Shown: piece by piece, positions 1 through 64,000 of the stretch
How the letters are laid out: every line of letters begins with the position of its first letter
How positions within the stretch are numbered: position 1 is the stretch's first letter
Assembly: GCA_019566135.1 (NCBI GenBank)
Contig: GCA_019566135.1_3044.1
Reading direction: 5' to 3' (one strand)
Source: a phage
Length of the DNA stretch: 64,000 nucleotides
Notes under the pieces: generated by a model
What the model saw: the letters and a program-made list of their open reading frames with translations, nothing else
Told to the model about the DNA's origin: nothing
The model's database searches: none
Position numbers and translations under genes: made by a program

Positions 1-524
<524 letters not shown>

Positions 525-551
525 AATAAAATGGGCCTTGCGGCCCACTCC

Positions 552-1730
552 TTAAAAGTATTTTTTAAAACTCATCATAACTTTATCATCAACATCATTA
601 TCAATCTGTGCTACAAGGTAAGATGACAGCTCTACTTCTTGCGGTGCAGATTGAACATTATCAGAATTAAGATATTCACGAATCCAAGGATATGGATGTT
701 TAACCGGAGCATCGGTAATTGGGCATGGAAGACCACACTGTTTCATACGAGATACAGTTAAGTAATCAATAAAGCTCCACATGCTATTTGTATTTAATCC
801 AGGAACATCGCCATCTTTAAATAAATGAACTGCCCAATCTTTTTCTTGGCGGTTAACTTCCATGAAAATATCAACTGCTTCTTGTTCACACTCTTTGGCA
901 ATTTTAACCCATTCATCACCATCAGTGCCAAGTTGAAGTTGACGAATAATATATTGTGTACCTTTAAGATGAAGCTGCTCATCACGTGCAATGAACTTCA
1001 TAATCTTGGCATTACCTTCCATGATTTCCATGTTCTTATGGAAGTTAAAGGTACATGCGAAAGATACATAAAAACGAATAGCTTCCAATGCGTTGATTAC
1101 GTGCAGGCAGAGGTAAAGAGAGCGCATTAGTTCACGTTTCCAATACATTTCATGCTCTATGGCATCTTCAATAACGTCTTCGTCTGCATTAATTTCTTTT
1201 TGGTATTCGATATCAGCTTTAGCGTTTTCCCAATAACGAGTTTTAATCAGAACATCATCATAATAACGTCCAATGGATTCAGCACGTTTCATAATAGCTT
1301 CATCTAATACAATTTCATCAAATACTTTCGATGGATCAGTATAAAGATTTCGCATGATATGTGTATATGAACGGCTGTGAATAGTTTCACTAAAAGTCCA
1401 CGTAGCAACCCATGTATCAAGGCTTGGGTCTGAAATTAATGACATAAGTACAGCAGACGGCGCACGACCCTGAATGCTATCCAAAAGTGATTGATACTTC
1501 AGGTTATTAGTAAAAATATTTTGCTGATACTGAGGAAGCTTATTAAATTGCGCAGCATCCATCATTAAGTTTACTTCTTCAGGACGCCAGAAAAATGACA
1601 ACTGCTTTTCGGTTAAATCTTCAAAAACTTTATGACGTTGAATATCATAACGCGCAATACCAAGACCTGAACCAAAAAACATAGGTTCTTTTAAAACATC
1701 AACTGGATTTGTATTAAAAACTGTGCTCAT
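552..1730 (-). CDS. nrdB: Ribonucleotide reductase small subunit, uninterrupted (no intron)
   Basis: 392-aa ORF with R2-type ferritin-like motifs; position downstream of nrdA. Confidence 0.9.
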   Translation of the reverse strand: MSTVFNTNPVDVLKEPMFFGSGLGIARYDIQRHKVFEDLTEKQLSFFWRPEEVNLMMDAAQFNKLPQYQQNIFTNNLKYQSLLDSIQGRAPSAVLMSLISDPSLDTWVATWTFSETIHSRSYTHIMRNLYTDPSKVFDEIVLDEAIMKRAESIGRYYDDVLIKTRYWENAKADIEYQKEINADEDVIEDAIEHEMYWKRELMRSLYLCLHVINALEAIRFYVSFACTFNFHKNMEIMEGNAKIMKFIARDEQLHLKGTQYIIRQLQLGTDGDEWVKIAKECEQEAVDIFMEVNRQEKDWAVHLFKDGDVPGLNTNSMWSFIDYLTVSRMKQCGLPCPITDAPVKHPYPWIREYLNSDNVQSAPQEVELSSYLVAQIDNDVDDKVMMSFKKYF

Positions 1731-1781
1731 AAATTTTCCACTTAGTTAATAGATAGTGACTCGTCCATGAGTCAAATTATA

Positions 1782-4046
1782 TCATAATTTACAGGATGAA
1801 CAATCTTCAGCTTTTGGAGTTTCTATTTCATAATCATCAGTACCAGAACCATCACGGGTATTATGATAATAGAAATTTTTTCCGCCAAAATACCAAAAAT
1901 ACAAAAGGTCATCAATCATTATTGACATTGGAACCTTTCCTTTTGGAAAAATCTGTGGGTCATAATATGTATTCGCCGAAGCTGATTGACAAACCCATTT
2001 CAGCATAATAGCTACCTGCGTAAGATAAGGTTTATTACCTTTCTTAGCTAATTTCCATGTATAATCATAGAGGTCTATGTTATGCTCAATATTGGGCACG
2101 ACTTGATTAAAGGAGCCCTCTTTTGATTCTTTAACAGAGACTGGTCCACGTGGAGGCTCGATACCGTTTGTACTGTTAGAAACTTGGGAAGATGACTCAC
2201 ATGGCATAAGTGCTGATAATGTGCTATTACGGATGCCAAAGAGCTTAAGGTCTTCCCGCAGCGACGACCAGTCACAAACGTATTTTGGAGCTGCGATTTG
2301 GTCAATCTTTTTATTGTACCAGTCGATAGGTAATTCGCCTCGAGACCAACGAGTGTCTGAATAATATTCGCAAGGTCCTTTTTCTTTGGCGAGCTTAATG
2401 GATGCTTTAATGAGTCCATACTGTAATCTCTCAAATAGTTCATGTGTTAAATCGTTAGCATCTTCATAAGAAGCAAAGTTACTTGCCAGCCAAGCTGCAT
2501 AGTTAGTAACACCTACACCGAGGTTACGACGCTTTTTAGCTTTTTCTGCTTCAGGAACTGGATATCCTTGGTAATCCAAAAGATTATCAAGAGCACGAAC
2601 TTGGACTTCTGCCAATTCATTAATTTTATCTTGGTCTTGCCAGTCAAAATTATCCAGTACGAATGCAGAGAGAGTACACAATCCAATTTCAGCATCAGGA
2701 CTATTCACATCATTTGTTGGAATAGCAATTTCACAGCACAAGTTACTCTGACGAATAGGTGCCTTTTCACGAATAAACGGAGTATAGTTATTCGTATTAT
2801 CAATGAACTGCACATAAATCCTTGCTGTTCCTGAACGTTCAGTCATGAGCAATTCAAATAGTTCACGGGCTTTAATACGCTTTTTACGAATATTAGGGTC
2901 TTTTTCTGCTGCTTCGTATAATTCACGGAAACGGTCTTGGTCTTTAAAATAAGAATAATACAGCTCTCCACCCATTTCATGTGGACTGAACAAAGTAATG
3001 TAATCGTTCTTTCCGAATCGTTCCATCATCAAATCATTCAGCTGAACGCCATAATCCATATGACGAATGCGGTTTTCTTCTACGCCTTTGTTATTTTTCA
3101 AAACGAGAAGATTTTCAACTTCCAAATGCCAAATAGGATAATAAGCAGTAGCAGCGCCGCCACGAATTCCACCCTGTGAGCATGATTTAACAGCAGTCTG
3201 AAAATGTTTCCAAAAAGGAATAACACCAGTATGGCGTACTTCACCCATGCCAATCTTAGAACCTTCGGCACGAATCATACCAACGTTAATACCAATTCCA
3301 GCACGTTTGGAGATATATTCAACAATTGAAGCGGAAGCCTTATTGATAGACTTTAATGAATCACCTGCCTCAATAACAACGCATGAACTAAACTGTCGAG
3401 TCGGAGTACGGCAACCAGCCATAATAGGAGTTGGCAATGAAATCTGTCGAGTAGATACTGCTTCATAAAAACGAATAACGTGTTTTAATCTATCAACAGG
3501 TTCATCTTGATGCAATGCCATTCCAATAGTCATAAATGCAAACTGTGGAGTTTCATAAATTTGACCGGTGGTTTTATCTTTAACTAGATATTTTTCTTTT
3601 AATTGCATCGCCCCGGAATAAGTAAATTCCATATCCCGCTCGTGCTTAATTTTTGATTCTAAAAATGTAATTTCTTCTGCTGAATATTTTGACAATAATT
3701 CAGGGTCGTATTTACCTTCATTTACGCAATAAGAAATATGGTCAATAAATGAACGTGGTTCATATTGTCCGTAAACATGCTTACGAAGAGCGAACATTAA
3801 ACAACGTGCAGCTACATATTGATAATCAGGCTCTTCAACCGAAATAGAATTCGCAGCAGCCTTAATGACAATAGTCTGAATATCATCAGTTGTCATTCCA
3901 TCACGGAGATAAGATTTAATATTTTCATATAATTCATAAGGATCTACTGATGTTCCTTCAGCTGCCCAAGATAAAACTTTAATAATTTTTTGTGGGTCAA
4001 AGCTCTGAGAAACACCACTACTTTTGATAACATTAATTAATTGCAT
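1782..4046 (-). CDS. nrdA: Ribonucleotide reductase large subunit
   Basis: 754 aa, same length as T4 NrdA; class I RNR motifs; C-terminal CSSCKL. Confidence 0.93.
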   Translation of the reverse strand: MQLINVIKSSGVSQSFDPQKIIKVLSWAAEGTSVDPYELYENIKSYLRDGMTTDDIQTIVIKAAANSISVEEPDYQYVAARCLMFALRKHVYGQYEPRSFIDHISYCVNEGKYDPELLSKYSAEEITFLESKIKHERDMEFTYSGAMQLKEKYLVKDKTTGQIYETPQFAFMTIGMALHQDEPVDRLKHVIRFYEAVSTRQISLPTPIMAGCRTPTRQFSSCVVIEAGDSLKSINKASASIVEYISKRAGIGINVGMIRAEGSKIGMGEVRHTGVIPFWKHFQTAVKSCSQGGIRGGAATAYYPIWHLEVENLLVLKNNKGVEENRIRHMDYGVQLNDLMMERFGKNDYITLFSPHEMGGELYYSYFKDQDRFRELYEAAEKDPNIRKKRIKARELFELLMTERSGTARIYVQFIDNTNNYTPFIREKAPIRQSNLCCEIAIPTNDVNSPDAEIGLCTLSAFVLDNFDWQDQDKINELAEVQVRALDNLLDYQGYPVPEAEKAKKRRNLGVGVTNYAAWLASNFASYEDANDLTHELFERLQYGLIKASIKLAKEKGPCEYYSDTRWSRGELPIDWYNKKIDQIAAPKYVCDWSSLREDLKLFGIRNSTLSALMPCESSSQVSNSTNGIEPPRGPVSVKESKEGSFNQVVPNIEHNIDLYDYTWKLAKKGNKPYLTQVAIMLKWVCQSASANTYYDPQIFPKGKVPMSIMIDDLLYFWYFGGKNFYYHNTRDGSGTDDYEIETPKAEDCSSCKL

Positions 4047-4363
4047 AAGTCCTCAACTTGAAAATCGTCTTTAAACAATCGGTTAACTATATGAGCTATT
4101 ATATCACCATGACACGGCTTTGGTTTACATGTGCATCCTAGCCTCATTCCACGTAAAGGCTCTAAATGTGCTTTAGTTATTTCTCCGGATTTAATTCGAC
4201 GTATAAAATCTTTTTTGAATAATTCAATGGCAGCCTCCCGGCTGCCAGCATCTTTACCGACGTAATTTCCCCAAAATGTACCACGGTGAATATTAACATC
4301 AAAGTCGGATTTATATTTATTCACTACCCGGCATAGACGGCCCGCGCGGTTGTAGGTGTTCAT
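4037..4363 (-). CDS. Hypothetical protein, DUF4326-like (nrdA.1 position)
   Basis: 108 aa; WGNY...[12 protein letters not shown] pattern resembles the DUF4326 family; overlaps neighbours. Confidence 0.55.
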
Positions 4364-4592
4364 ATTGTTCTTCCGTTAAAACAGTAATATCGTAGTAACA
4401 GTCAGAAGAAGTTTTAACTGTGGAAATTTTATTATCAAAATACTCACGAGTCATTTTATGAGTATAGTATTTTTTACCATAAATGGTAATAGGCTGTTCT
4501 GGTCCTGGAACTTCTAACTCGCTTGGGTTAGGAAGTGTAAAAAGAACAACGCCAGAAGTATCTTTAAATCGTAAAATCATACATCCTCGCAA
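4317..4592 (-). CDS. Hypothetical protein (nrdA.2 position)
   Basis: 91-aa ORF between td and nrdA; start uncertain. Confidence 0.45.
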
Positions 4593-4600
4593 TAATAAAA

Positions 4601-5461
4601 TTACACCGCCATTTTTCCTTTAATTGGCAGATGAGATACATAGTTGTTAAGAACAAAATTATGAGGCTTTGCAAATTGACTCAACCAAAATACCTGCGAT
4701 TCTGTGTCCCATTCATCAAATTCATCTGGAAATTTTAATTGTAATTCGCATAAATCCATAGGTTCACGACGTAAAATTTCTTTACATTGTTCTACGTGAT
4801 TCATATAGATATGAGTATTACCACCAGAAAATATCAAATCTCCAGGAATAAGATTACACATTTTAGCTACAATATGAACTAACGTAGCATATGATGCAAT
4901 ATTAAATGGAAGACCGAGGAAAACATCTACCGAACGTTGATACCACTGCAAATCTAAATAGCCATTACGCACATTAAACTGATAGAACATATGACAAGGC
5001 GGTAATGCCATATATTTAAGTTCAGCTGGATTCCACGCAGAAACAATTTGACGCCTATCATTTGGCAGTTTTTTAATACGATCAATAACTTTTATAATTT
5101 GATCTACACCGCCAAAATCACGCCACTGTTTTCCATAAATTGGACCAAGTTCACCGCTATGGTATCCTAAATCTTTTGCTTGATTTTCGTAATTTTCATC
5201 CCAGACTGTTTTGCCTTGAATTAATGAATCATGTTGAATTAATCGCAAATCATTGACATTTGTGCTTCCTGATAAAAACCATATTAGCTCAGCAATGCAT
5301 GCATTCCAGGCGAGCTTCTTAGTTGTTACTGCAGGAAAACCTTTGGTTAAATCCCAACGCAATTTAGTACCGAACAAAGCAATTGTTCCTGTGCCCGTTC
5401 GGTCATCGGTTTCATAGCCATTTTCAAAAATGTCTTTAATTAAATCTTGGTATTGTTTCAT
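4601..5461 (-). CDS. td: Thymidylate synthase, uninterrupted (no group I intron, no I-TevI)
   Basis: 286 aa; [17 protein letters not shown]... matches T4 Td as remembered; one contiguous frame. Confidence 0.95.
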
Positions 5462-5506
5462 TTAGTACCTTATATAAATTATAATACATTTTATGAAGCT
5501 AAATAA

Positions 5507-6699
<1,193 letters not shown>

Positions 6700-6703
<4 letters not shown>

Positions 6704-7059
6704 ATTACCTCCCACTGAAAGGGGCCAGAAGCAAATACGCTATCTTTAATCATTTTAACTAAAGTTACCATTCCTCTGTTAACTGCTTGTGCAATTTCAT
6801 CAAAAACTTCATCACTATCACCATAAAGATCGCTAAAAAGTTCTAACACATTCTTCTGAACTTTTAATTTACAGCCAACAAATTCGCCTACAGTAAATTC
6901 GTTTCCGCCAACTCCAGCGTAAAACGTAATTACACCAGTTAATGGTCTTTCACTAGAACATAGGTCGTGTGATAAATTAATATAAGACGTCCCGGGTACA
7001 GTTTTAAGTTGGCAACGAATACTTACTCGAGCAATTCCAGCTACATGAATGTCAGACAT
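6700..7059 (-). CDS. Hypothetical protein (119 aa)
   Basis: ORF, translationally coupled to neighbour. Confidence 0.5.
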
Positions 7060-7069
7060 AATATTTTCC

Positions 7070-7312
7070 TCAAATAGACTTTTTCACAATTTTCCAATCA
7101 GCTTTAAACTGATCAACATCAGAATGGTAAATCCAGAATCCTGCGCTTTCTCCGTCTTCATAAAGAGGACATCCATCGCATTCATCTTCCCATCCCATAT
7201 CACGTAAAAGATGTTCAGCTTTTTCAATAAGTTCAGAATCTTTACCGATGATATTAAAATACCATTTACCTCTAACTTCTGAATCTTTGATGCTCTGGCG
7301 TTGTAATCTCAT
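7070..7312 (-). CDS. Hypothetical protein (80 aa from ATG 7312)
   Basis: ATG 7312 preceded by GAGGAGA; the track's N-terminal extension runs through the promoter. Confidence 0.5.
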   Translation of the reverse strand: MRLQRQSIKDSEVRGKWYFNIIGKDSELIEKAEHLLRDMGWEDECDGCPLYEDGESAGFWIYHSDVDQFKADWKIVKKSI

Positions 7313-7338
7313 TTTATTCTCCTCAAGTTGATAGGGTA

Positions 7339-7368
7339 ATAGTATCACACTACTACCCTGTTGTAAAC
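7339..7368 (-). promoter_or_regulatory. T4-type early promoter (-35 GTTTAC 7368..7363, -10 TGaTACTAT 7347..7339)
   Basis: Conserved early-promoter module, 18-nt spacer, A/T-rich upstream element. Confidence 0.6.
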
Positions 7369-7370
7369 AA

Positions 7371-7631
7371 TTATTTTTGAATTTTATCGAGCCACTTACC
7401 AAGCTTAATCATTTCTTTAGTAGCCTTTTCCATACTTCTGAACTTAACCAATAGAGGATAGGTATCGACACCCATAACTAAACTGGTTACAAGACTGTGT
7501 TCACCCACAAGCCATAACGAATACGTTTGAATATCGAGTCCGTAATTTCTGTCTTTATGGACCCGTACACCCATCACTTCAAATTTCTCACTAGCTTTTT
7601 CTACCGCATCCAGGAAATCATCTTTAGTCAT
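7371..7631 (-). CDS. Hypothetical protein (86 aa from ATG 7631)
   Basis: ORF; ATG 7631 with AAGG SD; longer ATG 7673 start would overlap upstream gene. Confidence 0.45.
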   Translation of the reverse strand: MTKDDFLDAVEKASEKFEVMGVRVHKDRNYGLDIQTYSLWLVGEHSLVTSLVMGVDTYPLLVKFRSMEKATKEMIKLGKWLDKIQK

Positions 7632-7632
7632 A

Positions 7633-8019
7633 TTAGGCCTTAAAAGTTTTTCGCAAAAGTTCAATGATTTCATCTACATTGTTTTCGTCAACAATGCAGT
7701 GAATTTTTGTTACGCCAGAAACTATACCTTCATTAGCGGATTGAGGCTTTTCTAAAGTTACCTCAGTAAAGTATTTGAATTCTTCAGGGTAAATCTCAAA
7801 ATACGTCTCAAGTGGGCCACCCGCCATGTATTCAGTACCATCTTCCATAGTTACACGTACCACACATTCACCAGCACAATCATCACTTTCCATTTCATCT
7901 ACAACAAAACTAGGTCCGTGCTTCTCTATTAAATTTAGCATCATTACATTGCAACGGCACTCGTTAGCAAAGTCATTTTTAAATAAAGGGTTAATGATAT
8001 AAGTTTTTCCAACTTCCAC
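7633..8019 (-). CDS. Hypothetical protein (128 aa, GTG start)
   Basis: GTG at 8019 preceded by GAGGA; protein-like composition. Confidence 0.45.
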   Translation of the reverse strand: MEVGKTYIINPLFKNDFANECRCNVMMLNLIEKHGPSFVVDEMESDDCAGECVVRVTMEDGTEYMAGGPLETYFEIYPEEFKYFTEVTLEKPQSANEGIVSGVTKIHCIVDENNVDEIIELLRKTFKA

Positions 8020-8065
8020 TTTGATTTCCTCATTTTAACGGGGCTATCAAATAGCCCCTTGATAA

Positions 8066-8296
8066 TTATTGTTCAATCAGTCCCATGTAAAATTCTGCGT
8101 CTTCAGAATCCATGCCATCGCAATATTCATTAGCCATAAAGCGGGTAAGGTCTTCAAGAGGACCTTCAATGACAATAGAAAAATTGCAATAATTGGGATC
8201 ATCATGAATACTTGTGATACTAAGTTCAGGATAACGATTACGAATAATCTCTTCAATATATTCAAAATCAACGATGTCAATATCAACTTTAGCCAT
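8066..8296 (-). CDS. Hypothetical acidic protein (76 aa from ATG 8296)
   Basis: ATG 8296 lies downstream of the early promoter at 8340-8369. Confidence 0.5.
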
Positions 8297-8339
8297 ATTA
8301 TTTTCCTCTTTGATCATCAGCAGTATTGCCGATAGTTGT

Positions 8340-8369
8340 ATAGTACCATGGAAGGACAAGGATGTAAAC
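8340..8369 (-). promoter_or_regulatory. T4-type early promoter (-35 GTTTAC 8369..8364, -10 TGgTACTAT)
   Basis: Same conserved module; follows the gene 32 terminator (PeSL-type cassette). Confidence 0.65.
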
Positions 8370-8390
8370 AGTTTTGTGAAAAAATTTTTG

Positions 8391-8419
8391 AAATAAAAAA
8401 GGGGACCTCTAGGGTCCCC
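8391..8419 (-). terminator. Rho-independent terminator after gene 32
   Basis: RNA hairpin GGGGACC-CUAGA-GGUCCCC followed by UUUUUUAUUU. Confidence 0.7.
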
Positions 8420-8442
8420 AATTAATTAGTAATTATAATCTA

Positions 8443-9348
8443 TTAAAGGTCATTCAAAAGGTCATCCAGGTCCGTGTCATCAGCACTAGATGAACTACCA
8501 GAGCTTGAGCTCATAAAATCATCTTCAGTTTTTGTATTGAAGTCATCAACATTGAATGCATCCAAATCATCAGCAACTTTATCAGCTTTCTTAGCAGCAG
8601 TTGCAGCGGCACCGCCCATCACAGCAGTTCCCATAACTTGACCGAATTTAGTATTCAGTTCTTCAAATGATTTGAATTTATCTTTAGAAGTCATTTCAGA
8701 AAGGTCAACCATTTGTTCGAACAGTTCTTTCTGGAAAGATTCATCATCAATGTTTGGAATCGCAGATTGATTCAGGAATTTAGATTCGTCGTAGTTACTA
8801 AAACCAGAAACTTGTTTAACTTTCAGTACAAAGTTAGCACCTTCCCACGGACAAGTTACATCAACCGGAGTTTCACCCATTTCAACATCAACTGCAATCA
8901 TTGCATTGATTTTATCCCAGATTTTCTTACCGAAACGGTATTTAAATACTTTACCTTCATTTTCTGGAGCAGCTGGGTCTTTTACAACAAGAATATTAGC
9001 CCAGTAAGAAGTTTTACGTTTAACAAGACTGTACTCTTTATTGTCAGTGTTGTACAGATCATTTTTACTGATGTATTGACATACTGGGCAAGAATCGTAA
9101 TCACCATGGGTAGATGAACATGTTTCAATATACCATTTACCATTTTTCTTGAAACCGTGATTTACAAGAATTGCGAATGGTGCTTGTTCATCATTTTTAG
9201 ACGGAAGAAAACGAATTACTGCTTGACCGTTACCCGCATTATCGAGTTTCAGTTTCCACTCGCCTTTATCTTCAGAAGAAAAACCTTTATTGCCATTCAG
9301 TTTAGCCATTTGCGCAGCAAGTTCAGCAGTAGATTTACGTTTAAACAT
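8443..9348 (-). CDS. 32: Single-stranded DNA-binding protein gp32
   Basis: 301 aa; [23 protein letters not shown]... matches T4 gp32 as remembered; acidic C-terminus. Confidence 0.95.
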
Positions 9349-9405
9349 TTTATTTCCTTTTTAACTTAATTTAATTAACAGTTGGTGCTATGACACTTTA
9401 CCTCA
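9349..9405 (-). promoter_or_regulatory. Gene 32 translational operator (A/U-rich UUAAA-repeat leader with upstream structured region)
   Basis: Leader reads ...GUGUCAUAGCACCAACUGUUAAUUAAAUUAAGUUAAAAAGGAAAUAAAAUG, close to the T4 operator as I recall it. Confidence 0.5.
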
Positions 9406-10035
9406 TAGCTGGCATAATTTGCAATACTCTGGGTCTTCGAGAGGTATCCAACCTGAGTTGAAATACTTTACCATCGATTTAGCAGTTGTATCAGTTATAT
9501 TTATATTACCTTTAACTCTTCGCCATCCAGGAGTTTTACCGTACAGATTAGAGGATAATAATAACACATAATTCTCGTAAGCAATATGAGATAATTTCCA
9601 AGACTCTATATTAGCTCGTGATGTTTTCCAAGGTCTAAAATCGTCACGGTTCATATAATTAGCCAATCTCATATGCTCTCTAACTTCCGGGTCTTTGGCT
9701 GGATGAGTTTCACCACTCACACCAAATCCACCACCAGCATATACCAGATTAAAATAGTCTGGATTATCTCTGGCATTTACTTCAAGTTGGTATTTTCGTT
9801 CTGCTTCAATAACATCCAAGTCATCATCAATTTGAATTATTTTAACGCTCGGTTTTTGAAGCATTAGCGCATTCAAAAATCTTTTTTGTTTACATGAGCT
9901 CCAGTATTCCTTTCCGGAAGAGTCATATATTATTCCGTTCTCAAATGAGCAATTTAATTTACTACCGATATAGTAGTACGGTGGAGTCTTATTTTTGACA
10001 CGGTCTTCAAATGTAAACCAATATACTATATTCAT
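9403..10035 (-). CDS. GIY-YIG-type homing-endonuclease-like protein (SegG-like by position between 32 and 59)
   Basis: 210 aa; N-terminal IVYWFTF...YYYIGSK resembles a GIY...YIG motif; sits where I recall T4 segG. Confidence 0.55.
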   Translation of the reverse strand: MNIVYWFTFEDRVKNKTPPYYYIGSKLNCSFENGIIYDSSGKEYWSSCKQKRFLNALMLQKPSVKIIQIDDDLDVIEAERKYQLEVNARDNPDYFNLVYAGGGFGVSGETHPAKDPEVREHMRLANYMNRDDFRPWKTSRANIESWKLSHIAYENYVLLLSSNLYGKTPGWRRVKGNINITDTTAKSMVKYFNSGWIPLEDPEYCKLCQL

Positions 10036-10036
10036 A

Positions 10037-10690
10037 TCAATACTTGCAAGATTTCACAGTTTCAATGAAAACACTTTTAGCTTTCTGTGAATCAATATTT
10101 AAAATTTTTCTATAAGCCTTTAACTTTATAGAATAATTATTCCAGACTAAATTATCAGTCTGTTCATCATGTTTATCAATTATATTTAAAAACGAATCAA
10201 GCAAGATAAACGTCTCAAACGAAATTATATTCGATTGAAGTAGTTTAAAAATATAACTTGATTGAACTTTTGGATTATACTCAAAGATTTCTTTAAAAGC
10301 AGAAACTTCAACTTTTTTACTAAAATAGTAAATATTGCGAATATCTTCTTCAAACTTAAATTTAATTTGTTTTAAGCGTCCGATATATTCACGATAAAAC
10401 ACAAGTGCATCAGCGTCAGAGATGTCACCAATCCAAGCATCTTGGTTAGCAACAAGATTGCTTATAAAAATTAAAGCAAGTTCCTTTAATTTATATTTTT
10501 CTGATAACTTCTGGAAAAAATACTTATCCCTTCGCTTTTGATAAGCGGCATCAGACACCCGCATGCACCAATTATACTTAATAACATCATACTTTCCATT
10601 CATATGTTGTTTTATCATTAAGTATAATTTATAAACTGATTTACCATCAATATATCTTTCACCACCAGCAGGCATGCGGAGTTTAATCAT
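10037..10690 (-). CDS. 59: Helicase loader gp59
   Basis: 217 aa; MIKLRMPAGGERYIDGKSVYKLYLMIKQHMNGKYD... matches T4 gp59. Confidence 0.92.
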   Translation of the reverse strand: MIKLRMPAGGERYIDGKSVYKLYLMIKQHMNGKYDVIKYNWCMRVSDAAYQKRRDKYFFQKLSEKYKLKELALIFISNLVANQDAWIGDISDADALVFYREYIGRLKQIKFKFEEDIRNIYYFSKKVEVSAFKEIFEYNPKVQSSYIFKLLQSNIISFETFILLDSFLNIIDKHDEQTDNLVWNNYSIKLKAYRKILNIDSQKAKSVFIETVKSCKY

Positions 10691-11034
10691 AGTAGAAAAT
10701 CTAATGTATTAGTTTTTTCACAACGAACAACAGAAGGACGTAAAAGATTTTCGTCAATAGCTTCTGACTGAATTTTTTCAATTATACCCGAAGGAATAAA
10801 TTTAGCAAATTGAGTTTCAGGAATAGAATTTTCTTCCAAGAATGCTGTCGTAGCTTCAAGATAACTCATTCCAAACTCTTCTACCATTTTTTCAATAATA
10901 AATCCATTTTCTTGACGATCAAGAAGCTTTGCTATTTCATCCTTTTCTTTCTTGATTGAAAGTTCTTTTTCTGAAAGACCGGTCTCATCGACCGGGCGAA
11001 TATCATTTAGAGAAAACTGTGTCATAAAGTTCAA
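10687..11034 (-). CDS. 33: Late-transcription accessory protein gp33
   Basis: 115 aa, acidic; conserved 59-33-dsbA order. Confidence 0.85.
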   Translation of the reverse strand: MNFMTQFSLNDIRPVDETGLSEKELSIKKEKDEIAKLLDRQENGFIIEKMVEEFGMSYLEATTAFLEENSIPETQFAKFIPSGIIEKIQSEAIDENLLRPSVVRCEKTNTLDFLL

Positions 11035-11272
11035 CTACCTCTTCGGTTTCAGCTTCAAACACATCACGGTTATCTTTATGATATAGAGCCAAAAGACGAT
11101 TAAACATCTTACCATCAACGCCAAGTTCATCTTTGGCACGAATTCGAATATCTTTAATCAATTCATTATAACCGGAAATTTTCAGTTTATGATCAGATGC
11201 TTCTTTAATAAATTTAGCCAAGTCTTCGCCATGGATAGCTTCATCAAATTCAACCATTTCTTTTTTAGCCAT
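11003..11272 (-). CDS. dsbA: dsDNA-binding protein DsbA
   Basis: 89 aa; position between 33 and rnh. Confidence 0.8.
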   Translation of the reverse strand: MAKKEMVEFDEAIHGEDLAKFIKEASDHKLKISGYNELIKDIRIRAKDELGVDGKMFNRLLALYHKDNRDVFEAETEEVVELYDTVFSK

Positions 11273-11280
11273 TATTCACC

Positions 11281-12198
11281 TCAAAATTCATTAATGCTAT
11301 TAGTTAATTTAGAAAGACCCGCTTTTACAAAATATGAATAAATTTTGCCACGCGGTGGTAATTTATATGAATTATAGTAATTCACAATGTTTGAAGCAAT
11401 ATTATCAGGAATATAATCAAAATCAATTAGAACTAAATTTTCTTTATAACGATTATATTCAGATTCTGTGAGAAGCACCTTAGCTTGCTCACGGTCATTA
11501 GCAATAGCTTCAACGATTGAAGTTTTCATTGAAGGAGTTCGTTCACCTTCAACTTTGGTAAACCAAAAGTCAGATCGTACTTTAACTGAAGCAACGTTAT
11601 CCTTTTTATCGCCTTTAAGGATTTTAGTCATACAGTCAATTTCAGCAGAACCGCTTTTAATTTTAACCCATTTCTTGTGCATCGGTGACCATTGCTTAAC
11701 ATTTGGGTATTTGTGAAGTTGAGTAAAGTCACCATCCGATGAAATGATTAAAATCTTGTGTCCTTCTAAAGAGAACTTTTTAACAAGAACAGCAATGTGG
11801 TCATCTGCTTCATACTTATCAATATCCATAACAATGTATGGCATATAAGCTTTCAATTCATCTATAACTTTGTGGCTGGATTCAAAATAACCTTCCCAGT
11901 CCCAAGTCGATTCTTCTCGTGCTTTTCCACGGTTTTTCTTATAATAATACGCGAAATCACGACGCCAGTATCCAGATTTCGCGTTATCAATACACAATAC
12001 AATTTTAGTGTATCCAAGAGTTTTTGCTTTTTTGACATTAAACTTAATTGAGTTCAATATCAAATGACGAACCATTGATAAATTAATTTTTTCTTTATCT
12101 GGGAAGTTTACTAAAGCAGTTGAAAGCGCAATTTGACTAAAGTCAATAAAGCAAATTCCTTCTTTGTAATCTTCATCCAACATCATTTCTAAATCCAT
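11281..12198 (-). CDS. rnh: RNase H (5'-3' exonuclease), 305 aa from ATG 12198
   Basis: MDLEMMLDEDYKEGICFIDF... matches T4 RNase H; track start 12213 is TTG. Confidence 0.92.
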   Translation of the reverse strand: MDLEMMLDEDYKEGICFIDFSQIALSTALVNFPDKEKINLSMVRHLILNSIKFNVKKAKTLGYTKIVLCIDNAKSGYWRRDFAYYYKKNRGKAREESTWDWEGYFESSHKVIDELKAYMPYIVMDIDKYEADDHIAVLVKKFSLEGHKILIISSDGDFTQLHKYPNVKQWSPMHKKWVKIKSGSAEIDCMTKILKGDKKDNVASVKVRSDFWFTKVEGERTPSMKTSIVEAIANDREQAKVLLTESEYNRYKENLVLIDFDYIPDNIASNIVNYYNSYKLPPRGKIYSYFVKAGLSKLTNSINEF

Positions 12199-12227
12199 AT
12201 GAACCTCGTTCAATTAGTGAGATTTCT

Positions 12228-12257
12228 ATTATATACCATCCAAATCTTAAAGTAAAC
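12228..12257 (-). promoter_or_regulatory. Early promoter for rnh (-35 GTTTAC 12257..12252, -10 TATAAT 12233..12228)
   Basis: 18-nt spacer; diverges from the gene 34 late promoter. Confidence 0.55.
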
Positions 12258-12260
12258 AAG

Positions 12261-12268
12261 TATAAATA
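12261..12268 (+). promoter_or_regulatory. Late promoter TATAAATA for gene 34
   Basis: Exact TATAAATA 35 nt upstream of the gene 34 ATG. Confidence 0.7.
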
Positions 12269-12302
12269 CTTATTATTGAAAACACAATAGGAGCCCGGGA
12301 GA

Positions 12303-15300
12303 ATGGCCGAGATTAAAAGAAAGTTCAGAGCAGAAGATGGTCTGGACGCAGGTGGTGATAAAATAATCAACGTAGCTTTAGCTGATCGTACCGTAGGAAC
12401 TGACGGTGTTAACGTTGATTACTTAATTCAAGAAAACACAGTTCAACAATATGATCCAACTCGTGGATATTTAAAAGATTTTGTAATCATTTATGATAAC
12501 CGCTTTTGGGCTGCTATAAATGATATTCCAAAACCAGCAGGAGCTTTTAATAGCGGACGCTGGAGAGCATTACGTACAGATGCTAACTGGATTACGGTTT
12601 CATCTGGTTCATATCAATTAAAATCTGGTGAAGCAATTTCGGTTAACACTGCAGCTGGAAATGACATTACGTTTACTTTACCGTCTTCTCCAATTGATGG
12701 TGATACTATCATTCTCCAAGATATTGGAGGAAAACCTGGAGTTAACCAAGTTTTAATTGTAGCTCCAGTGCAAAGTATTGTAAACTTTAGAGGTGAACAG
12801 GTACGTTCAGTACTAATGACTCATCCAAAGTCACAGCTAGTTTTAATTTTTAGTAATCGTCTGTGGCAAATGTATGTAGCTGATTATAGTAGAGAAGCTG
12901 TAGTTGTAACACCAGCGAATACTTATCAAGCGCAATCTAATGATTTTATCGTGCGTAGATTTACTTCTGCTGCACCAATTAATGTTAAACTTCCAAGATT
13001 TGCTAATCATGGCGATATTATTAATTTCGTCGATTTAGATAAACTGAATCCACTTTATCATACAATTGTTACTACATACGATGAAACGACTTCAGTACAA
13101 GAAGTTGGAACTCATTCCATTGAAGGCCGTACATCGATTGACGGTTTCTTGATGTTTGATGATAATGAGAAATTGTGGAGATTGTTTGACGGGGATAGTA
13201 AAGCACGTTTACGCATTATAACGACTAATTCTAATATTCGTCCAAACGAAGAAGTTATGGTATTTGGTGCGAATAACGGAACAACTCAGACAATTGAACT
13301 TCAGCTTCCTACTGATATTTCTGTTGGTGATACTGTTAAAATTTCCATGAATTACATGAGAAAAGGACAAACAGTTAAAATCAAAGCTGCAGGTGAAGAT
13401 AAAATTGCTTCTTCAGTTCAATTGCTGCAATTCCCAAAACGTTCAGAATATCCGCCTGAGGCTGAATGGGTTACAGTTCAAGAATTAGTTTTTAACGGTG
13501 AAACTAATTATGTTCCAGTTTTACAGCTTGCTTATATAGAAGATTCTGATGGAAAATACTGGGTTGTACAGCAAAACGTTCCAACTGTAGAAAGAGTAGA
13601 CTCTTTAAATGATTCTACTAGAGCAAGATTAGGCGTAATTGCTTTAGCTACACAGGCTCAAGCTAACGTCGATTTAGAAAATTCTCCACAAAAAGAATTA
13701 GCAATTACTCCAGAAACATTAGCTAACCGTACTGCTACAGAAACTCGTAGAGGTATCGCAAGAATAGCAACTACTGCTCAAGTGAATCAGAACACCACAT
13801 TCTCTTTTGCTGATGATATTATCATTACTCCTAAAAAGCTGAATGAAAGAACTGCTACAGAAACTCGTAGAGGTGTTGCTGAAATTGCTACGCAACAGGA
13901 AACTAATGCAGGTACTGATGATACTACAATCATCACTCCTAAAAAGCTTCAAGCTCGACAAGGTTCTGAATCATTATCAGGTATTGTAACCTTTGTATCT
14001 ACCGCGGGAGCTACTCCAGCTTCTAGTCGTGAATTAAATGGTACAAACGTTTATAATAAAAACACTAATAATTTAGTTGTTTCGCCTAAAGCTCTAGATC
14101 AGTATAAAGCTACTCCAACGCAACAAGGTGCAGTAATTTTAGCAGTTGAAAGTGAAGTAATTGCTGGACAGAGCCAAGAAGGATGGGCAAATGCGGTTGT
14201 AACGCCAGAAACGTTACATAAAAAGACATCAACTGATGCAAGAATTGGTTTAATTGAAATTGCTACGCAAAGTGAAGTTAATACAGGAACTGATTATACT
14301 CGTGCAGTCACTCCTAAAACTTTAAATGACCGTAAAGCAACTGAAAGTTTAAGTGGTATAGCTGAAATTGCTACGCAAGTTGAATTCGACGCAGGCGTCG
14401 ACGATACTCGTATCTCTACGCCATTAAAAATTAAAACTAGATTTAATAGTACTGATCGTACTTCTGTTGTTGCTCTATCTGGATTAGTTGAATCAGGAAC
14501 TCTCTGGGACCATTATACCCTTAATATTCTTGAAGCAAATGAGACACAGCGTGGTACACTTCGTGTGGCTACACAAGTTGAAGCTGCTGCAGGAACATTA
14601 GATAATGTTTTAATAACTCCTAAAAAGCTTTTAGGTACTAAATCTACCGAATCGCAGGAAGGTGTTATTAAAGTTGCAACTCAGTCTGAAACTGTGACTG
14701 GAACGTCAGCAAATACTGCTGTATCTCCAAAAAATTTAAAATGGATTGTGCAGAGTGAACCTACTTGGGCAGCTACTACTGCGATAAGAGGCTTTGTTAA
14801 AACTTCATCTGGTTCAATTACATTCGTTGGTAATGATACAGCTGGTTCTACGCAGGACTTAGAGCTATACGAGAAAAACAGCTATGCAGTATCACCATAT
14901 GAATTAAACCGTGTATTAGCAAATTATTTGCCATTAAAAGCAAAAGCTGCTGATACAAATTTATTGGATGGTCTAGATTCATCTCAATTCATTCGTAGGG
15001 ATATTGCACAGACGGTTAATGGTTCACTAACCTTAACTCAACAAACGAATCTGAGTGCCCCTCTTGTATCATCTAGTACTGCTACGTTTGGCGGATCAGT
15101 TTCGGCAAACAGCACATTAACTATTTCTAATACTGGAACGGCAACTCGTCTGATTTTTGAGAAAGGACCTCAAACTGGAACTAACCCAGTACAGACGATG
15201 ACTATCAGAGTTTGGGGAAATCAGTTTGGTGGCGGTTCAGATACAACACGTTCTACTGTATTTGAAGTTGGTGATGAAACGTCTAATCACTTTTATTCTC

Positions 15301-16172
15301 AACGCAATAAAGCTGGGAATATAACGTTTAGTATCAATGGTACTGTAATGCCAATAAATGTTAATGCTTCGGGTTCTTTGAATGCGAACGGCGTTGCAAC
15401 ATTTGGTAGTTCAGTTACAGCCAATGGCGAATTCATCAGCAAGTCTGCAAATGCTTTCAGAGCAATTAGTGGTGATTACGGATTCTTTATTCGCAATGAT
15501 GCTGCTAATACCTATTTTATGCTCACTGCATCCGGTGATCAGACTGGCGGATTTAATGGATTACGTCCTTTGTCTATTAATAATGCATCTGGCCAAGTAA
15601 CGATTGGTGAAAGCTTAATCATTGCCAAAGGTGCTACTATAAATTCTGGTGGTTTAACTGTTAACTCGAGAATTCGTTCTCAAGGTACTAAAACATCTGA
15701 CTTATATACCCGTGCGCCAACATCTGATACTGTAGGATTCTGGTCAATTGATATTAACGATTCAGCCACTTATAACCAGTTCCCGGGTTATTTTAAAATG
15801 GTTGAAAAAACTAATGAAGTGACTGGACTTCCGTACTTAGAACGTGGCGAAGAAGTTAAATCTCCTGGTACACTGACACAGTTTGGTAACACACTTGATT
15901 CGCTTTACCAAGATTGGATTACTTATCCAACGACACCAGAAGCGCGTACCACTCGCTGGACACGTACATGGCAGAAAACCAAAAACTCTTGGTCAAGTTT
16001 TGTTCAGGTATTTGACGGAGGTAACCCTCCTCAACCATCTGATATCGGTGCTTTACCATCTGATAATGCTACAATGGGGAATCTTACTATTCGTGATTTC
16101 TTACGAATTGGTAATGTTCGCATTATTCCTGACCCAGTGAATAAAACTGTTAAATTTGAATGGGTTGAATAA
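12303..16172 (+). CDS. 34: Long tail fibre proximal subunit gp34
   Basis: 1289 aa (same as T4 gp34); repeated ITPKKL...ATE(T/S)...G(I/V)A(E/R)IAT motifs. Confidence 0.93.
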   Translation: MAEIKRKFRAEDGLDAGGDKIINVALADRTVGTDGVNVDYLIQENTVQQYDPTRGYLKDFVIIYDNRFWAAINDIPKPAGAFNSGRWRALRTDANWITVSSGSYQLKSGEAISVNTAAGNDITFTLPSSPIDGDTIILQDIGGKPGVNQVLIVAPVQSIVNFRGEQVRSVLMTHPKSQLVLIFSNRLWQMYVADYSREAVVVTPANTYQAQSNDFIVRRFTSAAPINVKLPRFANHGDIINFVDLDKLNPLYHTIVTTYDETTSVQEVGTHSIEGRTSIDGFLMFDDNEKLWRLFDGDSKARLRIITTNSNIRPNEEVMVFGANNGTTQTIELQLPTDISVGDTVKISMNYMRKGQTVKIKAAGEDKIASSVQLLQFPKRSEYPPEAEWVTVQELVFNGETNYVPVLQLAYIEDSDGKYWVVQQNVPTVERVDSLNDSTRARLGVIALATQAQANVDLENSPQKELAITPETLANRTATETRRGIARIATTAQVNQNTTFSFADDIIITPKKLNERTATETRRGVAEIATQQETNAGTDDTTIITPKKLQARQGSESLSGIVTFVSTAGATPASSRELNGTNVYNKNTNNLVVSPKALDQYKATPTQQGAVILAVESEVIAGQSQEGWANAVVTPETLHKKTSTDARIGLIEIATQSEVNTGTDYTRAVTPKTLNDRKATESLSGIAEIATQVEFDAGVDDTRISTPLKIKTRFNSTDRTSVVALSGLVESGTLWDHYTLNILEANETQRGTLRVATQVEAAAGTLDNVLITPKKLLGTKSTESQEGVIKVATQSETVTGTSANTAVSPKNLKWIVQSEPTWAATTAIRGFVKTSSGSITFVGNDTAGSTQDLELYEKNSYAVSPYELNRVLANYLPLKAKAADTNLLDGLDSSQFIRRDIAQTVNGSLTLTQQTNLSAPLVSSSTATFGGSVSANSTLTISNTGTATRLIFEKGPQTGTNPVQTMTIRVWGNQFGGGSDTTRSTVFEVGDETSNHFYSQRNKAGNITFSINGTVMPINVNASGSLNANGVATFGSSVTANGEFISKSANAFRAISGDYGFFIRNDAANTYFMLTASGDQTGGFNGLRPLSINNASGQVTIGESLIIAKGATINSGGLTVNSRIRSQGTKTSDLYTRAPTSDTVGFWSIDINDSATYNQFPGYFKMVEKTNEVTGLPYLERGEEVKSPGTLTQFGNTLDSLYQDWITYPTTPEARTTRWTRTWQKTKNSWSSFVQVFDGGNPPQPSDIGALPSDNATMGNLTIRDFLRIGNVRIIPDPVNKTVKFEWVE

Positions 16173-16180
16173 GAGGTATT

Positions 16181-17296
16181 ATGGAAAAATTTATGGCAGA
16201 GTTTGGACAAGGATATGTCCAAACGCCATTTTTATCGGAAAGCAATTCAGTAAGATATAAAATAAGCATAGCGGGTTCTTGCCCGCTTTCTACAGCAGGA
16301 CCATACGTTAAATTTCAGGATAATCCTGTAGGAAGTCAAACATTTAGCGCAGGCCTTCATTTAAGAGTTTTTGACCCTTCCACCGGAGCATTAGTTGATA
16401 GTAAGTCATATGCTTTTTCTACTTCAAATGATACTACATCTGCTGCCTTTGTTAGTTTCATGAATTCTTTTTCAAGCAATAGACTTGTTGCTATATTAAC
16501 TAACGGAAAGGTTAATTTTCCTCCTGAAGTAGTATCTTGGTTAAGAACAGCAGGAACGTCTGCTTTTCCATCTGACTCTGTATTGTCAAGATTCGACGTA
16601 TCATATGCTGCTTTTTATACTTCTTCTAAAAGAGCTATTGCATTAGAGCATGTTAAACTGAGTAATAGAAAAAGCACAGATGATTATCAAACTATTTTAG
16701 ATGTTGTATTTGACAGTTTAGAAGACGTCGGAGCTACCGGGTTTCCAAGAAGAACGTATGAAAGCGTTGAGCAATTTATGTCAGCGGTTGGTGGAACTAA
16801 TAACGAAATTGCCCGTCTACCTACAGCATCTGCAATAAGTAAACTTTCTGACTATAATTTAATTCCTGGAGATGTTCTTTATCTTAAAGCACAACTATAT
16901 GCTGACGCTGATTTATTAGCGTTGGGAACTACTAATATTTCAATTCGTTTTTATAATGCGTCGAATGGATATATTTCCTCGACACAAGCTGAGTTTACTG
17001 GACAGGCTGGGTCTTGGGAATTAAAGGAAGACTATGTAGTTGTTCCAGAAAATGCAGTTGGATTTACGATATATGCACAGAGAACTGCTCAAGCGGGACA
17101 AGGCGGTATGCGAAATTTAAGCTTTTCTGAAGTATCAAGAAATGGCGGAATTTCAAAACCTGCTGAATTTGGCGTCAATGGTATTCGTGTTAATTATATT
17201 TGTGAATCTGCTTCACCTCCGGATATAATGGTACTTCCTACGCAAGCATCGTCTAAAACTGGTAAAGTGTTTGGGCAAGAATTTAGAGAAGTATAA
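16181..17296 (+). CDS. 35: Long tail fibre hinge protein gp35
   Basis: 371 aa; immediately after gene 34. Confidence 0.88.
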   Translation: MEKFMAEFGQGYVQTPFLSESNSVRYKISIAGSCPLSTAGPYVKFQDNPVGSQTFSAGLHLRVFDPSTGALVDSKSYAFSTSNDTTSAAFVSFMNSFSSNRLVAILTNGKVNFPPEVVSWLRTAGTSAFPSDSVLSRFDVSYAAFYTSSKRAIALEHVKLSNRKSTDDYQTILDVVFDSLEDVGATGFPRRTYESVEQFMSAVGGTNNEIARLPTASAISKLSDYNLIPGDVLYLKAQLYADADLLALGTTNISIRFYNASNGYISSTQAEFTGQAGSWELKEDYVVVPENAVGFTIYAQRTAQAGQGGMRNLSFSEVSRNGGISKPAEFGVNGIRVNYICESASPPDIMVLPTQASSKTGKVFGQEFREV

Positions 17297-17301
17297 ATTG
17301 A

Positions 17302-17327
17302 GGGAGCCTTCGGGTTCCCTTTTTCTT
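17302..17327 (+). terminator. Terminator-like hairpin after gene 35
   Basis: GGGAGCC-UUCG-GGUUCCC followed by UUUUUCUUU. Confidence 0.55.
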
Positions 17328-17335
17328 TATAAATA
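17328..17335 (+). promoter_or_regulatory. Late promoter TATAAATA for genes 36-37
   Basis: Exact TATAAATA 23 nt upstream of the gene 36 ATG. Confidence 0.7.
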
Positions 17336-17358
17336 CTATTAAAATAAAGGGGCATACA

Positions 17359-18018
17359 ATGGCTGATTTAAAAGTAGGTTCAACAACCGGAGGCTCTGTC
17401 ATTTGGCATCAAGGAAATTTTCCATTGAATCCAGCCGGTGACGATGTACTCTATAAATCATTTAAAATATATTCAGAATATAATAAACCGCAGGCAGCTG
17501 ATAACGATTTCGTTTCTAAAGCTAATGGTGGTACTTATTTAAATAAGGTAATTTTTAATAAAGGAATGACTGTCCCTGGCGCAGGGTCAGGTGACAATGG
17601 TATTTTTGCTGGTCCTGGTGATAACGCCACGTATGATACTACAAATATAGATATTGTTTCGTGGTACGGTATTGGCTTTAAATCATCACAAGGTTCAGCA
17701 GCCCGAACTGTTGTAATTAATACACGTAATGGTGATATTAACACAAAAGGTGTTGTATCAGCATCAGGTCAAGTAAGAAGTGATGCGGCTGCTCCTATAG
17801 CAGCAAATGACCTTACTAGAAAGGACTACGTTGATAGAGCAATAAATACTGTTACAGCAAATGCGGATTCTAGAGTTTTACGCAAAGGTGATACCATGAC
17901 AGGTAATTTAACAGCGCCAAACTTTTTCTCACAGAATCCTGCGTCTCAACCTTCTCACGTTCCGCGATTTGATCAAATCGTAATTAAGGATTCTGTTCAA
18001 GATTTCGGCTATTATTAA
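17359..18018 (+). CDS. 36: Long tail fibre distal connector gp36
   Basis: 219 aa; position and size. Confidence 0.88.
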   Translation: MADLKVGSTTGGSVIWHQGNFPLNPAGDDVLYKSFKIYSEYNKPQAADNDFVSKANGGTYLNKVIFNKGMTVPGAGSGDNGIFAGPGDNATYDTTNIDIVSWYGIGFKSSQGSAARTVVINTRNGDINTKGVVSASGQVRSDAAAPIAANDLTRKDYVDRAINTVTANADSRVLRKGDTMTGNLTAPNFFSQNPASQPSHVPRFDQIVIKDSVQDFGYY

Positions 18019-18026
18019 GAGGACTT

Positions 18027-21000
18027 ATGGCTACTTTAAAACAAATACAATTTAAAAGAAGCAAAACCGCAGGCGCGCGTCCTGCTGCTTCAGTATTAGC
18101 CGAAGGTGAATTGGCTATAAACTTAAAAGATAGAACAATTTTTACTAAAGATGATTCAGGAAATATCATTGACTTGAGCATTTCCACTGGCGGCAATATC
18201 AGTGGAAATATCACTCAAACTGGTGATTATTTACAAAACGGCACGTATAATCTTAATGGAAACCAGTTTGTTTATGCAGGAAAATACATTGAATTTTTAC
18301 CTAAAACCGCTGGTAATGGTGCGTGGGCAAATCAACACCTCAATAAAGCTCCTATCTTTACAGATTTAAGTTCAACTACTTCTGTTTCAGAATATCATCC
18401 ACTCATTAAGCAGCGTTATAAAGATGGGACTTTTTCTGTTGGTACGTTAGTAAACGAAGGAAGTTTTAAAATTCATTATATTAATGAATCGGGAACTTCA
18501 AAATATTGGACATTTCGTAGAGATGGTGGATTTGTTGTTGATACAGGAAGTTTGACAGTAACAGATGGAAATATTTCTGCCTCTGGTAATATTAATTCAG
18601 CTACTGGGGTAGTTTCTGCTCCGCAGATTAATACAAAGACTATAGTTTTTGATACAAAAGCGTTCGGACAATATGATTCGCAGTCATTAGTTCAATATGT
18701 TTATCCTGGAACAGGTGAAGCAAACGGAATCAATTACCTTCGCAAATTCCGTGCTAAATCTGGTGGTACAATTTATCATGAATTAGCTTCTGCGCAAACC
18801 GGAAAAAGTGATGAACTTTCTTGGTGGACTGGTAATACAGCGGTTAATAAACAAATGGGCCTTCGCAATGATGGGTCTTTAGTACTACGACGTTCACTTG
18901 CAATTGGTACAATTACAACAGATGAAAACATCAATAACTACGGTTCCACTGGAGCAATGGGCGAATGTTATATAGTTATTGGTGATGCATCAACAGGTTT
19001 ATCATACAAAAAAACTGGGGTATATGACTTAGTTGCTAGTGGTCTTTCTGTAGCATCTATTACTCCTGATAGTTTCCGTAGTACGCGCAAAGCGATTTTT
19101 GGACGCTCGGAAGACCAAGGCGGTACGTGGCTTCTTCCTGGTCAAAACTCATCTCTTCTTTCAGTTCGTACTGAAGCTGACCAAAACAATAATGGAGATG
19201 GTCAGACACATATTGGCTATAATAGTAATGGTAAATTTTATCATTATTTTAGAGGCAGAGGAAGAATGGCCATTGGAATGGCCGAAGGACTTATTGTTGA
19301 ACCAGGAATTTTAGATATTAAAACTGGTTCAAATACATTAAGTTTGCGTGCTGATGGTACCGTCGCTTCTGTTCAAACATTAAAGCTTAATAATGGATTA
19401 TATTTTAATAGCGATGGAACTAACGCTTCTCTAATTTTTAAAGCAGCTTCAGGTATTGATGGTACTAAACAAATACTTTGGGAAGGTGGTACTCGTGCTG
19501 GGCAGAATAAGAGCTATGTAACTGCTAAAGCTTGGGGAAATTCATTTAATTCATCTGGCGATCGTAATCGTGAAACGGTTTTTGAAGTATCAGATGGACA
19601 AGGATATTATTTTTATGCTCAACGCGTAGCTCCTGCACCAGGTTCAACAACTGGTGCAGTTCAATTTAGAGTTGCCGGAGCATTATTAACTTCTGGCGGT
19701 ATTACATCATCTGGTTCTATTGTTACTGAATCTAGCTTAGTTGCAAATAATGGATTATCTGTAAATGGACAAGCTAAATTTGGTGGAACAGCAAATGCAT
19801 TAAGAATTTGGAATGCCGAATATGGCGCCATATTCCGTCGCTCAGAAACAGCATTGCACATTATTCCTACTCTTAAAGACCAAGGAGAAAATGGTGAAAT
19901 AGGTAATCTTCGTCCATTGAGCATCTCACTTAACAACGGTATGGTTCAAATGCGCCATTCTGTCACGTTAGGTGATGATGGTGCAGGCGGTAATATGGTG
20001 ACGGTTGATAATGATTCTAAAGTTATAGTAATGACGACTAATAGCCGTATTAGTCCTAACTTCCGTATGCAAATTGGACAGTCGTCTTATATTGATGTGG
20101 AATGTACTGATGCTGTGAGACCTGCTGGAGCCGGTTCTTTTGCTTCACAGAATAACGAAAACGTTCGCGCTCCGTTCTATATGAATATTGATAGAACAGA
20201 TACAAGCACTTATGTTCCTATTGTGAAACAAAGATACGTGCAAAATAATAGTTGCTATTCTATTGGTACTTTAATTAATGGTGGTAACTTTAGAGTTCAT
20301 TATCATGAAGGTGGCGATGGCGGTTCTACAGGCGCAATTATAAAAGATTTAGGATGGGAATTTAATAAAAACGGTGATTTTTATTCTCCTGGTAAATTAG
20401 GCGCTGGAAATATTAGAATAGGTACTGATGGTAATATCACGGGTGGTTCTGGTAACTTTGCTAACTTGAATACAACTTTAAACCGTAAAGTTAATTCTGG
20501 TTTTATTGCTTATGGAGCAACGGCAGGTTGGTACAAGTTTGCAACAGTAACAATGCCTCAAGCTACATCAACTGTTTCAATTACAGTCACCGGTGGAAAT
20601 GGATTTAATTCTGGGTCATTTAATCAGTGTGCAATTTCTGAAATTGTTCTTCGTACAGGAAACAATACTCCTAAAGGATTAAATGCTGTTCTATATAGAA
20701 GAGGACTAAATTCATTTAGAGATATTGCTTGGGTTAATACATCTGGTGATACATATGACATTTATGTTAATATGGGAACATATGCTAATCAGTTGATATT
20801 TAACTATAGTTCTGTTGATAACGCCACAGTTCAAATTATTGGCGCATTCAGCTCAGCTCAAAATCCTGTTGATGCATTGCCAGAAACATATGTTAAAGGT
20901 CAGGTAGCAGATGTATTGACTAACTTAGTTGATTCTGGAAAAACGAAGCGTTTTGTTGCTGAATCTGAAATAGCTGTTAATAATCAAACTGGATTACGTA

Positions 21001-21890
21001 TTACGAGTAACGGTGATAAATCTGGTTCAAATTCAGTATTATTCAGAAATGATGGCGGTAGTTTTTATATTCTTTTAACAGATAAAAACGCAGCAGATGG
21101 AAATACGACTGCTACAGAAGGAGATTGGAATGGTAAACGTCCTTTCCAAATTAATATGACTTCTGGTGAAGTAACATTTGGAAATAATATTAATATTTCT
21201 GGAAACGGAAGCATTAATTGGACAAAAGCCAGAGCAAACCCTAGAAATATGAGAATATTTCATGCAGGTGATGCTTCTCGTGGTAACCGTATTGAAATCG
21301 CAGATGATACTAACTATATTGCTTACTTTGAAAAAACTCCAGGTGGAGCTAACCGCTTTGTAGTAAATAATGCTACTGTAGCTGGTGTTAATCAAATGAA
21401 TTCATTTGGTATTAACATCAATAACGCGCTTGGTGGAAATAGTATAACATTTGGTGATAGCGATACTGGTATTAAGCAAAATGGCGATGGATTATTAGAC
21501 ATATATGCGAACAACGTACAAGTATTCCGTTTCCAAAACGGTGATTTGTACTCATACAAAAATATAAATGCTCCAAACGTTTATATTCGTTCTGATATTC
21601 GTTTAAAATCCAACTTCAAACCTATCGAAAATGCGCTTGATAAAGTTGAAAAACTTAACGGTGTCATTTACGATAAAGCTGAATATATCGGTGGAGAGGC
21701 AATTGAAACTGAAGCGGGTATTGTGGCTCAAACGTTACAAGACGTTTTACCAGAAGCTGTCCGTGAAACAGAAGACAGTAAGGGTAATAAAATACTCACT
21801 GTTTCTTCTCAAGCCCAGATTGCTCTTCTGGTTGAAGCTGTGAAAACACTTTCTGCTCGTGTAAAAGAACTTGAATCTAAACTTATGTAA
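18027..21890 (+). CDS. 37: Long tail fibre distal subunit gp37, T2-type with C-terminal intramolecular-chaperone-like domain
   Basis: 1287 aa; C-terminal ~100 aa (SDIRLKSNFKPIENALDKVEKLNGVIYDKAEY...) resembles autocleaving chaperone domains. Confidence 0.88.
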   Translation: MATLKQIQFKRSKTAGARPAASVLAEGELAINLKDRTIFTKDDSGNIIDLSISTGGNISGNITQTGDYLQNGTYNLNGNQFVYAGKYIEFLPKTAGNGAWANQHLNKAPIFTDLSSTTSVSEYHPLIKQRYKDGTFSVGTLVNEGSFKIHYINESGTSKYWTFRRDGGFVVDTGSLTVTDGNISASGNINSATGVVSAPQINTKTIVFDTKAFGQYDSQSLVQYVYPGTGEANGINYLRKFRAKSGGTIYHELASAQTGKSDELSWWTGNTAVNKQMGLRNDGSLVLRRSLAIGTITTDENINNYGSTGAMGECYIVIGDASTGLSYKKTGVYDLVASGLSVASITPDSFRSTRKAIFGRSEDQGGTWLLPGQNSSLLSVRTEADQNNNGDGQTHIGYNSNGKFYHYFRGRGRMAIGMAEGLIVEPGILDIKTGSNTLSLRADGTVASVQTLKLNNGLYFNSDGTNASLIFKAASGIDGTKQILWEGGTRAGQNKSYVTAKAWGNSFNSSGDRNRETVFEVSDGQGYYFYAQRVAPAPGSTTGAVQFRVAGALLTSGGITSSGSIVTESSLVANNGLSVNGQAKFGGTANALRIWNAEYGAIFRRSETALHIIPTLKDQGENGEIGNLRPLSISLNNGMVQMRHSVTLGDDGAGGNMVTVDNDSKVIVMTTNSRISPNFRMQIGQSSYIDVECTDAVRPAGAGSFASQNNENVRAPFYMNIDRTDTSTYVPIVKQRYVQNNSCYSIGTLINGGNFRVHYHEGGDGGSTGAIIKDLGWEFNKNGDFYSPGKLGAGNIRIGTDGNITGGSGNFANLNTTLNRKVNSGFIAYGATAGWYKFATVTMPQATSTVSITVTGGNGFNSGSFNQCAISEIVLRTGNNTPKGLNAVLYRRGLNSFRDIAWVNTSGDTYDIYVNMGTYANQLIFNYSSVDNATVQIIGAFSSAQNPVDALPETYVKGQVADVLTNLVDSGKTKRFVAESEIAVNNQTGLRITSNGDKSGSNSVLFRNDGGSFYILLTDKNAADGNTTATEGDWNGKRPFQINMTSGEVTFGNNINISGNGSINWTKARANPRNMRIFHAGDASRGNRIEIADDTNYIAYFEKTPGGANRFVVNNATVAGVNQMNSFGININNALGGNSITFGDSDTGIKQNGDGLLDIYANNVQVFRFQNGDLYSYKNINAPNVYIRSDIRLKSNFKPIENALDKVEKLNGVIYDKAEYIGGEAIETEAGIVAQTLQDVLPEAVRETEDSKGNKILTVSSQAQIALLVEAVKTLSARVKELESKLM

Positions 21891-21891
21891 A

Positions 21892-21909
21892 AGAGGGCTT
21901 CGGCCCTCT
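21892..21909 (+). other. Perfect stem-loop AGAGGGC-UUCG-GCCCUCU between genes 37 and 38
   Basis: 7-bp stem with UUCG loop; no U-tract; sits just before the gene 38 SD. Confidence 0.5.
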
Positions 21910-21920
21910 AAGGATTTTTA

Positions 21921-22712
21921 ATGGCAATTGTAGGTGTTCCTGGCTGGATTGGTGAATCTGCCGTGAATGAAACTGGACAACGCTGGATGGATGCTGCAAT
22001 GAAAGCAGTTCGCGTTTCAGTTCCTGGCTGGATGAGTTCAATGGCTGGACAATCTAAAGAAGTATATTATAGTGTTGGTGCTAGTAATTCTTATAATAAA
22101 GACACACTAATAAATTGGATAAAAGCTCAAGGCAGTACTCCTGTTGTTATTACTATTACAGGAAATATTGTTTCTCAATCTACTGGTGTTCCATGCTTAG
22201 ATTTTCCTAGCTCATTAACTAATGCGTATGTTACCTTAAATATTAATAGCGGGGTTCATGTATTAGGTCGGGGAGGAAATGGCGGAAGTAACTCTGCTGG
22301 TGGAGCAGGAGGAACTGCAATAAATAACGGAATTGGAACTCGTTTAAGAATAAACAATAACGGTATTATTGGTGGCGGTGGCGGTGGCGGCGCTGGTGCT
22401 AGATACCATCCTTTCCCTCAAATGGATATGATATTTGGTGGCGGCGGAGGTCGTCCATTTGGCGCTGCTGGCGCAGCAGGAGGTGGCGCAGCGGCAGCAT
22501 CTGCTGGTACAATTTCTGCTCCTGGTAAAGGTACTGTTTCTGGGGTTCACTATGGAGGAAATGGTGGAGATTTGGGAGCTGCTGGCAAATCTTCATATAT
22601 TCAAGGTGGTACTGGAGGAACTGTTCACTCGGGTGGTGCTGCGGGTAAAGCTGTTACTGGTAATGCTCCAACTTGGACTAAAGTTGGTACAATATACGGT
22701 TCAAGAGTATAA
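21921..22712 (+). CDS. 38: Receptor-recognising adhesin gp38, T2-type with glycine-rich motifs
   Basis: 263 aa; poly-Gly/Ala segments (GGGGGGGAGA, GGGGRPFGAAGAAGGGAAAA) separated by variable segments. Confidence 0.85.
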   Translation: MAIVGVPGWIGESAVNETGQRWMDAAMKAVRVSVPGWMSSMAGQSKEVYYSVGASNSYNKDTLINWIKAQGSTPVVITITGNIVSQSTGVPCLDFPSSLTNAYVTLNINSGVHVLGRGGNGGSNSAGGAGGTAINNGIGTRLRINNNGIIGGGGGGGAGARYHPFPQMDMIFGGGGGRPFGAAGAAGGGAAAASAGTISAPGKGTVSGVHYGGNGGDLGAAGKSSYIQGGTGGTVHSGGAAGKAVTGNAPTWTKVGTIYGSRV

Positions 22713-22744
22713 TTTTTGAATAAATATCCTTAAAAGGAGGGTCT

Positions 22745-23401
22745 ATGGCAGCACCTAGAATATCATTTTCGCCCTCTGATATTCTATTTGGTGTTCTAGA
22801 TCGCTTGTTCAAAGATAACGCTACCGGGAAAGTTCTTGCTTCCCGGGTAGCTGTCGTAATTCTTTTATTTATGATGGCGATTGTTTGGTATAGGGGAGAT
22901 AGTTTCTTTGAGTACTATAAGCAATCAAAGTATGAAACATACAGTGAAATTATTGAAAAGGAAAGAAATGCACGCTTTGAATCTGTCGCCCTGGAACAAC
23001 TCCAGATAGTTCATATATCATCTGAGGCAGACTTTAGTGCGGTGTATTCTTTCCGCCCTAAAAACTTAAACTATTTTGTTGATATTATAGCATACGAAGG
23101 AAGATTACCTTCGACAATAACAGAAAAATCACTTGGAGGATATCCTGTTGATAAAACTATGGATGAATATACAGTTCATTTAAATGGACGTCATTATTAT
23201 TCCGATTCAAAATTTGCTTTTTTACCAACTAAAAAGCCTACTCCCGAAATAAACTACATGTACAGTTGTCCATATTTTAATTTGGATAATATCTATGCTG
23301 GAACGATAACCATGTACTGGTATAGAAATGATCATATAAGTAATGACCGCCTTGAATCAATATGTGCTCAGGCGGCCAGAATATTAGGAAGGGCTAAATA
23401 A
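22745..23401 (+). CDS. t: Holin
   Basis: 218 aa; MAAPRISFSPSDILFGVLDRLFKDNATGKVLASRVAVVILLFMMAIVWY... matches T4 holin. Confidence 0.93.
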   Translation: MAAPRISFSPSDILFGVLDRLFKDNATGKVLASRVAVVILLFMMAIVWYRGDSFFEYYKQSKYETYSEIIEKERNARFESVALEQLQIVHISSEADFSAVYSFRPKNLNYFVDIIAYEGRLPSTITEKSLGGYPVDKTMDEYTVHLNGRHYYSDSKFAFLPTKKPTPEINYMYSCPYFNLDNIYAGTITMYWYRNDHISNDRLESICAQAARILGRAK

Positions 23402-23674
23402 TTATTTGTTCGTATACATCTCTAGATATCGATATACACCCTCAAAACCCTCGTTGAATTCGTCGATGAGGGTTTTCTTATCTTCTTGAGTTAATTCAGA
23501 AACAATTTTACGGAATGAATTCTGATTTAATTTTCTACCTTCATGCGTTACTCCAATCTCATTCAGAAATGCAATAAAATTAGCACGATTCTCAACAATA
23601 TCTTCTCTGGAAAATTTAATCAAAATAGACGCAACAGTAATAATTTCACGAACTGTATCAATGTTTTTATTCAT
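23402..23674 (-). CDS. asiA: Anti-sigma70 factor AsiA
   Basis: 90 aa; MNKNIDTVREIITVASILIKFSREDIVENRANFIAFLNEIGVTHEGRKL... matches T4 AsiA. Confidence 0.93.
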   Translation of the reverse strand: MNKNIDTVREIITVASILIKFSREDIVENRANFIAFLNEIGVTHEGRKLNQNSFRKIVSELTQEDKKTLIDEFNEGFEGVYRYLEMYTNK

Positions 23675-23686
23675 TAACTATACCAC

Positions 23687-23839
23687 TCAATTAGTTGACT
23701 TTGCTATAATATCATCAGACGCTTGATTTGTAAACTGGTCTGTGGTATTTTCTTCAAAAATTTTTTCTACGAATTCCTTGAACGACTCGCGTTCCTGAGC
23801 TACATTATGCTCGATTACCTTTTCAAGATTATGACTCAT
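23687..23839 (-). CDS. Small acidic ORF (50 aa, MSHNLEKVIEHNVAQERESFKEF...), coupled to the arn stop
   Basis: ATG overlaps the arn stop (ATGA); below the track's length cutoff. Confidence 0.4.
   Translation of the reverse strand: MSHNLEKVIEHNVAQERESFKEFVEKIFEENTTDQFTNQASDDIIAKSTN
23706..23735 (-). promoter_or_regulatory. Early promoter for asiA (-35 GTTTAC 23735..23730, -10 TATTAT 23711..23706)
   Basis: 18-nt spacer; 32 nt upstream of the asiA ATG. Confidence 0.5.
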
Positions 23840-24114
23840 TCGAAATAATCTTCAATTTCATAATCATGGACATAAATCATTATAGTTTTTAATACATCAT
23901 CAATACTTTTTCCTGGAGCTGGAATTACGTAAAAATATCCTGCTTTTGAGAGGTCTTTATAAGTTCCAATCAAGAAATCATTATTCTCAAGATGTAGTTC
24001 TTCAACTAATTCATTAACAATTGAATGGTATAGGTTTGGTAGAAACTTATATAGCTTTTCTAGAATATCAATTTTGATTGTGTATTGAACCACGGATTGA
24101 GAATCAATAATCAT
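23836..24114 (-). CDS. arn: Anti-restriction nuclease Arn (McrBC inhibitor)
   Basis: 92 aa, acidic; position between asiA and motA as in T4. Confidence 0.8.
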   Translation of the reverse strand: MIIDSQSVVQYTIKIDILEKLYKFLPNLYHSIVNELVEELHLENNDFLIGTYKDLSKAGYFYVIPAPGKSIDDVLKTIMIYVHDYEIEDYFE

Positions 24115-24223
24115 AGACCTTCCCCTTATGTTTCTGTTTGCGATTAGATTCTTTAAACGCTTTCTTCTTATCCATATGAACAGAAGCTTTATTAAAATTA
24201 TGTTTTGCGACTAAATTGTTCAT
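24104..24223 (-). CDS. Small highly basic ORF (39 aa, MNNLVAKHNFNKASVHMDKKKAFKESNRKQKHKGKVYDY)
   Basis: Stop overlaps the arn ATG region; GAGAGAGG SD upstream. Confidence 0.35.
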   Translation of the reverse strand: MNNLVAKHNFNKASVHMDKKKAFKESNRKQKHKGKVYDY

Positions 24224-24400
24224 AGTGCTGAATTACCTCTCTCAAACATTTGCATGTGAATGAAAACTTTTTAGCTACACCACATTCAAATATATGTTCT
24301 CTTAAATCGTGTGTATCCGTATAATCCCATCTCAACAATAAAATGCCGTATTAGATTTTTATCTTTATCATTGAGAGAATTAAAATAATCAGATTTTGAA

Positions 24401-24697
24401 TTAATTTCCCTGGCCAAATTGAATCACCTTCAGTTGACGTTTTAGCTCTTTTATCATCTCTTCGTTCATCGCAATATAAAGATCGCGTAAAGCAGGTTTT
24501 AGCATGTCATTTATTATAGAACTAAATGGACATACATAATCTTTTCCTACAAGCTTTTTAGTAAATTCCATATCACAGAACTTAAATCCCGGCTCATTGG
24601 TATAAATTCCCCAATTAGTTGACATCATTTTATTAGCGTATTCCAGTGCCTGGATTTGATTCATAATTCCATCAATTTGAAACTTTTTAATATTCAT
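24401..24697 (-). CDS. Hypothetical protein (98 aa; arn.x position)
   Basis: ORF with ATG start, coupled to upstream gene. Confidence 0.5.
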   Translation of the reverse strand: MNIKKFQIDGIMNQIQALEYANKMMSTNWGIYTNEPGFKFCDMEFTKKLVGKDYVCPFSSIINDMLKPALRDLYIAMNEEMIKELKRQLKVIQFGQGN

Positions 24698-25158
24698 TAG
24701 TAAAGGTCCTCAGAGTAAAGTTCTTTTTCACTACCACCGCGTTCAATACGCACCTGCCCAGCATAAGTTGCAATAATCATTGCTTCTTCACGTGTCCAAT
24801 AATTACTATATTGGTCAATAAACCCTTGGTCATCATCACAAACTTGTTGAGTAACTAACTGTGGTTTAACTATATCTAAAACTTCTGCCATGTCCTTAGA
24901 ATAATGACGAGCGCCTGGAATAATAAGAGTTCGTCCATCTTTTAATTTAAAACGGTTGGCTGCGCAGACAATTCGTCGTTGATACTTTTGATTTTCATCC
25001 CAATATGCAGTCTGCCAACAGATTTCAGGAACTTCTTTCAGAATATCTTCTTCTGTGCATTTATAACCATGCGCTTTAAATTTTTGAACAAGACTCTCCG
25101 GAGTCTCACGAGATAAAGGAACATTCAGCATTTTTAAACGATTGATAAATGGGTTCAT
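24697..25158 (-). CDS. Hypothetical protein (153 aa)
   Basis: ORF; no motif recognised. Confidence 0.5.
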
Positions 25159-25484
25159 TTAAACCATCCTTTAATACGCTGCCACAAAGTTTTCTGCTGA
25201 GTTTTGTTAACACCAATTGAGCGAATAACTGGTTGAGATTCCTGGAATTCTTTATAATCAGCAAGGTAAATTTCGTAAGCTGCATCCGTAAATGAACTTA
25301 TCGCTGCCATAAAATTATTGCGAATACCTATTGGAGCATCTTTACTGTCACGAATAATCATGTATTTACCAGTCTTAATCTTTACAATAGTTCCAAGATA
25401 AGCTCCATGGTACCAAATGTCCCACCCCTCTTGAGTGGGTTCTGCACAACGACGAAGTTCATTGATAATTTCTAACTTGTTCAT
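25155..25484 (-). CDS. Hypothetical protein (109 aa)
   Basis: ORF; ATGA overlap with downstream gene. Confidence 0.5.
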
Positions 25485-25494
25485 TATTTATTCC

Positions 25495-26130
25495 TCACAG
25501 TTCAGATGCTACAGTGATTACTGCTTCAATGTTTTCTGCCGAGCGTTTAATGTCAAGATACACATTACCGTTTTTAGCGATTTTACAAGACATTCCGATA
25601 TCAGTAAATTTCTGAATATGATGTTCCATCATTTTGTATCCAAAAATTCGCATATTTCCATTATTGTTAATTTCAAAATTGCGAATTCCGTGGGTGCGTT
25701 TTTCTAAAATAGCGAGATAGTTACTGCGATAAGTTTCAACCTTTTTAAGAACAAATCCATTTTCATCTAAAAGTTTTAACATAAAGTCTTTATCTTCTTC
25801 CATATCAGAAGTAATCTCGCGAGCTTTACGAGTTGCTCGTTTTTTCAGCAGTTCAGGAGCGTTTTCCTGTGCATATAAAGTTGCTGCGTTTGAAATAATA
25901 TCTTGCGCTTCGCCTGTGATGATTAATCCATCACCTGATTTCTCTACCAGGCCTTTTTTAATCAATACCCCAATATTACTATTAACTACTGCGTTACCTA
26001 AATCTGGATGCACCTCACGAACTTCTGCGGCTGTAATGAAATCTTTCTTAGCAATAGTAATTAAAATCGCAGCAGTTTTTTCATTCAGAACATCGTTAGA
26101 AGCTTTGATGATGTAAGTTACTTTAGACAT
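25495..26130 (-). CDS. motA: Middle-transcription activator MotA
   Basis: 211 aa; MSKVTYIIKASNDVLNEKTAAILITIAKKDFITAAEVREV... matches T4 MotA. Confidence 0.93.
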   Translation of the reverse strand: MSKVTYIIKASNDVLNEKTAAILITIAKKDFITAAEVREVHPDLGNAVVNSNIGVLIKKGLVEKSGDGLIITGEAQDIISNAATLYAQENAPELLKKRATRKAREITSDMEEDKDFMLKLLDENGFVLKKVETYRSNYLAILEKRTHGIRNFEINNNGNMRIFGYKMMEHHIQKFTDIGMSCKIAKNGNVYLDIKRSAENIEAVITVASEL

Positions 26131-26171
26131 TTTCTAATCTCCGTAATTCTGTATCAGTAGTTGATAGTTGT

Positions 26172-26201
26172 ATAGTACCACAGTATGCTTTGGTTGTAAA
26201 C
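26172..26201 (-). promoter_or_regulatory. T4-type early promoter upstream of motA
   Basis: -35 GTTTAC 26201..26196, -10 TACTAT 26177..26172, 18-nt spacer. Confidence 0.65.
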
Positions 26202-26223
26202 CGTTTTGTGAAAAAAATTTTTG

Positions 26224-26253
26224 AAATAAAAAAGGGAGAGCCGAGGCTCTCCC
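26224..26253 (-). terminator. Rho-independent terminator after the gene 52 operon
   Basis: GGGAGAGCC-UCG-GCUCUCCC followed by UUUUUUAUUU. Confidence 0.7.
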
Positions 26254-26258
26254 TAAAA

Positions 26259-26408
26259 TTACTGCATGACTGTGATAACTGTCATAATAACACGTTGAAT
26301 TCCGAACGCAAGAAGACCTCCTGCTACGGCTGGAACAACACCTAAACCCGCCAGTAAAATGCTACCGGATACTAATGCAGCGCTTGTAATACCTATGAAT
26401 GGACTCAT
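26259..26408 (-). CDS. Small hydrophobic peptide (49 aa, MSPFIGITSAALVSGSILLAGLGVVPAVAGGLLAFGIQRVIMTVITVMQ)
   Basis: ATG overlaps the gene 52 stop (ATGA); terminator follows; membrane-like composition. Confidence 0.5.
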   Translation of the reverse strand: MSPFIGITSAALVSGSILLAGLGVVPAVAGGLLAFGIQRVIMTVITVMQ

Positions 26409-27733
26409 TTGATTTCCTCTAAATCTTTAGTGTATTCGGTAACTACATCAGTAGTTTTCCAATATTCGTTTTCTTCTTTCTTAGCTTTAGCTTCTTCAGC
26501 AAGTTTCTTTGCTTCGTCGGAAGTCATATGAAAAATATTCATTCCGACTAGTTTATCAACATAAGAAGAATACATCTCAATTTTAGAAAGTTCTTCGGTC
26601 AGTTCTTTACGAGTTTTACCCTGCACATCAATTTCACCTGAAATTACTTTCTTAATAAAATGTGCCTTGGCAAAGGCTAAACGAAATGCTGATTCAGTTT
26701 CTTTGATTTTGTTATCAATTCGTTTTTGGACATAAGTTTTACGAACTTCAACAAAGTCTTTAATTAAATCAACTACGTTATCGTAAACTTGCAGCTTTCC
26801 TTTCTCATTAATAACCGTAATATTCTGAGAACGACGCTCAATCAACCCGAAGTCTTTCATAATTTTTGCATGGCGTTCTTCTTCATTATCGCTCAAAGAA
26901 TATTCTTTACGGAATTTAACTTTAAAGCCAAAACCATGCTCACCACAAGCATCATCCCATGTAATGAAGCCTTTATCTTCAAGTGGGTCTAAGATTTTAC
27001 TCACATAAGTTTCACGATCATACTTATACGGAATCTCAGTGATATGCATTTGAGTTCGTGAAGTAAACTTATATGTTCCACGAATTTCATATTGCCCATC
27101 AATTTCAACGACTTCACCACGAAATTCTGGGAATTCTACCTTCGGTTTAGTTACTTTCTTTCCTTGAAGAGCTTGTAGTACAGCTTTCTTGACAGAAGAA
27201 ACACTATGAGGAAGAATGTAAGTTGCATAACCAGTTGCAATACCGGAAACACCATTAAGAAGAACAGTAGGAATAATAGGCAAATAGAAAGCAGGCGGAA
27301 TGTGTTCTTTATCTTGATGTACCGGAGCATATTCAGTATCTTTATATACGTTATAGAAATTTTTACTTACGCGAGCAAAAATATAACGACTTGCTGCTGC
27401 TTTTTGAACGGTACGAGAACCAAAGTTTCCTTGACCGTCTAACAGAGGAAAGTTATTATTCCAAGTGTTAGCCATCAAAGCCCCCGCATCTTGTGCAGAG
27501 TTTTCACCATGATGATATCCAAGGTCAGCTACACCACCTGCAATAGAAGCTAGTTTGTGAAACTTATCTTTATTTCCCCGTGCCAAATCAAGAGCTCGAG
27601 CAATAACAAATCGTTGAACTGGCTTAAATCCATCAATCATATTTGGAATAGCACGATTTTCAACCGTGTACATAGCATAAGCCAATGCTTCATTATCAAT
27701 GATACTTTTTAAATCGCGATTATTCAGTTGCAT
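26405..27733 (-). CDS. 52: DNA topoisomerase II medium subunit gp52
   Basis: 442 aa (same as T4 gp52); GyrA-like N-terminal domain. Confidence 0.93.
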   Translation of the reverse strand: MQLNNRDLKSIIDNEALAYAMYTVENRAIPNMIDGFKPVQRFVIARALDLARGNKDKFHKLASIAGGVADLGYHHGENSAQDAGALMANTWNNNFPLLDGQGNFGSRTVQKAAASRYIFARVSKNFYNVYKDTEYAPVHQDKEHIPPAFYLPIIPTVLLNGVSGIATGYATYILPHSVSSVKKAVLQALQGKKVTKPKVEFPEFRGEVVEIDGQYEIRGTYKFTSRTQMHITEIPYKYDRETYVSKILDPLEDKGFITWDDACGEHGFGFKVKFRKEYSLSDNEEERHAKIMKDFGLIERRSQNITVINEKGKLQVYDNVVDLIKDFVEVRKTYVQKRIDNKIKETESAFRLAFAKAHFIKKVISGEIDVQGKTRKELTEELSKIEMYSSYVDKLVGMNIFHMTSDEAKKLAEEAKAKKEENEYWKTTDVVTEYTKDLEEIK

Positions 27734-27737
27734 AAAT

Positions 27738-27878
27738 TTACCATACTAGTGAATGTAGTGCCATAATAACATCAGAAATGAAAAGCACGACTTGAATTAA
27801 TCCAAACATTACTCCATAATATAGTGCTATTAATAAAATAGCAAGGGCTAATGAATAGCCCAAGATTTTCTTAATCAT
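27738..27878 (-). CDS. Small hydrophobic peptide (46 aa, MIKKILGYSLALAILLIALYYGVMFGLIQVVLFISDVIMALHSLVW)
   Basis: ORF between ac and 52; ATG overlaps the ac 3' end. Confidence 0.4.
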   Translation of the reverse strand: MIKKILGYSLALAILLIALYYGVMFGLIQVVLFISDVIMALHSLVW

Positions 27879-28029
27879 TAGTAGATAACAACACAAATGT
27901 TAAATATGCACACATACCCTGAGCTAAAGCTTGCGAAAACACACTGCTGGCATCAATACAGATAGTTAAAACACATGCTACTATCCAACAAATAAATGAA
28001 ATAACTCCTAATAATTTTGCAATATTCAT
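27871..28029 (-). CDS. ac: Ac-like small membrane protein (acriflavine sensitivity), 52 aa from ATG 28029
   Basis: MNIAKLLGVISFICWIVACVLTICIDASSVFSQALAQG...; size and position as T4 ac; AGGAGA SD. Confidence 0.6.
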   Translation of the reverse strand: MNIAKLLGVISFICWIVACVLTICIDASSVFSQALAQGMCAYLTFVLLSTND

Positions 28030-28039
28030 AATATTCTCC

Positions 28040-28195
28040 TCAACTATTTTTAGAACCAATGTACGCGAATAATGATAAAATCGCTAATACGCCCTGAGCT
28101 GATGCTTGCAAAAATACTGAAGTTTCTCCAGTTATTACTGTTCCGATGCATAAAAAGAACCAACAGAAAAAGGCTATACCGTGAACAAATTTCAT
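28040..28195 (-). CDS. Ac-like paralog (51 aa, MKFVHGIAFFCWFFLCIGTVITGETSVFLQASAQGVLAILSLFAYIGSKNS)
   Basis: Tandem to ac with shared motif FxCWxxxC...SVFxQAxAQG; GAGGA SD. Confidence 0.55.
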   Translation of the reverse strand: MKFVHGIAFFCWFFLCIGTVITGETSVFLQASAQGVLAILSLFAYIGSKNS

Positions 28196-28202
28196 ATTTT
28201 CC

Positions 28203-28283
28203 TCACTGGCGTCCGAAGACGCCTTTGGTTTTAAGATTGTTACGATAGAACTGCATCACGTGTTCGTTGTGGAAATTACTCAT
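28203..28283 (-). CDS. stp: Stp peptide (26 aa; trigger of the PrrC anticodon nuclease in T4)
   Basis: Translates [26 protein letters not shown], the T4 Stp sequence as remembered; ATG overlaps the ndd stop. Confidence 0.8.
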
Positions 28284-28741
28284 TAATATGCCTGCAAAAC
28301 GAATTTAAAGTTATCAGCCAACATACGGTTCATTTCTTCAAGTGTTTGATACTCAGAATGATGATTACGAGTAAACGCCAAAGCTAACTGACCTTTACCA
28401 AATCCTGTCGTCAGAGGTTTCATCTTAGAAGCAGGCAGATAAAATACTGTGTATGGAACATTGTTATTTGCAATAGTACGTGCAAGCTGAGACCGACGTT
28501 GACGAATATGACTTAGAACTGCACTGAATCCTTGCTTAGAACGCTGATTACCTACATAAAATCGTGCAGACACGCATGGATTACTAAATGGACGACCATC
28601 TAATTTACTTACTAAAAAGTAAAATCCAGGTTTAGATAAAATATCTTTATGCGGAGTTCCCAAAAACCATTCACCACCCTTGATTGTACCAATAACAGTA
28701 GCACCTGCGTTGTTCAGATCAGTAACAGTCATATATTTCAT
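28283..28741 (-). CDS. ndd: Nucleoid disruption protein Ndd (152 aa from ATG 28741)
   Basis: [33 protein letters not shown]...; position next to stp. Confidence 0.8.
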
Positions 28742-28801
28742 ATTAATTTCCTCTAAATTATTTTCTACTCCAAGGCCGCATGAATACACACGGCCGATAA
28801 A

Positions 28802-29017
28802 TTAATCGTCGCAGTCGACGCTCAATTCCCAAAACTCTTCTACAGTATAAGTTTCAGTATCATTTTCAATACAGAAACGTTCATTACTGTTATTTGCTAA
28901 AGTAGCATTAACTGTCGGTTTCTCGCTAGTGCTCTTAAGAGGTGAAATACGAATTAACTGATCACCGTTATCTAAACAGAAAATTTCACCAACTTTTACA
29001 TCTTTAAAACTTTTCAT
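28802..29017 (-). CDS. Hypothetical protein (71 aa)
   Basis: ORF with SD. Confidence 0.5.
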   Translation of the reverse strand: MKSFKDVKVGEIFCLDNGDQLIRISPLKSTSEKPTVNATLANNSNERFCIENDTETYTVEEFWELSVDCDD

Positions 29018-29133
29018 AATTCACCTCAAGGAGTATAAAATCCAAATGCAGTTGTTGACCATCCCATCCAATACGGAAAATTTGCACCAATGTAAAACAT
29101 AAGAATATAAAACCAAATGTTTAGTAAATTCAT
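29005..29133 (-). CDS. Small hydrophobic peptide (42 aa, MNLLNIWFYILMFYIGANFPYWMGW...)
   Basis: ATG overlaps upstream stop; below track cutoff. Confidence 0.35.
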
Positions 29134-29351
29134 CATTTTACACCATTCCAAATTGTTTCAACTACGGATTTTAAACCATTTTGATGAATATCCATTCCGA
29201 CTACCGCCATCAAATAGATTCCAACTACAACTGAACCTAAGGCAAAAATCAGCATGAAAATGAATAAAGCCGGAAAAATATTATCGAAAAACCATTCAAT
29301 AAATGTAAAAGCATTGCGTTTACGCTTCATATTTTCCTCACATAAATCCAA
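29133..29351 (-). CDS. Small membrane protein (72 aa)
   Basis: Hydrophobic segment LFIFMLIFALGSVVVGIYLMAVVGM. Confidence 0.5.
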   Translation of the reverse strand: MDLCEENMKRKRNAFTFIEWFFDNIFPALFIFMLIFALGSVVVGIYLMAVVGMDIHQNGLKSVVETIWNGVK

Positions 29352-29451
29352 AGTAAACGTTTAATACATCAATCATTAAAACGATTGGGAATATACTCAA
29401 AACTATTAGTATTATAACTACATTCCATATAGCTTTAATAATCTTTTTCAT
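29338..29451 (-). CDS. Small membrane peptide (37 aa, MKKIIKAIWNVVIILIVLSIFPIVLMIDVLNVYFGFM)
   Basis: ATG 29451 lies downstream of the early promoter at 29480-29509; the track's longer ORF is a translated promoter. Confidence 0.45.
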   Translation of the reverse strand: MKKIIKAIWNVVIILIVLSIFPIVLMIDVLNVYFGFM

Positions 29452-29479
29452 TTTCTGTTCCTCCGTAGTTGATAGGGTA

Positions 29480-29509
29480 ATAGTACCACGGAAGAACAGT
29501 CTTGTAAAC
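29480..29509 (-). promoter_or_regulatory. T4-type early promoter
   Basis: -35 GTTTAC 29509..29504, -10 TGgTACTAT, 18-nt spacer. Confidence 0.6.
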
Positions 29510-29516
29510 AACTTTT

Positions 29517-29698
29517 TTAAAAATATTCGTAATAAATGTGAATACCAACTACTACCGCTGAAACCTGTGCAACCCACCATGCACAAGCAATAAGTACAGA
29601 ATTTAAAATTTTCATAATAACCTCATTACAAAAGTAAATGTTAAACAAATTACTGGAATACTAATTAACCAAACAAAACACCACCATAGTGAACTCAT
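29517..29698 (-). CDS. Two overlapping tiny hydrophobic ORFs (28 aa MSSLWWCFVWLISIPVICLTFTFVMRLL at 29612..29698; 32 aa MKILNSVLIACAWWVAQVSAVVVGIHIYYEYF at 29517..29615)
   Basis: Consecutive ATGA-coupled ORFs; very short, so speculative. Confidence 0.3.
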
Positions 29699-29958
29699 AG
29701 CTCAATCTCAGCGATTTTCATTTCATTACTATTAATAGCCGCTTTAAGACTATCTGAAAGAATTACATTCCAGTGGTCATTCATATGACCATTAACTAAG
29801 CGTGTAATTTCTTCAGGAGTTGAAAAATAAGGCTGATCAGACTCCCAATGCGATAATCCTAAGCGAGTATAAATCATGCCTTCATCATCGCTAGAATATT
29901 CAACTGACACAAACTCATCAGTTATTTTATGTTTAGCGTAATAAAATTTAAATTTCAT
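29695..29958 (-). CDS. Hypothetical protein (87 aa from ATG 29958)
   Basis: ATG 29958 with GGAG SD, downstream of early promoter. Confidence 0.5.
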   Translation of the reverse strand: MKFKFYYAKHKITDEFVSVEYSSDDEGMIYTRLGLSHWESDQPYFSTPEEITRLVNGHMNDHWNVILSDSLKAAINSNEMKIAEIEL

Positions 29959-29992
29959 TTTATTCTCCAAATCCGTATCAGTTGATAGTTGT

Positions 29993-30022
29993 ATAGTACC
30001 ACGGTCCTTGTGGCATGTAAAC
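29993..30022 (-). promoter_or_regulatory. T4-type early promoter
   Basis: -35 GTTTAC 30022..30017, -10 TACTAT 29998..29993. Confidence 0.6.
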
Positions 30023-30038
30023 CATTTTATGAAATTTT

Positions 30039-30596
30039 TTAAATGGAAAGATACCATCCGTTGTAGTTGCTTTTTCTTACAACCTTACGAAGGTCTTCTC
30101 TATCACCGATGAACTTCGGAGTGTACTGGATGACACCTGGATGAATTTCTTTAGTGTTGAATATAATTATACAGTCAGCGACTTGATGATTTAGAATGGG
30201 CCCTAGATTTATTCCAGAACCGTATGGATACTCTCCGCTGTATCCTGTCGTTACTGAAATCCATCGAGAGTCAGTTTGGTGTGTTTTAACTTCTACCCGA
30301 AGCCCGCAGTATTTTGGATGTGCTAAAACATCCCATGCATATGTATACGGATCATCGACGTCTTCTTGACCTTTATTAACATACCCACTTAACCAATCTG
30401 CTACAACATACTCAGCATACACTGCGATACGGCATCTTTCGATAACTTCTGCTTTATCCTGGTTCGGGTTTTGTTTTAAAGAGTATCTTGCTGTATCAGC
30501 AATTTTGACCTTCATTTCACTAGTCAAGTCACTGTTCGATAGGGTAAATGTCGGAATCTGAAATAGTCTCTGTAAACCCGGATTCGTTTTCTGCAT
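30039..30596 (-). CDS. denB: Endonuclease IV
   Basis: 185 aa; position between ndd region and rIIB. Confidence 0.8.
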   Translation of the reverse strand: MQKTNPGLQRLFQIPTFTLSNSDLTSEMKVKIADTARYSLKQNPNQDKAEVIERCRIAVYAEYVVADWLSGYVNKGQEDVDDPYTYAWDVLAHPKYCGLRVEVKTHQTDSRWISVTTGYSGEYPYGSGINLGPILNHQVADCIIIFNTKEIHPGVIQYTPKFIGDREDLRKVVRKSNYNGWYLSI

Positions 30597-30640
30597 TTAA
30601 ACTTTCCTTTATGTCGGAATCATAATTTCTCTTAAAACAA

Positions 30641-30656
30641 AAGGGCCGAAGCCCTT
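30641..30656 (-). other. Stem-loop AAGGGC-UUCG-GCCCUU (copy 1)
   Basis: Perfect 6-bp stem with UUCG loop on the transcribed strand, right after the stop of the 64-aa ORF. Confidence 0.6.
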
Positions 30657-30659
30657 ATT

Positions 30660-30854
30660 TTATTTGAATTGTGCGATTCTTTTCTCTAGACACTCAGCAT
30701 AAGATTTCATTGAGATGAATTGTGAAAGCAGCAGTTCTTGCTCAACTGCACTAACTGTTAGAAACTTTGCGCTTTCTAAAAATTTGCTCAGTGCATTAAT
30801 TTTGAGCATTAATTGATCGTATTCTTCTTTTACTCGTGCTTGATAACCTAACAT
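30660..30854 (-). CDS. Hypothetical coiled-coil protein (64 aa)
   Basis: ORF flanked by identical hairpins. Confidence 0.5.
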   Translation of the reverse strand: MLGYQARVKEEYDQLMLKINALSKFLESAKFLTVSAVEQELLLSQFISMKSYAECLEKRIAQFK

Positions 30855-30872
30855 AATTTTCCTTAATATGAT

Positions 30873-30888
30873 AAGGGCCGAAGCCCTT
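30873..30888 (-). other. Stem-loop AAGGGC-UUCG-GCCCUU (copy 2), overlapping the rIIB stop
   Basis: Identical sequence to the 30641-30656 hairpin. Confidence 0.6.
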
Positions 30889-31825
30889 ATTTAAATTGTT
30901 CAGTAACGTCTTCAACCACTTCGTATTGGCAGGTACGCATTTTAGCATCATTGTAATCAATCGGAATTGATACTACATCACGTGGATGTACTTTAACTTT
31001 TACAACTCGACTGGTTGAACTGCCAAAGTGACGAATATAAGATTTAGAACATACATGCAGACCACGAGAACAAGTTTGTGTATCATCGTCATTCACACGA
31101 GTACGCGGCATTTTAACTACTTTACCAGGACTGTTATCAAAGGTGTTTGAGTGACAGTCAAAGTAGTTGTCACGAACTACTTTCCAAGCATAGAAGTAAC
31201 CATCTTCGGTGATTTCAATATCGTTTGCTACCAAGAAATCAAAGAGTCGAGATACCGCTTTTTGGCTTGGGTTTTCCAGCAGATTTTCCAAGAACGGAAA
31301 ATAAAATTCAAAATTTTCGCCTTTTTCCATCGAGTCAAGAATACGATCAACCAGACCAGACCGTAATTCGATATTTTGATAGAACAAGCTTCCGCCTTCA
31401 ATTCGAACATCACCGGAAATATATTTTTCAACAGCGCGACGAACATTAATTTTTTGTGCAGCTTCTTCCAGCTTATCCGCTACAAGCAGATTAAGAATTT
31501 CCTGGAAGTTTGAATGAGTATTAGGAGTTGCGTTATAAGTTACACCGTCAACAGTAATTGAAATGAATTTTTTAGATGCATTCCAAATAATGTCAGATTT
31601 AGCAACTGGAGCAATAACTTCATCGCTATTAACTTTAACTGTAATATCACCGCTAATAGTAACTTTAGGGCGTTTAGCTTCTTCAGCATTTTTCAAAACA
31701 CGACGAATTGTGTCAACCGATACACCTTGCCAATCAGCCAATTCCTGTTGGGTGTAATTACCACTTGAATACAGTTTAACAATTTCAGCTTGTTCGTTTT
31801 TGGTCAGGCATTTAATATTGTACAT
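30887..31825 (-). CDS. rIIB: rIIB protein
   Basis: 312 aa (same as T4 rIIB); adjacent to rIIA. Confidence 0.9.
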   Translation of the reverse strand: MYNIKCLTKNEQAEIVKLYSSGNYTQQELADWQGVSVDTIRRVLKNAEEAKRPKVTISGDITVKVNSDEVIAPVAKSDIIWNASKKFISITVDGVTYNATPNTHSNFQEILNLLVADKLEEAAQKINVRRAVEKYISGDVRIEGGSLFYQNIELRSGLVDRILDSMEKGENFEFYFPFLENLLENPSQKAVSRLFDFLVANDIEITEDGYFYAWKVVRDNYFDCHSNTFDNSPGKVVKMPRTRVNDDDTQTCSRGLHVCSKSYIRHFGSSTSRVVKVKVHPRDVVSIPIDYNDAKMRTCQYEVVEDVTEQFK

Positions 31826-31836
31826 AATTTTCCTTA

Positions 31837-34014
31837 TTAGGCCGCAAGGGCCTTCATAGTTTTAGCGATTTGAGAAACTTCATCATCACTTAAAGAGTTG
31901 CGATATCCGATGAAGTCGGAAACAATACGGAATTTCTTGGTAAACTCAGCAACCATTTTATCACTGTTTTTTGAAGCATTATTTGATAATACATCAAAAA
32001 GATTAGTTACTGTCCAGATGTCATGACCGATGGTATCTTTTCCACCATTAAAATATACACCGCGCAATGAACTAACTATATTAGCGAGTCGTGTATATTC
32101 TTCAGAAACTTCATCTGTACTGAAGTACTTCATCATAAAATCTAGTTCAGGATACTTGATAATTTTATCAATATATCGTTGAGCTGAACTTGAATAACCT
32201 ACATACTTATCATAATCTACATCATCAAAAGCATCTACATATAAATCACGCAAAGCTTCAAAAATACATTGGCACTGACCGAGTTCTTTTACCTTTTTCT
32301 GTAAAAGCGGACGAATAACATAAAATTCATTAATGCCAATAAGATTAGCCATACGAATCAAAATATTCATAGATGGATGACAAAGTGATGTAGTACCATC
32401 CATAGAGAAAATATCAGAACGATGCATATACGCTACATAACCAGTAATTTCATCTGCTTCTGACGTAAGTGTAAATAATTCCTCTTTTTCCCAACGCCCA
32501 TCTTTAATTTCAAACTTAAATGCTGTAGCAGCTTTAGGACGAGGAGCTTTACTTTTAACTACCTTTGGAATATAGCTTTTAACTAAAGCTTCAATTTCTG
32601 ACAAATAATGAATGTTAACTTCATCACTTTCAAACATTGCCATAATATCAGGTAGTAAATCAATCTGCGATTCTACTTCTGGATTAATAAACAGAAGACG
32701 CTCATTATGATGAATATTTAAGGTGTTATTAAATTCGCTATCATCTAATGCACGTGCTAATCCACGGACAATATTAACGCGATTTTTAATATTATCAATA
32801 ACAATATTAATTTTTGTCGTATTAATACCAAACAGACGATAGCTTGATGCAACGGCTGAAGTTTCATGACTTTGCTTAATGCGTTTCAGTCGAGGGTCAA
32901 GATTTACTTCATACACAACTCCTGCATTGCATAACTTACTGTCAGGTTCAAACATGCTCTGCATCTTTTTATATGACAGATTTTTAGTCGTGAATTTGAC
33001 CGAATTACTAATCATATAATCTCGAGCAGAATACCCCATCTTCATTAATTCGCGATATGTATGACGAGGAGATGTAGATTCTTTAAATCGTTTTACATCT
33101 TCATTAAATGCTTTCTCACTGAGTTCTTTAACTCGTTCAATAATATTTTTACGAGTGCGATCATCTAGTGAAAGAGCCTCGCGAGATGGAGCAATATCAA
33201 GTGAACCCATTGGAAACTTAATGTAATTCACTTCATTGCGAATGCTTAGCCAGTTACGCTCTCTAATAACACCATCGATAGGATAAACAATACCACCATA
33301 GATAGCATATAATCCACCACGATCAGGCCAGTATCTTTCTGGATTTACACCGTAATAGTCATCAAAATCCGGAAAATAATCAATTTCGCGGTCAAGACCA
33401 TTAATGATAGCCAAATCTTTGAACGGTCGCATGATATAAGAAACTTCATAAGCAAAGTTTCTAAAGTCTTTTTCTTCAACTGGAACTACGATTTCAATAC
33501 CAGTTTTATCATCTGGACCCATTTCTTTCACGAATGTAGGTTTAATTTGTGGACCATCGCCATCCATGTAAGCTACATAACCACGAATTTCACCTTTATG
33601 ATACGAAGTAATACTAAATGTATCAGTATAACTAAACGGAGATTTAGAACCTAAACCAAATCCGCCAATGAAATCGTTAGATTCAGCCTTAGATGAACTG
33701 AAGTATGAATTATACAAACCAGGAGAATTATCATCACCCTGAATATCAAAATCACTCATACCCGGACCAAAATCTCGGCAAACAAATCGTGGATCTAAAC
33801 GTCCAGGAACTTGAATGATAAATTTTTCAGGATTTCCATTGAGAGCATGGGCATCAATCATGTTGGTAATCAATTCACGGACTACTGCGCGAATCTTGTT
33901 TGTATACAAATCAGACGACAGAATTTTAAATACTTTAGGAGATGCTGTGATGCTAAATGCTTTCGATTTAGAACCATTACCAAGAATTGTTTCTTTTTCA
34001 GTGGTGATAATCAT
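31837..34014 (-). CDS. rIIA: rIIA protein
   Basis: 725 aa (same as T4 rIIA); ATPase-like N-terminal region. Confidence 0.92.
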
Positions 34015-34024
34015 AATTTCCTCA

Positions 34025-34228
34025 TTAATTCATATTACGCTTAATAACTTCAGCAACTTCTAGTAGTTCATCTTTAGTTGCGGTGTCGGATTGAATTTTA
34101 TCTCTAATATCTTTAAAGCGGTTTTTAAATTCTTCGGCTTCTCCCATATCGAAAAAGCGTTGAATGATTCTATATTCTCGATGAACTGCTTTATCAAAAA
34201 GTTCTAAATTTACTTTATATGATTTCAT
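34025..34228 (-). CDS. Hypothetical protein (67 aa; rIIA.1 position)
   Basis: ORF. Confidence 0.5.
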
Positions 34229-34282
34229 TTCAATATCCTCATTTACCCAATTAATTATACCACATCCTTGTGGTAAAGTAAA

Positions 34283-36103
34283 CTACTGGCTCATCCATTC
34301 TTTACGAAGGTCAGCATTATCTCCCATGAGCATTTCAAAAAGCTCTTTCCAGTTCTCAGGAAGTTTAACAACATCATATACTGGATTTTGAATCATTTCA
34401 CGATATTCAGATTTTTCCAAAGAGCCAAGTCCTTTAATATAACGGATGCTATGTTTAGGTAGAGCATCTTTGGCACTCTCATATTCAGCGACTGTATAAA
34501 ACCATTCTTGTTTTTTACCGACCTGAGCGATGATTACAGGAGTTTTGACAAAGCGAATTCGTCCTTGCTCAAACAATTCTGGCCAATTACTAAAAAATCC
34601 GAGCAGAGAAGGATAAATGCTTCCTAGACCATCATGGTCAGCATCAGTCATAATAGCAATATTGCGATAATTCATGTTTTCAGCTTTTTCACCAAGAACT
34701 AATCCAGTGATTGCGCAAATATCAAATAGTTCTTTGTTTTTAAGCATATCTGCATAAGACATACCCCAACTGTTGAGAACTTTACCACGCAATGGATAAC
34801 CACCATGAAGTTCTTTATCACGAACATCAATAAGATATCCGATAGCAGAATCACCCTCAGTCAAGAAAAGAGTAGTATCAGCATCTTTACCGCACAGATT
34901 AGCTTTAATATGTTTATGAACCTTTGCCTTAGAAGCCTTTTTAGCTGCTTTAGTTTCAGCTGCTTTTTCTGCTGCCAATTTACGAGCTAGTGCAGCTTCA
35001 ATAATTGGCATTAAAATTGCTTCATTATTTAAAATAGCGCGTGAAATCTTTTTAGCGTCAAGTTGAATATGACTACGGATTTCACCAAATGGAGAAGTCA
35101 AACGCTCTTTAGTTTGAGAATCAAATCGCATGTTTTTCATATCACGAACAAACATAACGATAGTCAAACATTCTTTAACGCGTGCTTTAGTTACATCAAT
35201 TTTGAACTTACGTTTGATTTGTGGAATAAGGTCTTCACAAATATCATCCATAACACAGTCAATGTGATGGCCACCATTCTTAGTATGAATGTTATTGACG
35301 TATGTTAATTGACGAAATCCATCCGGTGAACGACCAACCGCAATAGAACAATTTTCTTGTTCTTGAACAATAGCATGTTCATCATACTGTAGTGCATATT
35401 TCTTAAAATTGCCCTGAACCTTTTTACCATTAAAGGTAAATTGAATATCAGGATAAACAACAGCAAGTGTCTGGAGACGATCTAGTGTAATGTCAAGATA
35501 AACTTGGGACAGCTCATTAGTTTCAAATGACATAAAATCTGGAATGAAAGTAACACGAGTTCCTTTCCATTTTCCAGGAATAGTTTCCCAGGATTTATTT
35601 TCCATGCCATTTGAACAACGAACTACAATATTATTTTGACCATCGCCAGTTTCACCGACAAACATCACAGAAAAAATGTTAGTTAAACTAGAACCAACAC
35701 CATTCATACCACCGGTGACACGTTCTTTATCATCACCAAAGTTACCACCCGCTTTTGGAATAGTCCAAGCAGCAACTGGACCAGGAATTTCTTCACCGGT
35801 AGGTGTTTTAACCATCGCTTGTGGAATACCACGACCGTTATCTTCAACTGTTACTTGATTGTTTTTAATAGTAACATTAATTTTATTTGCGAATTTAAAC
35901 TTAGTACGAATACCTTCATCTACTGAGTTATCGATAATTTCATCAATAAGCTTAACAAGACCAGGTACATACTGAACACTTTCCCATTTACCAAACAGAA
36001 AGCGCTCATGCATTTCATTAGCAGAAGAGCCAATGTACATGCCACTACGCTTTTTGATATGTTCAATATCGCTCAGAATTTTAATTTCATTCTTAATCAT
36101 CAC
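34283..36103 (-). CDS. 39: DNA topoisomerase II large subunit, unsplit (gene 39 and gene 60 portions in one ORF)
   Basis: 606 aa contiguous GyrB-like ATPase plus TOPRIM; no split, no mobA, no bypass gap. Confidence 0.9.
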   Translation of the reverse strand: MMIKNEIKILSDIEHIKKRSGMYIGSSANEMHERFLFGKWESVQYVPGLVKLIDEIIDNSVDEGIRTKFKFANKINVTIKNNQVTVEDNGRGIPQAMVKTPTGEEIPGPVAAWTIPKAGGNFGDDKERVTGGMNGVGSSLTNIFSVMFVGETGDGQNNIVVRCSNGMENKSWETIPGKWKGTRVTFIPDFMSFETNELSQVYLDITLDRLQTLAVVYPDIQFTFNGKKVQGNFKKYALQYDEHAIVQEQENCSIAVGRSPDGFRQLTYVNNIHTKNGGHHIDCVMDDICEDLIPQIKRKFKIDVTKARVKECLTIVMFVRDMKNMRFDSQTKERLTSPFGEIRSHIQLDAKKISRAILNNEAILMPIIEAALARKLAAEKAAETKAAKKASKAKVHKHIKANLCGKDADTTLFLTEGDSAIGYLIDVRDKELHGGYPLRGKVLNSWGMSYADMLKNKELFDICAITGLVLGEKAENMNYRNIAIMTDADHDGLGSIYPSLLGFFSNWPELFEQGRIRFVKTPVIIAQVGKKQEWFYTVAEYESAKDALPKHSIRYIKGLGSLEKSEYREMIQNPVYDVVKLPENWKELFEMLMGDNADLRKEWMSQ

Positions 36104-36127
36104 TTATCCTCGTTTGGTTTCGGGAAT

Positions 36128-36152
36128 ATTATACTCCGGTAATCATAAAGCT
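36128..36152 (-). promoter_or_regulatory. Possible middle promoter for gene 39 (MotA-box-like AGCTTTA, 12 nt, -10 TATAAT)
   Basis: TATAAT at 36133..36128; AGCTTTA at 36152..36146. Confidence 0.3.
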
Positions 36153-36170
36153 AAAGGCCCGAAGGCCTTT
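36153..36170 (-). other. Stem-loop AAAGGCC-UUCG-GGCCUUU at the stop of the lipoprotein gene
   Basis: 7-bp perfect stem with UUCG loop. Confidence 0.55.
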
Positions 36171-36439
36171 TATTTAAAACGAATAGTTGAATCCTTAAAG
36201 AACAGCCCAGAACATACTGTTCCTTCTACTTTCTGCCCGGTAGGTCCAATAGCACGAAATCCAGTATGTTGGAAATCATTTTCAGAGCAACCGAACCAGT
36301 TATATCCAGTGATTTCAATATTCGTAAAACCACTTGATGATAAAATTTTAGTTGCATTATCAGCATCAGTACATCCTACTAAAGATACTGCTAATACTAA
36401 TGCTGCGATAGAACGATTAATATATTTCATAATTTTCAC
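36170..36439 (-). CDS. Small lipoprotein (signal peptide plus lipobox LVGC)
   Basis: MKIMKYINRSIAALVLAVSLVGC...; 89 aa. Confidence 0.6.
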   Translation of the reverse strand: MKIMKYINRSIAALVLAVSLVGCTDADNATKILSSSGFTNIEITGYNWFGCSENDFQHTGFRAIGPTGQKVEGTVCSGLFFKDSTIRFK

Positions 36440-36807
36440 TTAAATTTAATAGCTTGAAGAAGACTAATAATTCTCAAGCGACTTCTTTCATCTTTAACTG
36501 TAAAGGAAAGAGGGTCGCCAGATTTCATGGTAATAGTGCATTCAAAATCAAAATCTTCTGTGACTTCTTCGAAGAAGTCAAATTCTTCAGCATAAATTAG
36601 AACATTACTCTGAAAACTGTGAAGAATTTTTCCGTTATTTCCAGACGCTGTACTAATCATCGTAACATTATGACCTTTCATATCTTCAACGATAAATTCG
36701 CTTGTAGATATTACAGCATTAATAGAACCATTCCTATAAATAGCAGACATTAGATATTTCTTTTCTTCGCCTTCGCGAATACGATATTTCTTACCGATTT
36801 TAAACAT
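36436..36807 (-). CDS. Hypothetical protein (123 aa), coupled to the lipoprotein gene
   Basis: ATGA overlap with the downstream lipoprotein ORF. Confidence 0.5.
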   Translation of the reverse strand: MFKIGKKYRIREGEEKKYLMSAIYRNGSINAVISTSEFIVEDMKGHNVTMISTASGNNGKILHSFQSNVLIYAEEFDFFEEVTEDFDFECTITMKSGDPLSFTVKDERSRLRIISLLQAIKFK

Positions 36808-36809
36808 AA

Positions 36810-36986
36810 TTATCCTTTAAGTAAGTCGTAAAATCCGCCATTCACATGCTTAGGAGCAGAAGGCCGACGAGTAGACAAACGATGACATTTAGGGCAAACA
36901 TCATTTTCTCGTTCAGAAATCTTTTTAATTTTTTCATATTCATGCCCGCAATCTTCGGATTGGCATTTATAATCATACATTGGCAT
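36810..36986 (-). CDS. Small zinc-ribbon protein (58 aa, CxxxxC...CxxC)
   Basis: MPMYDYKCQSEDCGHEYEKIKKISERENDVCPKCHRLSTRR...; below track cutoff. Confidence 0.5.
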   Translation of the reverse strand: MPMYDYKCQSEDCGHEYEKIKKISERENDVCPKCHRLSTRRPSAPKHVNGGFYDLLKG

Positions 36987-36988
36987 AA

Positions 36989-37414
36989 TTATTCCTTAAA
37001 GTGTGCTTTCAGCATTTGATACAAGGACCATGCCTGTTCATTATTTTCAATAGTAACTTTCATGACAGGAAATTCTGTGAAATCTTCTATTTGTTCTTGC
37101 TCTTTCTCTTCCTGCTCTTGCTCTTCAGCTGCCTGATATGGATTTTCCACTTCATCAAAGAACTCGGCTTCGTTAGTAGAGAGCCAGATAAAGTTTTCGT
37201 CAAGGATATCACCATGTGTTGCATATCCAATTGTGCCAGTAAATGACATAATTTTAGTAGGACGACCAAGATGGTCAACATCTAAAATTTTAAAAGGATG
37301 CATACCTAAACGTCGTGCATAAATTCCGTTATCAGTATGGTCTTTAATAAAAGCTTCTTGAGCTTGTTTATTTTTAAATTGATACCATTTATTAACTTCA
37401 AATCTAATAGCCAT
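36989..37414 (-). CDS. goF: GoF-like protein (141 aa from ATG 37414)
   Basis: Size and position match T4 goF; ATG overlaps the cef stop (TAATG). Confidence 0.55.
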
Positions 37415-37629
37415 TAATAAATTTCCTTCCAATAAGTTGTACCATCTTCAGTAATTTCGCGAAATACACCGTAAATTGGTTGTTTATCACCAACCTTTTC
37501 ATACACATAAACCGAAGTCAAGTGAGTAAACTTAACGGTATGTTCTTTTTGAACTACTACCAAATCTGGATCGAATAATACATCTTCAAATTCGTCATTA
37601 GTGCAATTCTGAACAATTTTACGTTTCAT
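37414..37629 (-). CDS. cef: Cef-like protein (71 aa)
   Basis: 71 aa as T4 Cef; position after goF. Confidence 0.55.
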
Positions 37630-37642
37630 TACAATTTCCTCA

Positions 37643-37924
37643 TTAATTGAACAGTGGAGCGATGCGTTTCAGAAGAGTAGCAGCACCTTTAGCGAATTTT
37701 ACATCATGAAAAACAGTTTCTTCTTCTGTAACAACTCGAACTTTAATATTTTCACAATCCCAATTTTTACGAACAATCTTCAAAAGCTGCAGTAAATCTT
37801 TACATTCAGCAATATCGATAACACATCCACGAGAATCTTCCATTATCGCACGATAACCGTAAGCCATACCATAATCATTGAAAGATTGCTCGATGATAAT
37901 TAAGTTTTCCATTTTATTCTCCAA
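37643..37924 (-). CDS. Hypothetical protein (93 aa)
   Basis: ORF with ATG; promoter-like region upstream. Confidence 0.5.
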   Translation of the reverse strand: MENKMENLIIIEQSFNDYGMAYGYRAIMEDSRGCVIDIAECKDLLQLLKIVRKNWDCENIKVRVVTEEETVFHDVKFAKGAATLLKRIAPLFN

Positions 37925-37936
37925 GTTGTTTTCTGT

Positions 37937-37979
37937 ATCAGTAGTTGATATTGATATAGTACCATAATCAACTACTGAT
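37937..37979 (-). promoter_or_regulatory. Promoter-like element with -10 TACTAT inside a 13-bp perfect inverted repeat (ATCAGTAGTTGAT, 17 nt, ATCAACTACTGAT)
   Basis: Arms at 37937-37949 and 37967-37979; the usual GTTTAC -35 is replaced by one arm. Confidence 0.45.
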
Positions 37980-38019
37980 GTATATAGTTTTATGAAAAAA
38001 ATTTAAACTTTATGCAAAT

Positions 38020-38439
38020 TTATGCTAAAGCTGCTTCGCACCATTTTTTAATTTGGAATTCAGGAACTACCATGAACTGGCCTGCAAAAACAATATTGTA
38101 GAGCTTGACACCATCTTCTACCCAACGGTCCGAAATAAAACCAGCGACTTGATTCGTTGTCCATGGAGTTCCATCTGTTGCCGCCGCAATTGTGAATTTA
38201 TGGTCTTTTACAACTAAAACTGAAGAACAAAGTTTCCATTTAAATGCGCTTTCTTCTGGCTCAATGAACTGACTTGAGACATAACCAATGTTACCATCAG
38301 CGTCACGAACTTTAACCTCGTTACGACCAAAAACTGGATCACTTACAGAAAGAACTTCAACCAGCTTTCCTGCAACTTTAGAACGAGAAGCAACGGATAC
38401 ATATACGTAATCACCAGTAGAGAGATTTGCAATATTCAT
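38020..38439 (-). CDS. MotB-like protein, paralog A (139 aa)
   Basis: N-terminal KOW-like GDYVYVSVASRSKVAGKLVEV; C-terminal WVEDGVKLYNIVFAGQF shared with B and C. Confidence 0.5.
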   Translation of the reverse strand: MNIANLSTGDYVYVSVASRSKVAGKLVEVLSVSDPVFGRNEVKVRDADGNIGYVSSQFIEPEESAFKWKLCSSVLVVKDHKFTIAAATDGTPWTTNQVAGFISDRWVEDGVKLYNIVFAGQFMVVPEFQIKKWCEAALA

Positions 38440-38448
38440 AATAATTCC

Positions 38449-38922
38449 TTAAGCTTTACGAGGAGAAGCATAACGAGTGATTTCAGATTCTTCAACAACC
38501 CGGAAGTCACCTAAGAATACGATATTGTAGAGCTTTTCACCATCTTCAACCCATTGGTCTGTGATGAAGCCACACATCCTATCAGTTTTACTTGGACCAG
38601 CGAAATCATCAATATAATCGAATTCTTCATCAGTTACAAATTCAACGCCTTTACACAACGCCCATTTAAATTGTGTATTAGACTCAGTGGATTCAACTTC
38701 TTCAACAGAAGCAAAATGAGAGCTAACACGAGTTTCCAGAAATTTAGGACTTACGTAAGCGTACTGAGTTTCAGTTTTTCCAGAACCAGGAATGATTCGA
38801 ACTTTAACTTCTTTAACACGACCAGTACCATTAGTACGAAGTCCTACCACTTCAACTAGACGACCTGCAGCTTTAGAACGAGATGCAGACGATACACGCT
38901 TAATTTCACCGATAGTAATCAT
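38449..38922 (-). CDS. MotB-like protein, paralog B (157 aa from ATG 38922)
   Basis: SASRSKAAGRLVEV and QWVEDGEKLYNIVFLGDF; ATG 38922 downstream of the early promoter. Confidence 0.5.
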   Translation of the reverse strand: MITIGEIKRVSSASRSKAAGRLVEVVGLRTNGTGRVKEVKVRIIPGSGKTETQYAYVSPKFLETRVSSHFASVEEVESTESNTQFKWALCKGVEFVTDEEFDYIDDFAGPSKTDRMCGFITDQWVEDGEKLYNIVFLGDFRVVEESEITRYASPRKA

Positions 38923-38965
38923 AATTTTTCTCTCTTTGTTGTTAAGATTTATACTCCGCAGGACC

Positions 38966-38995
38966 ATTATACTCTGGTCCCAAGAGTTTGTAAAC
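38966..38995 (-). promoter_or_regulatory. Early promoter (-35 GTTTAC 38995..38990, -10 TATAAT 38971..38966)
   Basis: 18-nt spacer; the TATAAT sits inside a GGACCA/TGGTCC inverted repeat. Confidence 0.55.
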
Positions 38996-39432
38996 TAGCT
39001 TACACGAACATTAATCACTGCGCTGCGAGGAACTACAGAGTACTCTCCAGCATGAACTACGTTCAGAAGTTCAACACCATCTTCAATCCACTGATCAGTC
39101 ACCCATCCACCCACAGGATTCGCGAATGGACGACGAATATAAACTGCCTTACACAGCAGATCAGTTGGATCTTCAGGTTTTTCAATTTCTGTCAATAGAC
39201 TAAAATCTTTTTCATAAATAATAAGCGGTGATACCATTCCATAATAGTTTCTAATTTCAATATACATCATACCGATAAGAATTCCGCTATTAACACTAAT
39301 AACAGTAAAAGGATATCCGCCAGTTAAACCAAGAAGTTCACAAAACTTATTATGAGCTGTATTAGACAGTACCGAAAAATTCTTAATTTCATCAAATTTT
39401 TTCAATTGATAAACAGCATTATTTTTAATCAT
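38995..39432 (-). CDS. Protein sharing the MotB-like C-terminal domain, paralog C (145 aa)
   Basis: C-terminal GWVTDQWIEDGVELLNVVHAGEYSVVP; unrelated N-terminus. Confidence 0.5.
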   Translation of the reverse strand: MIKNNAVYQLKKFDEIKNFSVLSNTAHNKFCELLGLTGGYPFTVISVNSGILIGMMYIEIRNYYGMVSPLIIYEKDFSLLTEIEKPEDPTDLLCKAVYIRRPFANPVGGWVTDQWIEDGVELLNVVHAGEYSVVPRSAVINVRVS

Positions 39433-39442
39433 AATTTTCTCT

Positions 39443-39946
39443 TTAATCTAAGGTAATAAAGCCTTTTAATTCGGCATGTGACTTGCGGAACATTACTTGA
39501 TGCCCACCAATGATAACTTTATCTTCAGGTACTTCGTATACAGCGAGATAAAATCCTTTAGAAGCTAATTCTTCACGCTCTTCTCGTGTGAACCATCTCA
39601 TCATATCATATTCACTAGCAAAAGCAAAATGATAAAGAGCTATAAACCATCCTGGAATATAGTGATCTACGCCTACATATTCTTCTTTCTCAAAATTAGT
39701 ATTAATTGCTATATTAGCATTTTTAACTAATAGTTTGTCTTCGTGCGGAAGAGGAATTCTTTTATTATCATTACTATGATGCATAAAATTAGGTCTGTCA
39801 TAACCTACGTGTAATAACCACTCTTCGCTCCATGAATCCATTATACTCCTGTACGGCGTTATTTGAACACAAAGATCTCGACGTATTGTTATAGCATCTT
39901 CATAATTAAGAATACTAAATGATGATTCAACACGATAAATTTTCAT
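39443..39946 (-). CDS. Hypothetical protein (167 aa from ATG 39946)
   Basis: GAGGA SD before ATG 39946. Confidence 0.5.
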   Translation of the reverse strand: MKIYRVESSFSILNYEDAITIRRDLCVQITPYRSIMDSWSEEWLLHVGYDRPNFMHHSNDNKRIPLPHEDKLLVKNANIAINTNFEKEEYVGVDHYIPGWFIALYHFAFASEYDMMRWFTREEREELASKGFYLAVYEVPEDKVIIGGHQVMFRKSHAELKGFITLD

Positions 39947-40009
39947 TTTATTATCCTCAGTAGCTATGGTGTTATAATACCACAACTAACCGAGGAAGTA
40001 AACAACTTT

Positions 40010-40693
40010 TTATCGTTTTGTTGGAAGAGTCAGAGGATCGCAATCTTCCTCTGACGGAGCATCTTCAAGACCCATAGCGTATCGCAAAGCATACTTCATC
40101 ATCAGGATGTCTTTCGCACAGTCATGAATAGAATCATGTGCAACGAATCCATCTAAAGTTCCCTTTGGAAGAGGACACGTGGTCATATCACGAACAAGCA
40201 GAAGTGCTTCAATTCTGGTACGAATATCACGCTGATTCCAGAATTTACATGGTTCTAACTTAAATGTATCAAGCTCATTCTCGGAAACGCCATTAAGACG
40301 TTGAATATCGCGAATGAGATCGACTAAAATTGGAAAATCAAACGACATTCCACGGCACCAGCCTTGAGATTTCCAAGGATCGATATTATGTGCATTGATG
40401 TAATCGTTGAATTTTGCAATACCATCAATGGTGCTTACATCTTCATCGGATGGTGCAATATTTTTTCGAGCTTCAGGAGACTGATTTTTCCACCATTCGA
40501 TAGTGCTTTTAGTAAAAAGACGATGTCCTTTTTGGCTTTTTAAATCAAATTTGATTTTAATGCCACGTGAAACTAGTTCATCGAATGATTCAACTACTTC
40601 TGGGTTAGGGTCAAAAGCAATTACAGCCAAATCAATAACAGCTGCTTTTTCACCGCTTCCCATTGTTTCAAAATCTATAATAAAATCAAACAT
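40010..40693 (-). CDS. dexA: Exonuclease A (DnaQ-like 3'-5' exonuclease)
   Basis: 227 aa (same as T4 DexA); N-terminal DFETMG exonuclease motif. Confidence 0.85.
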   Translation of the reverse strand: MFDFIIDFETMGSGEKAAVIDLAVIAFDPNPEVVESFDELVSRGIKIKFDLKSQKGHRLFTKSTIEWWKNQSPEARKNIAPSDEDVSTIDGIAKFNDYINAHNIDPWKSQGWCRGMSFDFPILVDLIRDIQRLNGVSENELDTFKLEPCKFWNQRDIRTRIEALLLVRDMTTCPLPKGTLDGFVAHDSIHDCAKDILMMKYALRYAMGLEDAPSEEDCDPLTLPTKR

Positions 40694-40950
40694 TAAATTT
40701 TCCTCGCTAAATCACGAATTTGGCCTACAGTATAGTCTTGAATATAAACTTTATTAATAGGCTCATCAATAAATTTTGCCATAGATTCAATATCTTTTTG
40801 TATCTCTTCAAGACTGTATACTATCTTTAAAGCTTTTTCGCGAATAGTAACATTATCAGGTCCTGAATTTTCTTGAATGACAGCTTTAACATTTGCCATA
40901 AGAGATTTAAACTGGTACCAACTTAATTCAATCATTAATAATCGCCTCAT
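40693..40950 (-). CDS. Small protein, dexA-upstream family member 1 (85 aa)
   Basis: Paralogous to the next ORF (LEEIQKD / LEEIERD core). Confidence 0.5.
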   Translation of the reverse strand: MRRLLMIELSWYQFKSLMANVKAVIQENSGPDNVTIREKALKIVYSLEEIQKDIESMAKFIDEPINKVYIQDYTVGQIRDLARKI

Positions 40951-41188
40951 AAAGATAGCTAATTTCGCCTAAAACGTAATCATTGATTGTAACAGTTTTC
41001 ACTTCACCACAAAAGAATTCTAACGCAATTAAATCTCGTTCAATTTCTTCTAATTGAAGCATCAACTTACTAGATTCAATTTTTACAGTTTCACGATTTT
41101 TACCATGAGCAATTTCATAAATTTCGCTAACTTTATCCTGAAGAAGATAAAACTGATCTTTAGTTATTTCCACGAATAGCTTCCTCAA
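40928..41188 (-). CDS. Small protein, dexA-upstream family member 2 (86 aa)
   Basis: Paralog of 40693..40950. Confidence 0.5.
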   Translation of the reverse strand: MRKLFVEITKDQFYLLQDKVSEIYEIAHGKNRETVKIESSKLMLQLEEIERDLIALEFFCGEVKTVTINDYVLGEISYLYEAIIND

Positions 41189-41420
41189 ATTTAATTAGTA
41201 ATTTACAGACACTTTCATCTAGTGTAATTACCGTATCTGTATTACTGTGATATGATTGTTTTTCAATTCGTTTAATTGCTAATATAGTATCACTTATAAG
41301 ATAAAGCTTATGAAGGAGCTCAGCTCCTGTTACCATAACATCGAGATTATCTTGCTTATTAGTATGCTTCCTTATACCATCTATTAGACGATTTAAATAT
41401 TTTGAATTGATGTTAATCAT
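41160..41420 (-). CDS. Small protein, dexA-upstream family member 3 (86 aa, weaker similarity)
   Basis: Similar size and pattern. Confidence 0.45.
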   Translation of the reverse strand: MININSKYLNRLIDGIRKHTNKQDNLDVMVTGAELLHKLYLISDTILAIKRIEKQSYHSNTDTVITLDESVCKLLIKFEEAIRGNN

Positions 41421-41426
41421 ATAGCC

Positions 41427-42746
41427 TCACACATAAAACACATCATAACGACCGCGGGTGACACCAACATAAAGAAGTTGTTGAGCTAGTTCAGCATCTG
41501 CATAATGAATACAAGGCGTATAAATGAAAGCACGGTCTACAGACATACCCTGAGCTTTATGGAATGTTGATGCAGGAAGTGCTTTCACTTTACTGAACTG
41601 TGATTTAGCATCCCAAAAATCACTCCATGGAGCTTTTCCGCCTTTGTTCCAATTTTTATAAGTTTCTGCCGTTTTACCTAAAAACAGGTTAAACTTATAT
41701 AGCTCTTCATCAGATGAAATTATTTTAATCTTTTCACGATAATATTCATCATCGCCGTAAGTTTCTACTGTTAAATCCCAATGACGAATTAAGTATTCTC
41801 CAGGAACACCACGAGCTTTAACAAACGTCGATGTATACTCTGCTTCTATAATACGAACTAATTGCCCATTATTAAAAATAATTTCTGATACAGGCTTTCC
41901 ATCAATTTTATATGTTTTAATTAATGGTTCCTGCATTACAATAATTTCACCGACAATAAAATCTTTATCAGTTTCAAAAATCTTTTTACGAATAATGCTA
42001 TTTAACTTATCAACAGATTTATTCGTAAATGCCATCACACGATTTTCAAACAAATCATCTAATGATTTAACAATTGAAAAATAATTTACCATAAAATCGC
42101 GTAAAGCGGTATCACCAGTAAATCCACGTACTCCATGCCCGTCAACAACTTTATCATAAATCCACTTACCGTTACGAACGTCAGTAGCTACATCAATAAT
42201 AGGAGCATTACTGCGTTTAACTTCAGTGAGTTCACACTGATAAAAATCTTTATGTGTAAAGAATGGACTGATATAAGCAGTATTTTCTCCTGGGTCAACA
42301 GGTCTAATTTGCTTATTATCCCCTATTCCAATTATAGTACACCACGGCGGGATAGTTGAAAGCAGAATTTTAAATAGCTTTCTATCATACATTGACACTT
42401 CATCGCAGATTAATACCCTGCATTTAGCTAAATCTGGTACTTCTTTTTGTTCAAAAAGAACGTTTTCTTCATATGTTACCGGGTTAATTTTAAGAATACT
42501 GTGAATAGTACTCGCTTCTTTCCCCGACAGTTTTGAAAGAATCTTTTTAGCTGCATGAGTAGGAGCTGCTAAAATAATACCAGTTTCACCCGTAGATATT
42601 AAAGCTTCAATGATGAACTTAGTAAGAGTAGTCTTACCAGTACCAGCAGGTCCATTAATAGTTACATGATGTTTCTTTTCTTTAATAGCCCTCATAACAA
42701 TGTTAAAGGCATTTTTCTGGCCTTCGGTCAAATCATCAAATGTCAT
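41427..42746 (-). CDS. dda: Dda DNA helicase (SF1B)
   Basis: 439 aa (same as T4 Dda); Walker A GPAGTGKTT. Confidence 0.93.
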   Translation of the reverse strand: MTFDDLTEGQKNAFNIVMRAIKEKKHHVTINGPAGTGKTTLTKFIIEALISTGETGIILAAPTHAAKKILSKLSGKEASTIHSILKINPVTYEENVLFEQKEVPDLAKCRVLICDEVSMYDRKLFKILLSTIPPWCTIIGIGDNKQIRPVDPGENTAYISPFFTHKDFYQCELTEVKRSNAPIIDVATDVRNGKWIYDKVVDGHGVRGFTGDTALRDFMVNYFSIVKSLDDLFENRVMAFTNKSVDKLNSIIRKKIFETDKDFIVGEIIVMQEPLIKTYKIDGKPVSEIIFNNGQLVRIIEAEYTSTFVKARGVPGEYLIRHWDLTVETYGDDEYYREKIKIISSDEELYKFNLFLGKTAETYKNWNKGGKAPWSDFWDAKSQFSKVKALPASTFHKAQGMSVDRAFIYTPCIHYADAELAQQLLYVGVTRGRYDVFYV

Positions 42747-43054
42747 CGTAAATTCCCTGCAATTGGTATACTAACAATACGCCCAGTATCTAAAATTCGC
42801 TGATATAATCTTTGTGTGTCTACATCAGGCTTAACATGTTTAACTTCTATTTTATTAAACCAAAATTTACGTGGAGTCTCAACTAATCTTGGAATTCCCA
42901 TACCTAAAGCTAGTTTATATTGGTCTTTGAGAGTAGTAAAAACTCTATCAGCAATCTCTCTTTCAAAAAACACAGCAGGACGATGTTCATCAAGTGGAAC
43001 TGGCGCCGTAAATCCGTCTTTGTCTCGGTAAACTATCGCATATACATAAACCAT
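42743..43054 (-). CDS. Hypothetical protein (103 aa; dda.1 position)
   Basis: ORF overlapping dda start. Confidence 0.5.
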   Translation of the reverse strand: MVYVYAIVYRDKDGFTAPVPLDEHRPAVFFEREIADRVFTTLKDQYKLALGMGIPRLVETPRKFWFNKIEVKHVKPDVDTQRLYQRILDTGRIVSIPIAGNLR

Positions 43055-43055
43055 A

Positions 43056-43811
43056 TTATCCTCGGATAAGTTTAAAAATTGAACAATTTAGCGGGTATCC
43101 TCTTTTCAGTTTAAGTTTATCAATAAAAGACAAGTTTTGATACCGCTCTACACCTTGAATAATTTTATCACACATATCATATTGCATTTCTGCTTCTGAC
43201 AACTTTTTCACAATTTTCCAATCCGAGCCTTTAAGAAGAACGTTCAGTTTAACAACTTCAGCGCCTTCTGCTATGCGAGAACCATCAATACGAGCTTTAA
43301 GTGCTATAATCCTTAGCTTAATGTCAGAGGTCTGTTTTGATTTAGAAAGCTGAGAAATGTGTTCAATTCGGTTTTCACGTTTTTTCTGTATAGCTTTAAT
43401 TTGATTATAAGTCTTTTTGATTTTAGCCCATTTCTTTTCATCTAAATTTAGTTTATGAACTTTTTTCGCAGATGAACGACCAATTCGCAAAGCAAATAAA
43501 TCCCGTTTTTCAATCAACTCTTCTAAAGTATAATCAGAACGAAATGTATTATACTTTTTCTTTACTGCAATAACATTCCCTTTAATGTATCCAATGTTAT
43601 TATCAAAACGTTCTAATGATAATTTCTCTCCTTCAATACGATTATCAAAAGGTTCTCCCGAGTAAGCGCAAACTTTTTGGTCTAAAATGTTCTTAATGTA
43701 ATTGAAGTCTAAGTTAAAATCTTTAGAACGTCTTTTTGCAGATGCCTGAGTGTGCTCTAAACGACGTTTAATTTTACGAATTTGATTATTAGACATATTA
43801 TGCAGTTTCAT
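43056..43811 (-). CDS. srd: Srd-like protein (251 aa)
   Basis: Size and position between dda and modA as in T4; identity not verified. Confidence 0.5.
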   Translation of the reverse strand: MKLHNMSNNQIRKIKRRLEHTQASAKRRSKDFNLDFNYIKNILDQKVCAYSGEPFDNRIEGEKLSLERFDNNIGYIKGNVIAVKKKYNTFRSDYTLEELIEKRDLFALRIGRSSAKKVHKLNLDEKKWAKIKKTYNQIKAIQKKRENRIEHISQLSKSKQTSDIKLRIIALKARIDGSRIAEGAEVVKLNVLLKGSDWKIVKKLSEAEMQYDMCDKIIQGVERYQNLSFIDKLKLKRGYPLNCSIFKLIRG

Positions 43812-43846
43812 ATTTTTCTCACATCTTACGGACGATTGACTACTAT

Positions 43847-43876
43847 ACTATAACATTTTTACCTTGGCTTGTAAAC
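43847..43876 (-). promoter_or_regulatory. Early promoter for srd (-35 GTTTAC 43876..43871, -10 TATAGT)
   Basis: 18-nt spacer. Confidence 0.45.
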
Positions 43877-43932
43877 AATTTTATGAAAAATGCTTCAAAA
43901 ATTTCATGGTATAATGAATCTAAGTCCTTCCA

Positions 43933-44535
43933 TTATAGATTAAATCCTTCAAAATCAAGAGTATAGATAGTGTATGTTGAATACTTTTTATACTCATATC
44001 TATCTGCAATTCTAAATACACTTCCAGCTGGTATCATTACTTCCTGTTCATCTGAAACTAATTCCATATTACGATAGCGATGGCTATCTGGAAATTTAAA
44101 ACTCGGACTATATTCTTTACAACGTAGAGCTTTTATAGCATACTCCTGGAAATTGAATACCATAGGAGCTTTGAATTCAAAAATAACTTGTGTGTTATAC
44201 TCTAAACCGGAAGCAAAATGTAGAGCTATATTTTTATCATATGAAGCTGATACGACTTTATCAAATGTAATAATATCAATTCCTTGATTTAACACCTGCT
44301 TAGTCTCAGCTGGAACACCTCTCCAAAGAGGTTTATCGTTTGGAACCAAACGAGATTTGATTATTTCATTTAACCAAGTATGGTCATCTGGTTTGTTGGT
44401 AATACAATGAATTAAAAGTTCAATTTCAGATAAATTAAACCCTTCAGAAAGTAATTCTTCACGAATAGAAGCACGCACCGATGCATCCATTGATTTTATT
44501 TTAAAATCTTTTAGTTGCATTACTGAGTATTTCAT
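43933..44535 (-). CDS. modA: ADP-ribosyltransferase ModA
   Basis: 200 aa; R-S-E triad context (LWRG, SAS, EQEVMIP). Confidence 0.8.
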   Translation of the reverse strand: MKYSVMQLKDFKIKSMDASVRASIREELLSEGFNLSEIELLIHCITNKPDDHTWLNEIIKSRLVPNDKPLWRGVPAETKQVLNQGIDIITFDKVVSASYDKNIALHFASGLEYNTQVIFEFKAPMVFNFQEYAIKALRCKEYSPSFKFPDSHRYRNMELVSDEQEVMIPAGSVFRIADRYEYKKYSTYTIYTLDFEGFNL

Positions 44536-45155
44536 TCAACTACCTCAATATCATAAACTTTAAATGTTCCAAATGAATCGTGTAATTTTTCTTTTGAAAT
44601 AGAAGTTATTCTATACTTTCCAATTGGAATCATCCATTCTTGTTCATGCACAATCATCATTAAGTTATCAGTACGCTCTGAATCTAGCCCATCAGTATCT
44701 TCATACGTGTACTTAAACTCAGTATTAGGAGAAGAAAGTATAATATCGCTGATATGGTCAGAGTAATTAAAAGCTTTATCAGTTTTTAAACGAAGTATTG
44801 TTTCAGTGAAATATTCAGCATAAGAAAAAGAACACGCTGTATGCAAACTAGTAGTAAATGAATCTACCCTGTTCGTTGAAAACACTTCTCCAACTTGTAA
44901 ATCTTTAATAAGTTCTTTTGTCGATTTTGATATACCACGATATAACTGATAAGGCGATTTAGTTAAATGCTTTTTAATGATTTTATTCAACTGTCTGTGA
45001 AGAGCTTCATTCTTTTTGGCTTCCATACATTGCCAAAGAACAGACTGCTCAAAGTCAGTAAATTTTTCACAGACTTTTTTATACATATCATATTGAAAAT
45101 CAACGCTTTCAGCTTTTATAGATAACTGTTCAACATCTGCAGGATTAATAATCAT
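44532..45155 (-). CDS. modB: ADP-ribosyltransferase ModB
   Basis: 207 aa; paralog of ModA (LYRG, EQEWMIP). Confidence 0.8.
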   Translation of the reverse strand: MIINPADVEQLSIKAESVDFQYDMYKKVCEKFTDFEQSVLWQCMEAKKNEALHRQLNKIIKKHLTKSPYQLYRGISKSTKELIKDLQVGEVFSTNRVDSFTTSLHTACSFSYAEYFTETILRLKTDKAFNYSDHISDIILSSPNTEFKYTYEDTDGLDSERTDNLMMIVHEQEWMIPIGKYRITSISKEKLHDSFGTFKVYDIEVVE

Positions 45156-45181
45156 GATAGCCTCCGTATACTTCAGAAGCT

Positions 45182-45211
45182 ATCATATCATCGTTAGAAA
45201 GGAAAGTAAAC
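45182..45211 (-). promoter_or_regulatory. Early promoter for modB/modA (-35 GTTTAC 45211..45206, -10 TATGAT)
   Basis: 18-nt spacer; 27 nt upstream of the modB ATG. Confidence 0.5.
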
Positions 45212-45222
45212 AACTTTTTGAA

Positions 45223-45405
45223 TTATTTTGCCCAGGGAGCCCAAGGCGGAGGGTCAAGATGGTATGAAGCTAGTTCTTCTAGAAGAGCATCTGGGGCTTC
45301 AATTCCATAATTCTGTAATACTATACGGTACTCTTTCTTATAATCACTAGAATCATTCTGGTTATTCGTAGAATGATTATCTTCTAACATCTCAAATAAA
45401 TCCAT
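45223..45405 (-). CDS. Hypothetical acidic protein (60 aa)
   Basis: ORF. Confidence 0.45.
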   Translation of the reverse strand: MDLFEMLEDNHSTNNQNDSSDYKKEYRIVLQNYGIEAPDALLEELASYHLDPPPWAPWAK

Positions 45406-45413
45406 ATTAATTC

Positions 45414-45884
45414 CTAGCGATAAAAACCAAAGTGACGATTAGCTTCAATGATCTTTCTTTCTTCTTCGGACATTCTCCAGCGTAGTCCAACATCAAAATG
45501 AGCCCAGACCATCCTAACAAATGCATTTATATCTTTAATATCTTCAATAATGAATGTTTTACTTTTAGAAGGTTGACTCGCTAATTTAACTTTATCGTCT
45601 TCAAACATGTCAAAAAGACCATATTCATGAGCTCTTTTATAGCCTTTAATAGTTAAAGCTTCAGAAGAAGAAAATGGTGAATCTGTATTCTGCAAAATAT
45701 CTTCAGTATGCTTTATAATTAGAATAACATTTTCTGGATATTTTCTTTCTTTTATATCTTTAATTAAAATATCCGGATTTTCTGCTAAAGGAATAATTAA
45801 CGAGCATTTTTTATCAAGTGTATTTACTGATTTACCTTCTTTAGACATAAATTCTATTGAATATAATTTTGCTACTTCAATCAT
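45414..45884 (-). CDS. Hypothetical protein (156 aa)
   Basis: ORF. Confidence 0.5.
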   Translation of the reverse strand: MIEVAKLYSIEFMSKEGKSVNTLDKKCSLIIPLAENPDILIKDIKERKYPENVILIIKHTEDILQNTDSPFSSSEALTIKGYKRAHEYGLFDMFEDDKVKLASQPSKSKTFIIEDIKDINAFVRMVWAHFDVGLRWRMSEEERKIIEANRHFGFYR

Positions 45885-45885
45885 G

Positions 45886-46041
45886 TTATTTCCTTTTGCC
45901 TACTAATGGACCGTCAGGAATTTTGTTTTCCTGAATGTATTTCTCATTTTCTTCCATCATTTTACTACCGATTTTAAGAAGCAAATCCATTGCTTCATTT
46001 GCTTTAGCCTTTGCCTCTTCTAACGTCATATCTTTGGTCAT
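45886..46041 (-). CDS. Small ORF (51 aa, [35 protein letters not shown]...)
   Basis: ATGA-coupled to upstream gene; below track cutoff. Confidence 0.4.
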
Positions 46042-46241
46042 GATTTATCACCATAGATGTCTCTCATCAATTTAAGCGCTGAGCGTTCTAATTTCTTTTC
46101 TTTCTCAGCACTAATCATTGATTTCATCCATTCTTCTGACTCGTTCTGCATTTCTTTATTTGCCTGTTCAACCCAACCATCATCAATATACATTGAGTTT
46201 GGTCTATTGAACCATTCAAGCATTTTCTTCAGAACTTTCAT
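46038..46241 (-). CDS. Hypothetical protein (67 aa)
   Basis: ORF. Confidence 0.45.
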
Positions 46242-46701
46242 TTGTTTTACCTAAAACGATAGTATGGACAGCGTCAAATTCATGAATTTTTAGCAAATTA
46301 GGATTTAAATTATTCCATAAAGAGGTAATAAAATATGATAGCGCACTTTCGTCCGTAATTATAAATTTATTTCCTTTATCTATTTTCCAATCATATATTG
46401 AATCGTATGAATAGAAGGATAACGGTTTATTATTATAGTATGCTTCAGCAACATCAATATAGTTAGATTTAGTAAATGCTTGAATTGCCATAAATGGAGA
46501 ATTTTGTACAGTTTCAATAATTCCGATCTTTTTAAGTTTTATTTCAACATCTTCTGGAACTGGCATTGAAATAAAATCTTCTACTAGATACATGTCATTG
46601 TCATATCTTTTATCAATCATTACTGCTACTGTAATTGGAACATCCTTGACAAACGCCATACTAATACTATTGATAGACATTTCAAACAAAATCGCTTCCA
46701 T
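46216..46701 (-). CDS. Hypothetical protein (161 aa from ATG 46701)
   Basis: GAGGA SD before ATG 46701. Confidence 0.5.
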
Positions 46702-46709
46702 AATTTTCC

Positions 46710-47051
46710 TCAATCACAAGATGTAGATGAACAACTAGAATCACAAGAACTTCCACATGAATCGCCCGTCCATACATGAACAGGAACATTGGTGTCATAT
46801 GAATCAGAACTAGACTGTGTATTCTGTGCATTAGATGATGTAGTAGGTACTGACCAGCGCCAAGGATTTTTATAATATTCTTGGGCTTCTTCATAAGTCA
46901 TAGTAACTGCTTCTACTGTTCCATCTCCCATATAAACATACTCAACTACAGTTAAAGGAAGGTAGTCATTTGAAATAGGAACTACACCTTCTCCCGGAGT
47001 TGTAGAGAAAAAATCTGTAAAGAAATTTTTAAACCAATTAAATATAAACAT
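46710..47051 (-). CDS. Hypothetical protein with hydrophobic N-terminus and Cys/Ser-rich C-terminal tail (113 aa)
   Basis: C-terminus ...[20 protein letters not shown]; N-terminus [15 protein letters not shown]. Confidence 0.5.
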
Positions 47052-47257
47052 TACAAAAAGCCTCTTTTGAATTCGACTTGCTTATCGCCATAATCATATC
47101 GAATCTCTGCATTAAATTCGACAGAACCATCTGCGTACATCATAAATGAATGCACAACAACTTCTGTGGACCATGGCTGCAGTTCATATTTCTTCATTAC
47201 ATGCCGTGAAATGATAATATCTAAATCTTCATTTGGTTTAATCCAACGATTTAACAT
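47051..47257 (-). CDS. Hypothetical protein (68 aa)
   Basis: GAGGAG SD; first gene after the early promoter at 47284-47313. Confidence 0.5.
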   Translation of the reverse strand: MLNRWIKPNEDLDIIISRHVMKKYELQPWSTEVVVHSFMMYADGSVEFNAEIRYDYGDKQVEFKRGFL

Positions 47258-47283
47258 AGTGCTCTCCTCTATAAGATAGTTCT

Positions 47284-47313
47284 ATTATACCACACTCATT
47301 TTGATATGTAAAC
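47284..47313 (-). promoter_or_regulatory. Early promoter (-35 GTTTAC 47313..47308, extended -10 TGtgGTATAAT)
   Basis: Near-consensus TATAAT with 18-nt spacer. Confidence 0.65.
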
Positions 47314-47320
47314 TGCAAAA

Positions 47321-47349
47321 ACGAAAAAAGGAACCCCGAAGGATTCCTT
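47321..47349 (-). terminator. Rho-independent terminator after soc
   Basis: AAGGAAUCC-UUCG-GGGUUCCUU followed by a U-tract. Confidence 0.7.
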
Positions 47350-47354
47350 AAATT

Positions 47355-47612
47355 TTAACCACCAATACCTGGAGTTGGCGTAACAGTCCAAAGACCTTCA
47401 TTAGCAGTGATCCATTCAGTACGCTGATTTTCTTCATATACTGTAGAATATGCTGCTTTTTCAGAAGGGAATGTCTGATAATGAGCACCAGAAATTTTGT
47501 GAACATCAGAATAAAGAGGGAAAGCTACAGAAATTTCTTTACCCTGAATTGTACCACCATCAACTGCTTGGTCAAATGTTTTAATATTAACATAACCGCG
47601 AGTACTAGCCAT
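47355..47612 (-). CDS. soc: Small outer capsid protein Soc
   Basis: 85 aa; MASTRGYVNIKTF...EISVAFPLYSDVHKISGAHYQTFPSEKAAYSTVYEENQRTEW matches T4 Soc. Confidence 0.9.
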   Translation of the reverse strand: MASTRGYVNIKTFDQAVDGGTIQGKEISVAFPLYSDVHKISGAHYQTFPSEKAAYSTVYEENQRTEWITANEGLWTVTPTPGIGG

Positions 47613-47628
47613 GTAATTCTCCTTTTAT

Positions 47629-47838
47629 TTAAATTACATGATTATTTATAATAAATTCTCGCGGAACGTTAAAATATCCGATTTTAGTTAATATAACAAC
47701 ATCACCGTTAATAATTACCGGAGAATAATCTTCTGGAGTGTTAAATTTCCAATGGGATCTAATATTATATCCATCAGAACCAAATGCTCGAGTAGCCGGT
47801 CTCCCGGCTTTTTGCCACGCGTAGAAATCAAATTTCAT
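47629..47838 (-). CDS. Hypothetical protein (69 aa; soc.1 position)
   Basis: ORF. Confidence 0.5.
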   Translation of the reverse strand: MKFDFYAWQKAGRPATRAFGSDGYNIRSHWKFNTPEDYSPVIINGDVVILTKIGYFNVPREFIINNHVI

Positions 47839-48029
47839 TTTGAATGCTCTATAATTAATTTTAAAGCTTCTTCACTGACAAAAATTTCGTCAGGACCTTC
47901 TATAACTTCAACCATACGAAGTTGATTAGTTAAGAGCTCACATACGAGCTCCTTGTTATAATCTTTAAATAGCTGGTCAATACGTTTCTTATGGGCTTTC
48001 TTAAGCTGACGCTTATTTAAACGAGCCAT
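47835..48029 (-). CDS. Hypothetical protein (64 aa; soc.2 position)
   Basis: ORF. Confidence 0.5.
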   Translation of the reverse strand: MARLNKRQLKKAHKKRIDQLFKDYNKELVCELLTNQLRMVEVIEGPDEIFVSEEALKLIIEHSK

Positions 48030-48547
48030 TAATAACCTCGGTCTTGACGAGCGAAGTTTTCAGCATTTTTCAGGTAATAAAGTTTAAAGATTTCTTCAGC
48101 CGACATTCCAAGAGCAATAAATTTATTCATGAAAAAGTGAAATTGGTCAATCAGTTCAAATTTAATTTCAAGCTGATCTTCAGGAGATAAGTCTTGAATT
48201 TTCTTGGATTGCATTTCAGAATAACGTTTCTTCCAAGGTTTCCATACAGCAGAAGCTTCTTTTTCACCATTACTCATACCACCAAGAGAAGTATATAGCT
48301 CGCGAGTTTCGTCTGCGATATAATCGTCTTGGTTTCGCAGCCAAGCAAGAACTTCTCCTGCAGTTTCAAGTGAATCAGGATGACGATTTGTTTCTGGTTT
48401 ATCATTAGCCAAACGAATCTGTAAATGCCGCTGCATGTCAAGCATAACCTGCAATGGGTCAATACTGTGCATAATATACTCAGCATATGCACGATTTGCT
48501 TTATCAACACCTTCGATCAAATGAGCACATTCATTAAAGTGAGCCAT
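48029..48547 (-). CDS. 56: dCTPase/dUTPase gp56 (MazG-like), 172 aa from ATG 48547
   Basis: MAHFNECAHLIEGVDKANRAYAEY...; AAAGGA SD; track's longer ORF is an upstream read-through. Confidence 0.85.
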   Translation of the reverse strand: MAHFNECAHLIEGVDKANRAYAEYIMHSIDPLQVMLDMQRHLQIRLANDKPETNRHPDSLETAGEVLAWLRNQDDYIADETRELYTSLGGMSNGEKEASAVWKPWKKRYSEMQSKKIQDLSPEDQLEIKFELIDQFHFFMNKFIALGMSAEEIFKLYYLKNAENFARQDRGY

Positions 48548-48618
48548 TATTTTTCCTTTCAATTCATGGGTTAGTAGATTAATTATACAATAAATATATA
48601 AAGCAATAAGGAGGACAT

Positions 48619-48819
48619 ATGGTACAAAAATTAATGGCACTTGTTAATGCCATAAAAGGTAATAAAAAACGTATAGCTTTTACTATTTCTGCTATGGTAG
48701 GAATTTTACTCTGGAACTTTATTTTATCACCAATTGCAATTGCGCATGGTGTTAATATTCCAGTAGTTACTCTTGATACATTTGTAGATTTAGCATTTGC
48801 TTTAGTTGGGTTGATTTAA
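48619..48819 (+). CDS. Small membrane protein on the opposite strand (66 aa)
   Basis: Strong SD AAGGAGG 5 nt before ATG 48619; two hydrophobic segments; converges on gene 61, overlapping its stop by 4 nt. Confidence 0.55.
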   Translation: MVQKLMALVNAIKGNKKRIAFTISAMVGILLWNFILSPIAIAHGVNIPVVTLDTFVDLAFALVGLI

Positions 48820-49844
48820 ATCTTAGCATATTTAGATAGCCGCATTTTAGCCATCAACCCCTGGGCAATATTATTTTTCATATATTCCATAATTTGTTCA
48901 GGGGTTGCACCTTCCTTTCTAATCATATCATTAACATCTTTAGATTTCCAGGGAGATTTATCCCAAAACATAATCCTTTCTCCTGCATCAACTAATTTAG
49001 TCATTCGTTTGATAGTGTCAGGGTGACGAGGTTCATTATCTAAAACCCACACTCGTCTATCTTTAAATGGAACAACTTCTAGGTCTAATTGACCACCCGT
49101 AATAGCTATACCATTTTCAATAAAAAGTGAATCTATAGGTCCTTCTAGAACATATACATCACCATCTTTAACTCGTTCAACACCGTAAATTTTTGTTGCC
49201 TCAGGATAAGCTTTAATGGTGATATATTTTTGAGGAGCATCTTTCTTTAATGCACGTCCTTGAAAAGACTCAGCTTTTCCATTAGCATTATAAATTGGAA
49301 TAACAAGACGAGGCTCAGAAATTTCCTTTTTGTATGTTCCCGGTGCTATACTATTAACTAATTTAGGCCATTCGGTTGTAAACCAAAGATATTTCCATTT
49401 ATCCTTTGGAATACAACGAGCTTTTACATATTTTATAATTGGATGGTCTTCCGCCAGTTTATCTAATCTAACACATGACGGAAGAGATTTAATTATTTTC
49501 TTCTCAGGTTGCTTAGGAAGTTCTTTAGGTTTTTCTACTGGACGACTTTTACCTTTTTCTTTTCTTATTTCAAAGATATACTCACGATATAAATCAGGTT
49601 CAAACTCCTTTAAATATATTCCGATTGGTGCATGATAATTACAGTTATAACAATGAATATTTCCTTCATTATTATCACCATAATACCATCCACGAGCTTT
49701 ATTCTGGTCGGTTTTTGAATCTCCACAAACTGGACATCTAAACCGCAATTTAAAAGTTGAACTATTATTTACTTGTGTGAATTTAGGTAAATGAGCTAAT
49801 GCACGGTATGCAAACTCATTATCAATCCAAGGTATTGATGACAT
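48816..49844 (-). CDS. 61: DNA primase gp61
   Basis: 342 aa (same as T4 gp61); N-terminal zinc ribbon CPVCGDS...CYNC. Confidence 0.93.
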   Translation of the reverse strand: MSSIPWIDNEFAYRALAHLPKFTQVNNSSTFKLRFRCPVCGDSKTDQNKARGWYYGDNNEGNIHCYNCNYHAPIGIYLKEFEPDLYREYIFEIRKEKGKSRPVEKPKELPKQPEKKIIKSLPSCVRLDKLAEDHPIIKYVKARCIPKDKWKYLWFTTEWPKLVNSIAPGTYKKEISEPRLVIPIYNANGKAESFQGRALKKDAPQKYITIKAYPEATKIYGVERVKDGDVYVLEGPIDSLFIENGIAITGGQLDLEVVPFKDRRVWVLDNEPRHPDTIKRMTKLVDAGERIMFWDKSPWKSKDVNDMIRKEGATPEQIMEYMKNNIAQGLMAKMRLSKYAKI

Positions 49845-49846
49845 TT

Positions 49847-50011
49847 TTACTCTTCTTTTTCTTTAGATTCCTCTTTTTTCTTTTTAGGAATCTGCTCAGG
49901 ACCTTTATTTACTACAGCGCCTGACGTTGTTCCAGTAGAGATATTTTCAGGATTACCACCTGAATCTCCAGCGACCATATCTTCTTTAATAAATTCTTTA
50001 TATGTTTTCAT
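49847..50011 (-). CDS. Small hydrophilic ORF (54 aa, MKTYKEFIKEDMVAGDSGGNPENISTGTT...)
   Basis: GAGG SD; its start lies inside junction repeat copy A. Confidence 0.4.
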   Translation of the reverse strand: MKTYKEFIKEDMVAGDSGGNPENISTGTTSGAVVNKGPEQIPKKKKEESKEKEE

Positions 50012-50057
50012 ATTAACCTCTATTCATAAAAGCATTAAAAATTTGGTCATCAATAGA
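50009..50057 (-). repeat. 49-bp gene-junction direct repeat, copy A
   Basis: 46 of 49 nt identical to 50367-50415; covers last 12 codons, stop, SD and ATG. Confidence 0.8.
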
Positions 50058-50369
50058 TGGCGCAGTAATATTTTCTGCATCATTTAGTAAATCATTAATT
50101 TCATCAGATAGCATAACACATGTACCTTTATTTCCTGTAATTGTTACTGCACAATTACGAACGTTTTCTTTATCAAATTTTAGGTTAATATTTTCGTAGT
50201 GAAAATCCTTTAATGCCGAATATATCTTTAAAATGAAATTGTCTTTTACTACAATAAACCCAACCTCACTATTAAAACGCGGTTCATGGAAACTGTAATA
50301 AACCTTTTCATCTATAAAATCGTATGAAATTTTTTCCATTTTTAAATATGAAAATTCAGAACTATACAT
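50013..50369 (-). CDS. Hypothetical protein (118 aa), truncated paralog of the next ORF
   Basis: Shares FIVVKDN motif and C-terminal SIDDQIFNAFMN(R/K)G with 50371..51003. Confidence 0.55.
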   Translation of the reverse strand: MYSSEFSYLKMEKISYDFIDEKVYYSFHEPRFNSEVGFIVVKDNFILKIYSALKDFHYENINLKFDKENVRNCAVTITGNKGTCVMLSDEINDLLNDAENITAPSIDDQIFNAFMNRG

Positions 50370-50415
50370 ATTAACCTTTATTCATAAAAGCATTAAAAAT
50401 TTGATCGTCAATAGA
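50367..50415 (-). repeat. 49-bp gene-junction direct repeat, copy B
   Basis: See copy A. Confidence 0.8.
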
Positions 50416-51003
50416 AACTTTTACTTTAGGCTGTTCTTCAAACGGTAATTCATATCCACATATTACAATTTTGTGATCGATACCAAAATACACAGAAGCA
50501 ATATTATTAATATTATTTTCAGTGAAATCTAAATCAACATCAATATCTTTTTGACTAACGCTCAAAGGATAATTAATACGAATAATTCGATTATCTTTAA
50601 CAAAGATTCCACCGACATACTCTGTGCTGCGTTTAAAGTTTACACGTTTCCTAAATGAAAAATATTCAGGTTCTTTATGGGCTCGACTCATAGGGCTTAA
50701 AGTGTATTCCGAATATGAAATATCAAATCCTACACCTTCAATATGAGCCAAAGTGTCATGATTAAACCAATTATAATCGTATGCCAAATCCATTAAATTG
50801 TAATATGTGAAAGGCACCGGATTAACATCATATGTTGTACCTTTAAAATCTGCCCAGGCAACGATTTCGTTATCTTTAACAATTACAAAAATTGTGCCAA
50901 TAAGATATCCACGGTTATTTTCATCAGGCGTTATATTATAACATTGTGCATCAGGAAATTTACCGTATTTAAACGGTGGATTTTTGTGCATATAATAAAT
51001 CAT
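50371..51003 (-). CDS. Gene 61.2-position protein (210 aa); possibly the anti-DarT factor AdfA family
   Basis: Position between 61 and sp; internal repeats of an IFVKDN-like motif; AdfA assignment is from memory of the literature. Confidence 0.45.
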   Translation of the reverse strand: MIYYMHKNPPFKYGKFPDAQCYNITPDENNRGYLIGTIFVIVKDNEIVAWADFKGTTYDVNPVPFTYYNLMDLAYDYNWFNHDTLAHIEGVGFDISYSEYTLSPMSRAHKEPEYFSFRKRVNFKRSTEYVGGIFVKDNRIIRINYPLSVSQKDIDVDLDFTENNINNIASVYFGIDHKIVICGYELPFEEQPKVKVSIDDQIFNAFMNKG

Positions 51004-51004
51004 A

Positions 51005-51298
51005 TTATTCGCCTGTGATTTCGGTTACGATATTTTTGTTATTAAAGTTTTTATCGCAATACAGAACATAATTATACTGCATTACACCACCAGACTTAAG
51101 TTGTTTTTGCACTTCAGCTTTCATTTCAGGACGATCGCGCTCAACGATATTCATAATATCCGCTTCAATTTGAGTTTCAACTTCAGTCTGATCTGCAGTC
51201 ATAGACCATTCACACAAATCTTTATCATATCCTGCCATAGCAGGCTGAGTAGCACAAGAAGCCAAAGTAAAAATTGTAGCAAAAATAAATTTTTTCAT
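51005..51298 (-). CDS. sp: Spackle periplasmic protein
   Basis: 97 aa with signal peptide MKKFIFATIFTLASCATQPAMA; size and position as T4 sp. Confidence 0.75.
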   Translation of the reverse strand: MKKFIFATIFTLASCATQPAMAGYDKDLCEWSMTADQTEVETQIEADIMNIVERDRPEMKAEVQKQLKSGGVMQYNYVLYCDKNFNNKNIVTEITGE

Positions 51299-51358
51299 GA
51301 TAATCTCCTCAGTAGTTTATGTTTATATAGTATCTCAATTTCCAACAAAAGTAAACAG

Positions 51359-51616
51359 CTATTTTAAAACTTCTGCGTAATCACATGTTACAAACTGTTT
51401 CTCTAGCTTAACGATTTTACGAAAATACCTTTTATACTGACGAATCTGCCTCTTCGTAGGACGTACAGCAAACTTAATAAATTCCACTCGACCAAATGGA
51501 GGACTTTCTTCTGCTGGAATATCTAACACCAATTCCCACGTATCCGCAATAAGTGCTTTGAATTGCGTATTTTTCCTGACGTTATACGGAGTAGGTTTAA
51601 ATAAAACAATATGCAT
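51359..51616 (-). CDS. Gene 61.4-position protein (85 aa); possibly TifA (toxIN inhibitor)
   Basis: ATG 51616 with GAGGA SD inside the dmd 3' end; basic C-terminus. Confidence 0.45.
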   Translation of the reverse strand: MHIVLFKPTPYNVRKNTQFKALIADTWELVLDIPAEESPPFGRVEFIKFAVRPTKRQIRQYKRYFRKIVKLEKQFVTCDYAEVLK

Positions 51617-51617
51617 A

Positions 51618-51800
51618 TTATCCTCGGCAATCCACTTCGCACACTTTCTTGTCATCAATGAAAGCTTTAACTAATGCTTTATTAACTTCAGCATATTGAG
51701 TAGTAGCCCATTGAACGTCATCTTTCATCATTGTGATTTCTTTAGTAAACATGCTTTCATTCTTAAACCACCCCATAAAAACTACTTTTACCAATTCCAT
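51618..51800 (-). CDS. dmd: Dmd (discriminator of mRNA degradation; antitoxin against RnlA/LsoA)
   Basis: 60 aa as T4 Dmd; directly downstream of gene 41. Confidence 0.75.
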   Translation of the reverse strand: MELVKVVFMGWFKNESMFTKEITMMKDDVQWATTQYAEVNKALVKAFIDDKKVCEVDCRG

Positions 51801-51858
51801 AACAATCTCCTCATTTAACCAACAAGACTACTATACCATAGTCTTGTCAGCTTGTAAA

Positions 51859-53286
51859 CTAAAATTTTAATTCATTTGCCAAAGCATCTAACTGAGCTCG
51901 AGCTGATTCGTTTCTTTGATAGCGATTCTGTTCAGCCTGAATCTGTTGTGAACCTGCTACTTCACTCACTTCGGTTGGAGTAGAATCTTGTTCAATTTCT
52001 ACCCATTTTTGATTTCCTTTTTGAACACCCATCAAAAACTTATTCCACTTATTCTTATCACCATATCGTGATTTGATTTGCTTAATAAGTTGTTGTTCAG
52101 CAGCTGCTAGCTCCTCAGTTTCAATGACCGCAAGCATAAAATCAGCTGTTGCTGGAAGACCAGCAGATTCTGCAATATCGCTCATGTTAACATCGGAAGA
52201 GTCCCAAGCTTGTTTACCGACCTGTGCTGCAGTCCAAAGAACAGTTTCGGTTTCAACAGCCAGAGCACGCAATTCCTCTGCGATAGCTTTAACAGTTGTG
52301 TAACTATTTTCTGAATAAACTCGGATGCGACAAGATTTACAAATACCCAGATAGTCGACAATAATGATTGTTGGAACAAAATTCTTTTTGAGCTTCAATT
52401 CATTCAAGAGAGACCTGAATGTGTTAGCGTCTGCTCCACCAGTAGGATATTGCTTAACGATTAAACGACCAAGGGTAGATTTCTCACGCCATTTTTCCAT
52501 TTTTCCTTTATATTCAGCGTAAGAAATATGCCCATCATCAATGTCATCAAGAGAAACATCAAGCATGTTAGCGTCAATACGCTTAGCACAGACTTCTTCT
52601 GCCATTTCCATGGAAATGTAAAGAACATTATGACCGAGCTGCAAATAATCTGCCGCTAATGAACACAATCCTAATGATTTACCAACGTTAACGCCAGCCA
52701 TTAAAACGTTCAGTGTTCCAGTCTCAGCTCCGCCTTTAGTAATTTTGTTTAGAATTCTGAGTTTAAATGGAACCTTACGAGCTTTATTCATATAAGATAG
52801 CCAACGCGCTTCATAGTCATCCATCCAATCATGACCAACGTAGCTATCAAATGAAATTGATAATGCTTGGCGCATGATGTCAGGAATAGCACCTACATCT
52901 GGCATTTTCTTATTTCGTTTTTCCGGAGGAAGCTCAGCATTAGTTTGAATTTCGATTATTTTAGACGTAGCATTAAACATCGCCCTTTGCTGAACATATT
53001 TTTCTGTTTCTTTTACTAACCAGCTGTGGTCTTCTGGAGAATCAGCCAGTTTTGAAATAAGTGTTTTTACACCAGAATATTCTGTTTCAGTAAATGAACT
53101 ATTTTCTAATGCAACATTTAACGCATTAATAGATGGAACGCTATGATACTCATTAACATGAGATTTAATTAATTTGAACGTATTTTTAGCTGGACCACTT
53201 TCAAAATATTCTGAATCCATATATGGCCAAACTTTTGAAAAATAAGCTTGATCAAATATAAGATGAGAAAGAATAATTTCTACCAC
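51859..53286 (-). CDS. 41: Replicative DNA helicase gp41
   Basis: 475 aa (same as T4 gp41); DnaB-like Walker motifs. Confidence 0.93.
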   Translation of the reverse strand: MVEIILSHLIFDQAYFSKVWPYMDSEYFESGPAKNTFKLIKSHVNEYHSVPSINALNVALENSSFTETEYSGVKTLISKLADSPEDHSWLVKETEKYVQQRAMFNATSKIIEIQTNAELPPEKRNKKMPDVGAIPDIMRQALSISFDSYVGHDWMDDYEARWLSYMNKARKVPFKLRILNKITKGGAETGTLNVLMAGVNVGKSLGLCSLAADYLQLGHNVLYISMEMAEEVCAKRIDANMLDVSLDDIDDGHISYAEYKGKMEKWREKSTLGRLIVKQYPTGGADANTFRSLLNELKLKKNFVPTIIIVDYLGICKSCRIRVYSENSYTTVKAIAEELRALAVETETVLWTAAQVGKQAWDSSDVNMSDIAESAGLPATADFMLAVIETEELAAAEQQLIKQIKSRYGDKNKWNKFLMGVQKGNQKWVEIEQDSTPTEVSEVAGSQQIQAEQNRYQRNESARAQLDALANELKF

Positions 53287-53295
53287 ACTTACTCC

Positions 53296-53658
53296 TTAAA
53301 AGAATTTAAACTTTTTCTTTGATCTTTTATTAAATGCATCTTGTAGTTGCATTGTAATACATTTTTCTACATGAGGAGCTAACTCAGCTTTTCTTTCTTG
53401 GTCAAGAACAGCAAAGTCCATTACGACTTTTCCATCAACCCAATCTAATTTTGTCACATACACAATGTGTGTAGAACCATCTTCTAGTTTAATGACAATC
53501 TCCTGGATAACATTTTCCATGGCAGATTTAATTATCTTAAGAGATTCATTAAAAAGACGTTCTTTTCTTTCTTCTTCCCCCTCCGAAGAGGGGGATTCAT
53601 CGATAATTTCTAGATCTAAATCTAAATCATCTTTATTCATTAAATTCTTCCATATCAC
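53296..53658 (-). CDS. 40: gp40 (head assembly accessory protein)
   Basis: 120 aa; position between uvsX and 41. Confidence 0.75.
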   Translation of the reverse strand: MIWKNLMNKDDLDLDLEIIDESPSSEGEEERKERLFNESLKIIKSAMENVIQEIVIKLEDGSTHIVYVTKLDWVDGKVVMDFAVLDQERKAELAPHVEKCITMQLQDAFNKRSKKKFKFF

Positions 53659-54814
53659 TTAGCTGATCTAGGTCAGTTTCTAAATCAGCAGCTGATTTAC
53701 TTTTACTTTCTGGAGATTTAAATTTTTCAACTTTTGAGTTAATTAATTCATCAACTTCCGCTTCAACAATTTCATTACTATCAATAGCACCTAACTGATA
53801 AGCACGCTTAATAGCATCACGGAATGGTTGATGCTTAAATAAAGGACCCCAGAATGTAGTGCAGTTGGTATCTTTTGCACGCCAAGATTTTTCTTCGCGA
53901 ATCATCTCGCCGGTTTCTTCATCAAGAAATTCACGAGCATACCAACCATTTTTAGGTTTTACCACGAATCCTAATTCTAGAGCCATATCTAACAATCCAG
54001 AATAAGGATCGATACCGCCGTCAAATTTAACATCAATAAAGAATTTACTTTTTTCTTTAACGGTACGAGATTTTTCTACATTTAGAACAAATTGATACCC
54101 TTGAAGATCAGAACCATCTTTAATCTGACGTTTACCGATAATGAATACGGTATCAGCCGAATACATTACGCCTGTACCACCTGTCATCACGGTTTTACTA
54201 AACATTTCAATTGTTTCAATTGTATGGTTAACCGCAACGCATGGAATATTTTTAATGCTAAAATAAGGAGTAACAATACGGAATAATGACTTCAGTGATT
54301 TAGCACGAGTCATATCTGCCACAGATTTTTCATTCAAGGCATCTTCCGTTTCTTTCTTAGAAGCCATATTACCAATTGAGTCGATGAATACAATAACCTT
54401 TTCACCGCGCTCAATAGCTTCAAGCTGGTTCACCATATCAATTTTCAGCTGTTCAACTGACTGGATTGGCGTATGAATTACTCGTTCCGGGTCAACTCCC
54501 ATGGATCGCAAATAAGCTGGAGTAATACCAAATTCGCTATCATAGAATAGACAAACCGCGTCAGGATATTTGTTCAAATACGCCGCAACCATAGTCAAAG
54601 ACATATTTGATTTAAAGTGTTTAGAAGGACCTGCAAAAATGGTTAAACCAGACTGCATACCACCATCAATCGCACCAGAAATAGCGATATTAAGCATTGG
54701 GATTTTTGTACGGATTACATCCTTTTCATTAAAGAATTTAGATGTAGTCAGTTCAGCAGTCATTTTAGAAGTGGAAGCTTTAATCAAACGGGATTTTAAA
54801 TCTGCAATAGACAT
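53633..54814 (-). CDS. uvsX: Recombinase UvsX (RecA-like)
   Basis: 393 aa; Walker A GPSKHFKS; close match to T4 UvsX as remembered. Confidence 0.93.
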   Translation of the reverse strand: MSIADLKSRLIKASTSKMTAELTTSKFFNEKDVIRTKIPMLNIAISGAIDGGMQSGLTIFAGPSKHFKSNMSLTMVAAYLNKYPDAVCLFYDSEFGITPAYLRSMGVDPERVIHTPIQSVEQLKIDMVNQLEAIERGEKVIVFIDSIGNMASKKETEDALNEKSVADMTRAKSLKSLFRIVTPYFSIKNIPCVAVNHTIETIEMFSKTVMTGGTGVMYSADTVFIIGKRQIKDGSDLQGYQFVLNVEKSRTVKEKSKFFIDVKFDGGIDPYSGLLDMALELGFVVKPKNGWYAREFLDEETGEMIREEKSWRAKDTNCTTFWGPLFKHQPFRDAIKRAYQLGAIDSNEIVEAEVDELINSKVEKFKSPESKSKSAADLETDLDQLSDMEEFNE

Positions 54815-54892
54815 TCATTTTTTTCCATAGGCATCATTATATTTTCCTCACTGGTTAAAGATAGAGTAATTATAACACAATAAATTTAGGCA

Positions 54893-55741
54893 TTAATCAA
54901 CTGCTATTGGATGAATAGCATTAAACTTATGAAATGCTTCTGATTTTTCTTTACGCGAAACACACATGCGAAGAACCTTTAGTGGTTCATCTTCTTCACC
55001 CAACGATTTTCGTTTTTCAATATTCGATGTTTTCCAACGAGCTTGCTCTGGAAACTCTCTATTGATTTGCTCAAGCGCTCTATTATGTTTAGAATTACTA
55101 CGAATTGAACTACACCCGCCAGGAGCTTGTGCTTTTCCAGATACAACTAGATATTTGAACAAGGCCAAATGCGGATAACCTTGATTAATTAAATTGAGAA
55201 ATGCATACATATCTTCGCATAAATCAATTTTTCCATACCCAATTTGTTCTGTCGTAAGTTTTCCAAGGTCATACCAAGTATTCGTGAATCCATATGAATT
55301 TTCACGATAATTACCCCAAGATGAAGTAATTTTAAAAATTGGTAAACGAGCATGACCATGATAATACCCACAATCCATGGCATCTTCAACGTATTGAATC
55401 AATTCATAGAACTGTTCACGAGTTAATTGATTAATTTTATCTACACAGCGACGATCATCTTTCTTTCGCATTGAACTCATACGAATAGTAGTATCATCAT
55501 CAATCATCCAGATTCGTTGACCTGCATACATATCAGTAATTGCTTTACGAGTACCAGCAATTCCATTAACATCATCAGGAATAGTTATAATTTTGGCTTT
55601 AGACCCGTAAGCGTCATAATAAGCTTTTTCTTCGTGTTCACGTACTACAATATGAGGTTCATAATCAGTCGGAAACATATCAAGGGCAGAAACTGCCCCT
55701 ACGCGTTGATAGCTTGGAATTACGAATTGAATCATTTCCAC
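54893..55741 (-). CDS. HMC-DNA glucosyltransferase at the beta-gt locus (282 aa, DxD motif); T2/T6-type second-glucose transferase suspected
   Basis: MIDDDTT DxD motif; sits between uvsX and 42 where T4 has the 351-aa beta-gt. Confidence 0.5.
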   Translation of the reverse strand: MEMIQFVIPSYQRVGAVSALDMFPTDYEPHIVVREHEEKAYYDAYGSKAKIITIPDDVNGIAGTRKAITDMYAGQRIWMIDDDTTIRMSSMRKKDDRRCVDKINQLTREQFYELIQYVEDAMDCGYYHGHARLPIFKITSSWGNYRENSYGFTNTWYDLGKLTTEQIGYGKIDLCEDMYAFLNLINQGYPHLALFKYLVVSGKAQAPGGCSSIRSNSKHNRALEQINREFPEQARWKTSNIEKRKSLGEEDEPLKVLRMCVSRKEKSEAFHKFNAIHPIAVD

Positions 55742-56472
55742 TCACCATTATAATCTTTTTTCACAATATGAGTTTCGCCAGTATTCCACCAATGATCAAC
55801 CAAGTAAAAATGACGAGAATATACATGAAGACTTCCAACATTCCATATAATAGAACCTGCTTTATACTGACGAGTTGAATCACCTGCATTCAAATCAGAT
55901 ACTAATTTATCTAGTACGTATTTTTGCCATGCATAATCATTACGGAATCCGAAGACAACGTCATTTGAACGCATGCTCACTACTGCATTGACTTTCTTAT
56001 CACGAATCAGGTACTGTACTGTATTCGTACACATGAAATCTGACATACCATCTTTATTGTAGTCAAACTGCATGGATGGACGAGTATAAATCATGATACC
56101 GCGTCGAGAATCAGGATTTTGACCAAGTTCAGCTAAACACATATCATACTGGGCATAGTTATCTTCTGACCAGATGGCCCAACCATAATTCGAGTTAATT
56201 TCGCCTTTAGAAGATGCTACCTGTTGCCAAATCTTCGGTGTTTCACCTGGAATATCTTTAACAAACAAACTTTTAGATTTATACCATTCAAGTTCACGCT
56301 GAATGTATTCATCATTAAGAGCGCCAAAAATAAATGGTTCATCTGCTACAAATGATGCGCCAATAATTTCAATAGTTTTAACGCCAGTTTTATCAACTAC
56401 GAAATCTTTTTCCTTTAATGCAAGCCCCAAATGAAGACGGATTTCTTCAACTGTCATAGAGTCACTAATCAT
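55732..56472 (-). CDS. 42: dCMP hydroxymethylase gp42
   Basis: 246 aa (same as T4 gp42); thymidylate-synthase-like fold motifs. Confidence 0.93.
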   Translation of the reverse strand: MISDSMTVEEIRLHLGLALKEKDFVVDKTGVKTIEIIGASFVADEPFIFGALNDEYIQRELEWYKSKSLFVKDIPGETPKIWQQVASSKGEINSNYGWAIWSEDNYAQYDMCLAELGQNPDSRRGIMIYTRPSMQFDYNKDGMSDFMCTNTVQYLIRDKKVNAVVSMRSNDVVFGFRNDYAWQKYVLDKLVSDLNAGDSTRQYKAGSIIWNVGSLHVYSRHFYLVDHWWNTGETHIVKKDYNGEWK

Positions 56473-56479
56473 TTAAACC

Positions 56480-56629
56480 TCAATTGATACATTCATATTT
56501 AACTTGTAACAGTAATAAACCCCAACCTATAATAAGTGTCGGAATCATACAAGGAACCGTTACGCTATAGTATATACTTATTATAATCATCAAGATTAAA
56601 AGCAATACTGCTAAAATTTTGCTTTTCAT
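56480..56629 (-). CDS. Small hydrophobic peptide (49 aa, MKSKILAVLLLILMIIISIYYSVTVPCMIPTLIIGWGLLLLQVKYECIN)
   Basis: ATG overlaps the imm stop (ATGA); stop overlaps the gene 42 SD. Confidence 0.45.
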   Translation of the reverse strand: MKSKILAVLLLILMIIISIYYSVTVPCMIPTLIIGWGLLLLQVKYECIN

Positions 56630-56877
56630 TCCTTCTCTCTGATGATAATTACTTGATTCGGTTGTGCAGATTTTTTAGTTTCACCCGCAATTGACCAAAT
56701 AAATGTAATAAACCAACCAATAATTGACCAGTTAAACAGTAAAGATGTGAAAAAGATTCCTACTGTCGATTTTGACCCGCGCATCAAGGCGATGAACCAC
56801 GGAAGCATGTATATAATAATAGCTAACACGCCTGAAACTAAAACCATAAAAATTGAACCTGCTACTAAAGTTTCCAT
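56626..56877 (-). CDS. imm: Superinfection immunity protein Imm
   Basis: 83 aa with two TM segments; size and position as T4 imm. Confidence 0.8.
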   Translation of the reverse strand: METLVAGSIFMVLVSGVLAIIIYMLPWFIALMRGSKSTVGIFFTSLLFNWSIIGWFITFIWSIAGETKKSAQPNQVIIIREKE

Positions 56878-56884
56878 GTTTTCC

Positions 56885-57265
56885 TCACTTAGTCAAATTT
56901 TTTACACATGAATTATAAGAATTCACTACATACTCCATCGGAGCATTTTTACCAGTACGCCATTGGTAATTATTAGCCCAATTTGCCCAAAGTTCAGCGC
57001 AGTAGTTTTCAATTTTTTCTTCGCGTGTAATTACATCCGAATTACGATATGCTTGAGCAGATTCATCTGGACGAATAGCTTCGTCAAAATTCGCCTGCAT
57101 TTGTTCTACTGTCTGTTTTGGAGCTTCTTTATAACACTTGACATTAGGATTATAAAATTTGCTTGAACAGTTTACAATTTTTCCTACATCAGATTGATTT
57201 ACTACCGGTCCTTGAGCTACACAACCAGTAAGACCCAATGTAATAACCAAAATAGCAATTTTCAT
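56885..57265 (-). CDS. Lipoprotein (lipobox LTGC), 126 aa
   Basis: MKIAILVITLGLTGCVAQG...; several Cys; next to imm. Confidence 0.55.
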   Translation of the reverse strand: MKIAILVITLGLTGCVAQGPVVNQSDVGKIVNCSSKFYNPNVKCYKEAPKQTVEQMQANFDEAIRPDESAQAYRNSDVITREEKIENYCAELWANWANNYQWRTGKNAPMEYVVNSYNSCVKNLTK

Positions 57266-57275
57266 AATAATTTCC

Positions 57276-57533
57276 TCAAATACAAGTAGTAATTACTCCA
57301 GTAGTGCTTACACAGGTATTACCTAATTGAACACCAAGCGTTCCATTAGTATTCATATGAAGATTATCATCAATTTTTGTTGATACTTTACCATTCATGT
57401 GAATAACAGTATTAGATTCAATCACATTCTGAGTGTCATTTTCAATATCAATAAATGGAACAGCTGCTAATGCAACTAGAACAACTGCTAATGCAACTAA
57501 ACACGCTGCTAAACAACCATAAACAATTTTCAT
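57276..57533 (-). CDS. Membrane-anchored small protein (85 aa from ATG 57533)
   Basis: MKIVYGCLAACLVALAVVLVALAAV...; ATG downstream of early promoter. Confidence 0.5.
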   Translation of the reverse strand: MKIVYGCLAACLVALAVVLVALAAVPFIDIENDTQNVIESNTVIHMNGKVSTKIDDNLHMNTNGTLGVQLGNTCVSTTGVITTCI

Positions 57534-57567
57534 TTTATTCTCCAAATCCGTATCAGTTGATAGTTGT

Positions 57568-57597
57568 ATAGTACCATGGAAGAACAGAGATGTAAAC
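57568..57597 (-). promoter_or_regulatory. T4-type early promoter
   Basis: -35 GTTTAC 57597..57592, -10 TGgTACTAT 57576..57568. Confidence 0.65.
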
Positions 57598-57676
57598 CGT
57601 TTTGTGAAAAAATTTTTAATGAATTTACAGGACCTAGAATCATCTATTTTTCCTAAGTATAGATTTATATTACTTG

Positions 57677-57702
57677 TATGAAAAAGGGACCCGGAGGTCC
57701 CT
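57677..57702 (-). terminator. Rho-independent terminator after gene 43
   Basis: AGGGACC-UCCG-GGUCCCU followed by UUUUUCAUAC. Confidence 0.65.
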
Positions 57703-57714
57703 AGATTTATTCTA

Positions 57715-60411
57715 TCAGCCAAACAGGAAGTCTAACGAAGCTTTTTCCTCATAGTCCATACCTGCCGATTCACACATACCCGCAAGTGGTTTAACAAACG
57801 ATTTTTGGAACAAAGTTGAGTAGTCAATCCAAGACAGTACGTCAGAACGAATTTCTTTTGGAAGTTCTGTGCCTGATGGCCAAGCAATGCACTTGTCACC
57901 AAATGGATTTCCTTCACGTAATGGAAGAACCATTACCTTATTTCCATCCAAAATTGGAGCTACACCTAAACCGCTAACAGCTCGACGATAAGTTAGCACA
58001 CCACGAATATGGAACGGACATTTAAATCCTGGCCAACCTTTATCATCATATTTCGCTATATCGTTCGCAGTTTTTACTTCAGCAATAACTTTATAGTCAA
58101 GTTGACGATATTCTTTCTCAAAGTTCTTGTAGTATTCTTGGACAGACTCTTCGCCTTCCTGAAGAATACGACGAATACTTTCTTCGAGAGCTTCTTGTAC
58201 TGCTTTTGGTGTTGAACTCTGTTGAGTTTCCATACCCATAATTTTTAGATGCGGTTCGGCAAATCGCTTATCTTCCATATCATAAACGTTCAGAGCATAA
58301 CGCTTTTTCGCTTTCCAAAATCCACCGACACCCTTTGAACCAAGCGGAGGGCAAGAAATAGCTTCACGGTCCATATGCATCAGATGCTCGCGGTTATTCA
58401 TATAATCACATAACTCACGATATGCAACATCAATCATCGGTTCCATTTTTTTCTTACCGAACTGATTCATGAATTCAACTAAATCGTTCTGCTCTTTGAA
58501 TCGGTCAAGACCAACTTTTTCAATAACTTTATCTACACAAACATATACCGAATCAGTATCACCTGCTGCAATGAAATCTTCGCCATTAGTTCCGCATACT
58601 TTATTCAGATATTCATTAATTTTACGAGCAATCCACTGAATACCAACTTGGCCGAAAATTGTGATAGCAGTAGCATTTCGCAAATCATAGTAACGGAAAT
58701 GAATATTACCAAGAGCACCATAAAGACTGTTAATAAGAATTTTACGGTTCAGCTGATTTGTGTTAGCAAGTGTAGCTGCTTTTTCACATTCTTCGATCAG
58801 ACTATTAAGAACAGATTCGGTGTAATTCGATAATTCGTTTAAGAAATCATCACTGAACTTAACATATCGTTCAACTTCTGGTTTAGTTGAGCAAGACCCT
58901 GCGCCTTTCATAATAATCTTTTTAATAGCTTCGGCATTCATTTCTTCCGCGAACATTTTCTTTTTCCAATCTTTACGCTGGAAAAATACTTTAGCGATTT
59001 CCTTTGGAATGATACCTTCTTGGTGCTTATCATACATCCATCCATTCGGAGAGCAAGAATATTCATCACTTGGCTTAGGAGCTGTTCCTGCGATATATTC
59101 ATGAATTGGATGAACTTTAAACTGCCCGCGAATAGTCTCAGGACTAATGTTAACCTGACGAATAATGCTAGGATACAGAGACGTCAAGTCAAAACTCATA
59201 ATGTATCGACGAGCAATCGGTTTAGGTTCAAACACAAATGCACCTGGAAAACTCTGTTTAACGTGCGAACCTTGTTGAGGAATAACCTTATGTTCACCTT
59301 TCAGTGAGTTAAAAATAATAGCATCCCAAGTTTTAATAGGACTCATTACACCAGAAAAAGGCATTTTAGCGTAATAAGACATACTTAAAACTAGATCGAT
59401 AAACCCACGAATTTTATCAATTGCTTGAACTGATTCTACGTCAATGATGTTATAACTAATGTATCTCTGATGATTAGTCTCACGAAGTTTATTAATAGGA
59501 CCATCGTACGGCAATTTACCTTTTTTGGTTTCATGTTGAGCAACTGATTCCAAAGAGAACGATGGCAAATTAGTAAATGCGAACTTCTTGTACAAATCTA
59601 AATAATCAAGAATAGATACGCCATCAATAGAATAAATTTCTTTGCTACCGTACATATTTTGAATTAGTTTAGATTTTACTCGACCGATTGGAGAGAAGCG
59701 TTTCATACTACGTTCACCGAGAACCATTTTAACACGATTCATGATATACGGAACGTCAAATCCCTCAATATTCCAACCAGTAAAAATAGCAGGTCGTTTC
59801 TGTTCCCAGAGATTAATATATTCCATGAGCATATCACGCTCATTATCGAATGGCATATAAATTACTCGGTCAAGAATTTCTTGAGGAACTTCATCACCAC
59901 CTTCACAGTCAAGCTTAGCAGCTAACTTTGCATCCCATTTTGATACTGAACCATACATTGAATTCAACAAATCAAAGACGTAAAAACGGTCATCAATTGA
60001 ATCATAATGAGTGATAGCATCAATTTCATATTCTGCTTTCATTGGGTCAGGAAATTTATCACCAGTAACCTCAATGTCACAGTTAGCTACACGAACAAAT
60101 TTTCGGTCATAAACAATTTCTGAACCATATGTATCACTGATATAAGCGAGTTTAAAATCGTTCATACCGAGAGCTTCGAGACCAATGTCTTCCATTCGCT
60201 TCATCCAGTCTCGTGCATCTTTCATTGATGGAAATTTTTGAGGAGCGCAGTTTTTACCATAAATGTCTTTGTATTTTGACTCTTCCTTACAATGTCTAAA
60301 CATAGTCGGAAGATATTCTACTTCACGAGTACGTTCCTTTCCATTTTCATCAATATAACGCTCAACAATGTTATTTCCGACTGTTTCGATAGAGATATAA
60401 AATTCTTTCAT
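57715..60411 (-). CDS. 43: DNA polymerase gp43
   Basis: 898 aa (same as T4 gp43); B-family exonuclease and polymerase motifs. Confidence 0.95.
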   Translation of the reverse strand: MKEFYISIETVGNNIVERYIDENGKERTREVEYLPTMFRHCKEESKYKDIYGKNCAPQKFPSMKDARDWMKRMEDIGLEALGMNDFKLAYISDTYGSEIVYDRKFVRVANCDIEVTGDKFPDPMKAEYEIDAITHYDSIDDRFYVFDLLNSMYGSVSKWDAKLAAKLDCEGGDEVPQEILDRVIYMPFDNERDMLMEYINLWEQKRPAIFTGWNIEGFDVPYIMNRVKMVLGERSMKRFSPIGRVKSKLIQNMYGSKEIYSIDGVSILDYLDLYKKFAFTNLPSFSLESVAQHETKKGKLPYDGPINKLRETNHQRYISYNIIDVESVQAIDKIRGFIDLVLSMSYYAKMPFSGVMSPIKTWDAIIFNSLKGEHKVIPQQGSHVKQSFPGAFVFEPKPIARRYIMSFDLTSLYPSIIRQVNISPETIRGQFKVHPIHEYIAGTAPKPSDEYSCSPNGWMYDKHQEGIIPKEIAKVFFQRKDWKKKMFAEEMNAEAIKKIIMKGAGSCSTKPEVERYVKFSDDFLNELSNYTESVLNSLIEECEKAATLANTNQLNRKILINSLYGALGNIHFRYYDLRNATAITIFGQVGIQWIARKINEYLNKVCGTNGEDFIAAGDTDSVYVCVDKVIEKVGLDRFKEQNDLVEFMNQFGKKKMEPMIDVAYRELCDYMNNREHLMHMDREAISCPPLGSKGVGGFWKAKKRYALNVYDMEDKRFAEPHLKIMGMETQQSSTPKAVQEALEESIRRILQEGEESVQEYYKNFEKEYRQLDYKVIAEVKTANDIAKYDDKGWPGFKCPFHIRGVLTYRRAVSGLGVAPILDGNKVMVLPLREGNPFGDKCIAWPSGTELPKEIRSDVLSWIDYSTLFQKSFVKPLAGMCESAGMDYEEKASLDFLFG

Positions 60412-60450
60412 AGATATTCCTTAGTTTATAGCCCGAGTTATTAGGCTCTT
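60412..60450 (-). promoter_or_regulatory. Probable gp43 translational operator (short hairpin with UAAUAACUC loop next to the SD)
   Basis: Leader AAGAGCCUAAUAACUCGGGCUAUAAACUAAGGAAUAUCUAUG resembles the T4 gene 43 operator as I recall it. Confidence 0.45.
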
Positions 60451-60469
60451 GATATATTATACTCCAAAT

Positions 60470-60487
60470 AAGGGGCCGAAGCCCCTT
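60470..60487 (-). other. Stem-loop AAGGGGC-UUCG-GCCCCUU after the stop of the 77-aa ORF
   Basis: 7-bp perfect stem; a TATAAT (60461..60456) follows. Confidence 0.55.
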
Positions 60488-60489
60488 GC

Positions 60490-60723
60490 TTAAATTAATA
60501 CCAGTTGTCGGTGAAAAATTGTTAATCCATCTGCATTAATTGACTTAACCACTGCGGTAAAGTGTTTTTGTTCTGGGTGAACTAATTTTTGAAATTCTAC
60601 CTGAAATTTTAGTTGGAGGTTTTCTGGTAAATCAAAAAGTGTTTCTGTTGCAGAAAGATTATATTTTTCTTTAAGAGACGCCATGTATTCTTGCGGAGTT
60701 ATAGCAGTCATATTAATTACCAA
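60490..60723 (-). CDS. Hypothetical protein (77 aa) between regA and 43
   Basis: ORF overlapping the regA 3' end. Confidence 0.5.
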   Translation of the reverse strand: MVINMTAITPQEYMASLKEKYNLSATETLFDLPENLQLKFQVEFQKLVHPEQKHFTAVVKSINADGLTIFHRQLVLI

Positions 60724-61081
60724 TCGTATATTTAGGAACGAGTTTCCATTCGTGTTTTTGTTTAAAAGAAATAACTCGGAAGTTATTAGTTAAATCTTTC
60801 ATAAAAGTTCTTTGACCAGGAACGATTTCAATCAATCCCCAATCTTCTAACAGCCACGCAATCGAATCACGACGAACTTCATCTTCTTCTGTCATTTCAA
60901 CCTGACGGCCATCCATACGAAGCATTTCTTTAAAATGAACGATATAGTATAGTCCTTTTTTCTGAAGAATGTGGCAGGACTGATATAGAACTTTATCTTT
61001 ATTATTAGCAATTCCCATACGAGTCAAAGTTTCTTTTACTTTCAGAAAATCTTCAGGTTTTTTAAGAGTAATTTCAATCAT
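60713..61081 (-). CDS. regA: Translational repressor RegA
   Basis: 122 aa (same as T4 RegA); MIEITLKKPEDFLKVKETLTRMGIANNKDKVLYQSCHILQKKG... Confidence 0.92.
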   Translation of the reverse strand: MIEITLKKPEDFLKVKETLTRMGIANNKDKVLYQSCHILQKKGLYYIVHFKEMLRMDGRQVEMTEEDEVRRDSIAWLLEDWGLIEIVPGQRTFMKDLTNNFRVISFKQKHEWKLVPKYTIGN

Positions 61082-61082
61082 T

Positions 61083-61646
61083 TTACCATTCCAATGCTAG
61101 TTTTTTGAGTTGTTTCTGTTCTTTTACATTCTTAGTCACTTCTTTCAAAAAATCATCCGTGACTAAACCTTTTAGTTCTTTTAATACTAAAGGAAGTTTT
61201 CCATTTTTAGCAAGAATTGATTTATAGTTAATTGCATCATTTGTATTAACTTGATACCGCTTAGCAAGTAACTTAATAATCAATACTTCAGTAGAATCTT
61301 CGACCAGTTTTGCCCATTTACCATATCTTTTACCCCGAGGAACAGCAGCCATCAGATAATTAAAATGGGCTTCATCGCTTAAACCTGATCCAATTAAATT
61401 CATCGCATATACAGCTGGCATGCATTCAGGAAATTGTGATAATGCATTCTCAACCATGAATTTTGAATAATCTTTTTGAGCAATAGAGCATTTAGTTTTA
61501 TTATTGATAGCTCCAATTATTTCAAAAAATTCATTTTCAGCTTTTTCTTTAAAAGAATCAGCAGCGGATTGGACAGCAGTCCAATCTTTTGAATACCAAG
61601 CAACTTGATGCTCGTTTAATTGAATATCATCTTCAAATAAGCTCAT
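61083..61646 (-). CDS. 62: Clamp loader small subunit gp62 (187 aa from ATG 61646)
   Basis: [22 protein letters not shown]...; ATG just after the gene 44 stop. Confidence 0.9.
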
Positions 61647-61647
61647 A

Positions 61648-62607
61648 TCACTTCCACTGCATTTCACATGCTAACTGAATGAAAAGATAAGCTAGATGCA
61701 ATTCAGTATTAGCTGCAATACCATGATACTGATTATTTTCGCCGACAATTTCGTACATACGAATAATACTTTGTGGAGTTACACGTGAATAGATTTCTTC
61801 GGCAAGTTTACCCACGAACCACGAATAATCAGCTGCATATTTTGGTGCTAAAGCTCTGAGTTGTTTAACATCTTTATTTTTGAGAGACTCAAGAACATCA
61901 TCAATAGCACCACGATCGTTAGTAACCAGTGATAAAATACCAGCATCCAAAACACCTTTAGATGAATAACTATCGAGCTCGCCAATAGTTTTACGAAAAT
62001 CAGGAAAATTCTTTTTAACCAAAGCTGCTACAACTTTCATATCAGCTATAGCAATTCCTTCATGCTTGCAGATTTCAGTCAATCGACGAATCATCTGCTT
62101 CATCATTTCAATTTTATCTTCATCGGTCGGTTGACCGAATGTAATAACTCGGCAGCGTGACTGAAGCGGTTTAATAATACCATCAATATTGTTAGCAGTA
62201 ATAATAATACTACAGTTTGAACTATAAGCTTCCATAAAGGAACGAAGATGTCGCTGAGACTCTGCTAACCCTGAGCGGTCAAATTCATCAATAACGATTA
62301 CTTTTTGACGACCATCAAATGAAGCTGCACTGGCAAAATTAGTCAAAGGACCACGAACGAAATCAATTTTACAATCTGACCCATTCACAAACATCATATC
62401 AGCATTTACATCATGACACAATGCTTTTGCTACAGTTGTTTTACCTGTTCCTGGAGAAGGAGAATGAAGAATAATATGTGGAATCTTACCTTTACTTGTA
62501 ATAGATTTAAAGGTTTCTTTATCAAAGGCGGGAAGAATACATTCATCGATAGTAGATGGACGATATTTCTGTTCAAGAATGTGTTCTTTTTCATTTACGG
62601 TAATCAT
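61648..62607 (-). CDS. 44: Clamp loader large subunit gp44 (AAA+), 319 aa from ATG 62607
   Basis: Walker [11 protein letters not shown]; GAGGA SD before ATG 62607. Confidence 0.93.
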
Positions 62608-62639
62608 AATTTCCTCATTCAAGTTTTAGTGTAAATTAT

Positions 62640-62657
62640 AAAGGGCCGAAGCCCTTT
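62640..62657 (-). other. Stem-loop AAAGGGC-UUCG-GCCCUUU between genes 45 and 44
   Basis: Same AAGGGCUUCGGCCCUU core as the hairpins at 30641 and 30873. Confidence 0.55.
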
Positions 62658-62658
62658 A

Positions 62659-63345
62659 TTAAAAATCGTGGGTAGAATCAGCTTCAAGAGCTACTACATA
62701 ATTTGCGTGTTCACCTTCAAATTTAGCAGCACCTTGTTTACCTTTTGCCCAGAGTAGAAGTTTATAATTTCCTGGTTGCATTTTCATATTTGCCATATTG
62801 ATAATGAAATTAAATGTATTTTCACCATCATAATCACCGAGAGTCAAAGAATATTTAACACGGGTCAGAGCAGAATCTTCTACTTTATTAAAACCGTTAA
62901 TTACGATTTTACCTTCTTTTACTGTGATAGCAATTGTATCAATTTGCAGACCACGAGATACACGTAACAGTTGTTGAAGGTCTTCAGCTTTAATTTCAGT
63001 AACAACAGATGCTACCGGGAATGGAATTGGTTTATTAGGAGCAACTACTGTACTCGGATCGGCTGCTGGCCAAAAAATTGTTGAGCGAGCATCAGCAATT
63101 TTAATATTTCCATCTTCTGACTGGGAAATTTCTGCATCATCATTAACTAGAGACAGAATACCGAGAAAACCGTTCAAATCGTAAATTGCTACATCAAAAT
63201 CAATAACGTCAGAAATATTTGCTTCCGCATAAGTTGTACCATTAACTGCGCGAGTCATAATAAATTGACCGGATTTAAGCATAATACCGGAGTTAATAGT
63301 AGCGAAATTTTTAAGCAGAGCAGTAGTATCTTTAGACAGTTTCAT
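62659..63345 (-). CDS. 45: Sliding clamp gp45
   Basis: 228 aa (same as T4 gp45). Confidence 0.93.
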   Translation of the reverse strand: MKLSKDTTALLKNFATINSGIMLKSGQFIMTRAVNGTTYAEANISDVIDFDVAIYDLNGFLGILSLVNDDAEISQSEDGNIKIADARSTIFWPAADPSTVVAPNKPIPFPVASVVTEIKAEDLQQLLRVSRGLQIDTIAITVKEGKIVINGFNKVEDSALTRVKYSLTLGDYDGENTFNFIINMANMKMQPGNYKLLLWAKGKQGAAKFEGEHANYVVALEADSTHDF

Positions 63346-63400
63346 GTAATTTCCTTCAATTCAAATGAGATTTAATTTTATAACTAATTTGATAAAGCAA

Positions 63401-63790
63401 TTAACGATTAAAATCAGCCGCAATTGTTTCCGCAACAATTTGAGCAGCAACAATTAGACGTTCATCTGCATTACCACAATAATCATCTTCAAGGCGTTCA
63501 CCACATGAAGTCATAATAAATTTAGCACCGGCGTTTAGGGATTCTGTAGTATGTTTGCGCATTAGTTCAATCCATTTATTACTTACTTCACGATCGATAG
63601 CTTCATAATACGCATGACGAGCAGGTGCAGATTTAATTTTGTTCTGAATAACTTCCATTGCGTTATCAGAAAGAGACAAAACCCATGCGCGACGAATTTT
63701 ATTTTGGTTTTGCGGATTTGAGTCAGAACGCACGTGTTTTGGCTGAATATCTTTTACATCAACAGTATAATTCACAGTAATTTTAGTCAT
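63401..63790 (-). CDS. rpbA: RNA polymerase binding protein RpbA
   Basis: 129 aa; position upstream of gene 45. Confidence 0.75.
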
Positions 63791-63799
63791 AATACACCT

Positions 63800-63988
63800 T
63801 TAGTCATAATAATCAGTAACAGTCCAAGCTTCATTTCTATTGGACATTATTTTTGTATATTCTGCTTTAAATGCATTCCTAAGCATAGATTCAGTAACTA
63901 TATGCTCTTCATTAGAAAAATTATTTCTCAGAATATATCGTTTTATTTCAGGAAAAGTTAATAAATGCTGTCCAGTTGAATATTCCAT
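63800..63988 (-). CDS. Hypothetical protein (62 aa; 45.2-like position)
   Basis: ORF with GGAGGA SD at the window edge. Confidence 0.5.
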   Translation of the reverse strand: MEYSTGQHLLTFPEIKRYILRNNFSNEEHIVTESMLRNAFKAEYTKIMSNRNEAWTVTDYYD

Positions 63989-64000
63989 GTTTTTCCTCCA

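Follow-up and report, generated by a model that had tools for sequence, protein, structure and literature searches.

In T4, short homologies suffice for recombination, and early mRNAs are inactivated within minutes by RegB/S1 cleavage. The early promoters of T4 consist of UP, -35, TGn and -10 elements with "additional regions of consensus" (Hinton 2010, PMC2988021). The T-even PeSL was described by Comeau, Arbiol & Krisch 2014 (PMC4122927) as an AT-rich region, a stem-loop just upstream, the promoter TTTACW-N17-TAYWAT, and a Shine-Dalgarno sequence plus start codon at the 3' end. For the PeSLs of RB49 and phi1, mini-circles were shown experimentally, and the T-even elements were called analogues, not homologues, of the RB49 PeSLs (Arbiol et al. 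2010, PMC2839356). The optimal consensus for RegB/S1 cleavage is GGAGAAUAAAA (Durand 2006, PMC1702504).

We analyzed a 64,000-nt stretch of phage DNA (the window), a Tequatrovirus (T4-like) segment with T4 synteny from denA/nrdB through rIIB/rIIA to genes 45/rpbA. The PeSL-type cassettes that an initial annotation had recognized in it are real, correctly interpreted and already known; because the class has been published (T-even PeSLs, Comeau 2014), the finding is a correct rediscovery and not a new one.

Early promoters of the window

The pattern GTTTAC-N17-19-TAnnAT occurs 16 times in the whole window against 0.78 expected, a count reached in none of 100 shuffles, and 15 of the 16 matches lie on the early (minus) strand. 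The initial annotation had listed at least eight minus-strand promoter sites, and all eight coordinates carry GTTTAC-N18-TA(C/T)(T/A)AT on that strand. Its -35 GTTTAC with an 18-nt spacer describes a motif that is present, but the sigma-70 convention gives TTTACA and 17 nt. The A/T-rich upstream element that it had assigned to all sites holds for six of the eight (76 to 88% A/T in the 25 nt upstream of -35; window, 64.7%) and not for 47284 (56%) and 38966 (64%). Altogether we located 15 early promoters, 14 with the exact GTTTAC pattern and a seventh cassette with a degenerate one. "At least eight" holds, but the list had missed this cassette and the last six of the ordinary promoters below.

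38966..38995, minus strand: ordinary early promoter GTTTAC-N18-TATAAT ahead of a MotB-family ORF (ATG 38922), outside the repeat family
47284..47349, minus strand: ordinary early promoter of mrh.2 (ATG 47257); promoter 47313-47284, soc terminator 47349-47328
12228..12257, minus strand: early promoter of rnh, orthologue of T4 Pe148.6
23706..23735, minus strand: early promoter ahead of asiA, within asiA.1
34254..34283, minus strand: early promoter ahead of rIIA.1, inside gene 60+39 at its 3' end
39974..40003, minus strand: early promoter ahead of motB.2, RBS GGATAATAAAA
45182..45211, minus strand: early promoter ahead of modB
51327..51356, minus strand: early promoter ahead of sp (spackle)

The soc terminator lies 14 nt upstream of the 47284 promoter, a terminator-plus-promoter layout without family similarity, and motB.2 is listed as a GGAU-type RegB site in Durand 2006 (PMC1702504).

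For every promoter site, T4 has an orthologue where a known Pe promoter lies, and the positions are conserved in five other phages. UP element, -35 GTTTAC, TGn, -10, strand and downstream genes are the same as in T4 (Hinton 2010, PMC2988021; PMC6024815), and the orthologous promoter sequences are nearly identical, with no essential difference. The window departs from T4 in a few spacers, in a different ORF in the denB-ndd.6 slot, and in extra cassette-led ORFs, one ahead of cef and another ahead of imm.1. Transcription from Pe26.4 and Pe148.6 covers T4 regions whose upstream ends are 27,044 and 150,727 (PMC6024815), both of which, by comparison with the T4 sequence, fall 7 nt past the -10 hexamers found here; the predicted +1 positions given below are transferred from these T4 map positions, themselves possibly partly predicted. 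Judged by their sequence, these motifs are sigma-70 early promoters (Pe) of a phage of the T4 type, an assignment based on pattern enrichment, strand bias, T4 synteny and orthologues at known Pe positions.

The cassette family

In an unbiased repeat search, the largest direct-repeat family of the window was D1, 75 nt long, with copies at 8331, 26163, 29471, 29984, 37947 and 57559. The initial annotation had treated its eight sites as one set and proposed aligning all copies. Six of them do align as a repeat family; 38966 and 47284 do not and are plain early promoters. The unbiased search also recovered a further copy at about 37909-38010 (promoter 37956-37985, -35 ATATAC). The result is a diverged family of about 100 nt with seven members (7339, 8340, 26172, 29480, 29993, 37956 and 57568), which represents the published PeSL cassette in its T-even form. 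Outside the core hexamers, mean identity in the matrix was 55% for the six family members on the initial list, compared with 27% for random pairs and 32% for other early promoters.

7310..7393, minus strand: family cassette upstream of frd.1; A/T-rich UP region, -35/-10 at 7368-7339 (GTTTAC..TGATACTAT), leader TACCCTATCAACTTGAGGAGAATAAAATG, predicted +1 7332, RegB/S1-type RBS 7322-7312, ATG 7312-7310
8294..8419, minus strand: family cassette upstream of frd.3; gene 32 intrinsic terminator 8419-8401, UP region, promoter 8369-8340, predicted +1 8333, ATG 8296-8294
26128..26254, minus strand: family cassette upstream of motA; terminator 26254-26233, promoter 26201-26172, leader ACAACTATCAACTACTGATACAGAATTACGGAGATTAGAAAATG, predicted +1 26165, ATG 26130-26128
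29449..29545, minus strand: family cassette upstream of an ndd.4-like 37-aa ORF, without a terminator; promoter 29509-29480, predicted +1 29473, leader TACCCTATCAACTACGGAGGAACAGAAAATG, ATG 29451-29449
29956..30058, minus strand: family cassette downstream of denB; promoter 30022-29993, predicted +1 29986, RegB/S1 site GGAGAATAAAA 29968-29958, ATG 29958-29956
29695-29958, minus strand: 87-aa ORF (phrog_2390) downstream of the 29993 promoter
37909..38010, minus strand: seventh family cassette; UP region, degenerate -35 ATATAC 37985-37980, TGGTACTAT, -10 hexamer 37961-37956, leader ATCAATATCAACTACTGATACAGAAAACAACTTGGAGAATAAAATG, RegB/S1 site 37922-37912, ATG 37911-37909; ORF 37643-37911 (phrog_3720) downstream
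57531..57702, minus strand: family cassette downstream of gene 43; terminator 57702-57685, promoter 57597-57568, predicted +1 57561, RegB/S1 site 57543-57533, ATG 57533-57531
57276-57533, minus strand: 85-aa ORF (phrog_4189) inserted ahead of imm.1, under the 57568 promoter

The T4 orthologue of the cassette downstream of gene 43 is Pe26.4, with its transcript start at map unit 27,044 (PMC6024815). Four of the initially listed sites had been said to follow a strong terminator directly, and four strong minus-strand hairpins with T-runs were found upstream of them (8419-8401, 26254-26233, 47349-47328 and 57702-57685), three at 14 to 31 nt from the -35 and the fourth, 57702-57685, at 87 nt. A convincing upstream stem-loop is present at only 4 of the 15 early promoters, unlike in the description of the PST/T4 PeSLs (PMC4122927). 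The architecture is otherwise as described there (AT-rich region, stem-loop, TTTACW-N17-TAYWAT, Shine-Dalgarno plus start codon), as are the positions near indels in hyperplastic regions, and the locus from denB to ndd.6 (29450-30060), which contains PST ORF268/269, falls within the region of Fig. 6A of that paper, where these ORFs appear. The PeSL interpretation of the initially listed sites is thus supported, and the existence of the cassettes as first reported is partly confirmed. The RB49/phi1 PeSLs (PMC2839356) follow the same concept, a terminator/promoter composite flanking ORFans, and were proposed as a linker for modular shuffling; unlike those of the window, they combine TTGACA/TATAAT boxes close to the consensus, in RB49, with G/C-run stems, often between or over the -35 and -10.

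Individual copies differ in what they share. The 29993 and 57568 cassettes, at loci 27.5 kb apart, have 49 identical nt up to ATGAAA, with unrelated ORFs beyond. The exact homology between the neighboring 29480 and 29993 cassettes is only 12 nt, which is short for the mini-circle model. The motA cassette is identical in T4, RB32 and T2; the frd.3 spacer varies between orthologues (AAGCATAAAGCTTTA in T4, ATCCTTGTCCTTCCA in the window).

The leader and the RegB/S1 site

Several copies had been reported to share about 20 transcribed nucleotides beyond what promoter function needs. The sharing is real, but the exact 20-mer ACAACTATCAACTGATACGG occurs only twice (29973-29992 and 57548-57567; expectation 0.00), and its first 6 nt, ACAACT, probably fall between -10 and +1, outside the transcript, given that the T4 map positions put +1 seven nt after the -10 (PMC6024815; T4 sequence). 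The 26172 leader is a variant with ACT inserted, 8340 shares just ACAACTATC with the 20-mer, 7339 and 29480 have another block in common (TACCCTATCAACT), and 38966 and 47284 have nothing in common past the core promoter. Past the core promoter, three pieces are shared: ACAACT/TACCCT between -10 and +1, ATCAACT(ACT)GATAC... at the first transcribed bases, and GGAGAAUAAAAUG(AAA), which combines the Shine-Dalgarno sequence with the published optimal RegB/S1 target and gives part of the sharing a known functional reading.

The 3' end of the leader is identical to the optimal 11-mer of T4 early mRNAs (PMC1702504), with the Shine-Dalgarno sequence inside it, and lies in an unstructured intergenic RBS; in the window these are predicted cleavage sites. 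GGAGRAYARAA occurs five times in the window, always on the minus strand, against 0.31 expected, and four of the five are in cassette RBSs; the motA, ndd.4-like and frd.3 leaders carry weaker variants. Folding of the leader RNAs gave no significant structure (z-scores -0.7 to +1.1), and the conserved cassette block matched no Rfam family.

ORF turnover at the cassettes

Orthologous cassettes are present in T4, PST, RB32, T2 and T6. Presence/absence comparison between related phages, another check that the initial annotation had suggested, showed that the cassette-adjacent ORFs are polymorphic, occurring in 181 to 319 related phage records compared with 931 matching the surrounding region. Among T4-like contigs, at least six unrelated ORF starts are fused to the same promoter and leader. 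Four of the seven family cassettes (7339, 29993, 37956 and 57568) coincide with ORF presence/absence joints. The frd.1 cassette breaks at 7323-7329 against T4, PST, RB32 and T6 and at 7381 against T2, and the denB-downstream cassette at 29953-29965, at the start codon, against T4, PST, RB32 and T2. ORF269, ORF268, both or neither occupy the denB-ndd.6 slot in T4, RB32/T2, PST and the window, with all joints at AAAATGAAA. The phrog_3720 ORF is missing in T4, PST, RB32 and T6 (joint at 37905); T2 has both this ORF and the seventh cassette. Between gene 43 and imm.1, T4, PST and RB32 have no ORF; the window has one there and T2 a different one, along with a different spacer and 3' half of the leader. 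Orthologous loci also exchange spacer variants. Outside the family, a T2 deletion (38996-39914) begins exactly at the -35 edge of the 38966 promoter.

The claim that the cassettes are recombination modules fits these joints, but their excess over ordinary gene junctions is not significant (4/7 versus 21/85, p=0.08; all promoter-bearing junctions, 4/12 versus 22/86, p=0.40), and none of the window indels relative to its relatives has both ends in cassettes. Most whole-ORF indels (at least nine) are at ordinary junctions without a cassette, where the flanking alignments overlap by 1 to 15 nt and the joints sit at RBS, start or stop signals. The cassette joints lie at start codons or within UP regions, outside the hairpin, and so do not implicate the stem-loop itself; in this and in the nonsignificant enrichment the window differs from the PST/T4 description (PMC4122927). 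The cassettes appear to be one route of ORF turnover in the window and not the main one, which the joints show in part. Like morons and integron gene cassettes, an analogy drawn by Arbiol 2010 (PMC2839356), they place a small accessory ORF, equipped with expression signals of its own, between resident genes; unlike integrons, they are without an integrase or attC-type site, insertion would use the homology of resident promoters and RBSs, and the ORFs are co-oriented with their neighbors.

Interpretation

We consider it likely that the motifs are early promoters, seven of which form a PeSL-type repeat family with a RegB/S1 leader and a linker role. Each unit comprises an A/T-rich UP element, a -35 (G)TTTAC(A/T) and, after a spacer of 17 nt, an extended -10 TGnTA(C/T)(T/A)AT; some units begin right after the intrinsic terminator of the one before. 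A predicted, unstructured 5' UTR of 19 to 37 nt follows, with a GGAG-type ribosome-binding site at its end, and then the start codon. By analogy with T4, the host polymerase would fire the cassette promoters immediately after infection, terminators would insulate neighboring units, and the leader would give strong yet short-lived translation. We hypothesize that the cassettes also serve as portable linkers for the insertion, loss and swap of small ORFs, with sequence copied between them, on the grounds of the exact 19- to 49-nt stretches common to copies and of T4 recombination on short homologies.

An origin of the matches by chance, or from the base composition of an AT-rich genome, is refuted by the pattern enrichment, the expectation for the 20-mer, the conservation in five phages and the unbiased repeat search. 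Generic sigma-70 consensus scans are indeed not enriched over shuffles (81 versus 75, 86 versus 80 and 98 versus 89 in the window), but the specific pattern is, with nearly all matches on one strand, and we give this explanation practically no weight. It is improbable, though less so, that the block after the -10, ACAACT|ATCAACT(ACT)GATAC with its dyad TATCA..TGATA, is a signal of its own, either an operator for a factor that shuts off early promoters or the site of a site-specific nuclease or recombinase that moves the cassettes. The block is invariant at orthologous family loci despite differing spacers and distal leaders, a weaker consensus, A.aactaTcAacTa, is common to all 14 early promoters, early-promoter shut-off has been described as not completely understood (PMC3014915), and Arbiol 2010 (PMC2839356) speculated about a specific protein acting on PeSLs. 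However, the dyad is only 5 bp and restricted to some family members, no candidate protein was found here, the block has neither an Rfam match nor RNA structure, and common descent with constraints on initiation and escape explains its conservation equally well.

A more serious competitor, to which we assign a small but real chance, holds that the elements are purely regulatory, kept similar by selection through RNA polymerase, ribosome and RegB, and have no special recombination role; ORFs would turn over wherever two genes meet, by microhomology at translation signals, and promoters would be present at some of these boundaries by coincidence. This would fit the lack of significant enrichment at promoter junctions, the cassette-free indels with joints in ATG/RBS motifs, the cassette joints at AAAATGAAA, itself a generic start context, and the promoters outside the family, which are near-invariant among orthologues, as under plain purifying selection. 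Promoter selection nevertheless leaves the identity of spacers and leaders unexplained, positions that vary freely in other early promoters, and the 49-nt identity that stops exactly at ATGAAA, before unrelated ORFs, also counts against a purely regulatory reading. Spacers and leader halves form mosaics among paralogous and orthologous copies, and the gene 43-imm.1 cassette of T2 has the spacer and leader type of another locus. T4 has, in its ndd.6 cassette, an 8-codon stub with the first four codons of imm.1, apparently a copied segment.

PeSL cassettes on the early strand

The early-promoter cassettes on the minus strand are real, and the reading of them in the initial annotation as promoter-early stem-loop (PeSL) cassettes, as published for T4-type phages, is supported. 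The composite is the T-even PeSL, and its parts are classical T4 early promoters (Pe) and terminators. The observation itself needs several corrections, and the finding is already known: it rediscovers the T4 early-promoter consensus, the RegB/S1 site and the PeSL idea, and nothing in it is conceptually new. The PeSL consensus (Comeau, Arbiol and Krisch 2014) is TTTACW-N17-TAYWAT, closely preceded by a stem-loop and followed at the 3' end by a Shine-Dalgarno (SD) sequence and an ATG. That work extends Arbiol et al. 2010 on RB49/phi1, in which the T-even elements were considered analogues, not homologues, of those of RB49. The eight promoter sites of the initial annotation, named here by their first coordinates (7339, 8340, 26172, 29480, 29993, 38966, 47284 and 57568), match the T-even PeSL in promoter consensus and 3' SD/start codon; a strong upstream stem-loop is present at 8340, 26172, 47284 and 57568.

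Pieces of 6 and 25 kb of the window are 95 to 97% identical to hundreds of Tequatrovirus (T4-like) genomes, and none of the records matched by these pieces is identical to the window. By BLAST, the window is colinear with T4 (AF158101), starting at about 137.4 kb on the T4 map and continuing across its end to about 32 kb. The genes covered are denA, nrdB, nrdA, td, frd, 32, 59, 33 and rnh, the tail-fibre genes 34 to 38 and t, which lie on the plus strand, and after t asiA, motA, 52, ndd, denB, rIIB, rIIA, 60+39, motB, dexA and dda, followed by modA/B, soc, 56, 61, 41, uvsX, 42, imm, 43, regA, 62, 44, 45 and rpbA. This colinearity identifies the minus strand of the window as the strand that carries early/middle transcription in a T-even phage. 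Of the T4 elements, the introns of nrdB and td (with I-TevI/III), mobE, mobA, segF and segA are absent (552-1730, 4601-5461, 34283-36103 and 9403-10035); gene 60+39 is unsplit in this phage, unlike in T4, and segG is present.

Promoters and predicted start sites

GTTTAC-N17-19-TAnnAT occurs 16 times in the window, 15 times on the minus strand, against 0.78 expected, and shuffled sequences never gave more than 3. All eight annotated promoters are among the 16. The 18-nt spacer assigned to them after GTTTAC agrees with the sequence; in the usual sigma-70 register the same sites read as -35 TTTACA with a 17-nt spacer, and scans give TTTACA-N17-TACTAT/TATAAT at the eight sites. An extended -10 TG is present at seven (7339, 8340, 26172, 29480, 29993, 47284 and 57568) and not at 38966. 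The A/T-rich upstream element held for six sites (76 to 88% A+T in the 25 nt upstream; window, 64.7%) and failed at 47284 and 38966. Alignment of the window promoters gave the UP-region consensus aAaAattTtt.A.AaA and, for 14 of them, A.aactaTcAacTa as a weak consensus past the -10. From the predicted starts, the 5' untranslated regions span 19 to 37 nt, each closing with an SD and ATG. T4 early promoters are of the UP/-35/TGn/-10 type with additional regions of consensus (PMC2988021). The window sites share with them the promoter boxes and, at six sites, the UP region, and they are orthologous to T4 early promoters and lie ahead of early genes on the early strand.

Six early promoters lie beyond the original list, at 12228, 23706, 34254, 39974, 45182 and 51327. 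Two minus-strand TTTACA-N17-TATAGT sites with TG, at 43847-43875 (modA/srd gap) and 51830-51858 (gene 41/dmd gap), are likely further early promoters, overlooked by the TAnnAT pattern. An early-type promoter, GTTTAC-N18-TACAAT at 12756-12785 (minus), lies antisense in the late tail-fibre gene 34 and has a T4 counterpart at 151291. Within 80 nt of it no SD/ATG was found, and it may give rise to an antisense or origin-related transcript.

Each site has a T4 orthologue of nearly the same sequence. The T4 GenBank records NC_000866 and AF158101 carry no promoter features, so the orthologues were located by pattern and synteny; at indel loci, where ungapped matching of the upstream flank failed, anchored extraction was used. 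Two of the orthologues are named Pe26.4 and Pe148.6, and the upstream ends of their transcribed regions are 27,044 and 150,727 (PMC6024815); both positions sit 7 nt past the -10 hexamers in the T4 sequence. Our literature search found no global T4 start-site data set. Carried over from T4 to the window, the predicted +1 is the A of ATCAAC in ACAACT/ATCAAC. With the start at this position, the first six bases of what had been described as a transcribed leader would probably lie outside the transcript.

Terminators

Four sites had been described as directly following a strong hairpin terminator. The count of four is correct, and the predicted intrinsic terminators are as follows.

8419-8401, minus strand: intrinsic terminator after gene 32, upstream of 8340
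26254-26233, minus strand: intrinsic terminator after motA.1, upstream of 26172
47349-47328, minus strand: intrinsic terminator after soc, upstream of 47284
57702-57685, minus strand: intrinsic terminator after gene 43, upstream of 57568

All four have the build of intrinsic terminators, with stems of 7 to 9 bp, 4 to 6 G-C pairs and T5-6 tails. Direct adjacency applies to three of them, which end 14 to 31 nt before the -35; the fourth is 87 nt away. The hairpin at 57702-57685 came from a terminator scan; a hairpin search covering 95 nt upstream did not return it. The folds upstream of 7339, 29480, 29993 and 38966 are weak or not of the terminator kind.

A separate set of hairpins, GGGCC-UUCG-GGCCC (repeat family D5), occupies promoterless gene boundaries at 30640-30669, 30872-30901, 60470-60499 and 62640-62669. 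Indel ends at 27879, 28191/28229, 30610 and 60493 are no more than about 40 nt from the D5 hairpin or from other GC hairpins (27861-27845 and 28223-28208). We considered GC hairpins without promoters (27861, 28223, 30656 and 60485) as a separate class of indel hot spot and found no clear excess: 4 to 5 of about 12 adjoin an indel end against a background of about 25%.

A repeat family of seven cassettes

When all copies were aligned, six of the eight sites formed a family. Scored for pairwise identity at 59 positions that exclude the core hexamers, 57568, 29993, 26172, 8340, 29480 and 7339 are mutually similar (mean identity 55%; random pairs, 27%; other early promoters among themselves, 32%); 47284 and 38966 are no nearer to the family than any early promoter. 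An unbiased direct-repeat search returned the cassette family as the largest in the window and added a seventh copy at 37947-38021. The mutual similarity of copies that characterizes PeSL cassettes is hence found for seven and not for 38966 and 47284. The added member is the following.

37909-38010, minus strand: seventh cassette; upstream region A/T rich, -35 degenerate (ATATAC), TGGTACTAT perfect, ribosome-binding site (RBS) GGAGAATAAAA

Its leader, ATCAATATCAACTACTGATACAGAAAACAACTTGGAGAATAAAATG, opens the ORF at 37643-37911 (phrog_3720). Predicted transcription starts of the seven members fall near 7332, 8333, 26165, 29473, 29986, 37949 and 57561.

The common leader of about 20 nt is less general than first described. 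The exact 20-mer ACAACTATCAACTGATACGG occurs only twice (29973-29992 and 57548-57567; 0.00 expected), and at the other sites the sequence is partial, different or unshared. The 29993 and 57568 copies have 49 identical nt, TGGTACTATACAACTATCAACTGATACGGATTTGGAGAATAAAATGAAA, and then enter unrelated ORFs; their -35/-10 spacers are unlike at most positions. The motA copy (26172) starts in the same way, carries an ACT insertion and then diverges. The 8340 copy has in common only ACAACTATC, and 7339 and 29480 have a different block in common, TACCCTATCAACT. The longest exact homology is 12 nt for the tandem pair 29480/29993 and 18 to 49 nt for the other family pairs. For the excision of mini-circles between neighbouring cassettes, a further trait of the PeSL model, 12 nt is short.

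Copies of the cassette leader are also recorded as 'attL/attR' in T2 (AP018813; 6093-6112 and 29301-29320, TATCAACTACTGATACAGAA) and in T6 (AP018814; 24507-24546 and 33590-33629, TGGTACTATACAACTATCAACTGATACGGATTTGGAGAAT). These features are annotation artefacts, not attachment sites.

Predicted function of the shared leader

The leader had been thought to be conserved beyond what promoter function needs. Its 3' half has a known functional reading. RegB cleaves within the SD of early mRNAs (PMC1702504; PMC3014915), and its target with ribosomal protein S1 is an 11-nt GGAGRAYARAA, with the optimum GGAGAAUAAAA, single stranded and intergenic in the early transcript (PMC1702504). The 3' end of the shared leader is GGAGAAUAAAA, letter for letter the optimal RegB and S1 target. 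GGAGRAYARAA occurs five times in the window, always on the minus strand (0.31 expected), and four of the five are RBSs of family cassettes. The exact GGAGAATAAAA lies in the cassette RBSs at 7312, 29958, 37912 and 57533, which are therefore predicted RegB/S1 sites by sequence. The fifth exact GGAGAATAAAA, at 20379-20389 (minus), is antisense in the late tail-fibre gene 37 and is probably due to chance. A structured RNA element is ruled out for the leader: five leaders were folded and none folded better than shuffled sequences. Both RegB/S1 cleavage and efficient ribosome binding call for such unstructured RNA. Rfam, searched with the complete window at gathering thresholds, returned no family.

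For the 5' half of the leader, family-wide promoter context together with common descent is a plausible explanation. We also considered that the block ACAACT/ATCAACT(ACT)GATAC, with the GGAGAAUAAAAUGAAA start region, is more than hitch-hiking sequence, and we regard this as a long shot in either of two forms. In the first, the block after the -10 would be the cis-target through which T4 early promoters are abruptly shut off. In the second, small ORFs would be slotted behind a ready promoter-leader by an integron-like system, with the leader/start-codon motif, and not the promoter or the hairpin, as its joint.

ORF exchange at the cassettes

A scan of IMG/VR for TGGTACTATACAACTATC returned 27 stretches. 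They come from about seven T4-like contigs, and a single contig has as many as nine matches. In these stretches at least six unrelated ORF starts stand behind the same promoter and leader, and spacer variants are swapped between orthologous loci of different phages. The indel comparison of the window with its T-even relatives T4, PST, RB32, T2 and T6 located such exchanges. In the denB-ndd.6 interval, the slot behind the cassette is empty in T4, holds ORF269 in RB32 and T2, ORF269 and ORF268 in PST, and ORF268 only in the window. The PST ORFs are those of Fig. 6A in the PeSL paper (Comeau, Arbiol and Krisch 2014). Each of these phages then has an 8-codon stub followed by ndd.6, and each joint is at AAAATGAAA. 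Between gene 43 and imm.1, the leader is fused straight to imm.1 in T4, PST and RB32; an 85-aa ORF lies between them in the window, and in T2 the ORF at this place is another one, of 83 aa, accompanied by a spacer and a 3' half of the leader that also differ. Between frd.2 and frd.1, the window has a 100-aa ORF inserted at the edge of the UP region, and in T4, PST and RB32 a 29-aa ORF separates the leader from frd.1. The ORF behind the seventh cassette is present in T2 and absent in T4, PST, RB32 and T6, the joint being its start codon. The presence/absence polymorphism expected of cassette-flanked segments was also seen among phage records: the adjoining ORFs occur in 181, 269 and 319 phage records, compared with 931 that match the surroundings. 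The cassettes delimit the early transcription units of the phage for annotation and flag recently exchanged accessory ORFs (7371-7673, 29695-29958, 37643-37911 and 57276-57533), all assigned to PHROG families of unknown function.

In T4 the start codon of the ndd.6 cassette (about 167019-166993) opens only the 8-codon stub, MKIAEIEL and a stop, the first four codons of which are those of imm.1. The stub looks like the scar of a copied imm.1 cassette. In the window the ORF268-like protein ends, in frame, with this stub (29695-29721, minus) as its C-terminus. An ACT indel is present in T4 at both imm.1 and ndd.6, and the ACT is missing from both in the window and PST, a pattern that would fit gene conversion (concerted evolution). 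However, the indel is discordant in two IMG/VR genomes and is therefore weak evidence for it.

Cassettes compared with ordinary gene junctions

Is exchange more frequent at cassettes than at other gene boundaries? About 100 minus-strand genes were called, and each junction was scored for an indel end in any of the five relatives. Indel ends fell at 4 of 12 early-promoter junctions and at 22 of 86 junctions without a promoter, a difference that is not significant (Fisher, one-sided, p=0.40). For the repeat family including the seventh cassette the figures are 4 of 7 and 21 of 85 (odds ratio 4.1, one-sided p=0.08), again not significant, and none of the events in the five-relative comparison had both ends in cassettes. 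Most whole-ORF indels are at ordinary junctions (5464-5873, 6477-7002, 9412-10036, 36432-36805, 41195-41427, 50380-51004 and 60493-60713). Their joints sit in RBS, start and stop motifs, with BLAST gap lengths of 0 to -12 nt, that is, a few bases common to both flanks. In this phage ORF turnover appears to run more often through ordinary gene junctions.

The proposed role as recombination modules is hence borne out in one respect: the cassettes clearly serve as exchange points, and sequence is copied from one cassette to another. In this sample they are not demonstrably hotter than other gene boundaries, which tempers the published PeSL claim. The exchange joints implicate the start codon and the UP edge, not the stem-loop, and this is a modest addition from the present sample.

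The region most rearranged among the relatives is 38020-39432 (minus), which holds three tandem ORFs of the MotB family (PF17613/phrog_1671).

38020-38439, minus strand: shorter MotB-family ORF
38449-38922, minus strand: full-length MotB-family ORF
38995-39432, minus strand: MotB-family ORF, C-terminal part only

Follow-up and report, generated by a model that had tools for sequence, protein, structure and literature searches.

segG, a free-standing homing endonuclease gene with a divergent GIY-YIG domain, between genes 59 and 32 of a T4-like phage

The 64,000-nt stretch of phage DNA analysed here (GenBank assembly GCA_019566135.1; hereafter the window) carries a 210-codon ORF lodged between genes 59 and 32, which raises the question of what this ORF encodes, whether it is mobile and how it relates to the gene 32 sequences next to it. 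An earlier note made from the sequence alone had read it as a SegG-like gene for a GIY-YIG homing endonuclease that may cut gene 32 of relatives lacking it. The locus is composed as follows:

9403..10035, minus strand: segG CDS, ATG start, 210 aa, stop included (ORF list)
10037..10690, minus strand: gene 59 (helicase loader), upstream neighbour, stop included (annotated T4 record)
8443..9348, minus strand: gene 32 (ssDNA-binding protein), downstream neighbour and published SegG target gene (PMC2988022) (annotated T4 record)

The ORF, whose translation opens with MNIVYWFTFEDRVKNKTPPYYYIGSK, is free-standing (outside any intron) and oriented as genes 59 and 32. Its coordinates and the two spacings given in the earlier note are exact when compared with the ORF list and the sequence: between the gene 59 stop and the segG ATG there is a single base (10036), reading TGA-T-ATG, and a 54-nt spacer (9349..9402) runs from the segG stop to the gene 32 ATG.

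The proposed likeness to SegG proved to be near identity, with 209 of 210 aa shared with T4 SegG and a sole difference, E206K, that is common to RB3, EO1, Maryam and Pu-Krd-SF3. At the DNA level the gene is 99.5-100% identical to segG of T4 (99.5%), RB3, Maryam and others, and the 2.3-kb region spanning gene 32, the ORF and gene 59 is 98.5-99.1% identical to many Tequatrovirus genomes including T4, in which the ORF is annotated as segG. The ORF also matches phrog_7504, labelled "homing endonuclease", with E=8.5e-134. T4 SegG (formerly ORF 32.1) occupies the same locus, likewise overlaps the gene 32 pseudoknot and shares the internal promoter motifs that are described below. In a review of T4 mobile elements, segG is listed as a free-standing GIY-YIG endonuclease gene between 32 and 59 with demonstrated mobility and gene 32 as its target (PMC2988022), and SegG has been identified as the cause of T2 gene 32 exclusion when T4 and T2 are crossed (PMC2330249, summarising Liu et al. 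2003). The reading of the ORF as a nuclease likely to cut gene 32 of segG-less relatives agrees with both sources. A coordinate for the SegG cleavage site was not found in the open literature searched. The gene, its target, its role in T2/T4 marker exclusion, the embedded gene 32 promoters and the pseudoknot overlap are thus all published. Taken as a whole, the data leave us with high confidence that the ORF is segG, that it belongs with the free-standing homing endonuclease genes of the Seg group of T4, and that it would home via cleavage of gene 32.

Profile searches gave a divided answer as to the nature of the encoded protein. Neither Pfam-A nor NCBIfam returned a match to SegG even at E<=1, no PDB chain was found by phmmer or by a 21-sequence SegG family profile, precomputed Pfam domains are absent in 29 of 29 SegG homologues, and PF01541 (GIY-YIG) matched neither SegG nor any of the 115 relatives scanned. 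These results, together with the lack of a conserved Arg at the canonical position (see below), would favour the view that the protein is not a GIY-YIG nuclease and has some other function, its IVY...YIG likeness being fortuitous. Controls run with T4 I-TevI, SegA, SegF, MobE and MobB indicated, however, that a Pfam miss is uninformative for Seg proteins, because PF01541 detected I-TevI and SegA but missed SegF, a homing endonuclease proven by experiment to be of the GIY-YIG type. Among PHROGs, phrog_314, which includes I-TevI, SegA and SegF, matches the ORF with E=1.1e-7 (residues 13-205 on profile positions 184-394); residues 1-244 of I-TevI align to positions 177-389 of the same profile, and YIG22-24 of SegG falls in register with YVG17-19 of I-TevI. 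Part of this score may be due to the C-terminal region of SegG, because the HNH enzyme MobE also matches the distal part of the profile. Alignment by hhalign of the SegG family with I-TevI, SegA and SegF yielded a weak local match (probability 3.7%) in which N96 is paired with N90 of I-TevI. The profile search that the earlier note had named as a possible refutation thus found no GIY-YIG domain with Pfam, NCBIfam or PDB, the profile match being to the PHROG that SegG shares with I-TevI, SegA and SegF.

Further evidence came from a predicted (AF2) model of the protein and from residue conservation, which was counted over 115 diverse SegG relatives. The protein is composed of two domains, a divergent GIY-YIG nuclease domain and a helical C-terminal domain, located as follows:

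9721..10035, minus strand: N-terminal divergent GIY-YIG catalytic domain (residues 1-105)
9406..9699, minus strand: helical C-terminal domain (residues about 113-210), which presumably binds DNA

In the model, the N-terminal domain displays the GIY-YIG alpha/beta fold, with IVY5 on strand 3-8 and Y22-I23-G24 on strand 21-26, so that the GIY and YIG tyrosines sit on adjacent beta strands. Both methods of structural comparison place I-TevI first, Foldseek doing so with an E-value of 0.8, which is not significant. The motif residues are almost invariant in relatives (Y5 114/115, Y22 114/115, G24 115/115, E79 115/115 and N96 114/115). E79, which lies on helix 75-85, would be the equivalent of the catalytic E75 of I-TevI, and this Glu and N96 occur at the expected spacing when compared with E75 and N90 of I-TevI, in which the Asn follows the Glu by ca. 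15 residues. The catalytic Arg and Glu had both been singled out for checking in the earlier note. The Arg that follows YIG in the I-TevI catalytic domain (PDB 1LN0; canonical Arg27) has no clearly conserved counterpart in the SegG family; R52 varies, and the conserved candidates are R12 (95/115) and K26 (113/115). The active site may have been remodelled, in that an Arg is not conserved at the canonical position and Lys26, Tyr44 (114/115) and Ser47 (113/115) are near-invariant instead, with Arg12 being frequent.

SegG further differs from I-TevI by the longer interval between its GIY and YIG tyrosines, and by being free-standing whereas I-TevI is intron-encoded and has a DNA-binding region with a Zn finger and a HTH. 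It is distinguished from T4 SegF and SegA by the 16 residues that separate these tyrosines and by a beta-hairpin insertion. With SegF and SegA it shares an N-terminal GIY-YIG domain followed by a C-terminal DNA-binding region (a presumed one in SegG), the match to phrog_314, and an intergenic site associated with "intronless homing", in which cleavage occurs away from the gene; their targets are gene 56 for SegF and uvsX for SegA as compared to gene 32 for SegG, and beyond the motifs no pairwise or profile similarity to SegG is detectable. Overall, the N-terminal half of SegG is a divergent GIY-YIG domain, with support for its fold and for all but one of the five motif residues, the exception being the Arg. 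A fortuitous likeness is hardly credible when set against the structural match, the conserved Glu and Asn at their expected spacing, the in-register phrog_314 alignment and the published biochemistry of T4 SegG (PMC2988022, PMC2330249).

The wider family also speaks against such a coincidence. A search with a profile of the N-terminal 105 residues against 1.84 billion representatives retrieved at least 295 clusters at 50% identity, from which the 115 relatives were scanned further. NUMOD3 modules, typical of homing endonucleases, occur in 74 of these and seven weakly match PF19835 (SegE_GIY-YIG). Relatives having a SegG-type N-terminal domain carry varied C-terminal modules, namely a C2HC zinc finger, NUMOD3 or a terminal HTH. 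In seven proteins (P0014, P0016, P0020, P0022, P0025, P0028 and P0029) the domain is joined to differing C-terminal modules that include a CxxC...HxxxC zinc finger, and P0028 and P0029 have an additional HTH-like segment at their terminus. These differing fusions point to domain shuffling within the SegG family, a modular N- and C-terminal build being usual for GIY-YIG homing endonucleases, and a DNA-binding role for the C-terminal half of SegG appears plausible. In other T4-like genera, the gp32.1-type endonucleases have diverged from SegG in sequence: those of VR7, VR5, PSD2002, DK-13 and NC-G, annotated as "homing endonuclease" or "32.1", retain partial DNA similarity to segG, the gene adjoining gene 59 in VR7, DK-13 and NC-G, and the VR5 and PSD2002 homologues being 59-60% identical to the SegG protein.

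Whether segG is accompanied by other mobile elements was addressed by comparing the window with T4 (MT984581) by local BLAST and ORF lists. The window is co-linear with T4 from nrdB round to gene 45.2, and the absences listed in the earlier note were all recovered. The nrdB gene is uninterrupted (552..1730, 392 aa), the intron with I-TevIII being missing; mobE is missing from the nrdB-nrdA gap of 51 bp (1731..1781; nrdA 1782..4046); td is one ORF (4601..5461) devoid of the intron with I-TevI; gene 39 is a single 606-aa ORF (34283..36103), the gene 60 split and mobA being missing; and segF is missing as well, as is segA, the absence of which had gone unmentioned. None of the 19 window-specific ORFs, i.e. 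those having no T4 counterpart, matched an endonuclease family when searched against PHROGs, so that segG, as had been proposed, is the only homing endonuclease gene detected in the 64 kb. Another such gene might have been hidden at 5507-5878 (the td-frd interval), at 47629-48029 (where T4 has segF) or at 54893-55741 (where T4 has segA and the beta-glucosyltransferase gene), but each of these three intervals was ruled out by a non-endonuclease PHROG match. All of the other homing endonuclease genes that T4 has in this 64-kb part of the map are thus absent here.

Other differences with T4 were observed along the window. The interval 54893-55741 (minus strand) encodes a 282-aa beta-glucosyl-HMC-alpha-glucosyltransferase (phrog_842, E=1.7e-89) that replaces segA and the beta-glucosyltransferase gene of T4 and that indicates a T6-type gentiobiosyl DNA modification. 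The 123-aa ORF of unknown function at 5507-5878 (minus strand; phrog_1928) separates frd from td, two genes that directly overlap each other in T4. At 48587-48815, the interval from gene 56 (48029-48640) to gene 61 (48816-49844), the T4 dam gene (DNA adenine methyltransferase) is absent, and ca. 900 bp of T4 (16811-17711, including dam) have almost no counterpart in the window. Two tandem MotB-like paralogues (38020-38439 and 38449-38967, minus strand; phrog_1671) are found where T4 has a single motB region. Finally, at 18027-22712 (plus strand), a gene 37 highly diverged from that of T4 precedes the gene for a gp38 adhesin of T2 type that has glycine-rich repeats (phrog_2056), which makes the host-range determinants T2/T6-like rather than T4-like.

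The anatomy of the insertion was established by aligning the window and T4 with the insert-free T2 and G2540-3. The presence/absence boundaries relative to T2-type genomes are sharp. On the gene 59 side, the sequences do not differ before the stop codon; this codon is TGA in genomes with segG and TAA in those without, and in the latter it is followed by 35 bp (TGCTTATTATAAATAGATTATAATTATCTCACTGA) that hold a MotA-box-like TGCTTA, the late-promoter motif TATAAATA and TATAAT. Homology between the two types resumes at CCAGCTATGAGG, corresponding to window position 9412, 64 nt upstream of the gene 32 ATG, which implies that the last codons of segG (TGC CAG CTA TGA) extend into the pre-existing leader. 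The regulatory features that this places in or next to segG are the following:

9387..9414, minus strand: gene 32 mRNA pseudoknot (translational operator), TGCC-A-GCTATGA-GGTA-AAGTG-TCATAGC, with 9403-9414 inside segG
9349..9386, minus strand: A/U-rich stretch of the gene 32 operator that contains AATTA repeats and the Shine-Dalgarno sequence (AAGGA)
9498..9505, minus strand: TATAAATA, a T4 late-promoter motif within the segG CDS, 157 nt ahead of the gene 32 start codon (motif search)
9575..9585, minus strand: MotA-box-like TGCTTA (about 9583..9578), a middle-promoter element, inside segG (motif search)

The overlap with the gene 32 operator noticed earlier can thus be placed precisely: the last 12 nt of segG (9414..9403) form the 5' strand of stem 1, loop 1 and the 5' strand of stem 2, with the segG stop codon sitting in stem 2. 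Both this overlap and the proposal of a chimeric segG that has been lengthened into the pseudoknot of the recipient have been published before (PMC535899). Rfam holds no family for the gene 32 operator and its sole match was a chance snoRNA. In the A/U-rich part, the copy number of the AATTA pentamer (window 9362-9386 and the corresponding region of L087-L099) differs between close relatives by as many as three repeat units, whether or not segG is present, and the spacer between the Shine-Dalgarno and the ATG of gene 32 is 1 nt shorter in most genomes with segG. The middle and late promoters of gene 32 have been located within segG (PMC2988022); the motif at 9498..9505 is probably the published late promoter and, following the same source, the TGCTTA at 9575..9585 would be a middle-promoter element for gene 32.

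Of the 143 phage records in which full-length segG was found, 142 match it at >=95% identity, and 45 more records match it as diverged fragments only. Its flanks were found in 640-842 phage records, so that the gene is far from being present in all relatives, the second outcome that according to the earlier note would have refuted its reading. The 59-32 junction of two distant T4-like contigs contains other cargo, a HNH_3 endonuclease gene in one (L064, 1413-1886, plus strand; PF13392, E=2.6e-14) and a 2OG-Fe(II) oxygenase gene in the other (L082, 1190-1867, plus strand), which shows independent invasions of this junction. In one IMG/VR metagenome contig (L008, 1318-1948), the segG copy aligns in two overlapping frames (residues 1-56 and 46-210), implying a 1-nt insertion that results either from decay of the endonuclease gene or from misassembly of an A-run.

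This apparently frameshifted copy, the late-promoter and MotA-box motifs inside the ORF, the contribution of its last 12 nt to the pseudoknot and the notion that embedded promoters favour retention (PMC2988022) would all suit a different history, in which segG is an immobile remnant kept for the gene 32 promoters and the part of the operator that it contains and not for endonuclease activity. We regard this as quite unlikely, since the ORF is intact in 10 of 10 isolates carrying it with the motif residues conserved, and the protein is one residue away from the experimentally active T4 enzyme. Besides, nucleotide diversity (pi) is lower inside segG (0.009) than in its flanks (0.016-0.041), which together with the sporadic distribution of the gene suggests a recent spread.

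Linkage of segG to neighbouring sequences was assessed in 10 segG+ and 11 segG- Tequatrovirus regions, which are related genomes and phylogenetically non-independent. IMG/VR provided four close relatives, too few for linkage, and 13 GenBank phage regions were added instead. The pseudoknot haplotype TTATGCC-A-GCTATGA-GGTAAAGTG-TCATAGC occurs in 10/10 segG+ and 0/11 segG- genomes, all 11 of the latter having ACTGACC-A-GCTATGA-GGTCATACATCG-TCATAGC; stem 1 pairing is kept in both versions, with 4 bp in segG+ and 5 bp in segG-. At nt 52, 53 and 57 of gene 32 and at a GGT indel after nt 63, 8-9 of 10 segG+ genomes are T4-type while the segG- genomes are T2-type in 11/11 (10/11 at nt 57). Further into the gene, nt 227/228 are CA in 10/10 segG+ and 2/11 segG- genomes (Fisher p=2e-4), codon 76 being ACA (Thr) in 10/10 of the former and AAT/AAC (Asn) in 9/11 of the latter. 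A last feature of the locus lies here:

9057..9122, minus strand: segG-associated polymorphisms at gene 32 nt 227-292, which may lie near the site of SegG cleavage or immunity

Linkage to segG decays beyond about nt 300 of gene 32, and in gene 59 no site separates the 10 segG+ from the 11 segG- genomes. Divergence between the two groups (dxy) follows the same trend, with 0.068 in the leader, 0.037 in gene 32 nt 1-300 and 0.019 in gene 59, the latter value being equal to within-group diversity. Apparent "fixed differences" at region positions 1122-1154 were discarded as an alignment artefact in which the 35 bp of the T2 intergenic region were aligned into segG. The window has the T4-type (donor) allele at every segG-linked position. 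Co-conversion of flanking markers is thus indicated indirectly, by a linkage that is perfect for the pseudoknot haplotype and strong for gene 32 nt 52-66 and 227/228, and by its lack in gene 59. Such a one-sided tract is what would be expected of a cleavage site in the 5' third of gene 32 followed by co-conversion back to segG. It is conceivable, albeit doubtful, that the SegG-type domain constitutes a GIY-YIG subfamily of its own whose active site has been remodelled and, separately, that the neighbourhood of gene 32 codon 76 represents a natural SegG immunity polymorphism.

By analogy with the T4 literature, SegG would, in a mixed infection with a segG-less relative, cut gene 32 of the latter at a distance of some hundreds of bp from where segG is inserted; the segG-carrying genome would then serve as the repair template, and segG together with the adjoining 5' region of gene 32 would be copied into the recipient, resulting in localized marker exclusion. 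Because segG lies 1 nt from gene 59 and has no clear Shine-Dalgarno, its translation is probably coupled to that of gene 59, from upstream transcripts. Once in place, the gene may be difficult to lose, since the gene 32 promoter motifs that it contains and the location of its last four codons (stop included) in the pseudoknot would make a clean deletion costly; embedded promoters and operator overlap may thus have aided its retention.

The occurrence of segG in this phage leaves current understanding of the element unchanged and adds modestly to it. In the window, segG alone persists, together with a T4-type haplotype of the gene 32 5' region, in a phage devoid of the other T4 homing endonuclease genes of the region, and the comparison of segG+ and segG- genomes indicates that the tract linked to segG lies solely on its gene 32 side. 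Mildly new are the candidate immunity polymorphism around gene 32 codon 76 and the finding that the SegG-type domain, which has no recognisable canonical Arg, is invisible to Pfam and NCBIfam. That these resources do not recognise the SegG nuclease family matters for the automated annotation of homing endonucleases.

Follow-up and report, generated by a model that had tools for sequence, protein, structure and literature searches.

Which kind of receptor-binding end does this phage carry on its long tail fibres, and which receptor does it recognise? From the letters of a 64,000-nt stretch of phage DNA (the window), the initial annotation read positions 18027–22712 as a T2-type receptor-binding module, made up of a long gp37 with a self-cleaving, chaperone-like end and a glycine-rich gp38 adhesin. 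Both open reading frames were found at these positions and their families were confirmed by Pfam. They belong to a gene block with the order 34-35-36-37-38-t, the tail-fibre/lysis block of a Tequatrovirus, and the minus-strand ORFs of the region are no longer than 106 aa and all lie within the plus-strand genes for gp37 and gp38 (ORF list). The explanation as a whole, which we hold with high confidence, is that the module is the standard receptor-binding end of the long tail fibre of a T2-like E. coli phage in Tequatrovirus. Reading it as a T2-type tail-fibre tip is correct, and such a tip is already well described, textbook knowledge; T2 gp37 and gp38 were reportedly studied by Drexler, Riede and Henning in 1986–1989. 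The genes and elements of the block are as follows.

17328..17335, + strand: late-promoter box of the T4 type, TATAAATA, preceding gene 36
17359..18018, + strand: gp36, distal hinge connector and attachment point of the gp37 N-terminus (Pfam Phage_T4_gp36, E=1e-37)
18027..21890, + strand: gp37, the long tail fibre distal subunit, 1287 aa (ORF; phrog_1699 over its full length)
21892..21909, + strand: intercistronic C(UUCG)G hairpin (stem of 7 bp), immediately ahead of the gp38 Shine-Dalgarno AAGGA
21921..22712, + strand: gp38 adhesin, 263 aa (Pfam, 6F45_D, identical deposited adhesins)
22745..23401, + strand: holin t, the downstream neighbor (Pfam Phage_holin_T, E=1e-116)

As the box scan found a late-promoter box before gene 36 and none directly before 37, 38 or t, genes 36-37-38-t probably share a single late transcript. 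Scanning for sigma-70 promoters and terminators gave counts at chance level, with the hairpins alone noteworthy; the C(UUCG)G hairpin is conserved in T6 and S16 with different stem sequences. Holin t is not a fibre component and closes the conserved block. A search for gp57A at 27–31 kb, guided by the T6 annotation, gave nothing recognisable, and that T6 annotation looks unreliable.

The initial annotation had ended gp37 in a chaperone-type domain of about 100 aa. This was borne out, as SDIRLKSNFKPIENALDKVEKLNGVIYDKAEY begins at residue 1189 (nt 21591) and leaves a C-terminal domain of 99 aa, the extreme end of the 1287-aa fibre protein. Its assignment as an intramolecular chaperone (IMC) rests on a Pfam match, a Ser-Lys motif and identity to the processed end of T2 gp37. 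The two parts of this end are:

21474..21590, + strand: T2-type distal tip of mature gp37, aa ~1150–1188, ending ...NAPNVYIR (98–100% identical to T2)
21591..21887, + strand: gp37 IMC, aa 1189–1287, 10.8 kDa (Pfam, alignments)

Residues 1189–1246 of gp37 match PF13884 Peptidase_S74 ("chaperone of endosialidase") with 56.5 bits (cut-off 22, E=3.4e-15), and the match spans profile positions 1–58 of 58. The domain opens with S1189-D-I-R-L-K1194, which has the form S-D-x-R-x-K with the conserved Ser and a Lys five residues on. SDIRLK aligns with SDRRIK of S16, and an SDxRxK motif is present in T6 too. Over the last ~140 aa, gp37 is 98–100% identical to T2 gp37, the IMC itself being identical. Residues 1131–1285 can be aligned with 6F45_A, the tip construct of S16 gp37, and a further match, over the C-terminal 117 aa, is to 7DC3, the autoprocessing domain of MYRF. 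Among IMG/VR loci, 22 encode a gp38_N-type adhesin, and in every one of them the fibre gene upstream closes with SDxRxK plus 94–117 aa, VYIR preceding the motif in most. Cleavage of gp37 is thus predicted, from the motif and from its relatives, between R1188 and S1189 (NVYIR^SDIRLKS), which would reduce the 138 kDa precursor to a mature form of 127 kDa.

Two known systems put this end in context. In S16 (PDB 6F45; Dunne et al. 2018), gp37 likewise bears an IMC with the S-D-x-R-x-K autocleavage motif, and gp38 consists of an N-terminal attachment domain plus a glycine-rich sandwich. According to PMC7917993, citing Dunne 2018, the S16 IMC autocleaves at DLNVS^SDRRIKK, baring the gp38 docking surface. 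The S16 proteins differ in that the residues before the cleavage site are DLNVS instead of NVYIR, gp37 is far shorter (749 aa), gp38 is 48% identical and binds Salmonella OmpC. Endosialidases and T5 pb1 (PF13884) share the C-terminal self-cleaving trimerisation chaperone with its Ser-Lys dyad, but there the protein's own exposed tip binds or cleaves the receptor, whereas cleavage here would create the docking site of a separate adhesin. We predict by analogy that the N-terminal domain of gp38 docks onto aa ~1150–1188 of gp37.

The adhesin itself, which the initial annotation took to be a gp38 of 263 aa, is encoded on the plus strand and belongs to the T2/T6/S16 family by Pfam and by alignment. 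It matches Pfam GP38 PF05268 with 232.2 bits (cut-off 25, E=8e-69), Gp38_N PF21721 with 64.7 bits (cut-off 25, E=7e-18) and phrog_2056 (E=2e-101), and its alignment to 6F45_D, the S16 adhesin of known structure, is full-length (E=1e-48). Its composition is 23% Gly and 11% Ala. Its domains and variable segments are:

21921..22046, + strand: N-terminal attachment domain, aa 1–42, T2 subtype (Gp38_N; alignment)
22266..22709, + strand: glycine-rich specificity domain, aa 116–263 (entropy, GC profile)
22287–22301, + strand: variable segment, aa 123–127 (entropy analysis)
22398–22433, + strand: variable segment, aa 160–171 (entropy analysis)
22470–22499, + strand: variable segment, aa 184–193 (entropy analysis)
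22530–22556, + strand: variable segment, aa 204–212 (entropy analysis)
22584–22631, + strand: variable segment, aa 222–237 (entropy analysis)

W9, W22 and W37 of the attachment domain are invariant in the adhesin alignment. This T2-type N-terminus is paired with the T2-type gp37 tip encoded directly upstream, across an intergenic gap of 30 nt. The proposal that glycine-rich segments are split by variable loops agreed with the column entropy over aa 111–263, which averaged 0.66 at Gly and 1.70 at non-Gly positions among 19 distinct adhesins; the Ala/Gly run at 184–193, however, proved to be one of the variable segments and not conserved scaffold. A single-sequence AlphaFold2 model of gp38 had a mean pLDDT of 33 and was unusable, so the fold assignment rests on homology to 6F45_D, which over the full length implies a polyglycine-II sandwich.

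Local GC richness at 22340–22620 was also as described, with a GC of 0.512 where the window averages 0.353 (sd 0.036, 281-nt windows), and the 281-nt window with the highest GC in the entire 64 kb (0.544) starts at 22361. In the C-terminal part of gp38, GC at codon positions 1/2/3 is 0.63/0.67/0.20. As it is elevated only at positions 1 and 2, the rise reflects Gly and Ala codons, not foreign composition, and a foreign GC-rich origin of the gp38 3′ half was ruled out by the third-position value. The DNA is repetitive to the extent that GGN/GCN codons form short, imperfect repeats (a GGTGGC unit of 6 nt in 3.3 tandem copies, and families of 12–21 nt at 68–93% identity), but not in the sense of true DNA repeats, and a search of the gp38 DNA for inverted repeats found none. 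A repeat-driven cassette or diversity-generating mechanism was rejected, given that these repeats are short and at the level of Gly/Ala codons and that inverted repeats were not found.

Our model for the assembled tip is that gp37 would be made as a 1287-aa precursor, in which the 99-aa Peptidase_S74-type IMC would nucleate trimer folding of the fibre tip and would then release itself by Ser-Lys autoproteolysis at R1188/S1189. The exposed tip ...NVYIR would be capped by gp38, docking via its Trp-bearing N-terminal domain. The adhesin would then present a glycine-rich sandwich of the polyglycine-II type, with the variable loops contacting the receptor. Riede et al. are said to have placed gp38 in the virion of T2-type phages in 1987. 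A position at the virion fibre tip is known for T2-type phages and S16 (PMC3157838; PDB 6F45), and from these relatives we infer the same for the gp38 described here.

Two other arrangements of the tip were weighed against this model. If the S74-like domain were degenerate and non-cleaving, the C-terminus of gp37 would be kept in the mature fibre. This is very unlikely: Ser and Lys(+5) are intact, the motif is kept throughout the 22 related loci, the identical domain of T2 gp37 is processed (reported in 1986; Drexler 1986, via PMC3157838), and docking of S16 gp38 needs the IMC removed, according to PMC7917993. In the T4 arrangement gp38 is an assembly chaperone outside the virion and receptor binding falls to the tip of gp37, and several records of gp38 homologues do carry the labels "tail assembly protein" or "distal long tail fiber assembly catalyst". 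These labels are transferred T4 names, though, and T4 gp38 is an unrelated protein (PMC3157838). The gp38 described here matched the adhesin families PF05268 and PF21721 alone, with no other Pfam family, and so none of the assembly chaperone families of T4-type gp38, at E≤0.01. It resembles T2 gp38 and the S16 adhesin crystallised on the gp37 tip, and gp37 has its own IMC within a T2-like end. T4 gp37 is not known to carry an IMC or a T2-type tip. A T4-type role for gp38 is accordingly extremely unlikely, and we retain the self-cleaving gp37 capped by a gp38 adhesin.

The receptor is where this phage appears to depart from T2. The two share gene order, the gp37 end with its IMC and the gp38 N-terminal subtype. 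Aligning gp38 with its T2 counterpart recovered the T2-subtype N-terminus but not T2-like variable segments, which are unrelated, the proteins being 63% identical overall. T2 uses FadL (PMC8594841), whereas the allele carried here matches those of Tsx binders. JLBYU24, Geo, TB37 and T-01 carry a gp38 with 100% identity to it, and across these phages, AV114/AV115 and Bas43 (TadeuszReichstein) identity is 98.9–100%. Compared with AV109, AV114 and AV115, aa 111–263 are identical and the sole differences fall at aa 48, 49 and 52; a single residue (Q228K) separates it from Bas43. AV114 and AV115 use Tsx (PMC10844046), and for Bas43 the supplementary table of PMC8594841 lists Tsx together with the LPS deep core. 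The specificity domain is thus identical or nearly so to those of experimentally Tsx-dependent phages, which points to Tsx and not FadL, and by analogy the receptor of this allele is most probably the outer membrane nucleoside channel Tsx. It follows that "T2-type" describes the architecture and the pairing of gp37 tip with gp38 N-terminus, not the receptor.

Recognition of another or additional receptor, whether FadL or OmpF (as with T2 and related phages) or OmpA (as with neighboring gp38 clades), would fit the T2 subtype of the gp38 N-terminal domain and gp37 tip. Specificity can also shift or broaden with few residues: single substitutions in hypervariable segments (HVS) have this effect in SV76 vs T2 and PST vs T6 (PMC3157838), OmpA is the receptor of AV108, whose similar adhesin differs in HVS3/4 (PMC10844046), and residue 228, Q here and K in Bas43, sits within a variable segment. 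Even so, this is unlikely, as the identity to AV114/AV115 covers the whole of aa 111–263 and the variable segments are unrelated to those of T2. Tsx remains the predicted primary receptor.

The sole new element at this locus is the gp37 shaft, a unique mosaic joined to a conserved tip and gp38:

18177..21473, + strand: gp37 mosaic shaft, aa ~51–1149 (50-aa block identities; singleton 90% cluster)
19224..20126, + strand: divergent central gp37 segment, aa ~400–700 (42–84% identity to teqsoen)

In clustering of about 15 billion proteins at 90% identity gp37 was a singleton, no other member reaching at least 90%. The closest full-length relative, teqsoen gp37, is also 1287 aa long and is 89% identical in global alignment. 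The shaft is 90–100% identical to it per 50-aa block except in the central segment, whose best DNA matches are vB_Eco_EL (90%) and ECP2301 (93%) and within which a domain at aa 507–633 shares homology with the trimerisation domain of gp34. Teqsoen gp38, however, is another allele, 84–85% identical with the divergence in the variable segments. Every phage carrying the identical gp38 has a shaft unlike this one: identities are 16–86% in most 50-aa blocks, and 94–100% only at aa ~700–850. In the Bas43, AV114/AV115 and JLBYU24 group, gp37 is 1312 aa long and about 67% identical overall, the shaft here being of a teqsoen-like lineage; compared with T2, whose gp37 has 1341 aa and so exceeds the 1287 aa found here by 54, the shaft is 68% identical. 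DNA identity to JLBYU24 is 100% beginning near nt 21490, across gp38 and for ~400 nt past it, and stays at 94–100% per 100 nt over a further ~1.1 kb. The layout is thus a conserved N-terminus, a teqsoen-like shaft with aa 400–700 replaced, a gizh-type tip and a Tsx-type adhesin. That shaft composition may tune host range independently of gp38, through O-antigen or capsule reach or secondary LPS contacts, is unlikely; if it were true, comparing this phage with JLBYU24 and Bas43 would be a test, provided by nature, of the same adhesin on a different shaft.

Beyond annotation these findings matter little. The phage gains a predicted primary receptor label, Tsx, a help in designing cocktails and in foreseeing resistance through tsx loss, and the misleading assembly labels on gp38 homologues are corrected. 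The locus adds a further example of fibre mosaicism, in which exchange points at the conserved ends of gp37 keep the tip-adhesin pair together.

The gp37 gene (distal subunit of the long tail fibre) and the gp38 gene (glycine-rich adhesin capping the gp37 tip) were recovered by ORF calling and Pfam searches exactly where they had first been placed, as plus-strand ORFs within a block of fibre genes. The block and its associated elements were as follows:

12261, TATAAATA box before gene 34
12303-16172, gp34
16181-17296, gp35-like hinge connector
within 17300-17335, UUCG-loop hairpin carrying a T-run, GAGGGAGCC-TTCG-GGTTCCCTT TTTC, immediately after gene 35
17328-17335, T4 late-promoter box TATAAATA, after that hairpin and before gene 36
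17359-18018, plus strand, gp36
18027-21890, plus strand, gp37, 1287 aa
21892-21909, C(UUCG)G-type hairpin AGAGGGC-TTCG-GCCCTCT, -13.4 kcal/mol
21921-22712, plus strand, gp38, 263 aa
22745-23401, plus strand, holin t

Minus-strand ORFs around gp37 and gp38 were short and nested within the fibre-block genes. Over the flanking 24 kb, identity to Tequatrovirus genomes (GiZh among them) is ~97%, which assigns the window to a T4-like E. coli phage. The gp35 product matched an ILEI/FAM3-type domain (PF15711, E=1e-7, aa 58-127), an unexpected family for a phage hinge protein. The hairpin at 21892-21909 fills the 30-nt gap from the gp37 stop codon to the gp38 Shine-Dalgarno, and was kept in T2, teqsoen, Bas43 and JLBYU24. 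As T6 (GGGGC-TTTG-CCCC) and S16 (AGAGCC-TACG-GGCTCT) carry hairpins with other stems, a conserved RNA structure is suggested, possibly an mRNA stabiliser, an attenuating terminator or a translational coupling element. The gene-35 hairpin and the TATAAATA boxes together resemble a terminator and promoters that punctuate the fibre operon.

The initial annotation had proposed a chaperone-like domain of ~100 aa at the gp37 C-terminus, and this was borne out. The domain (99 aa, 10.8 kDa, beginning at residue 1189) covered the full profile of Pfam PF13884 (Peptidase_S74, "chaperone of endosialidase") at 56.5 bits, with a cut-off of 22 bits, and contains the Ser/Lys(+5) motif SDIRLK. Alignments were obtained with the C-terminal part of S16 gp37 expressed as 6F45_A, and with the autoprocessing domain of MYRF. 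The final 115 residues are identical in T2 gp37, and the final ~140 are 98-100% identical. According to PMC3157838, processing of the T2 gp37 C-terminus has been in the literature since 1986. PMC7917993, citing Dunne et al. 2018, describes autocleavage of the S16 intramolecular chaperone (IMC) at DLNVS^SDRRIKK, which exposes the gp38 docking surface, and a predicted R^S site after DVYIR in related phages. With NVYIR^SDIRLKS at this position, autocleavage of our gp37 is expected between R1188 and S1189. As an independent check, we surveyed 22 IMG/VR loci whose products include one bearing the N-terminal domain of gp38. In all 22 the upstream fibre gene ends in SDxRxK plus 94-117 residues, mostly preceded by VYIR, which argues that the IMC-bearing fibre and its gp38_N-type cap are an obligate pair. 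Some larger T4-like genomes (~175-183 kb contigs; loci L018, L020-L025, L027, L028) carry the attachment domain on short proteins of ~155-174 aa, with a non-glycine-rich C-terminal part (Gly fraction ~0.1). Since an IMC-bearing fibre gene still lies upstream, these appear to be a different adhesin head on the same docking system.

The whole length of gp38 was covered by Pfam GP38 (E=8e-69) and Gp38_N (E=7e-18). Two gp38 proteins of solved structure aligned with it over its full length: the S16 adhesin 6F45_D, known from a crystal (E=1e-48), and 9V85. No Pfam match to any tail-fibre assembly chaperone family was found; homologues labelled "tail assembly protein/catalyst" thus bear transferred T4 names. 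The expected alternation of glycine-rich and variable segments was confirmed across 19 distinct adhesins: within aa 111-263 Gly positions are nearly invariant (mean entropy 0.66), whereas the segments between them vary (1.70), with variable blocks at aa 123-127, 160-171, 184-193, 204-212 and 222-237. The same arrangement of glycine-rich motifs and hypervariable segments is described in PMC3157838. In the attachment domain, W9, W22 and W37 were invariant across the alignment. Because the Ala/Gly run 184-193 falls inside a variable block, it belongs to the allele and not to the scaffold. The gp38 DNA had been called locally GC-rich and repetitive. The first part held (GC is 0.512 over 22340-22620 and averages 0.353 across the window; of all 281-nt stretches in the 64 kb, the one beginning at 22361 is the richest, 0.544), but repeats were only short, imperfect and codon-level. 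GGN and GCN codons account for all of the GC rise, since codon positions 1/2/3 of the C-terminal part have GC of 0.63/0.67/0.20, with the third matching the AT-richness of the remaining genome.

The gp38 protein is 100% identical in vB_Eco_T-01, TB37, Geo and JLBYU24, 99.6% identical in Kha5h and TadeuszReichstein (Bas43, differing by Q228K), and 98.9% identical in AV109/114/115, whose differences (residues 48, 49 and 52) all lie outside the specificity domain. Tsx use was shown experimentally for AV114 and AV115 (PMC10844046), Bas43 is tabulated with Tsx as primary and LPS deep core as terminal receptor (PMC8594841 supplement), and the receptor is shared among closely related gp38 proteins (PMC12032242). 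On these grounds we predict Tsx as the receptor here. In contrast, T2 gp38, aligned as the initial annotation had proposed, agreed in family and architecture but shared only 63% identity, its variable segments being unrelated, and T2 uses FadL (PMC8594841). The description "T2-type" is thus apt for architecture and tip/cap pairing, not for the receptor.

We consider a five-step mechanism, as a whole, very probable. Late transcription would run from the TATAAATA box at 17328 through 36-37-38-t; gp37 trimerisation would begin from the C-terminal IMC; the IMC would be released by Ser1189/Lys1194-mediated autocleavage, as in T2 and S16; gp38 would dock on the ...NVYIR tip via its Trp-bearing N-terminal domain, as in 6F45; and the variable loops of its glycine-rich sandwich would bind Tsx, judging from the identical alleles. 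Taken as a whole, the original observation was confirmed and its interpretation supported. The gp37/gp38 module is a well-characterised, already known system, and the questions of processing, virion gp38 and receptor have been settled on sequences that are the same or nearly so.

The new element here is the gp37 shaft mosaic. In clustering at 90% identity, the protein stands alone as a singleton. Its exact sequence in NCBI nr is EHY1316489.1, "tail fiber domain-containing protein [Escherichia coli]"; as this sole deposit sits on a 17.8-kb contig filed under Escherichia coli, its source is probably a bacterial isolate assembly with lytic-phage contigs, not a curated phage genome. Teqsoen gp37, of equal length, is 89% identical (90-100% per 50-aa block, save aa ~400-700 at 42-84%). 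This central block is closest to other phages (90-93% DNA identity) and includes a homologue of the gp34 trimerisation domain. Segments homologous to that C-terminal domain (gp34 aa 949-1108, 15147-15626) lie at gp37 aa 482-649 (19470-19973) and aa 999-1064 (21021-21218), with 31% and 39% identity and the common motif FRND..Y.LT...G.NG.RP..IN..SG.V..G, a structural module that recurs in the proximal and distal half-fibres. JLBYU24 (Tequatrovirus gizh) DNA is 100% identical from ~nt 21490 to ~400 nt past the end of gp38, and 94-100% per 100 nt in the ~1.1 kb after that, yet its shaft reaches just 16-86% identity in most 50-aa blocks, with 94-100% confined to aa ~700-850. This argues that, between an N-terminal ~50 aa and a tip that are both conserved, the shaft was swapped for one of another lineage. 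Such exchange is the usual mosaic behaviour of these fibre genes, and it leaves the matched tip-IMC-gp38 unit whole.

Follow-up and report, generated by a model that had tools for sequence, protein, structure and literature searches.

Between motA and denB, the genome of a T4-like phage carries a run of very short ORFs that encode hydrophobic peptides, which raises the question of whether these are genuine genes and, if so, what their products might do in the infected cell. The window, a 64,000-nucleotide stretch of phage DNA, belongs to a Tequatrovirus (T4-like phage), and phage Aplg8 is 98.9% identical to it across the region. The cluster belongs to the early region of T-even phages known as "gene 52 to rIIB", which is non-essential and has long been familiar.

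Gene content and transcription of the motA-denB interval

A first-pass annotation had proposed at least eight ORFs of 28 to 52 aa between motA and denB. We find nine small hydrophobic ORFs on the minus strand of this interval, exactly eight in that size range and one of 65 aa. The features are as follows.

26233..26254, minus strand: intrinsic terminator directly after motA.1, with a GC-rich stem of 9 bp and then a T-run
26259..26408, minus strand: motA.1, 49-aa Gly/Ala-rich hydrophobic peptide; 100% identity to T4 MotA.1; phrog_3487, 2e-31
27738..27878, minus strand: 52.1, 46-aa hydrophobic membrane peptide; 44/46 identity to T4 gp52.1
27871..28029, minus strand: acA, 52 aa, T4 Ac ortholog (49/51 identity) and divergent paralog; phrog_2501, 4e-25
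28040..28195, minus strand: acB, 51 aa, second Ac paralog, absent from T4; phrog_2501, 5e-26
28203..28283, minus strand: stp, 26 aa, soluble and basic (GRAVY, -1.03); 100% identity to T4 Stp; outside the hydrophobic set
28283..28741, minus strand: ndd, 152-aa nucleoid disruption protein; 149/152 identity to T4 Ndd; context gene
28802..29017, minus strand: ndd.1, 71 aa, acidic and soluble (GRAVY, -0.54); 69/71 identity to T4 Ndd.1; outside the hydrophobic set
29026..29136, minus strand: ndd.2, 36 aa, aromatic-rich and hydrophobic; 33/36 identity to T4 Ndd.2; phrog_4135, 6e-24
29133..29330, minus strand: 65-aa gene (DUF7248), protein with a single TM segment; uninterrupted version of T4 ndd.2a plus ndd.3
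29338..29451, minus strand: ndd.4, 37 aa, single TM, basic N terminus MKKIIK; 37/37 identity to T4 Ndd.4; phrog_3098
29467..29521, minus strand: early-promoter-like element in the ndd.5/ndd.4 gap (TTTACA, 17-nt spacer, TG, TACTAT), from a promoter scan
29517..29615, minus strand: ndd.5, 32-aa hydrophobic peptide; 100% identity to T4 Ndd.5; phrog_5011
29612..29698, minus strand: ndd.6, 28-aa hydrophobic peptide; 100% identity to T4 Ndd.6; phrog_8851
29695..29958, minus strand: orf87, 87 aa, soluble and acidic, absent from T4, first gene behind an early-type promoter; phrog_2390, 1e-46
29980..30034, minus strand: early-promoter-like element upstream of orf87, ndd.6, and ndd.5, from a promoter scan

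Gene order, strand, and overlaps are those of T4 (NC_000866, T4p263 to T4p275), as are the flanking genes motA, 52, stp, ndd, and denB, with amino acid identities of 92 to 100%. The genes are textbook T4 annotation (motA.1, 52.1, ac, ndd.2, ndd.2a/3, ndd.4, ndd.5, and ndd.6); none is new, and nothing in the locus is categorically so. Relative to T4, the window adds acB and orf87 and keeps the 65-aa gene intact. All other Tequatrovirus loci sampled also contain orf87, and its counterpart in RB69 is ORF270c. Each of the nine peptides has a PHROG or Pfam match, and four of the families are conserved across genera. For instance, 52.1 matches the gp52.1 family (Pfam DUF7396) over residues 1 to 46 of 46 at 1e-22 (80.1 bits versus a gathering cut-off of 27), and each of the four Tevenvirinae genera sampled has a member of this family. 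Likewise, ndd.4 has homologs in Gaprivervirus and Jiaodavirus that there, too, lie just upstream of a DUF7248 gene.

The 65-aa ORF itself matches DUF7248 at 5.5e-20 (71.5 bits versus a gathering cut-off of 27; profile positions 6 to 57 of 58) and has homologs in Gaprivervirus and Jiaodavirus. Its basic N terminus (MKRKR) leads into a single long TM segment, and its C-terminal tail is polar. Over its last 40 aa it is identical to T4 Ndd.2a, which covers only the C-terminal part of DUF7248. In T4, a 1-nt deletion just past the start codon splits the gene into ndd.3 and ndd.2a, so that these two are what is left of a 65-aa gene after a frameshift.

The transcription units are bounded by one terminator and three promoters of the early type. 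The 55-nt promoter-like element occurs in three copies (26159-26213, 29467-29521, and 29980-30034), of which the one between ndd.5 and ndd.4 would drive ndd.4 through motA.1. The terminator after motA.1 marks the end of the unit, and the Aplg8 record has a terminator annotated at the same place. A GGCGUC-UUCG-GACGCC hairpin lies at the 3' end of stp (28208-28223). The transcripts of the T4 orthologs have been classed as "early" (PMC9697503 Table S2). The peptides are indeed interleaved with the host-takeover genes stp, ndd, and denB, as had been noted earlier, and this holds within early transcription units.

Coding evidence for the small hydrophobic ORFs

The membrane-like composition ascribed to these ORFs is borne out by GRAVY values of 0.68 to 1.88 and by at least one TM-length hydrophobic stretch in all nine. 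As a criterion for an integral membrane peptide, we used a segment of about 15 to 19 or more residues whose Kyte-Doolittle hydropathy averages more than about 1.6. In windows of 15 residues, the best scores of the nine ORFs are 1.79 to 3.41, all above this value; in windows of 19 residues, the best scores are 2.15 to 3.06 for eight of them, with ndd.2 the weakest at 1.29. Stp, ndd.1, and orf87 fall short of the hydropathy criterion. Membrane insertion and topology of the nine peptides are predictions.

Every one of the nine either is preceded by a GAGG-type ribosome-binding site or has a start overlapping the preceding gene's stop. The motA.1 start, for instance, has GAGGA 7 nt upstream, and GGAGGA precedes ndd.4. 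Most neighbors had been described as coupled through ATGA or TAATG overlaps. This description stands, with four ATGA overlaps (orf87/ndd.6, ndd.6/ndd.5, 65-aa gene/ndd.2, and gp52/motA.1), one TAATG (ndd stop/stp start), one 8-nt overlap in which 52.1, devoid of a Shine-Dalgarno (SD) sequence, starts within the end of acA (ATGATTAA), and four gaps of 7 to 10 nt.

Selection acts on the annotated frames. Pooled over the nine ORFs, from sequences that are not independent of one another, the annotated frame gives a pN/pS of 0.18 and the shifted frames 0.90 and 1.49; the in-frame value is comparable to those of gp52, motA, and ndd. Individual in-frame values range from 0.06 to 0.36, that of acB being derived from only three distinct sequences: motA.1, 0.06 (versus 2.2 and 11.8 in the shifted frames); 52.1, 0.21; acA, 0.22; ndd.2, 0.14; the 65-aa gene, 0.11; ndd.4, 0.36; ndd.5, 0.08; and ndd.6, 0.10. 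The ORFs are also intact and syntenic in loci that are 85 to 99% identical. Finally, when one set of criteria was applied throughout the window, 15 non-embedded small hydrophobic ORFs emerged, 8 of them inside these 3.4 kb, a 10-fold clustering (binomial P = 3e-7).

Could base composition nevertheless have produced the ORFs as artefacts? T-rich codons would, in an AT-rich genome, generate spacer frames rich in Phe, Leu, and Ile; the ORFs lie under the usual gene-caller cut-offs, some are left unannotated in several public records (e.g., ECO78), and outside the cluster at least some of the window's small hydrophobic candidates may be spurious. Moreover, none of the small peptides was detected when T4 infection was surveyed by shotgun proteomics (Class_P = NA), while T4 Ndd.1 was seen as an early protein (PMC9697503 Table S2). 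Tiny hydrophobic peptides are, however, expected to evade this technique. Given frame-specific purifying selection in all nine ORFs, an SD sequence or stop-start overlap on each, conservation within and, for four families, across genera, clustering, and the genetic phenotype of Ac, we consider an artefactual origin extremely improbable and, for practical purposes, refuted. We conclude that selection maintains these small ORFs and that they are genuine genes.

The tandem ac genes

Two of the peptides had been singled out as ac-like tandem paralogs sharing the motif FxCWxxxC...SVFxQAxAQG. Both acA and acB carry this motif, and the relationship survives statistical alignment: the two are identical at 17/40 positions and their local score of 85 compares with a shuffle mean of 24.1 (sd, 4.9; z = 12.5), a score that none of 5,000 shuffles reached. 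Each also matches all 50 positions of the phrog_2501 profile (acA, 3.7e-25; acB, 4.9e-26; both over 1 to 50), and the junction sequences agree. The two are true tandem paralogs. The invariant residues of the Ac family (W12, T19, V27, Q30, Q34, and G35 in acB numbering) are all present in both copies. Precomputed annotations list PF26944 for many Ac homolog clusters; a Pfam search with the copies in the window did not report this family.

The pair is not unique to this phage. The same tandem acB-acA arrangement is found in Aplg8, RB32, FriedrichZschokke, and ADUt, and 51 of 502 matching phage records contain it, annotated as "acridine resistance protein (x2)". The duplication was thus already known from Aplg8 and dozens of other records; Aplg8 is 100% identical over both ac genes and does not differ materially from the window, which is another member of the roughly 10% Tequatrovirus subgroup with an ac pair.

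In Tequatrovirus, Mosigvirus, Gaprivervirus, and Jiaodavirus loci alike, ac lies between ndd/stp and 52.1/gene 52. Across these genera, acB is the better conserved copy, with 76% identity to RB68 Ac, 68 to 70% to Gaprivervirus, 44 to 47% to Mosigvirus, and 37 to 45% to Jiaodavirus proteins, and it conforms to the Tevenvirinae-wide type TGETSVFxQxxAQG. In contrast, acA shares only 25 to 37% identity with Ac proteins of other genera. What the comparison adds is that the copy lacking in T4 is the cross-genus, and apparently ancestral, form of Ac, and that T4 Ac (acA) is the divergent copy.

The acA leader (AGTTGAGGAGAATATTATGAA) is similar to that of acB (AGTGAGGAAAATATGAA), and single-copy ac loci show three distinct types of junction. 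Since these junction sequences fit, we propose that a tandem duplication of leader plus gene gave rise to the pair, that the upstream acB retained the ancestral sequence and the downstream, T4-type acA diverged, and that one or the other copy was later deleted in different Tequatrovirus lineages in several independent events.

Possible roles at the host membrane

Taken as a whole, the locus is in our view very probably an early cluster of nine membrane-peptide genes. These genes, genuine and translationally coupled, would share their transcription with stp, ndd, and gene 52; it would start minutes into the infection at early promoters of the sigma-70 type, and the products would be small inner-membrane peptides. 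Each is predicted to insert into the host cytoplasmic membrane and most likely to bind or perturb host membrane components; host membrane proteins, as the first-pass annotation suggested, are plausible targets. In size (28 to 65 aa), in having one or two TM helices, and in often being missed by gene callers and proteomics, the peptides resemble a general class that takes in small membrane proteins of bacteria and hydrophobic peptides of the type I toxin kind. In contrast to that class, the cluster has no antisense RNA partner, Ac lacks overt toxicity, and the genes sit in the early operon of a lytic phage, translationally coupled to takeover genes.

A function is known for Ac alone. T4 ac is genetically defined as an acriflavine-sensitivity gene whose loss confers resistance, and Ac expression renders E. 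coli about 1,000-fold more sensitive to acriflavine, the acridine phenotype data being confined to the T4-type Ac, i.e., acA (10.1101/2025.06.30.662393). The G38R substitution in T4 Ac, a loss-of-function change (10.1101/2025.06.30.662393), falls on the invariant Gly of the family. An AF2 model of acB (pLDDT, 83.6) is a helix-loop-helix hairpin. Ac is accordingly predicted to fold into two helices, with the invariant residues (W, T ... V, Q, Q, G) making up a polar face. When Ac is present, acridines accumulate in the infected or expressing cell. The leading hypothesis, put forward in one preprint on the basis of a functional analogy with AcrZ, is that Ac might block the AcrAB-TolC efflux pump (10.1101/2025.06.30.662393).

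AcrZ and Ac are alike in size, at about 50 residues, in their location in the inner membrane (predicted for Ac), and in altering how the cell handles efflux substrates. E. coli AcrZ, of 49 aa, binds AcrB and modulates AcrAB-TolC. It is a single helix that enhances the export of some drugs, whereas Ac is predicted to form a two-helix hairpin and raises sensitivity. With a provisional AcrZ sequence as the query, hhalign found no similarity to Ac (probability, 0.4%), and no PDB chain matched Ac at E <= 10. Binding to AcrB, established for AcrZ, is hypothesized for Ac (10.1101/2025.06.30.662393).

On the classical view of increased permeability, Ac would instead bind no specific host protein. It, and possibly further members of the cluster, would assemble by itself into a pore or permeabilize the membrane in general, akin to a viroporin or weak holin, and more acridine would enter through the lowered barrier. 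Older literature ascribed the phenotype to altered permeability, and Ac expression sensitizes cells to ampicillin as well (both in 10.1101/2025.06.30.662393). The invariant Gln30, Gln34, and Gly35 would lie on one helix face of the hairpin, compatible with helix-helix packing or with a polar lumen. However, CFU are barely lower with Ac in the absence of drug (1.5e9 versus 2.3e9) and therefore there is no gross depolarization; phage titers are unaffected by Ac without dye (10.1101/2025.06.30.662393), and early expression of a permeabilizer would endanger the infection. We regard this view as unlikely. Slightly better placed, but still doubtful, is a main role of the cluster in remodeling host lipid or envelope metabolism or in competition between phages (e.g., superinfection exclusion), with drug efflux and anti-defense beside the point and acridine sensitivity as an incidental effect. 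With the saDelta9 deletion, which runs from 52.1 to denB inclusive, the burst drops to half and T4 no longer stimulates the synthesis of phospholipid, including phosphatidylglycerol (PMC6071114). Furthermore, the neighboring rIIB/rIIA are membrane associated and exclusion related, and the adjacent early gene arn.4 appears to be homologous to the gene for Emp, a protein that binds the envelope machinery MreBCD. On the other hand, saDelta9 also removes ndd and denB, the lipid phenotype is not mapped to a single gene, and none of the peptides shows sequence similarity to lipid enzymes or their regulators. Still, the contrast between a conserved set of early membrane peptides with a function known for one member and the marked effects of deleting the region is what makes the cluster worth attention.

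More speculatively, and with rather low probability, the Ac paralogs could be diversified effectors with different inner-membrane targets (e.g., RND pumps or alleles thereof), acB being ancestral and T4 Ac a Tequatrovirus-specific, neo-functionalized form. Host-dependent costs would then explain why one copy or the other was lost often and independently, with at least three types of junction seen; in the T2, T4, and T6 records examined, the region carries nonsense or frameshift changes as well. More broadly, the nine peptides would form a "membrane takeover" module behind the saDelta9 lipid phenotype. For the efflux pump hypothesis, the natural existence of phages with acA only, acB only, or both offers a concrete experimental handle.

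Gene map and coupling of the small hydrophobic ORFs

The first-pass annotation had reported, between motA and denB, a dense cluster of at least eight membrane-like ORFs of 28-52 aa, and this observation is correct in every detail. The count is exactly eight, plus one ORF of 65 aa; GRAVY values lie between 0.68 and 1.88, and each ORF contains a hydrophobic stretch of TM length, unlike stp, ndd.1, and orf87, which are hydrophilic. Under uniform criteria applied to the whole 64-kb window, 8 of the 15 non-embedded small hydrophobic ORFs fall within these 3.4 kb (P = 3e-7). Elsewhere in the window, the uniform scan also returned candidate small hydrophobic ORFs that lie clear of long ones, at 56480-56629, 36842-36976, 48619-48819, and 8077-8205.

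The 4 kb at 26100-30100 are 98.9% identical to Enterobacteria phage Aplg8 and match 925 phage records, nearly all of T4-like phages of enterobacteria. The gene order, taken from an ORF listing with start codons inspected and set against the T4 reference, is denB, orf87, ndd.6, ndd.5, ndd.4, the 65-aa ORF, ndd.2, ndd.1, ndd, stp, acB (a second Ac paralog), acA (the ortholog of T4 Ac), 52.1, gene 52, motA.1, terminator, and motA, with every gene on the minus strand.

Small genes and early-type promoter elements of the region
29958-29695, minus: orf87, 87 aa, soluble, acidic; phrog_2390
29698-29612, minus: ndd.6, 28 aa; T4 identity 100%
29615-29517, minus: ndd.5, 32 aa; T4 identity 100%
29451-29338, minus: ndd.4, 37 aa; 37/37 versus T4 Ndd.4
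29330-29133, minus: 65-aa ORF; Pfam DUF7248
29136-29026, minus: ndd.2, 36 aa
28195-28040, minus: acB, 51 aa; without T4 counterpart
28029-27871, minus: acA, 52 aa; T4 Ac type
27878-27738, minus: 52.1, 46 aa; Pfam DUF7396
26408-26259, minus: motA.1, 49 aa; T4 identity 100%
26159-26213, 29467-29521, and 29980-30034, minus: 55-nt early-type elements, copies 65-100% identical

Stp is likewise 100% identical to its T4 protein, the remaining proteins with T4 counterparts are 92-98% identical, and orf87, like acB, has none. The proposed coupling of neighbors is borne out by four ATGA overlaps and one TAATG; of the other neighbors, one pair overlaps by 8 nt and four are 7-10 nt apart, and all ORFs without overlap have GAGG or GGAG at Shine-Dalgarno (SD) distance. 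The 55-nt elements, of T4 early-promoter type (TTTACA, a 17-nt spacer, TG, TACTAT), lie upstream of orf87, ndd.4, and motA, and a strong intrinsic terminator directly follows motA.1. Behind an early-type promoter, orf87 is the first gene and is ATGA-coupled to ndd.6; it occurs in all Tequatrovirus loci sampled except T4 and is ORF270c in RB69.

The 109-aa ORF adjoining motA (25155-25484, minus strand) is an arn.4 homolog (86/110 versus RB69 arn.4), labeled "anti-restriction nuclease" in Aplg8. Its length and its place next to the MotA gene match it to Gp94 "Emp" of Mosigvirus AV110, which is reported to bind MreB, MreC, and MreD and to deform the cells (September 2026 preprint).

Selection, conservation, and disrupted copies

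The ORFs and the ac duplication are all already annotated in T4 and relatives. Our additions are modest, namely, the direction of divergence of the Ac pair, the deletion junctions, and the recognition that ndd.2a and ndd.3 of T4 are one frameshifted 65-aa gene.

Hydrophobic ORFs this small might be artefacts of composition. Nei-Gojobori pN/pS was calculated per ORF across 23 related loci (T4, T2, Aplg8, RB68, ECO78, Sf23, HP3, YUEEL01, PBM-1, five IMG/VR contigs, and members of Mosigvirus, Gaprivervirus, and Jiaodavirus). Values were 0.06-0.36 per ORF and 0.18 when pooled, indistinguishable from gp52 (0.23), motA (0.26), and ndd (0.28), whereas shifting these alignments to the +1 and +2 frames raised the pooled value to 0.90 and 1.49. 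The suggested comparison across T4-like genomes found 52.1 and Ac in each of the four sampled genera; ndd.4 and the 65-aa protein, always neighbors in unchanged order, extend to Gaprivervirus and Jiaodavirus, and motA.1, ndd.2, and ndd.5 are Tequatrovirus-specific among these genera. Two of the proteins belong to existing Pfam families (52.1 to DUF7396, the 65-aa protein to DUF7248), and each peptide has a PHROG family; a search of NCBIfam for names gave zero matches. Frame-specific pN/pS, SD and coupling signals, and cross-genus conservation lead us to reject a compositional artefact.

The 65-aa gene is intact in the window, RB68, and most relatives. In the T4 reference (locus L002, 3933-4129, aligned to window 29133-29330), a 1-nt deletion just past the start codon (ATGAA-CGT versus ATGAAGCGT) splits it into "ndd.3," in the wrong frame, and "ndd.2a," from an internal ATG. 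The T2 record PV958097.1 (L021) carries nonsense codons in ac (S11*) and in the 65-aa gene, at about 2304-2456 and about 3467-3601, and T6 Ac (P0026) has a frameshifted C terminus. Selection that was relaxed, or that acted against these genes, while the phages were propagated in the laboratory may account for the disruptions in T2, T4, and T6.

In other genera, unrelated small hydrophobic peptides sit at the corresponding sites. Jiaodavirus loci L011, L016, and L017 (~2822-3010) have a 51-aa two-segment peptide upstream of Ac, and in the Gaprivervirus or Gaprivervirus-like loci L010, L012, and L020 the site after gp52, which is that of motA.1 in Tequatrovirus, has a 32-aa peptide that overlaps the stop of gp52. 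The pattern points to replacement of one membrane peptide by another at a given position.

Divergence and loss of the ac pair

The proposed paralogy of the two ac genes stands on statistical alignment (score, 85; shuffles, 24.1 +/- 4.9; z = 12.5; 0/5000), and both proteins carry the FxCWxxxC...SVFxQAxAQG motif and match the phrog_2501 profile at ~1e-25. In a sample from Tequatrovirus, Mosigvirus, Gaprivervirus, and Jiaodavirus, the identity of acB is 76% with the one Ac that RB68 has and 68-70%, 44-47%, and 37-45% with the Gaprivervirus, RB69-type, and Jiaodavirus Ac proteins, respectively, whereas acA reaches only 25-37% with the same proteins. Hence, the conservative type shared across genera is acB, and it is T4 Ac that has diverged. 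Invariant throughout are six residues (acB W12, T19, V27, Q30, Q34, and G35), of which the last is G38 of T4 Ac, where G38R abolishes function (10.1101/2025.06.30.662393). AlphaFold2, using a 25-sequence alignment, predicts helix 2-22, a TGET loop, and helix 27-50 (pLDDT, 83.6).

Only 29 Ac clusters occurred among 5.8 billion proteins searched, the named ones mostly of T4-like phage origin and several with bacterial-source labels. A similarity search found no PDB chain resembling Ac, and Ac showed no sequence similarity to AcrZ. Candidates for a third Ac-like gene upstream of ac in Jiaodavirus or Gaprivervirus (KP179 gp247, DCP80, UPEC01) had no Ac-profile match at E < 1; the one in UPEC01, a Gaprivervirus, is a Stp homolog whose annotation is extended at the N terminus. 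This 52-aa ORF (L020, 2439-2597) begins with 26 hydrophobic, signal-like residues, MIKLLLLCALVVGISVLNAYAKCVVY, then MSNFHNEH...; the annotated start may lie too far upstream, or Stp may truly be membrane anchored here.

Searched by blastn against 50,697 phage records, the two ac genes matched 502, of which 51 carry the tandem pair, most acA only, and a minority the acB type only. An IMG/VR scan with Ndd yielded only five loci, all with acA alone, so ac diversity was sampled from the GenBank phage collection. Junction sequences bear out the tandem duplication. The acA leader (AGTTGAGGAGAATATTATGAA) resembles that of acB (AGTGAGGAAAATATGAA), indicating that leader and gene were duplicated as a unit. 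In T4 the acB leader joins acA codon 2 directly, a precise loss of acB; in YUEEL01, PBM-1, and T2 another deletion begins within stp and extends to the 3' end of acB, creating a hybrid Stp C terminus; and in RB68, ECO78, and Sf23 the acB 3' end is fused to the 52.1 overlap. Sequence comparison supports repeated and probably independent losses to single copy. Ordinary Stp acts on EcoprrI/PrrC; the hybrid Stp (around 2460-2560 in YUEEL01, L024; PBM-1, L022; and T2, L021) has in YUEEL01 18 residues and then NFGILGSKNS in place of TKGVFGRQ, with closely related variant tails in PBM-1 and T2.

Expression and possible functions

In a T4 time course, transcripts of motA.1, 52.1, ac, stp, and ndd.2 to ndd.6 were all early; Ndd and Ndd.1 proteins were detected, but the products of those genes were not (PMC9697503, Table S2). 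Hydrophobic peptides as tiny as these would be expected to escape detection, and translation of the set, Ac excepted, stays predicted; a literature search found no ribosome-profiling data for T4 infection among the papers covered.

On our best reading, the hydrophobic set would be made early, enter the inner membrane, and modulate components of the host membrane. In the saDelta9 deletion (52.1 through denB), the burst falls by half and the phage no longer stimulates phospholipid synthesis, effects that belong to the multigene deletion as a whole (PMC6071114). Deletion or mutation of T4 ac confers acriflavine resistance, and E. coli expressing Ac becomes ~1000-fold more sensitive to acriflavine, and more sensitive to ampicillin as well, with overt toxicity absent; the authors proposed that Ac blocks AcrAB-TolC (10.1101/2025.06.30.662393), restated as an assumption in a 2026 PNAS paper. 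Ac as a putative efflux inhibitor is the leading hypothesis, with Ac as a pore or permeabilizer a live rival.

A perfect GGCGUC-UUCG-GACGCC tetraloop hairpin (28208-28223) lies inside the last stp codons, just before the acB ribosome-binding site. T4, RB68, ECO78, and Sf23 retain it, and the YUEEL01-type deletion removes it; a possible role is in the stability or processing of mRNA.
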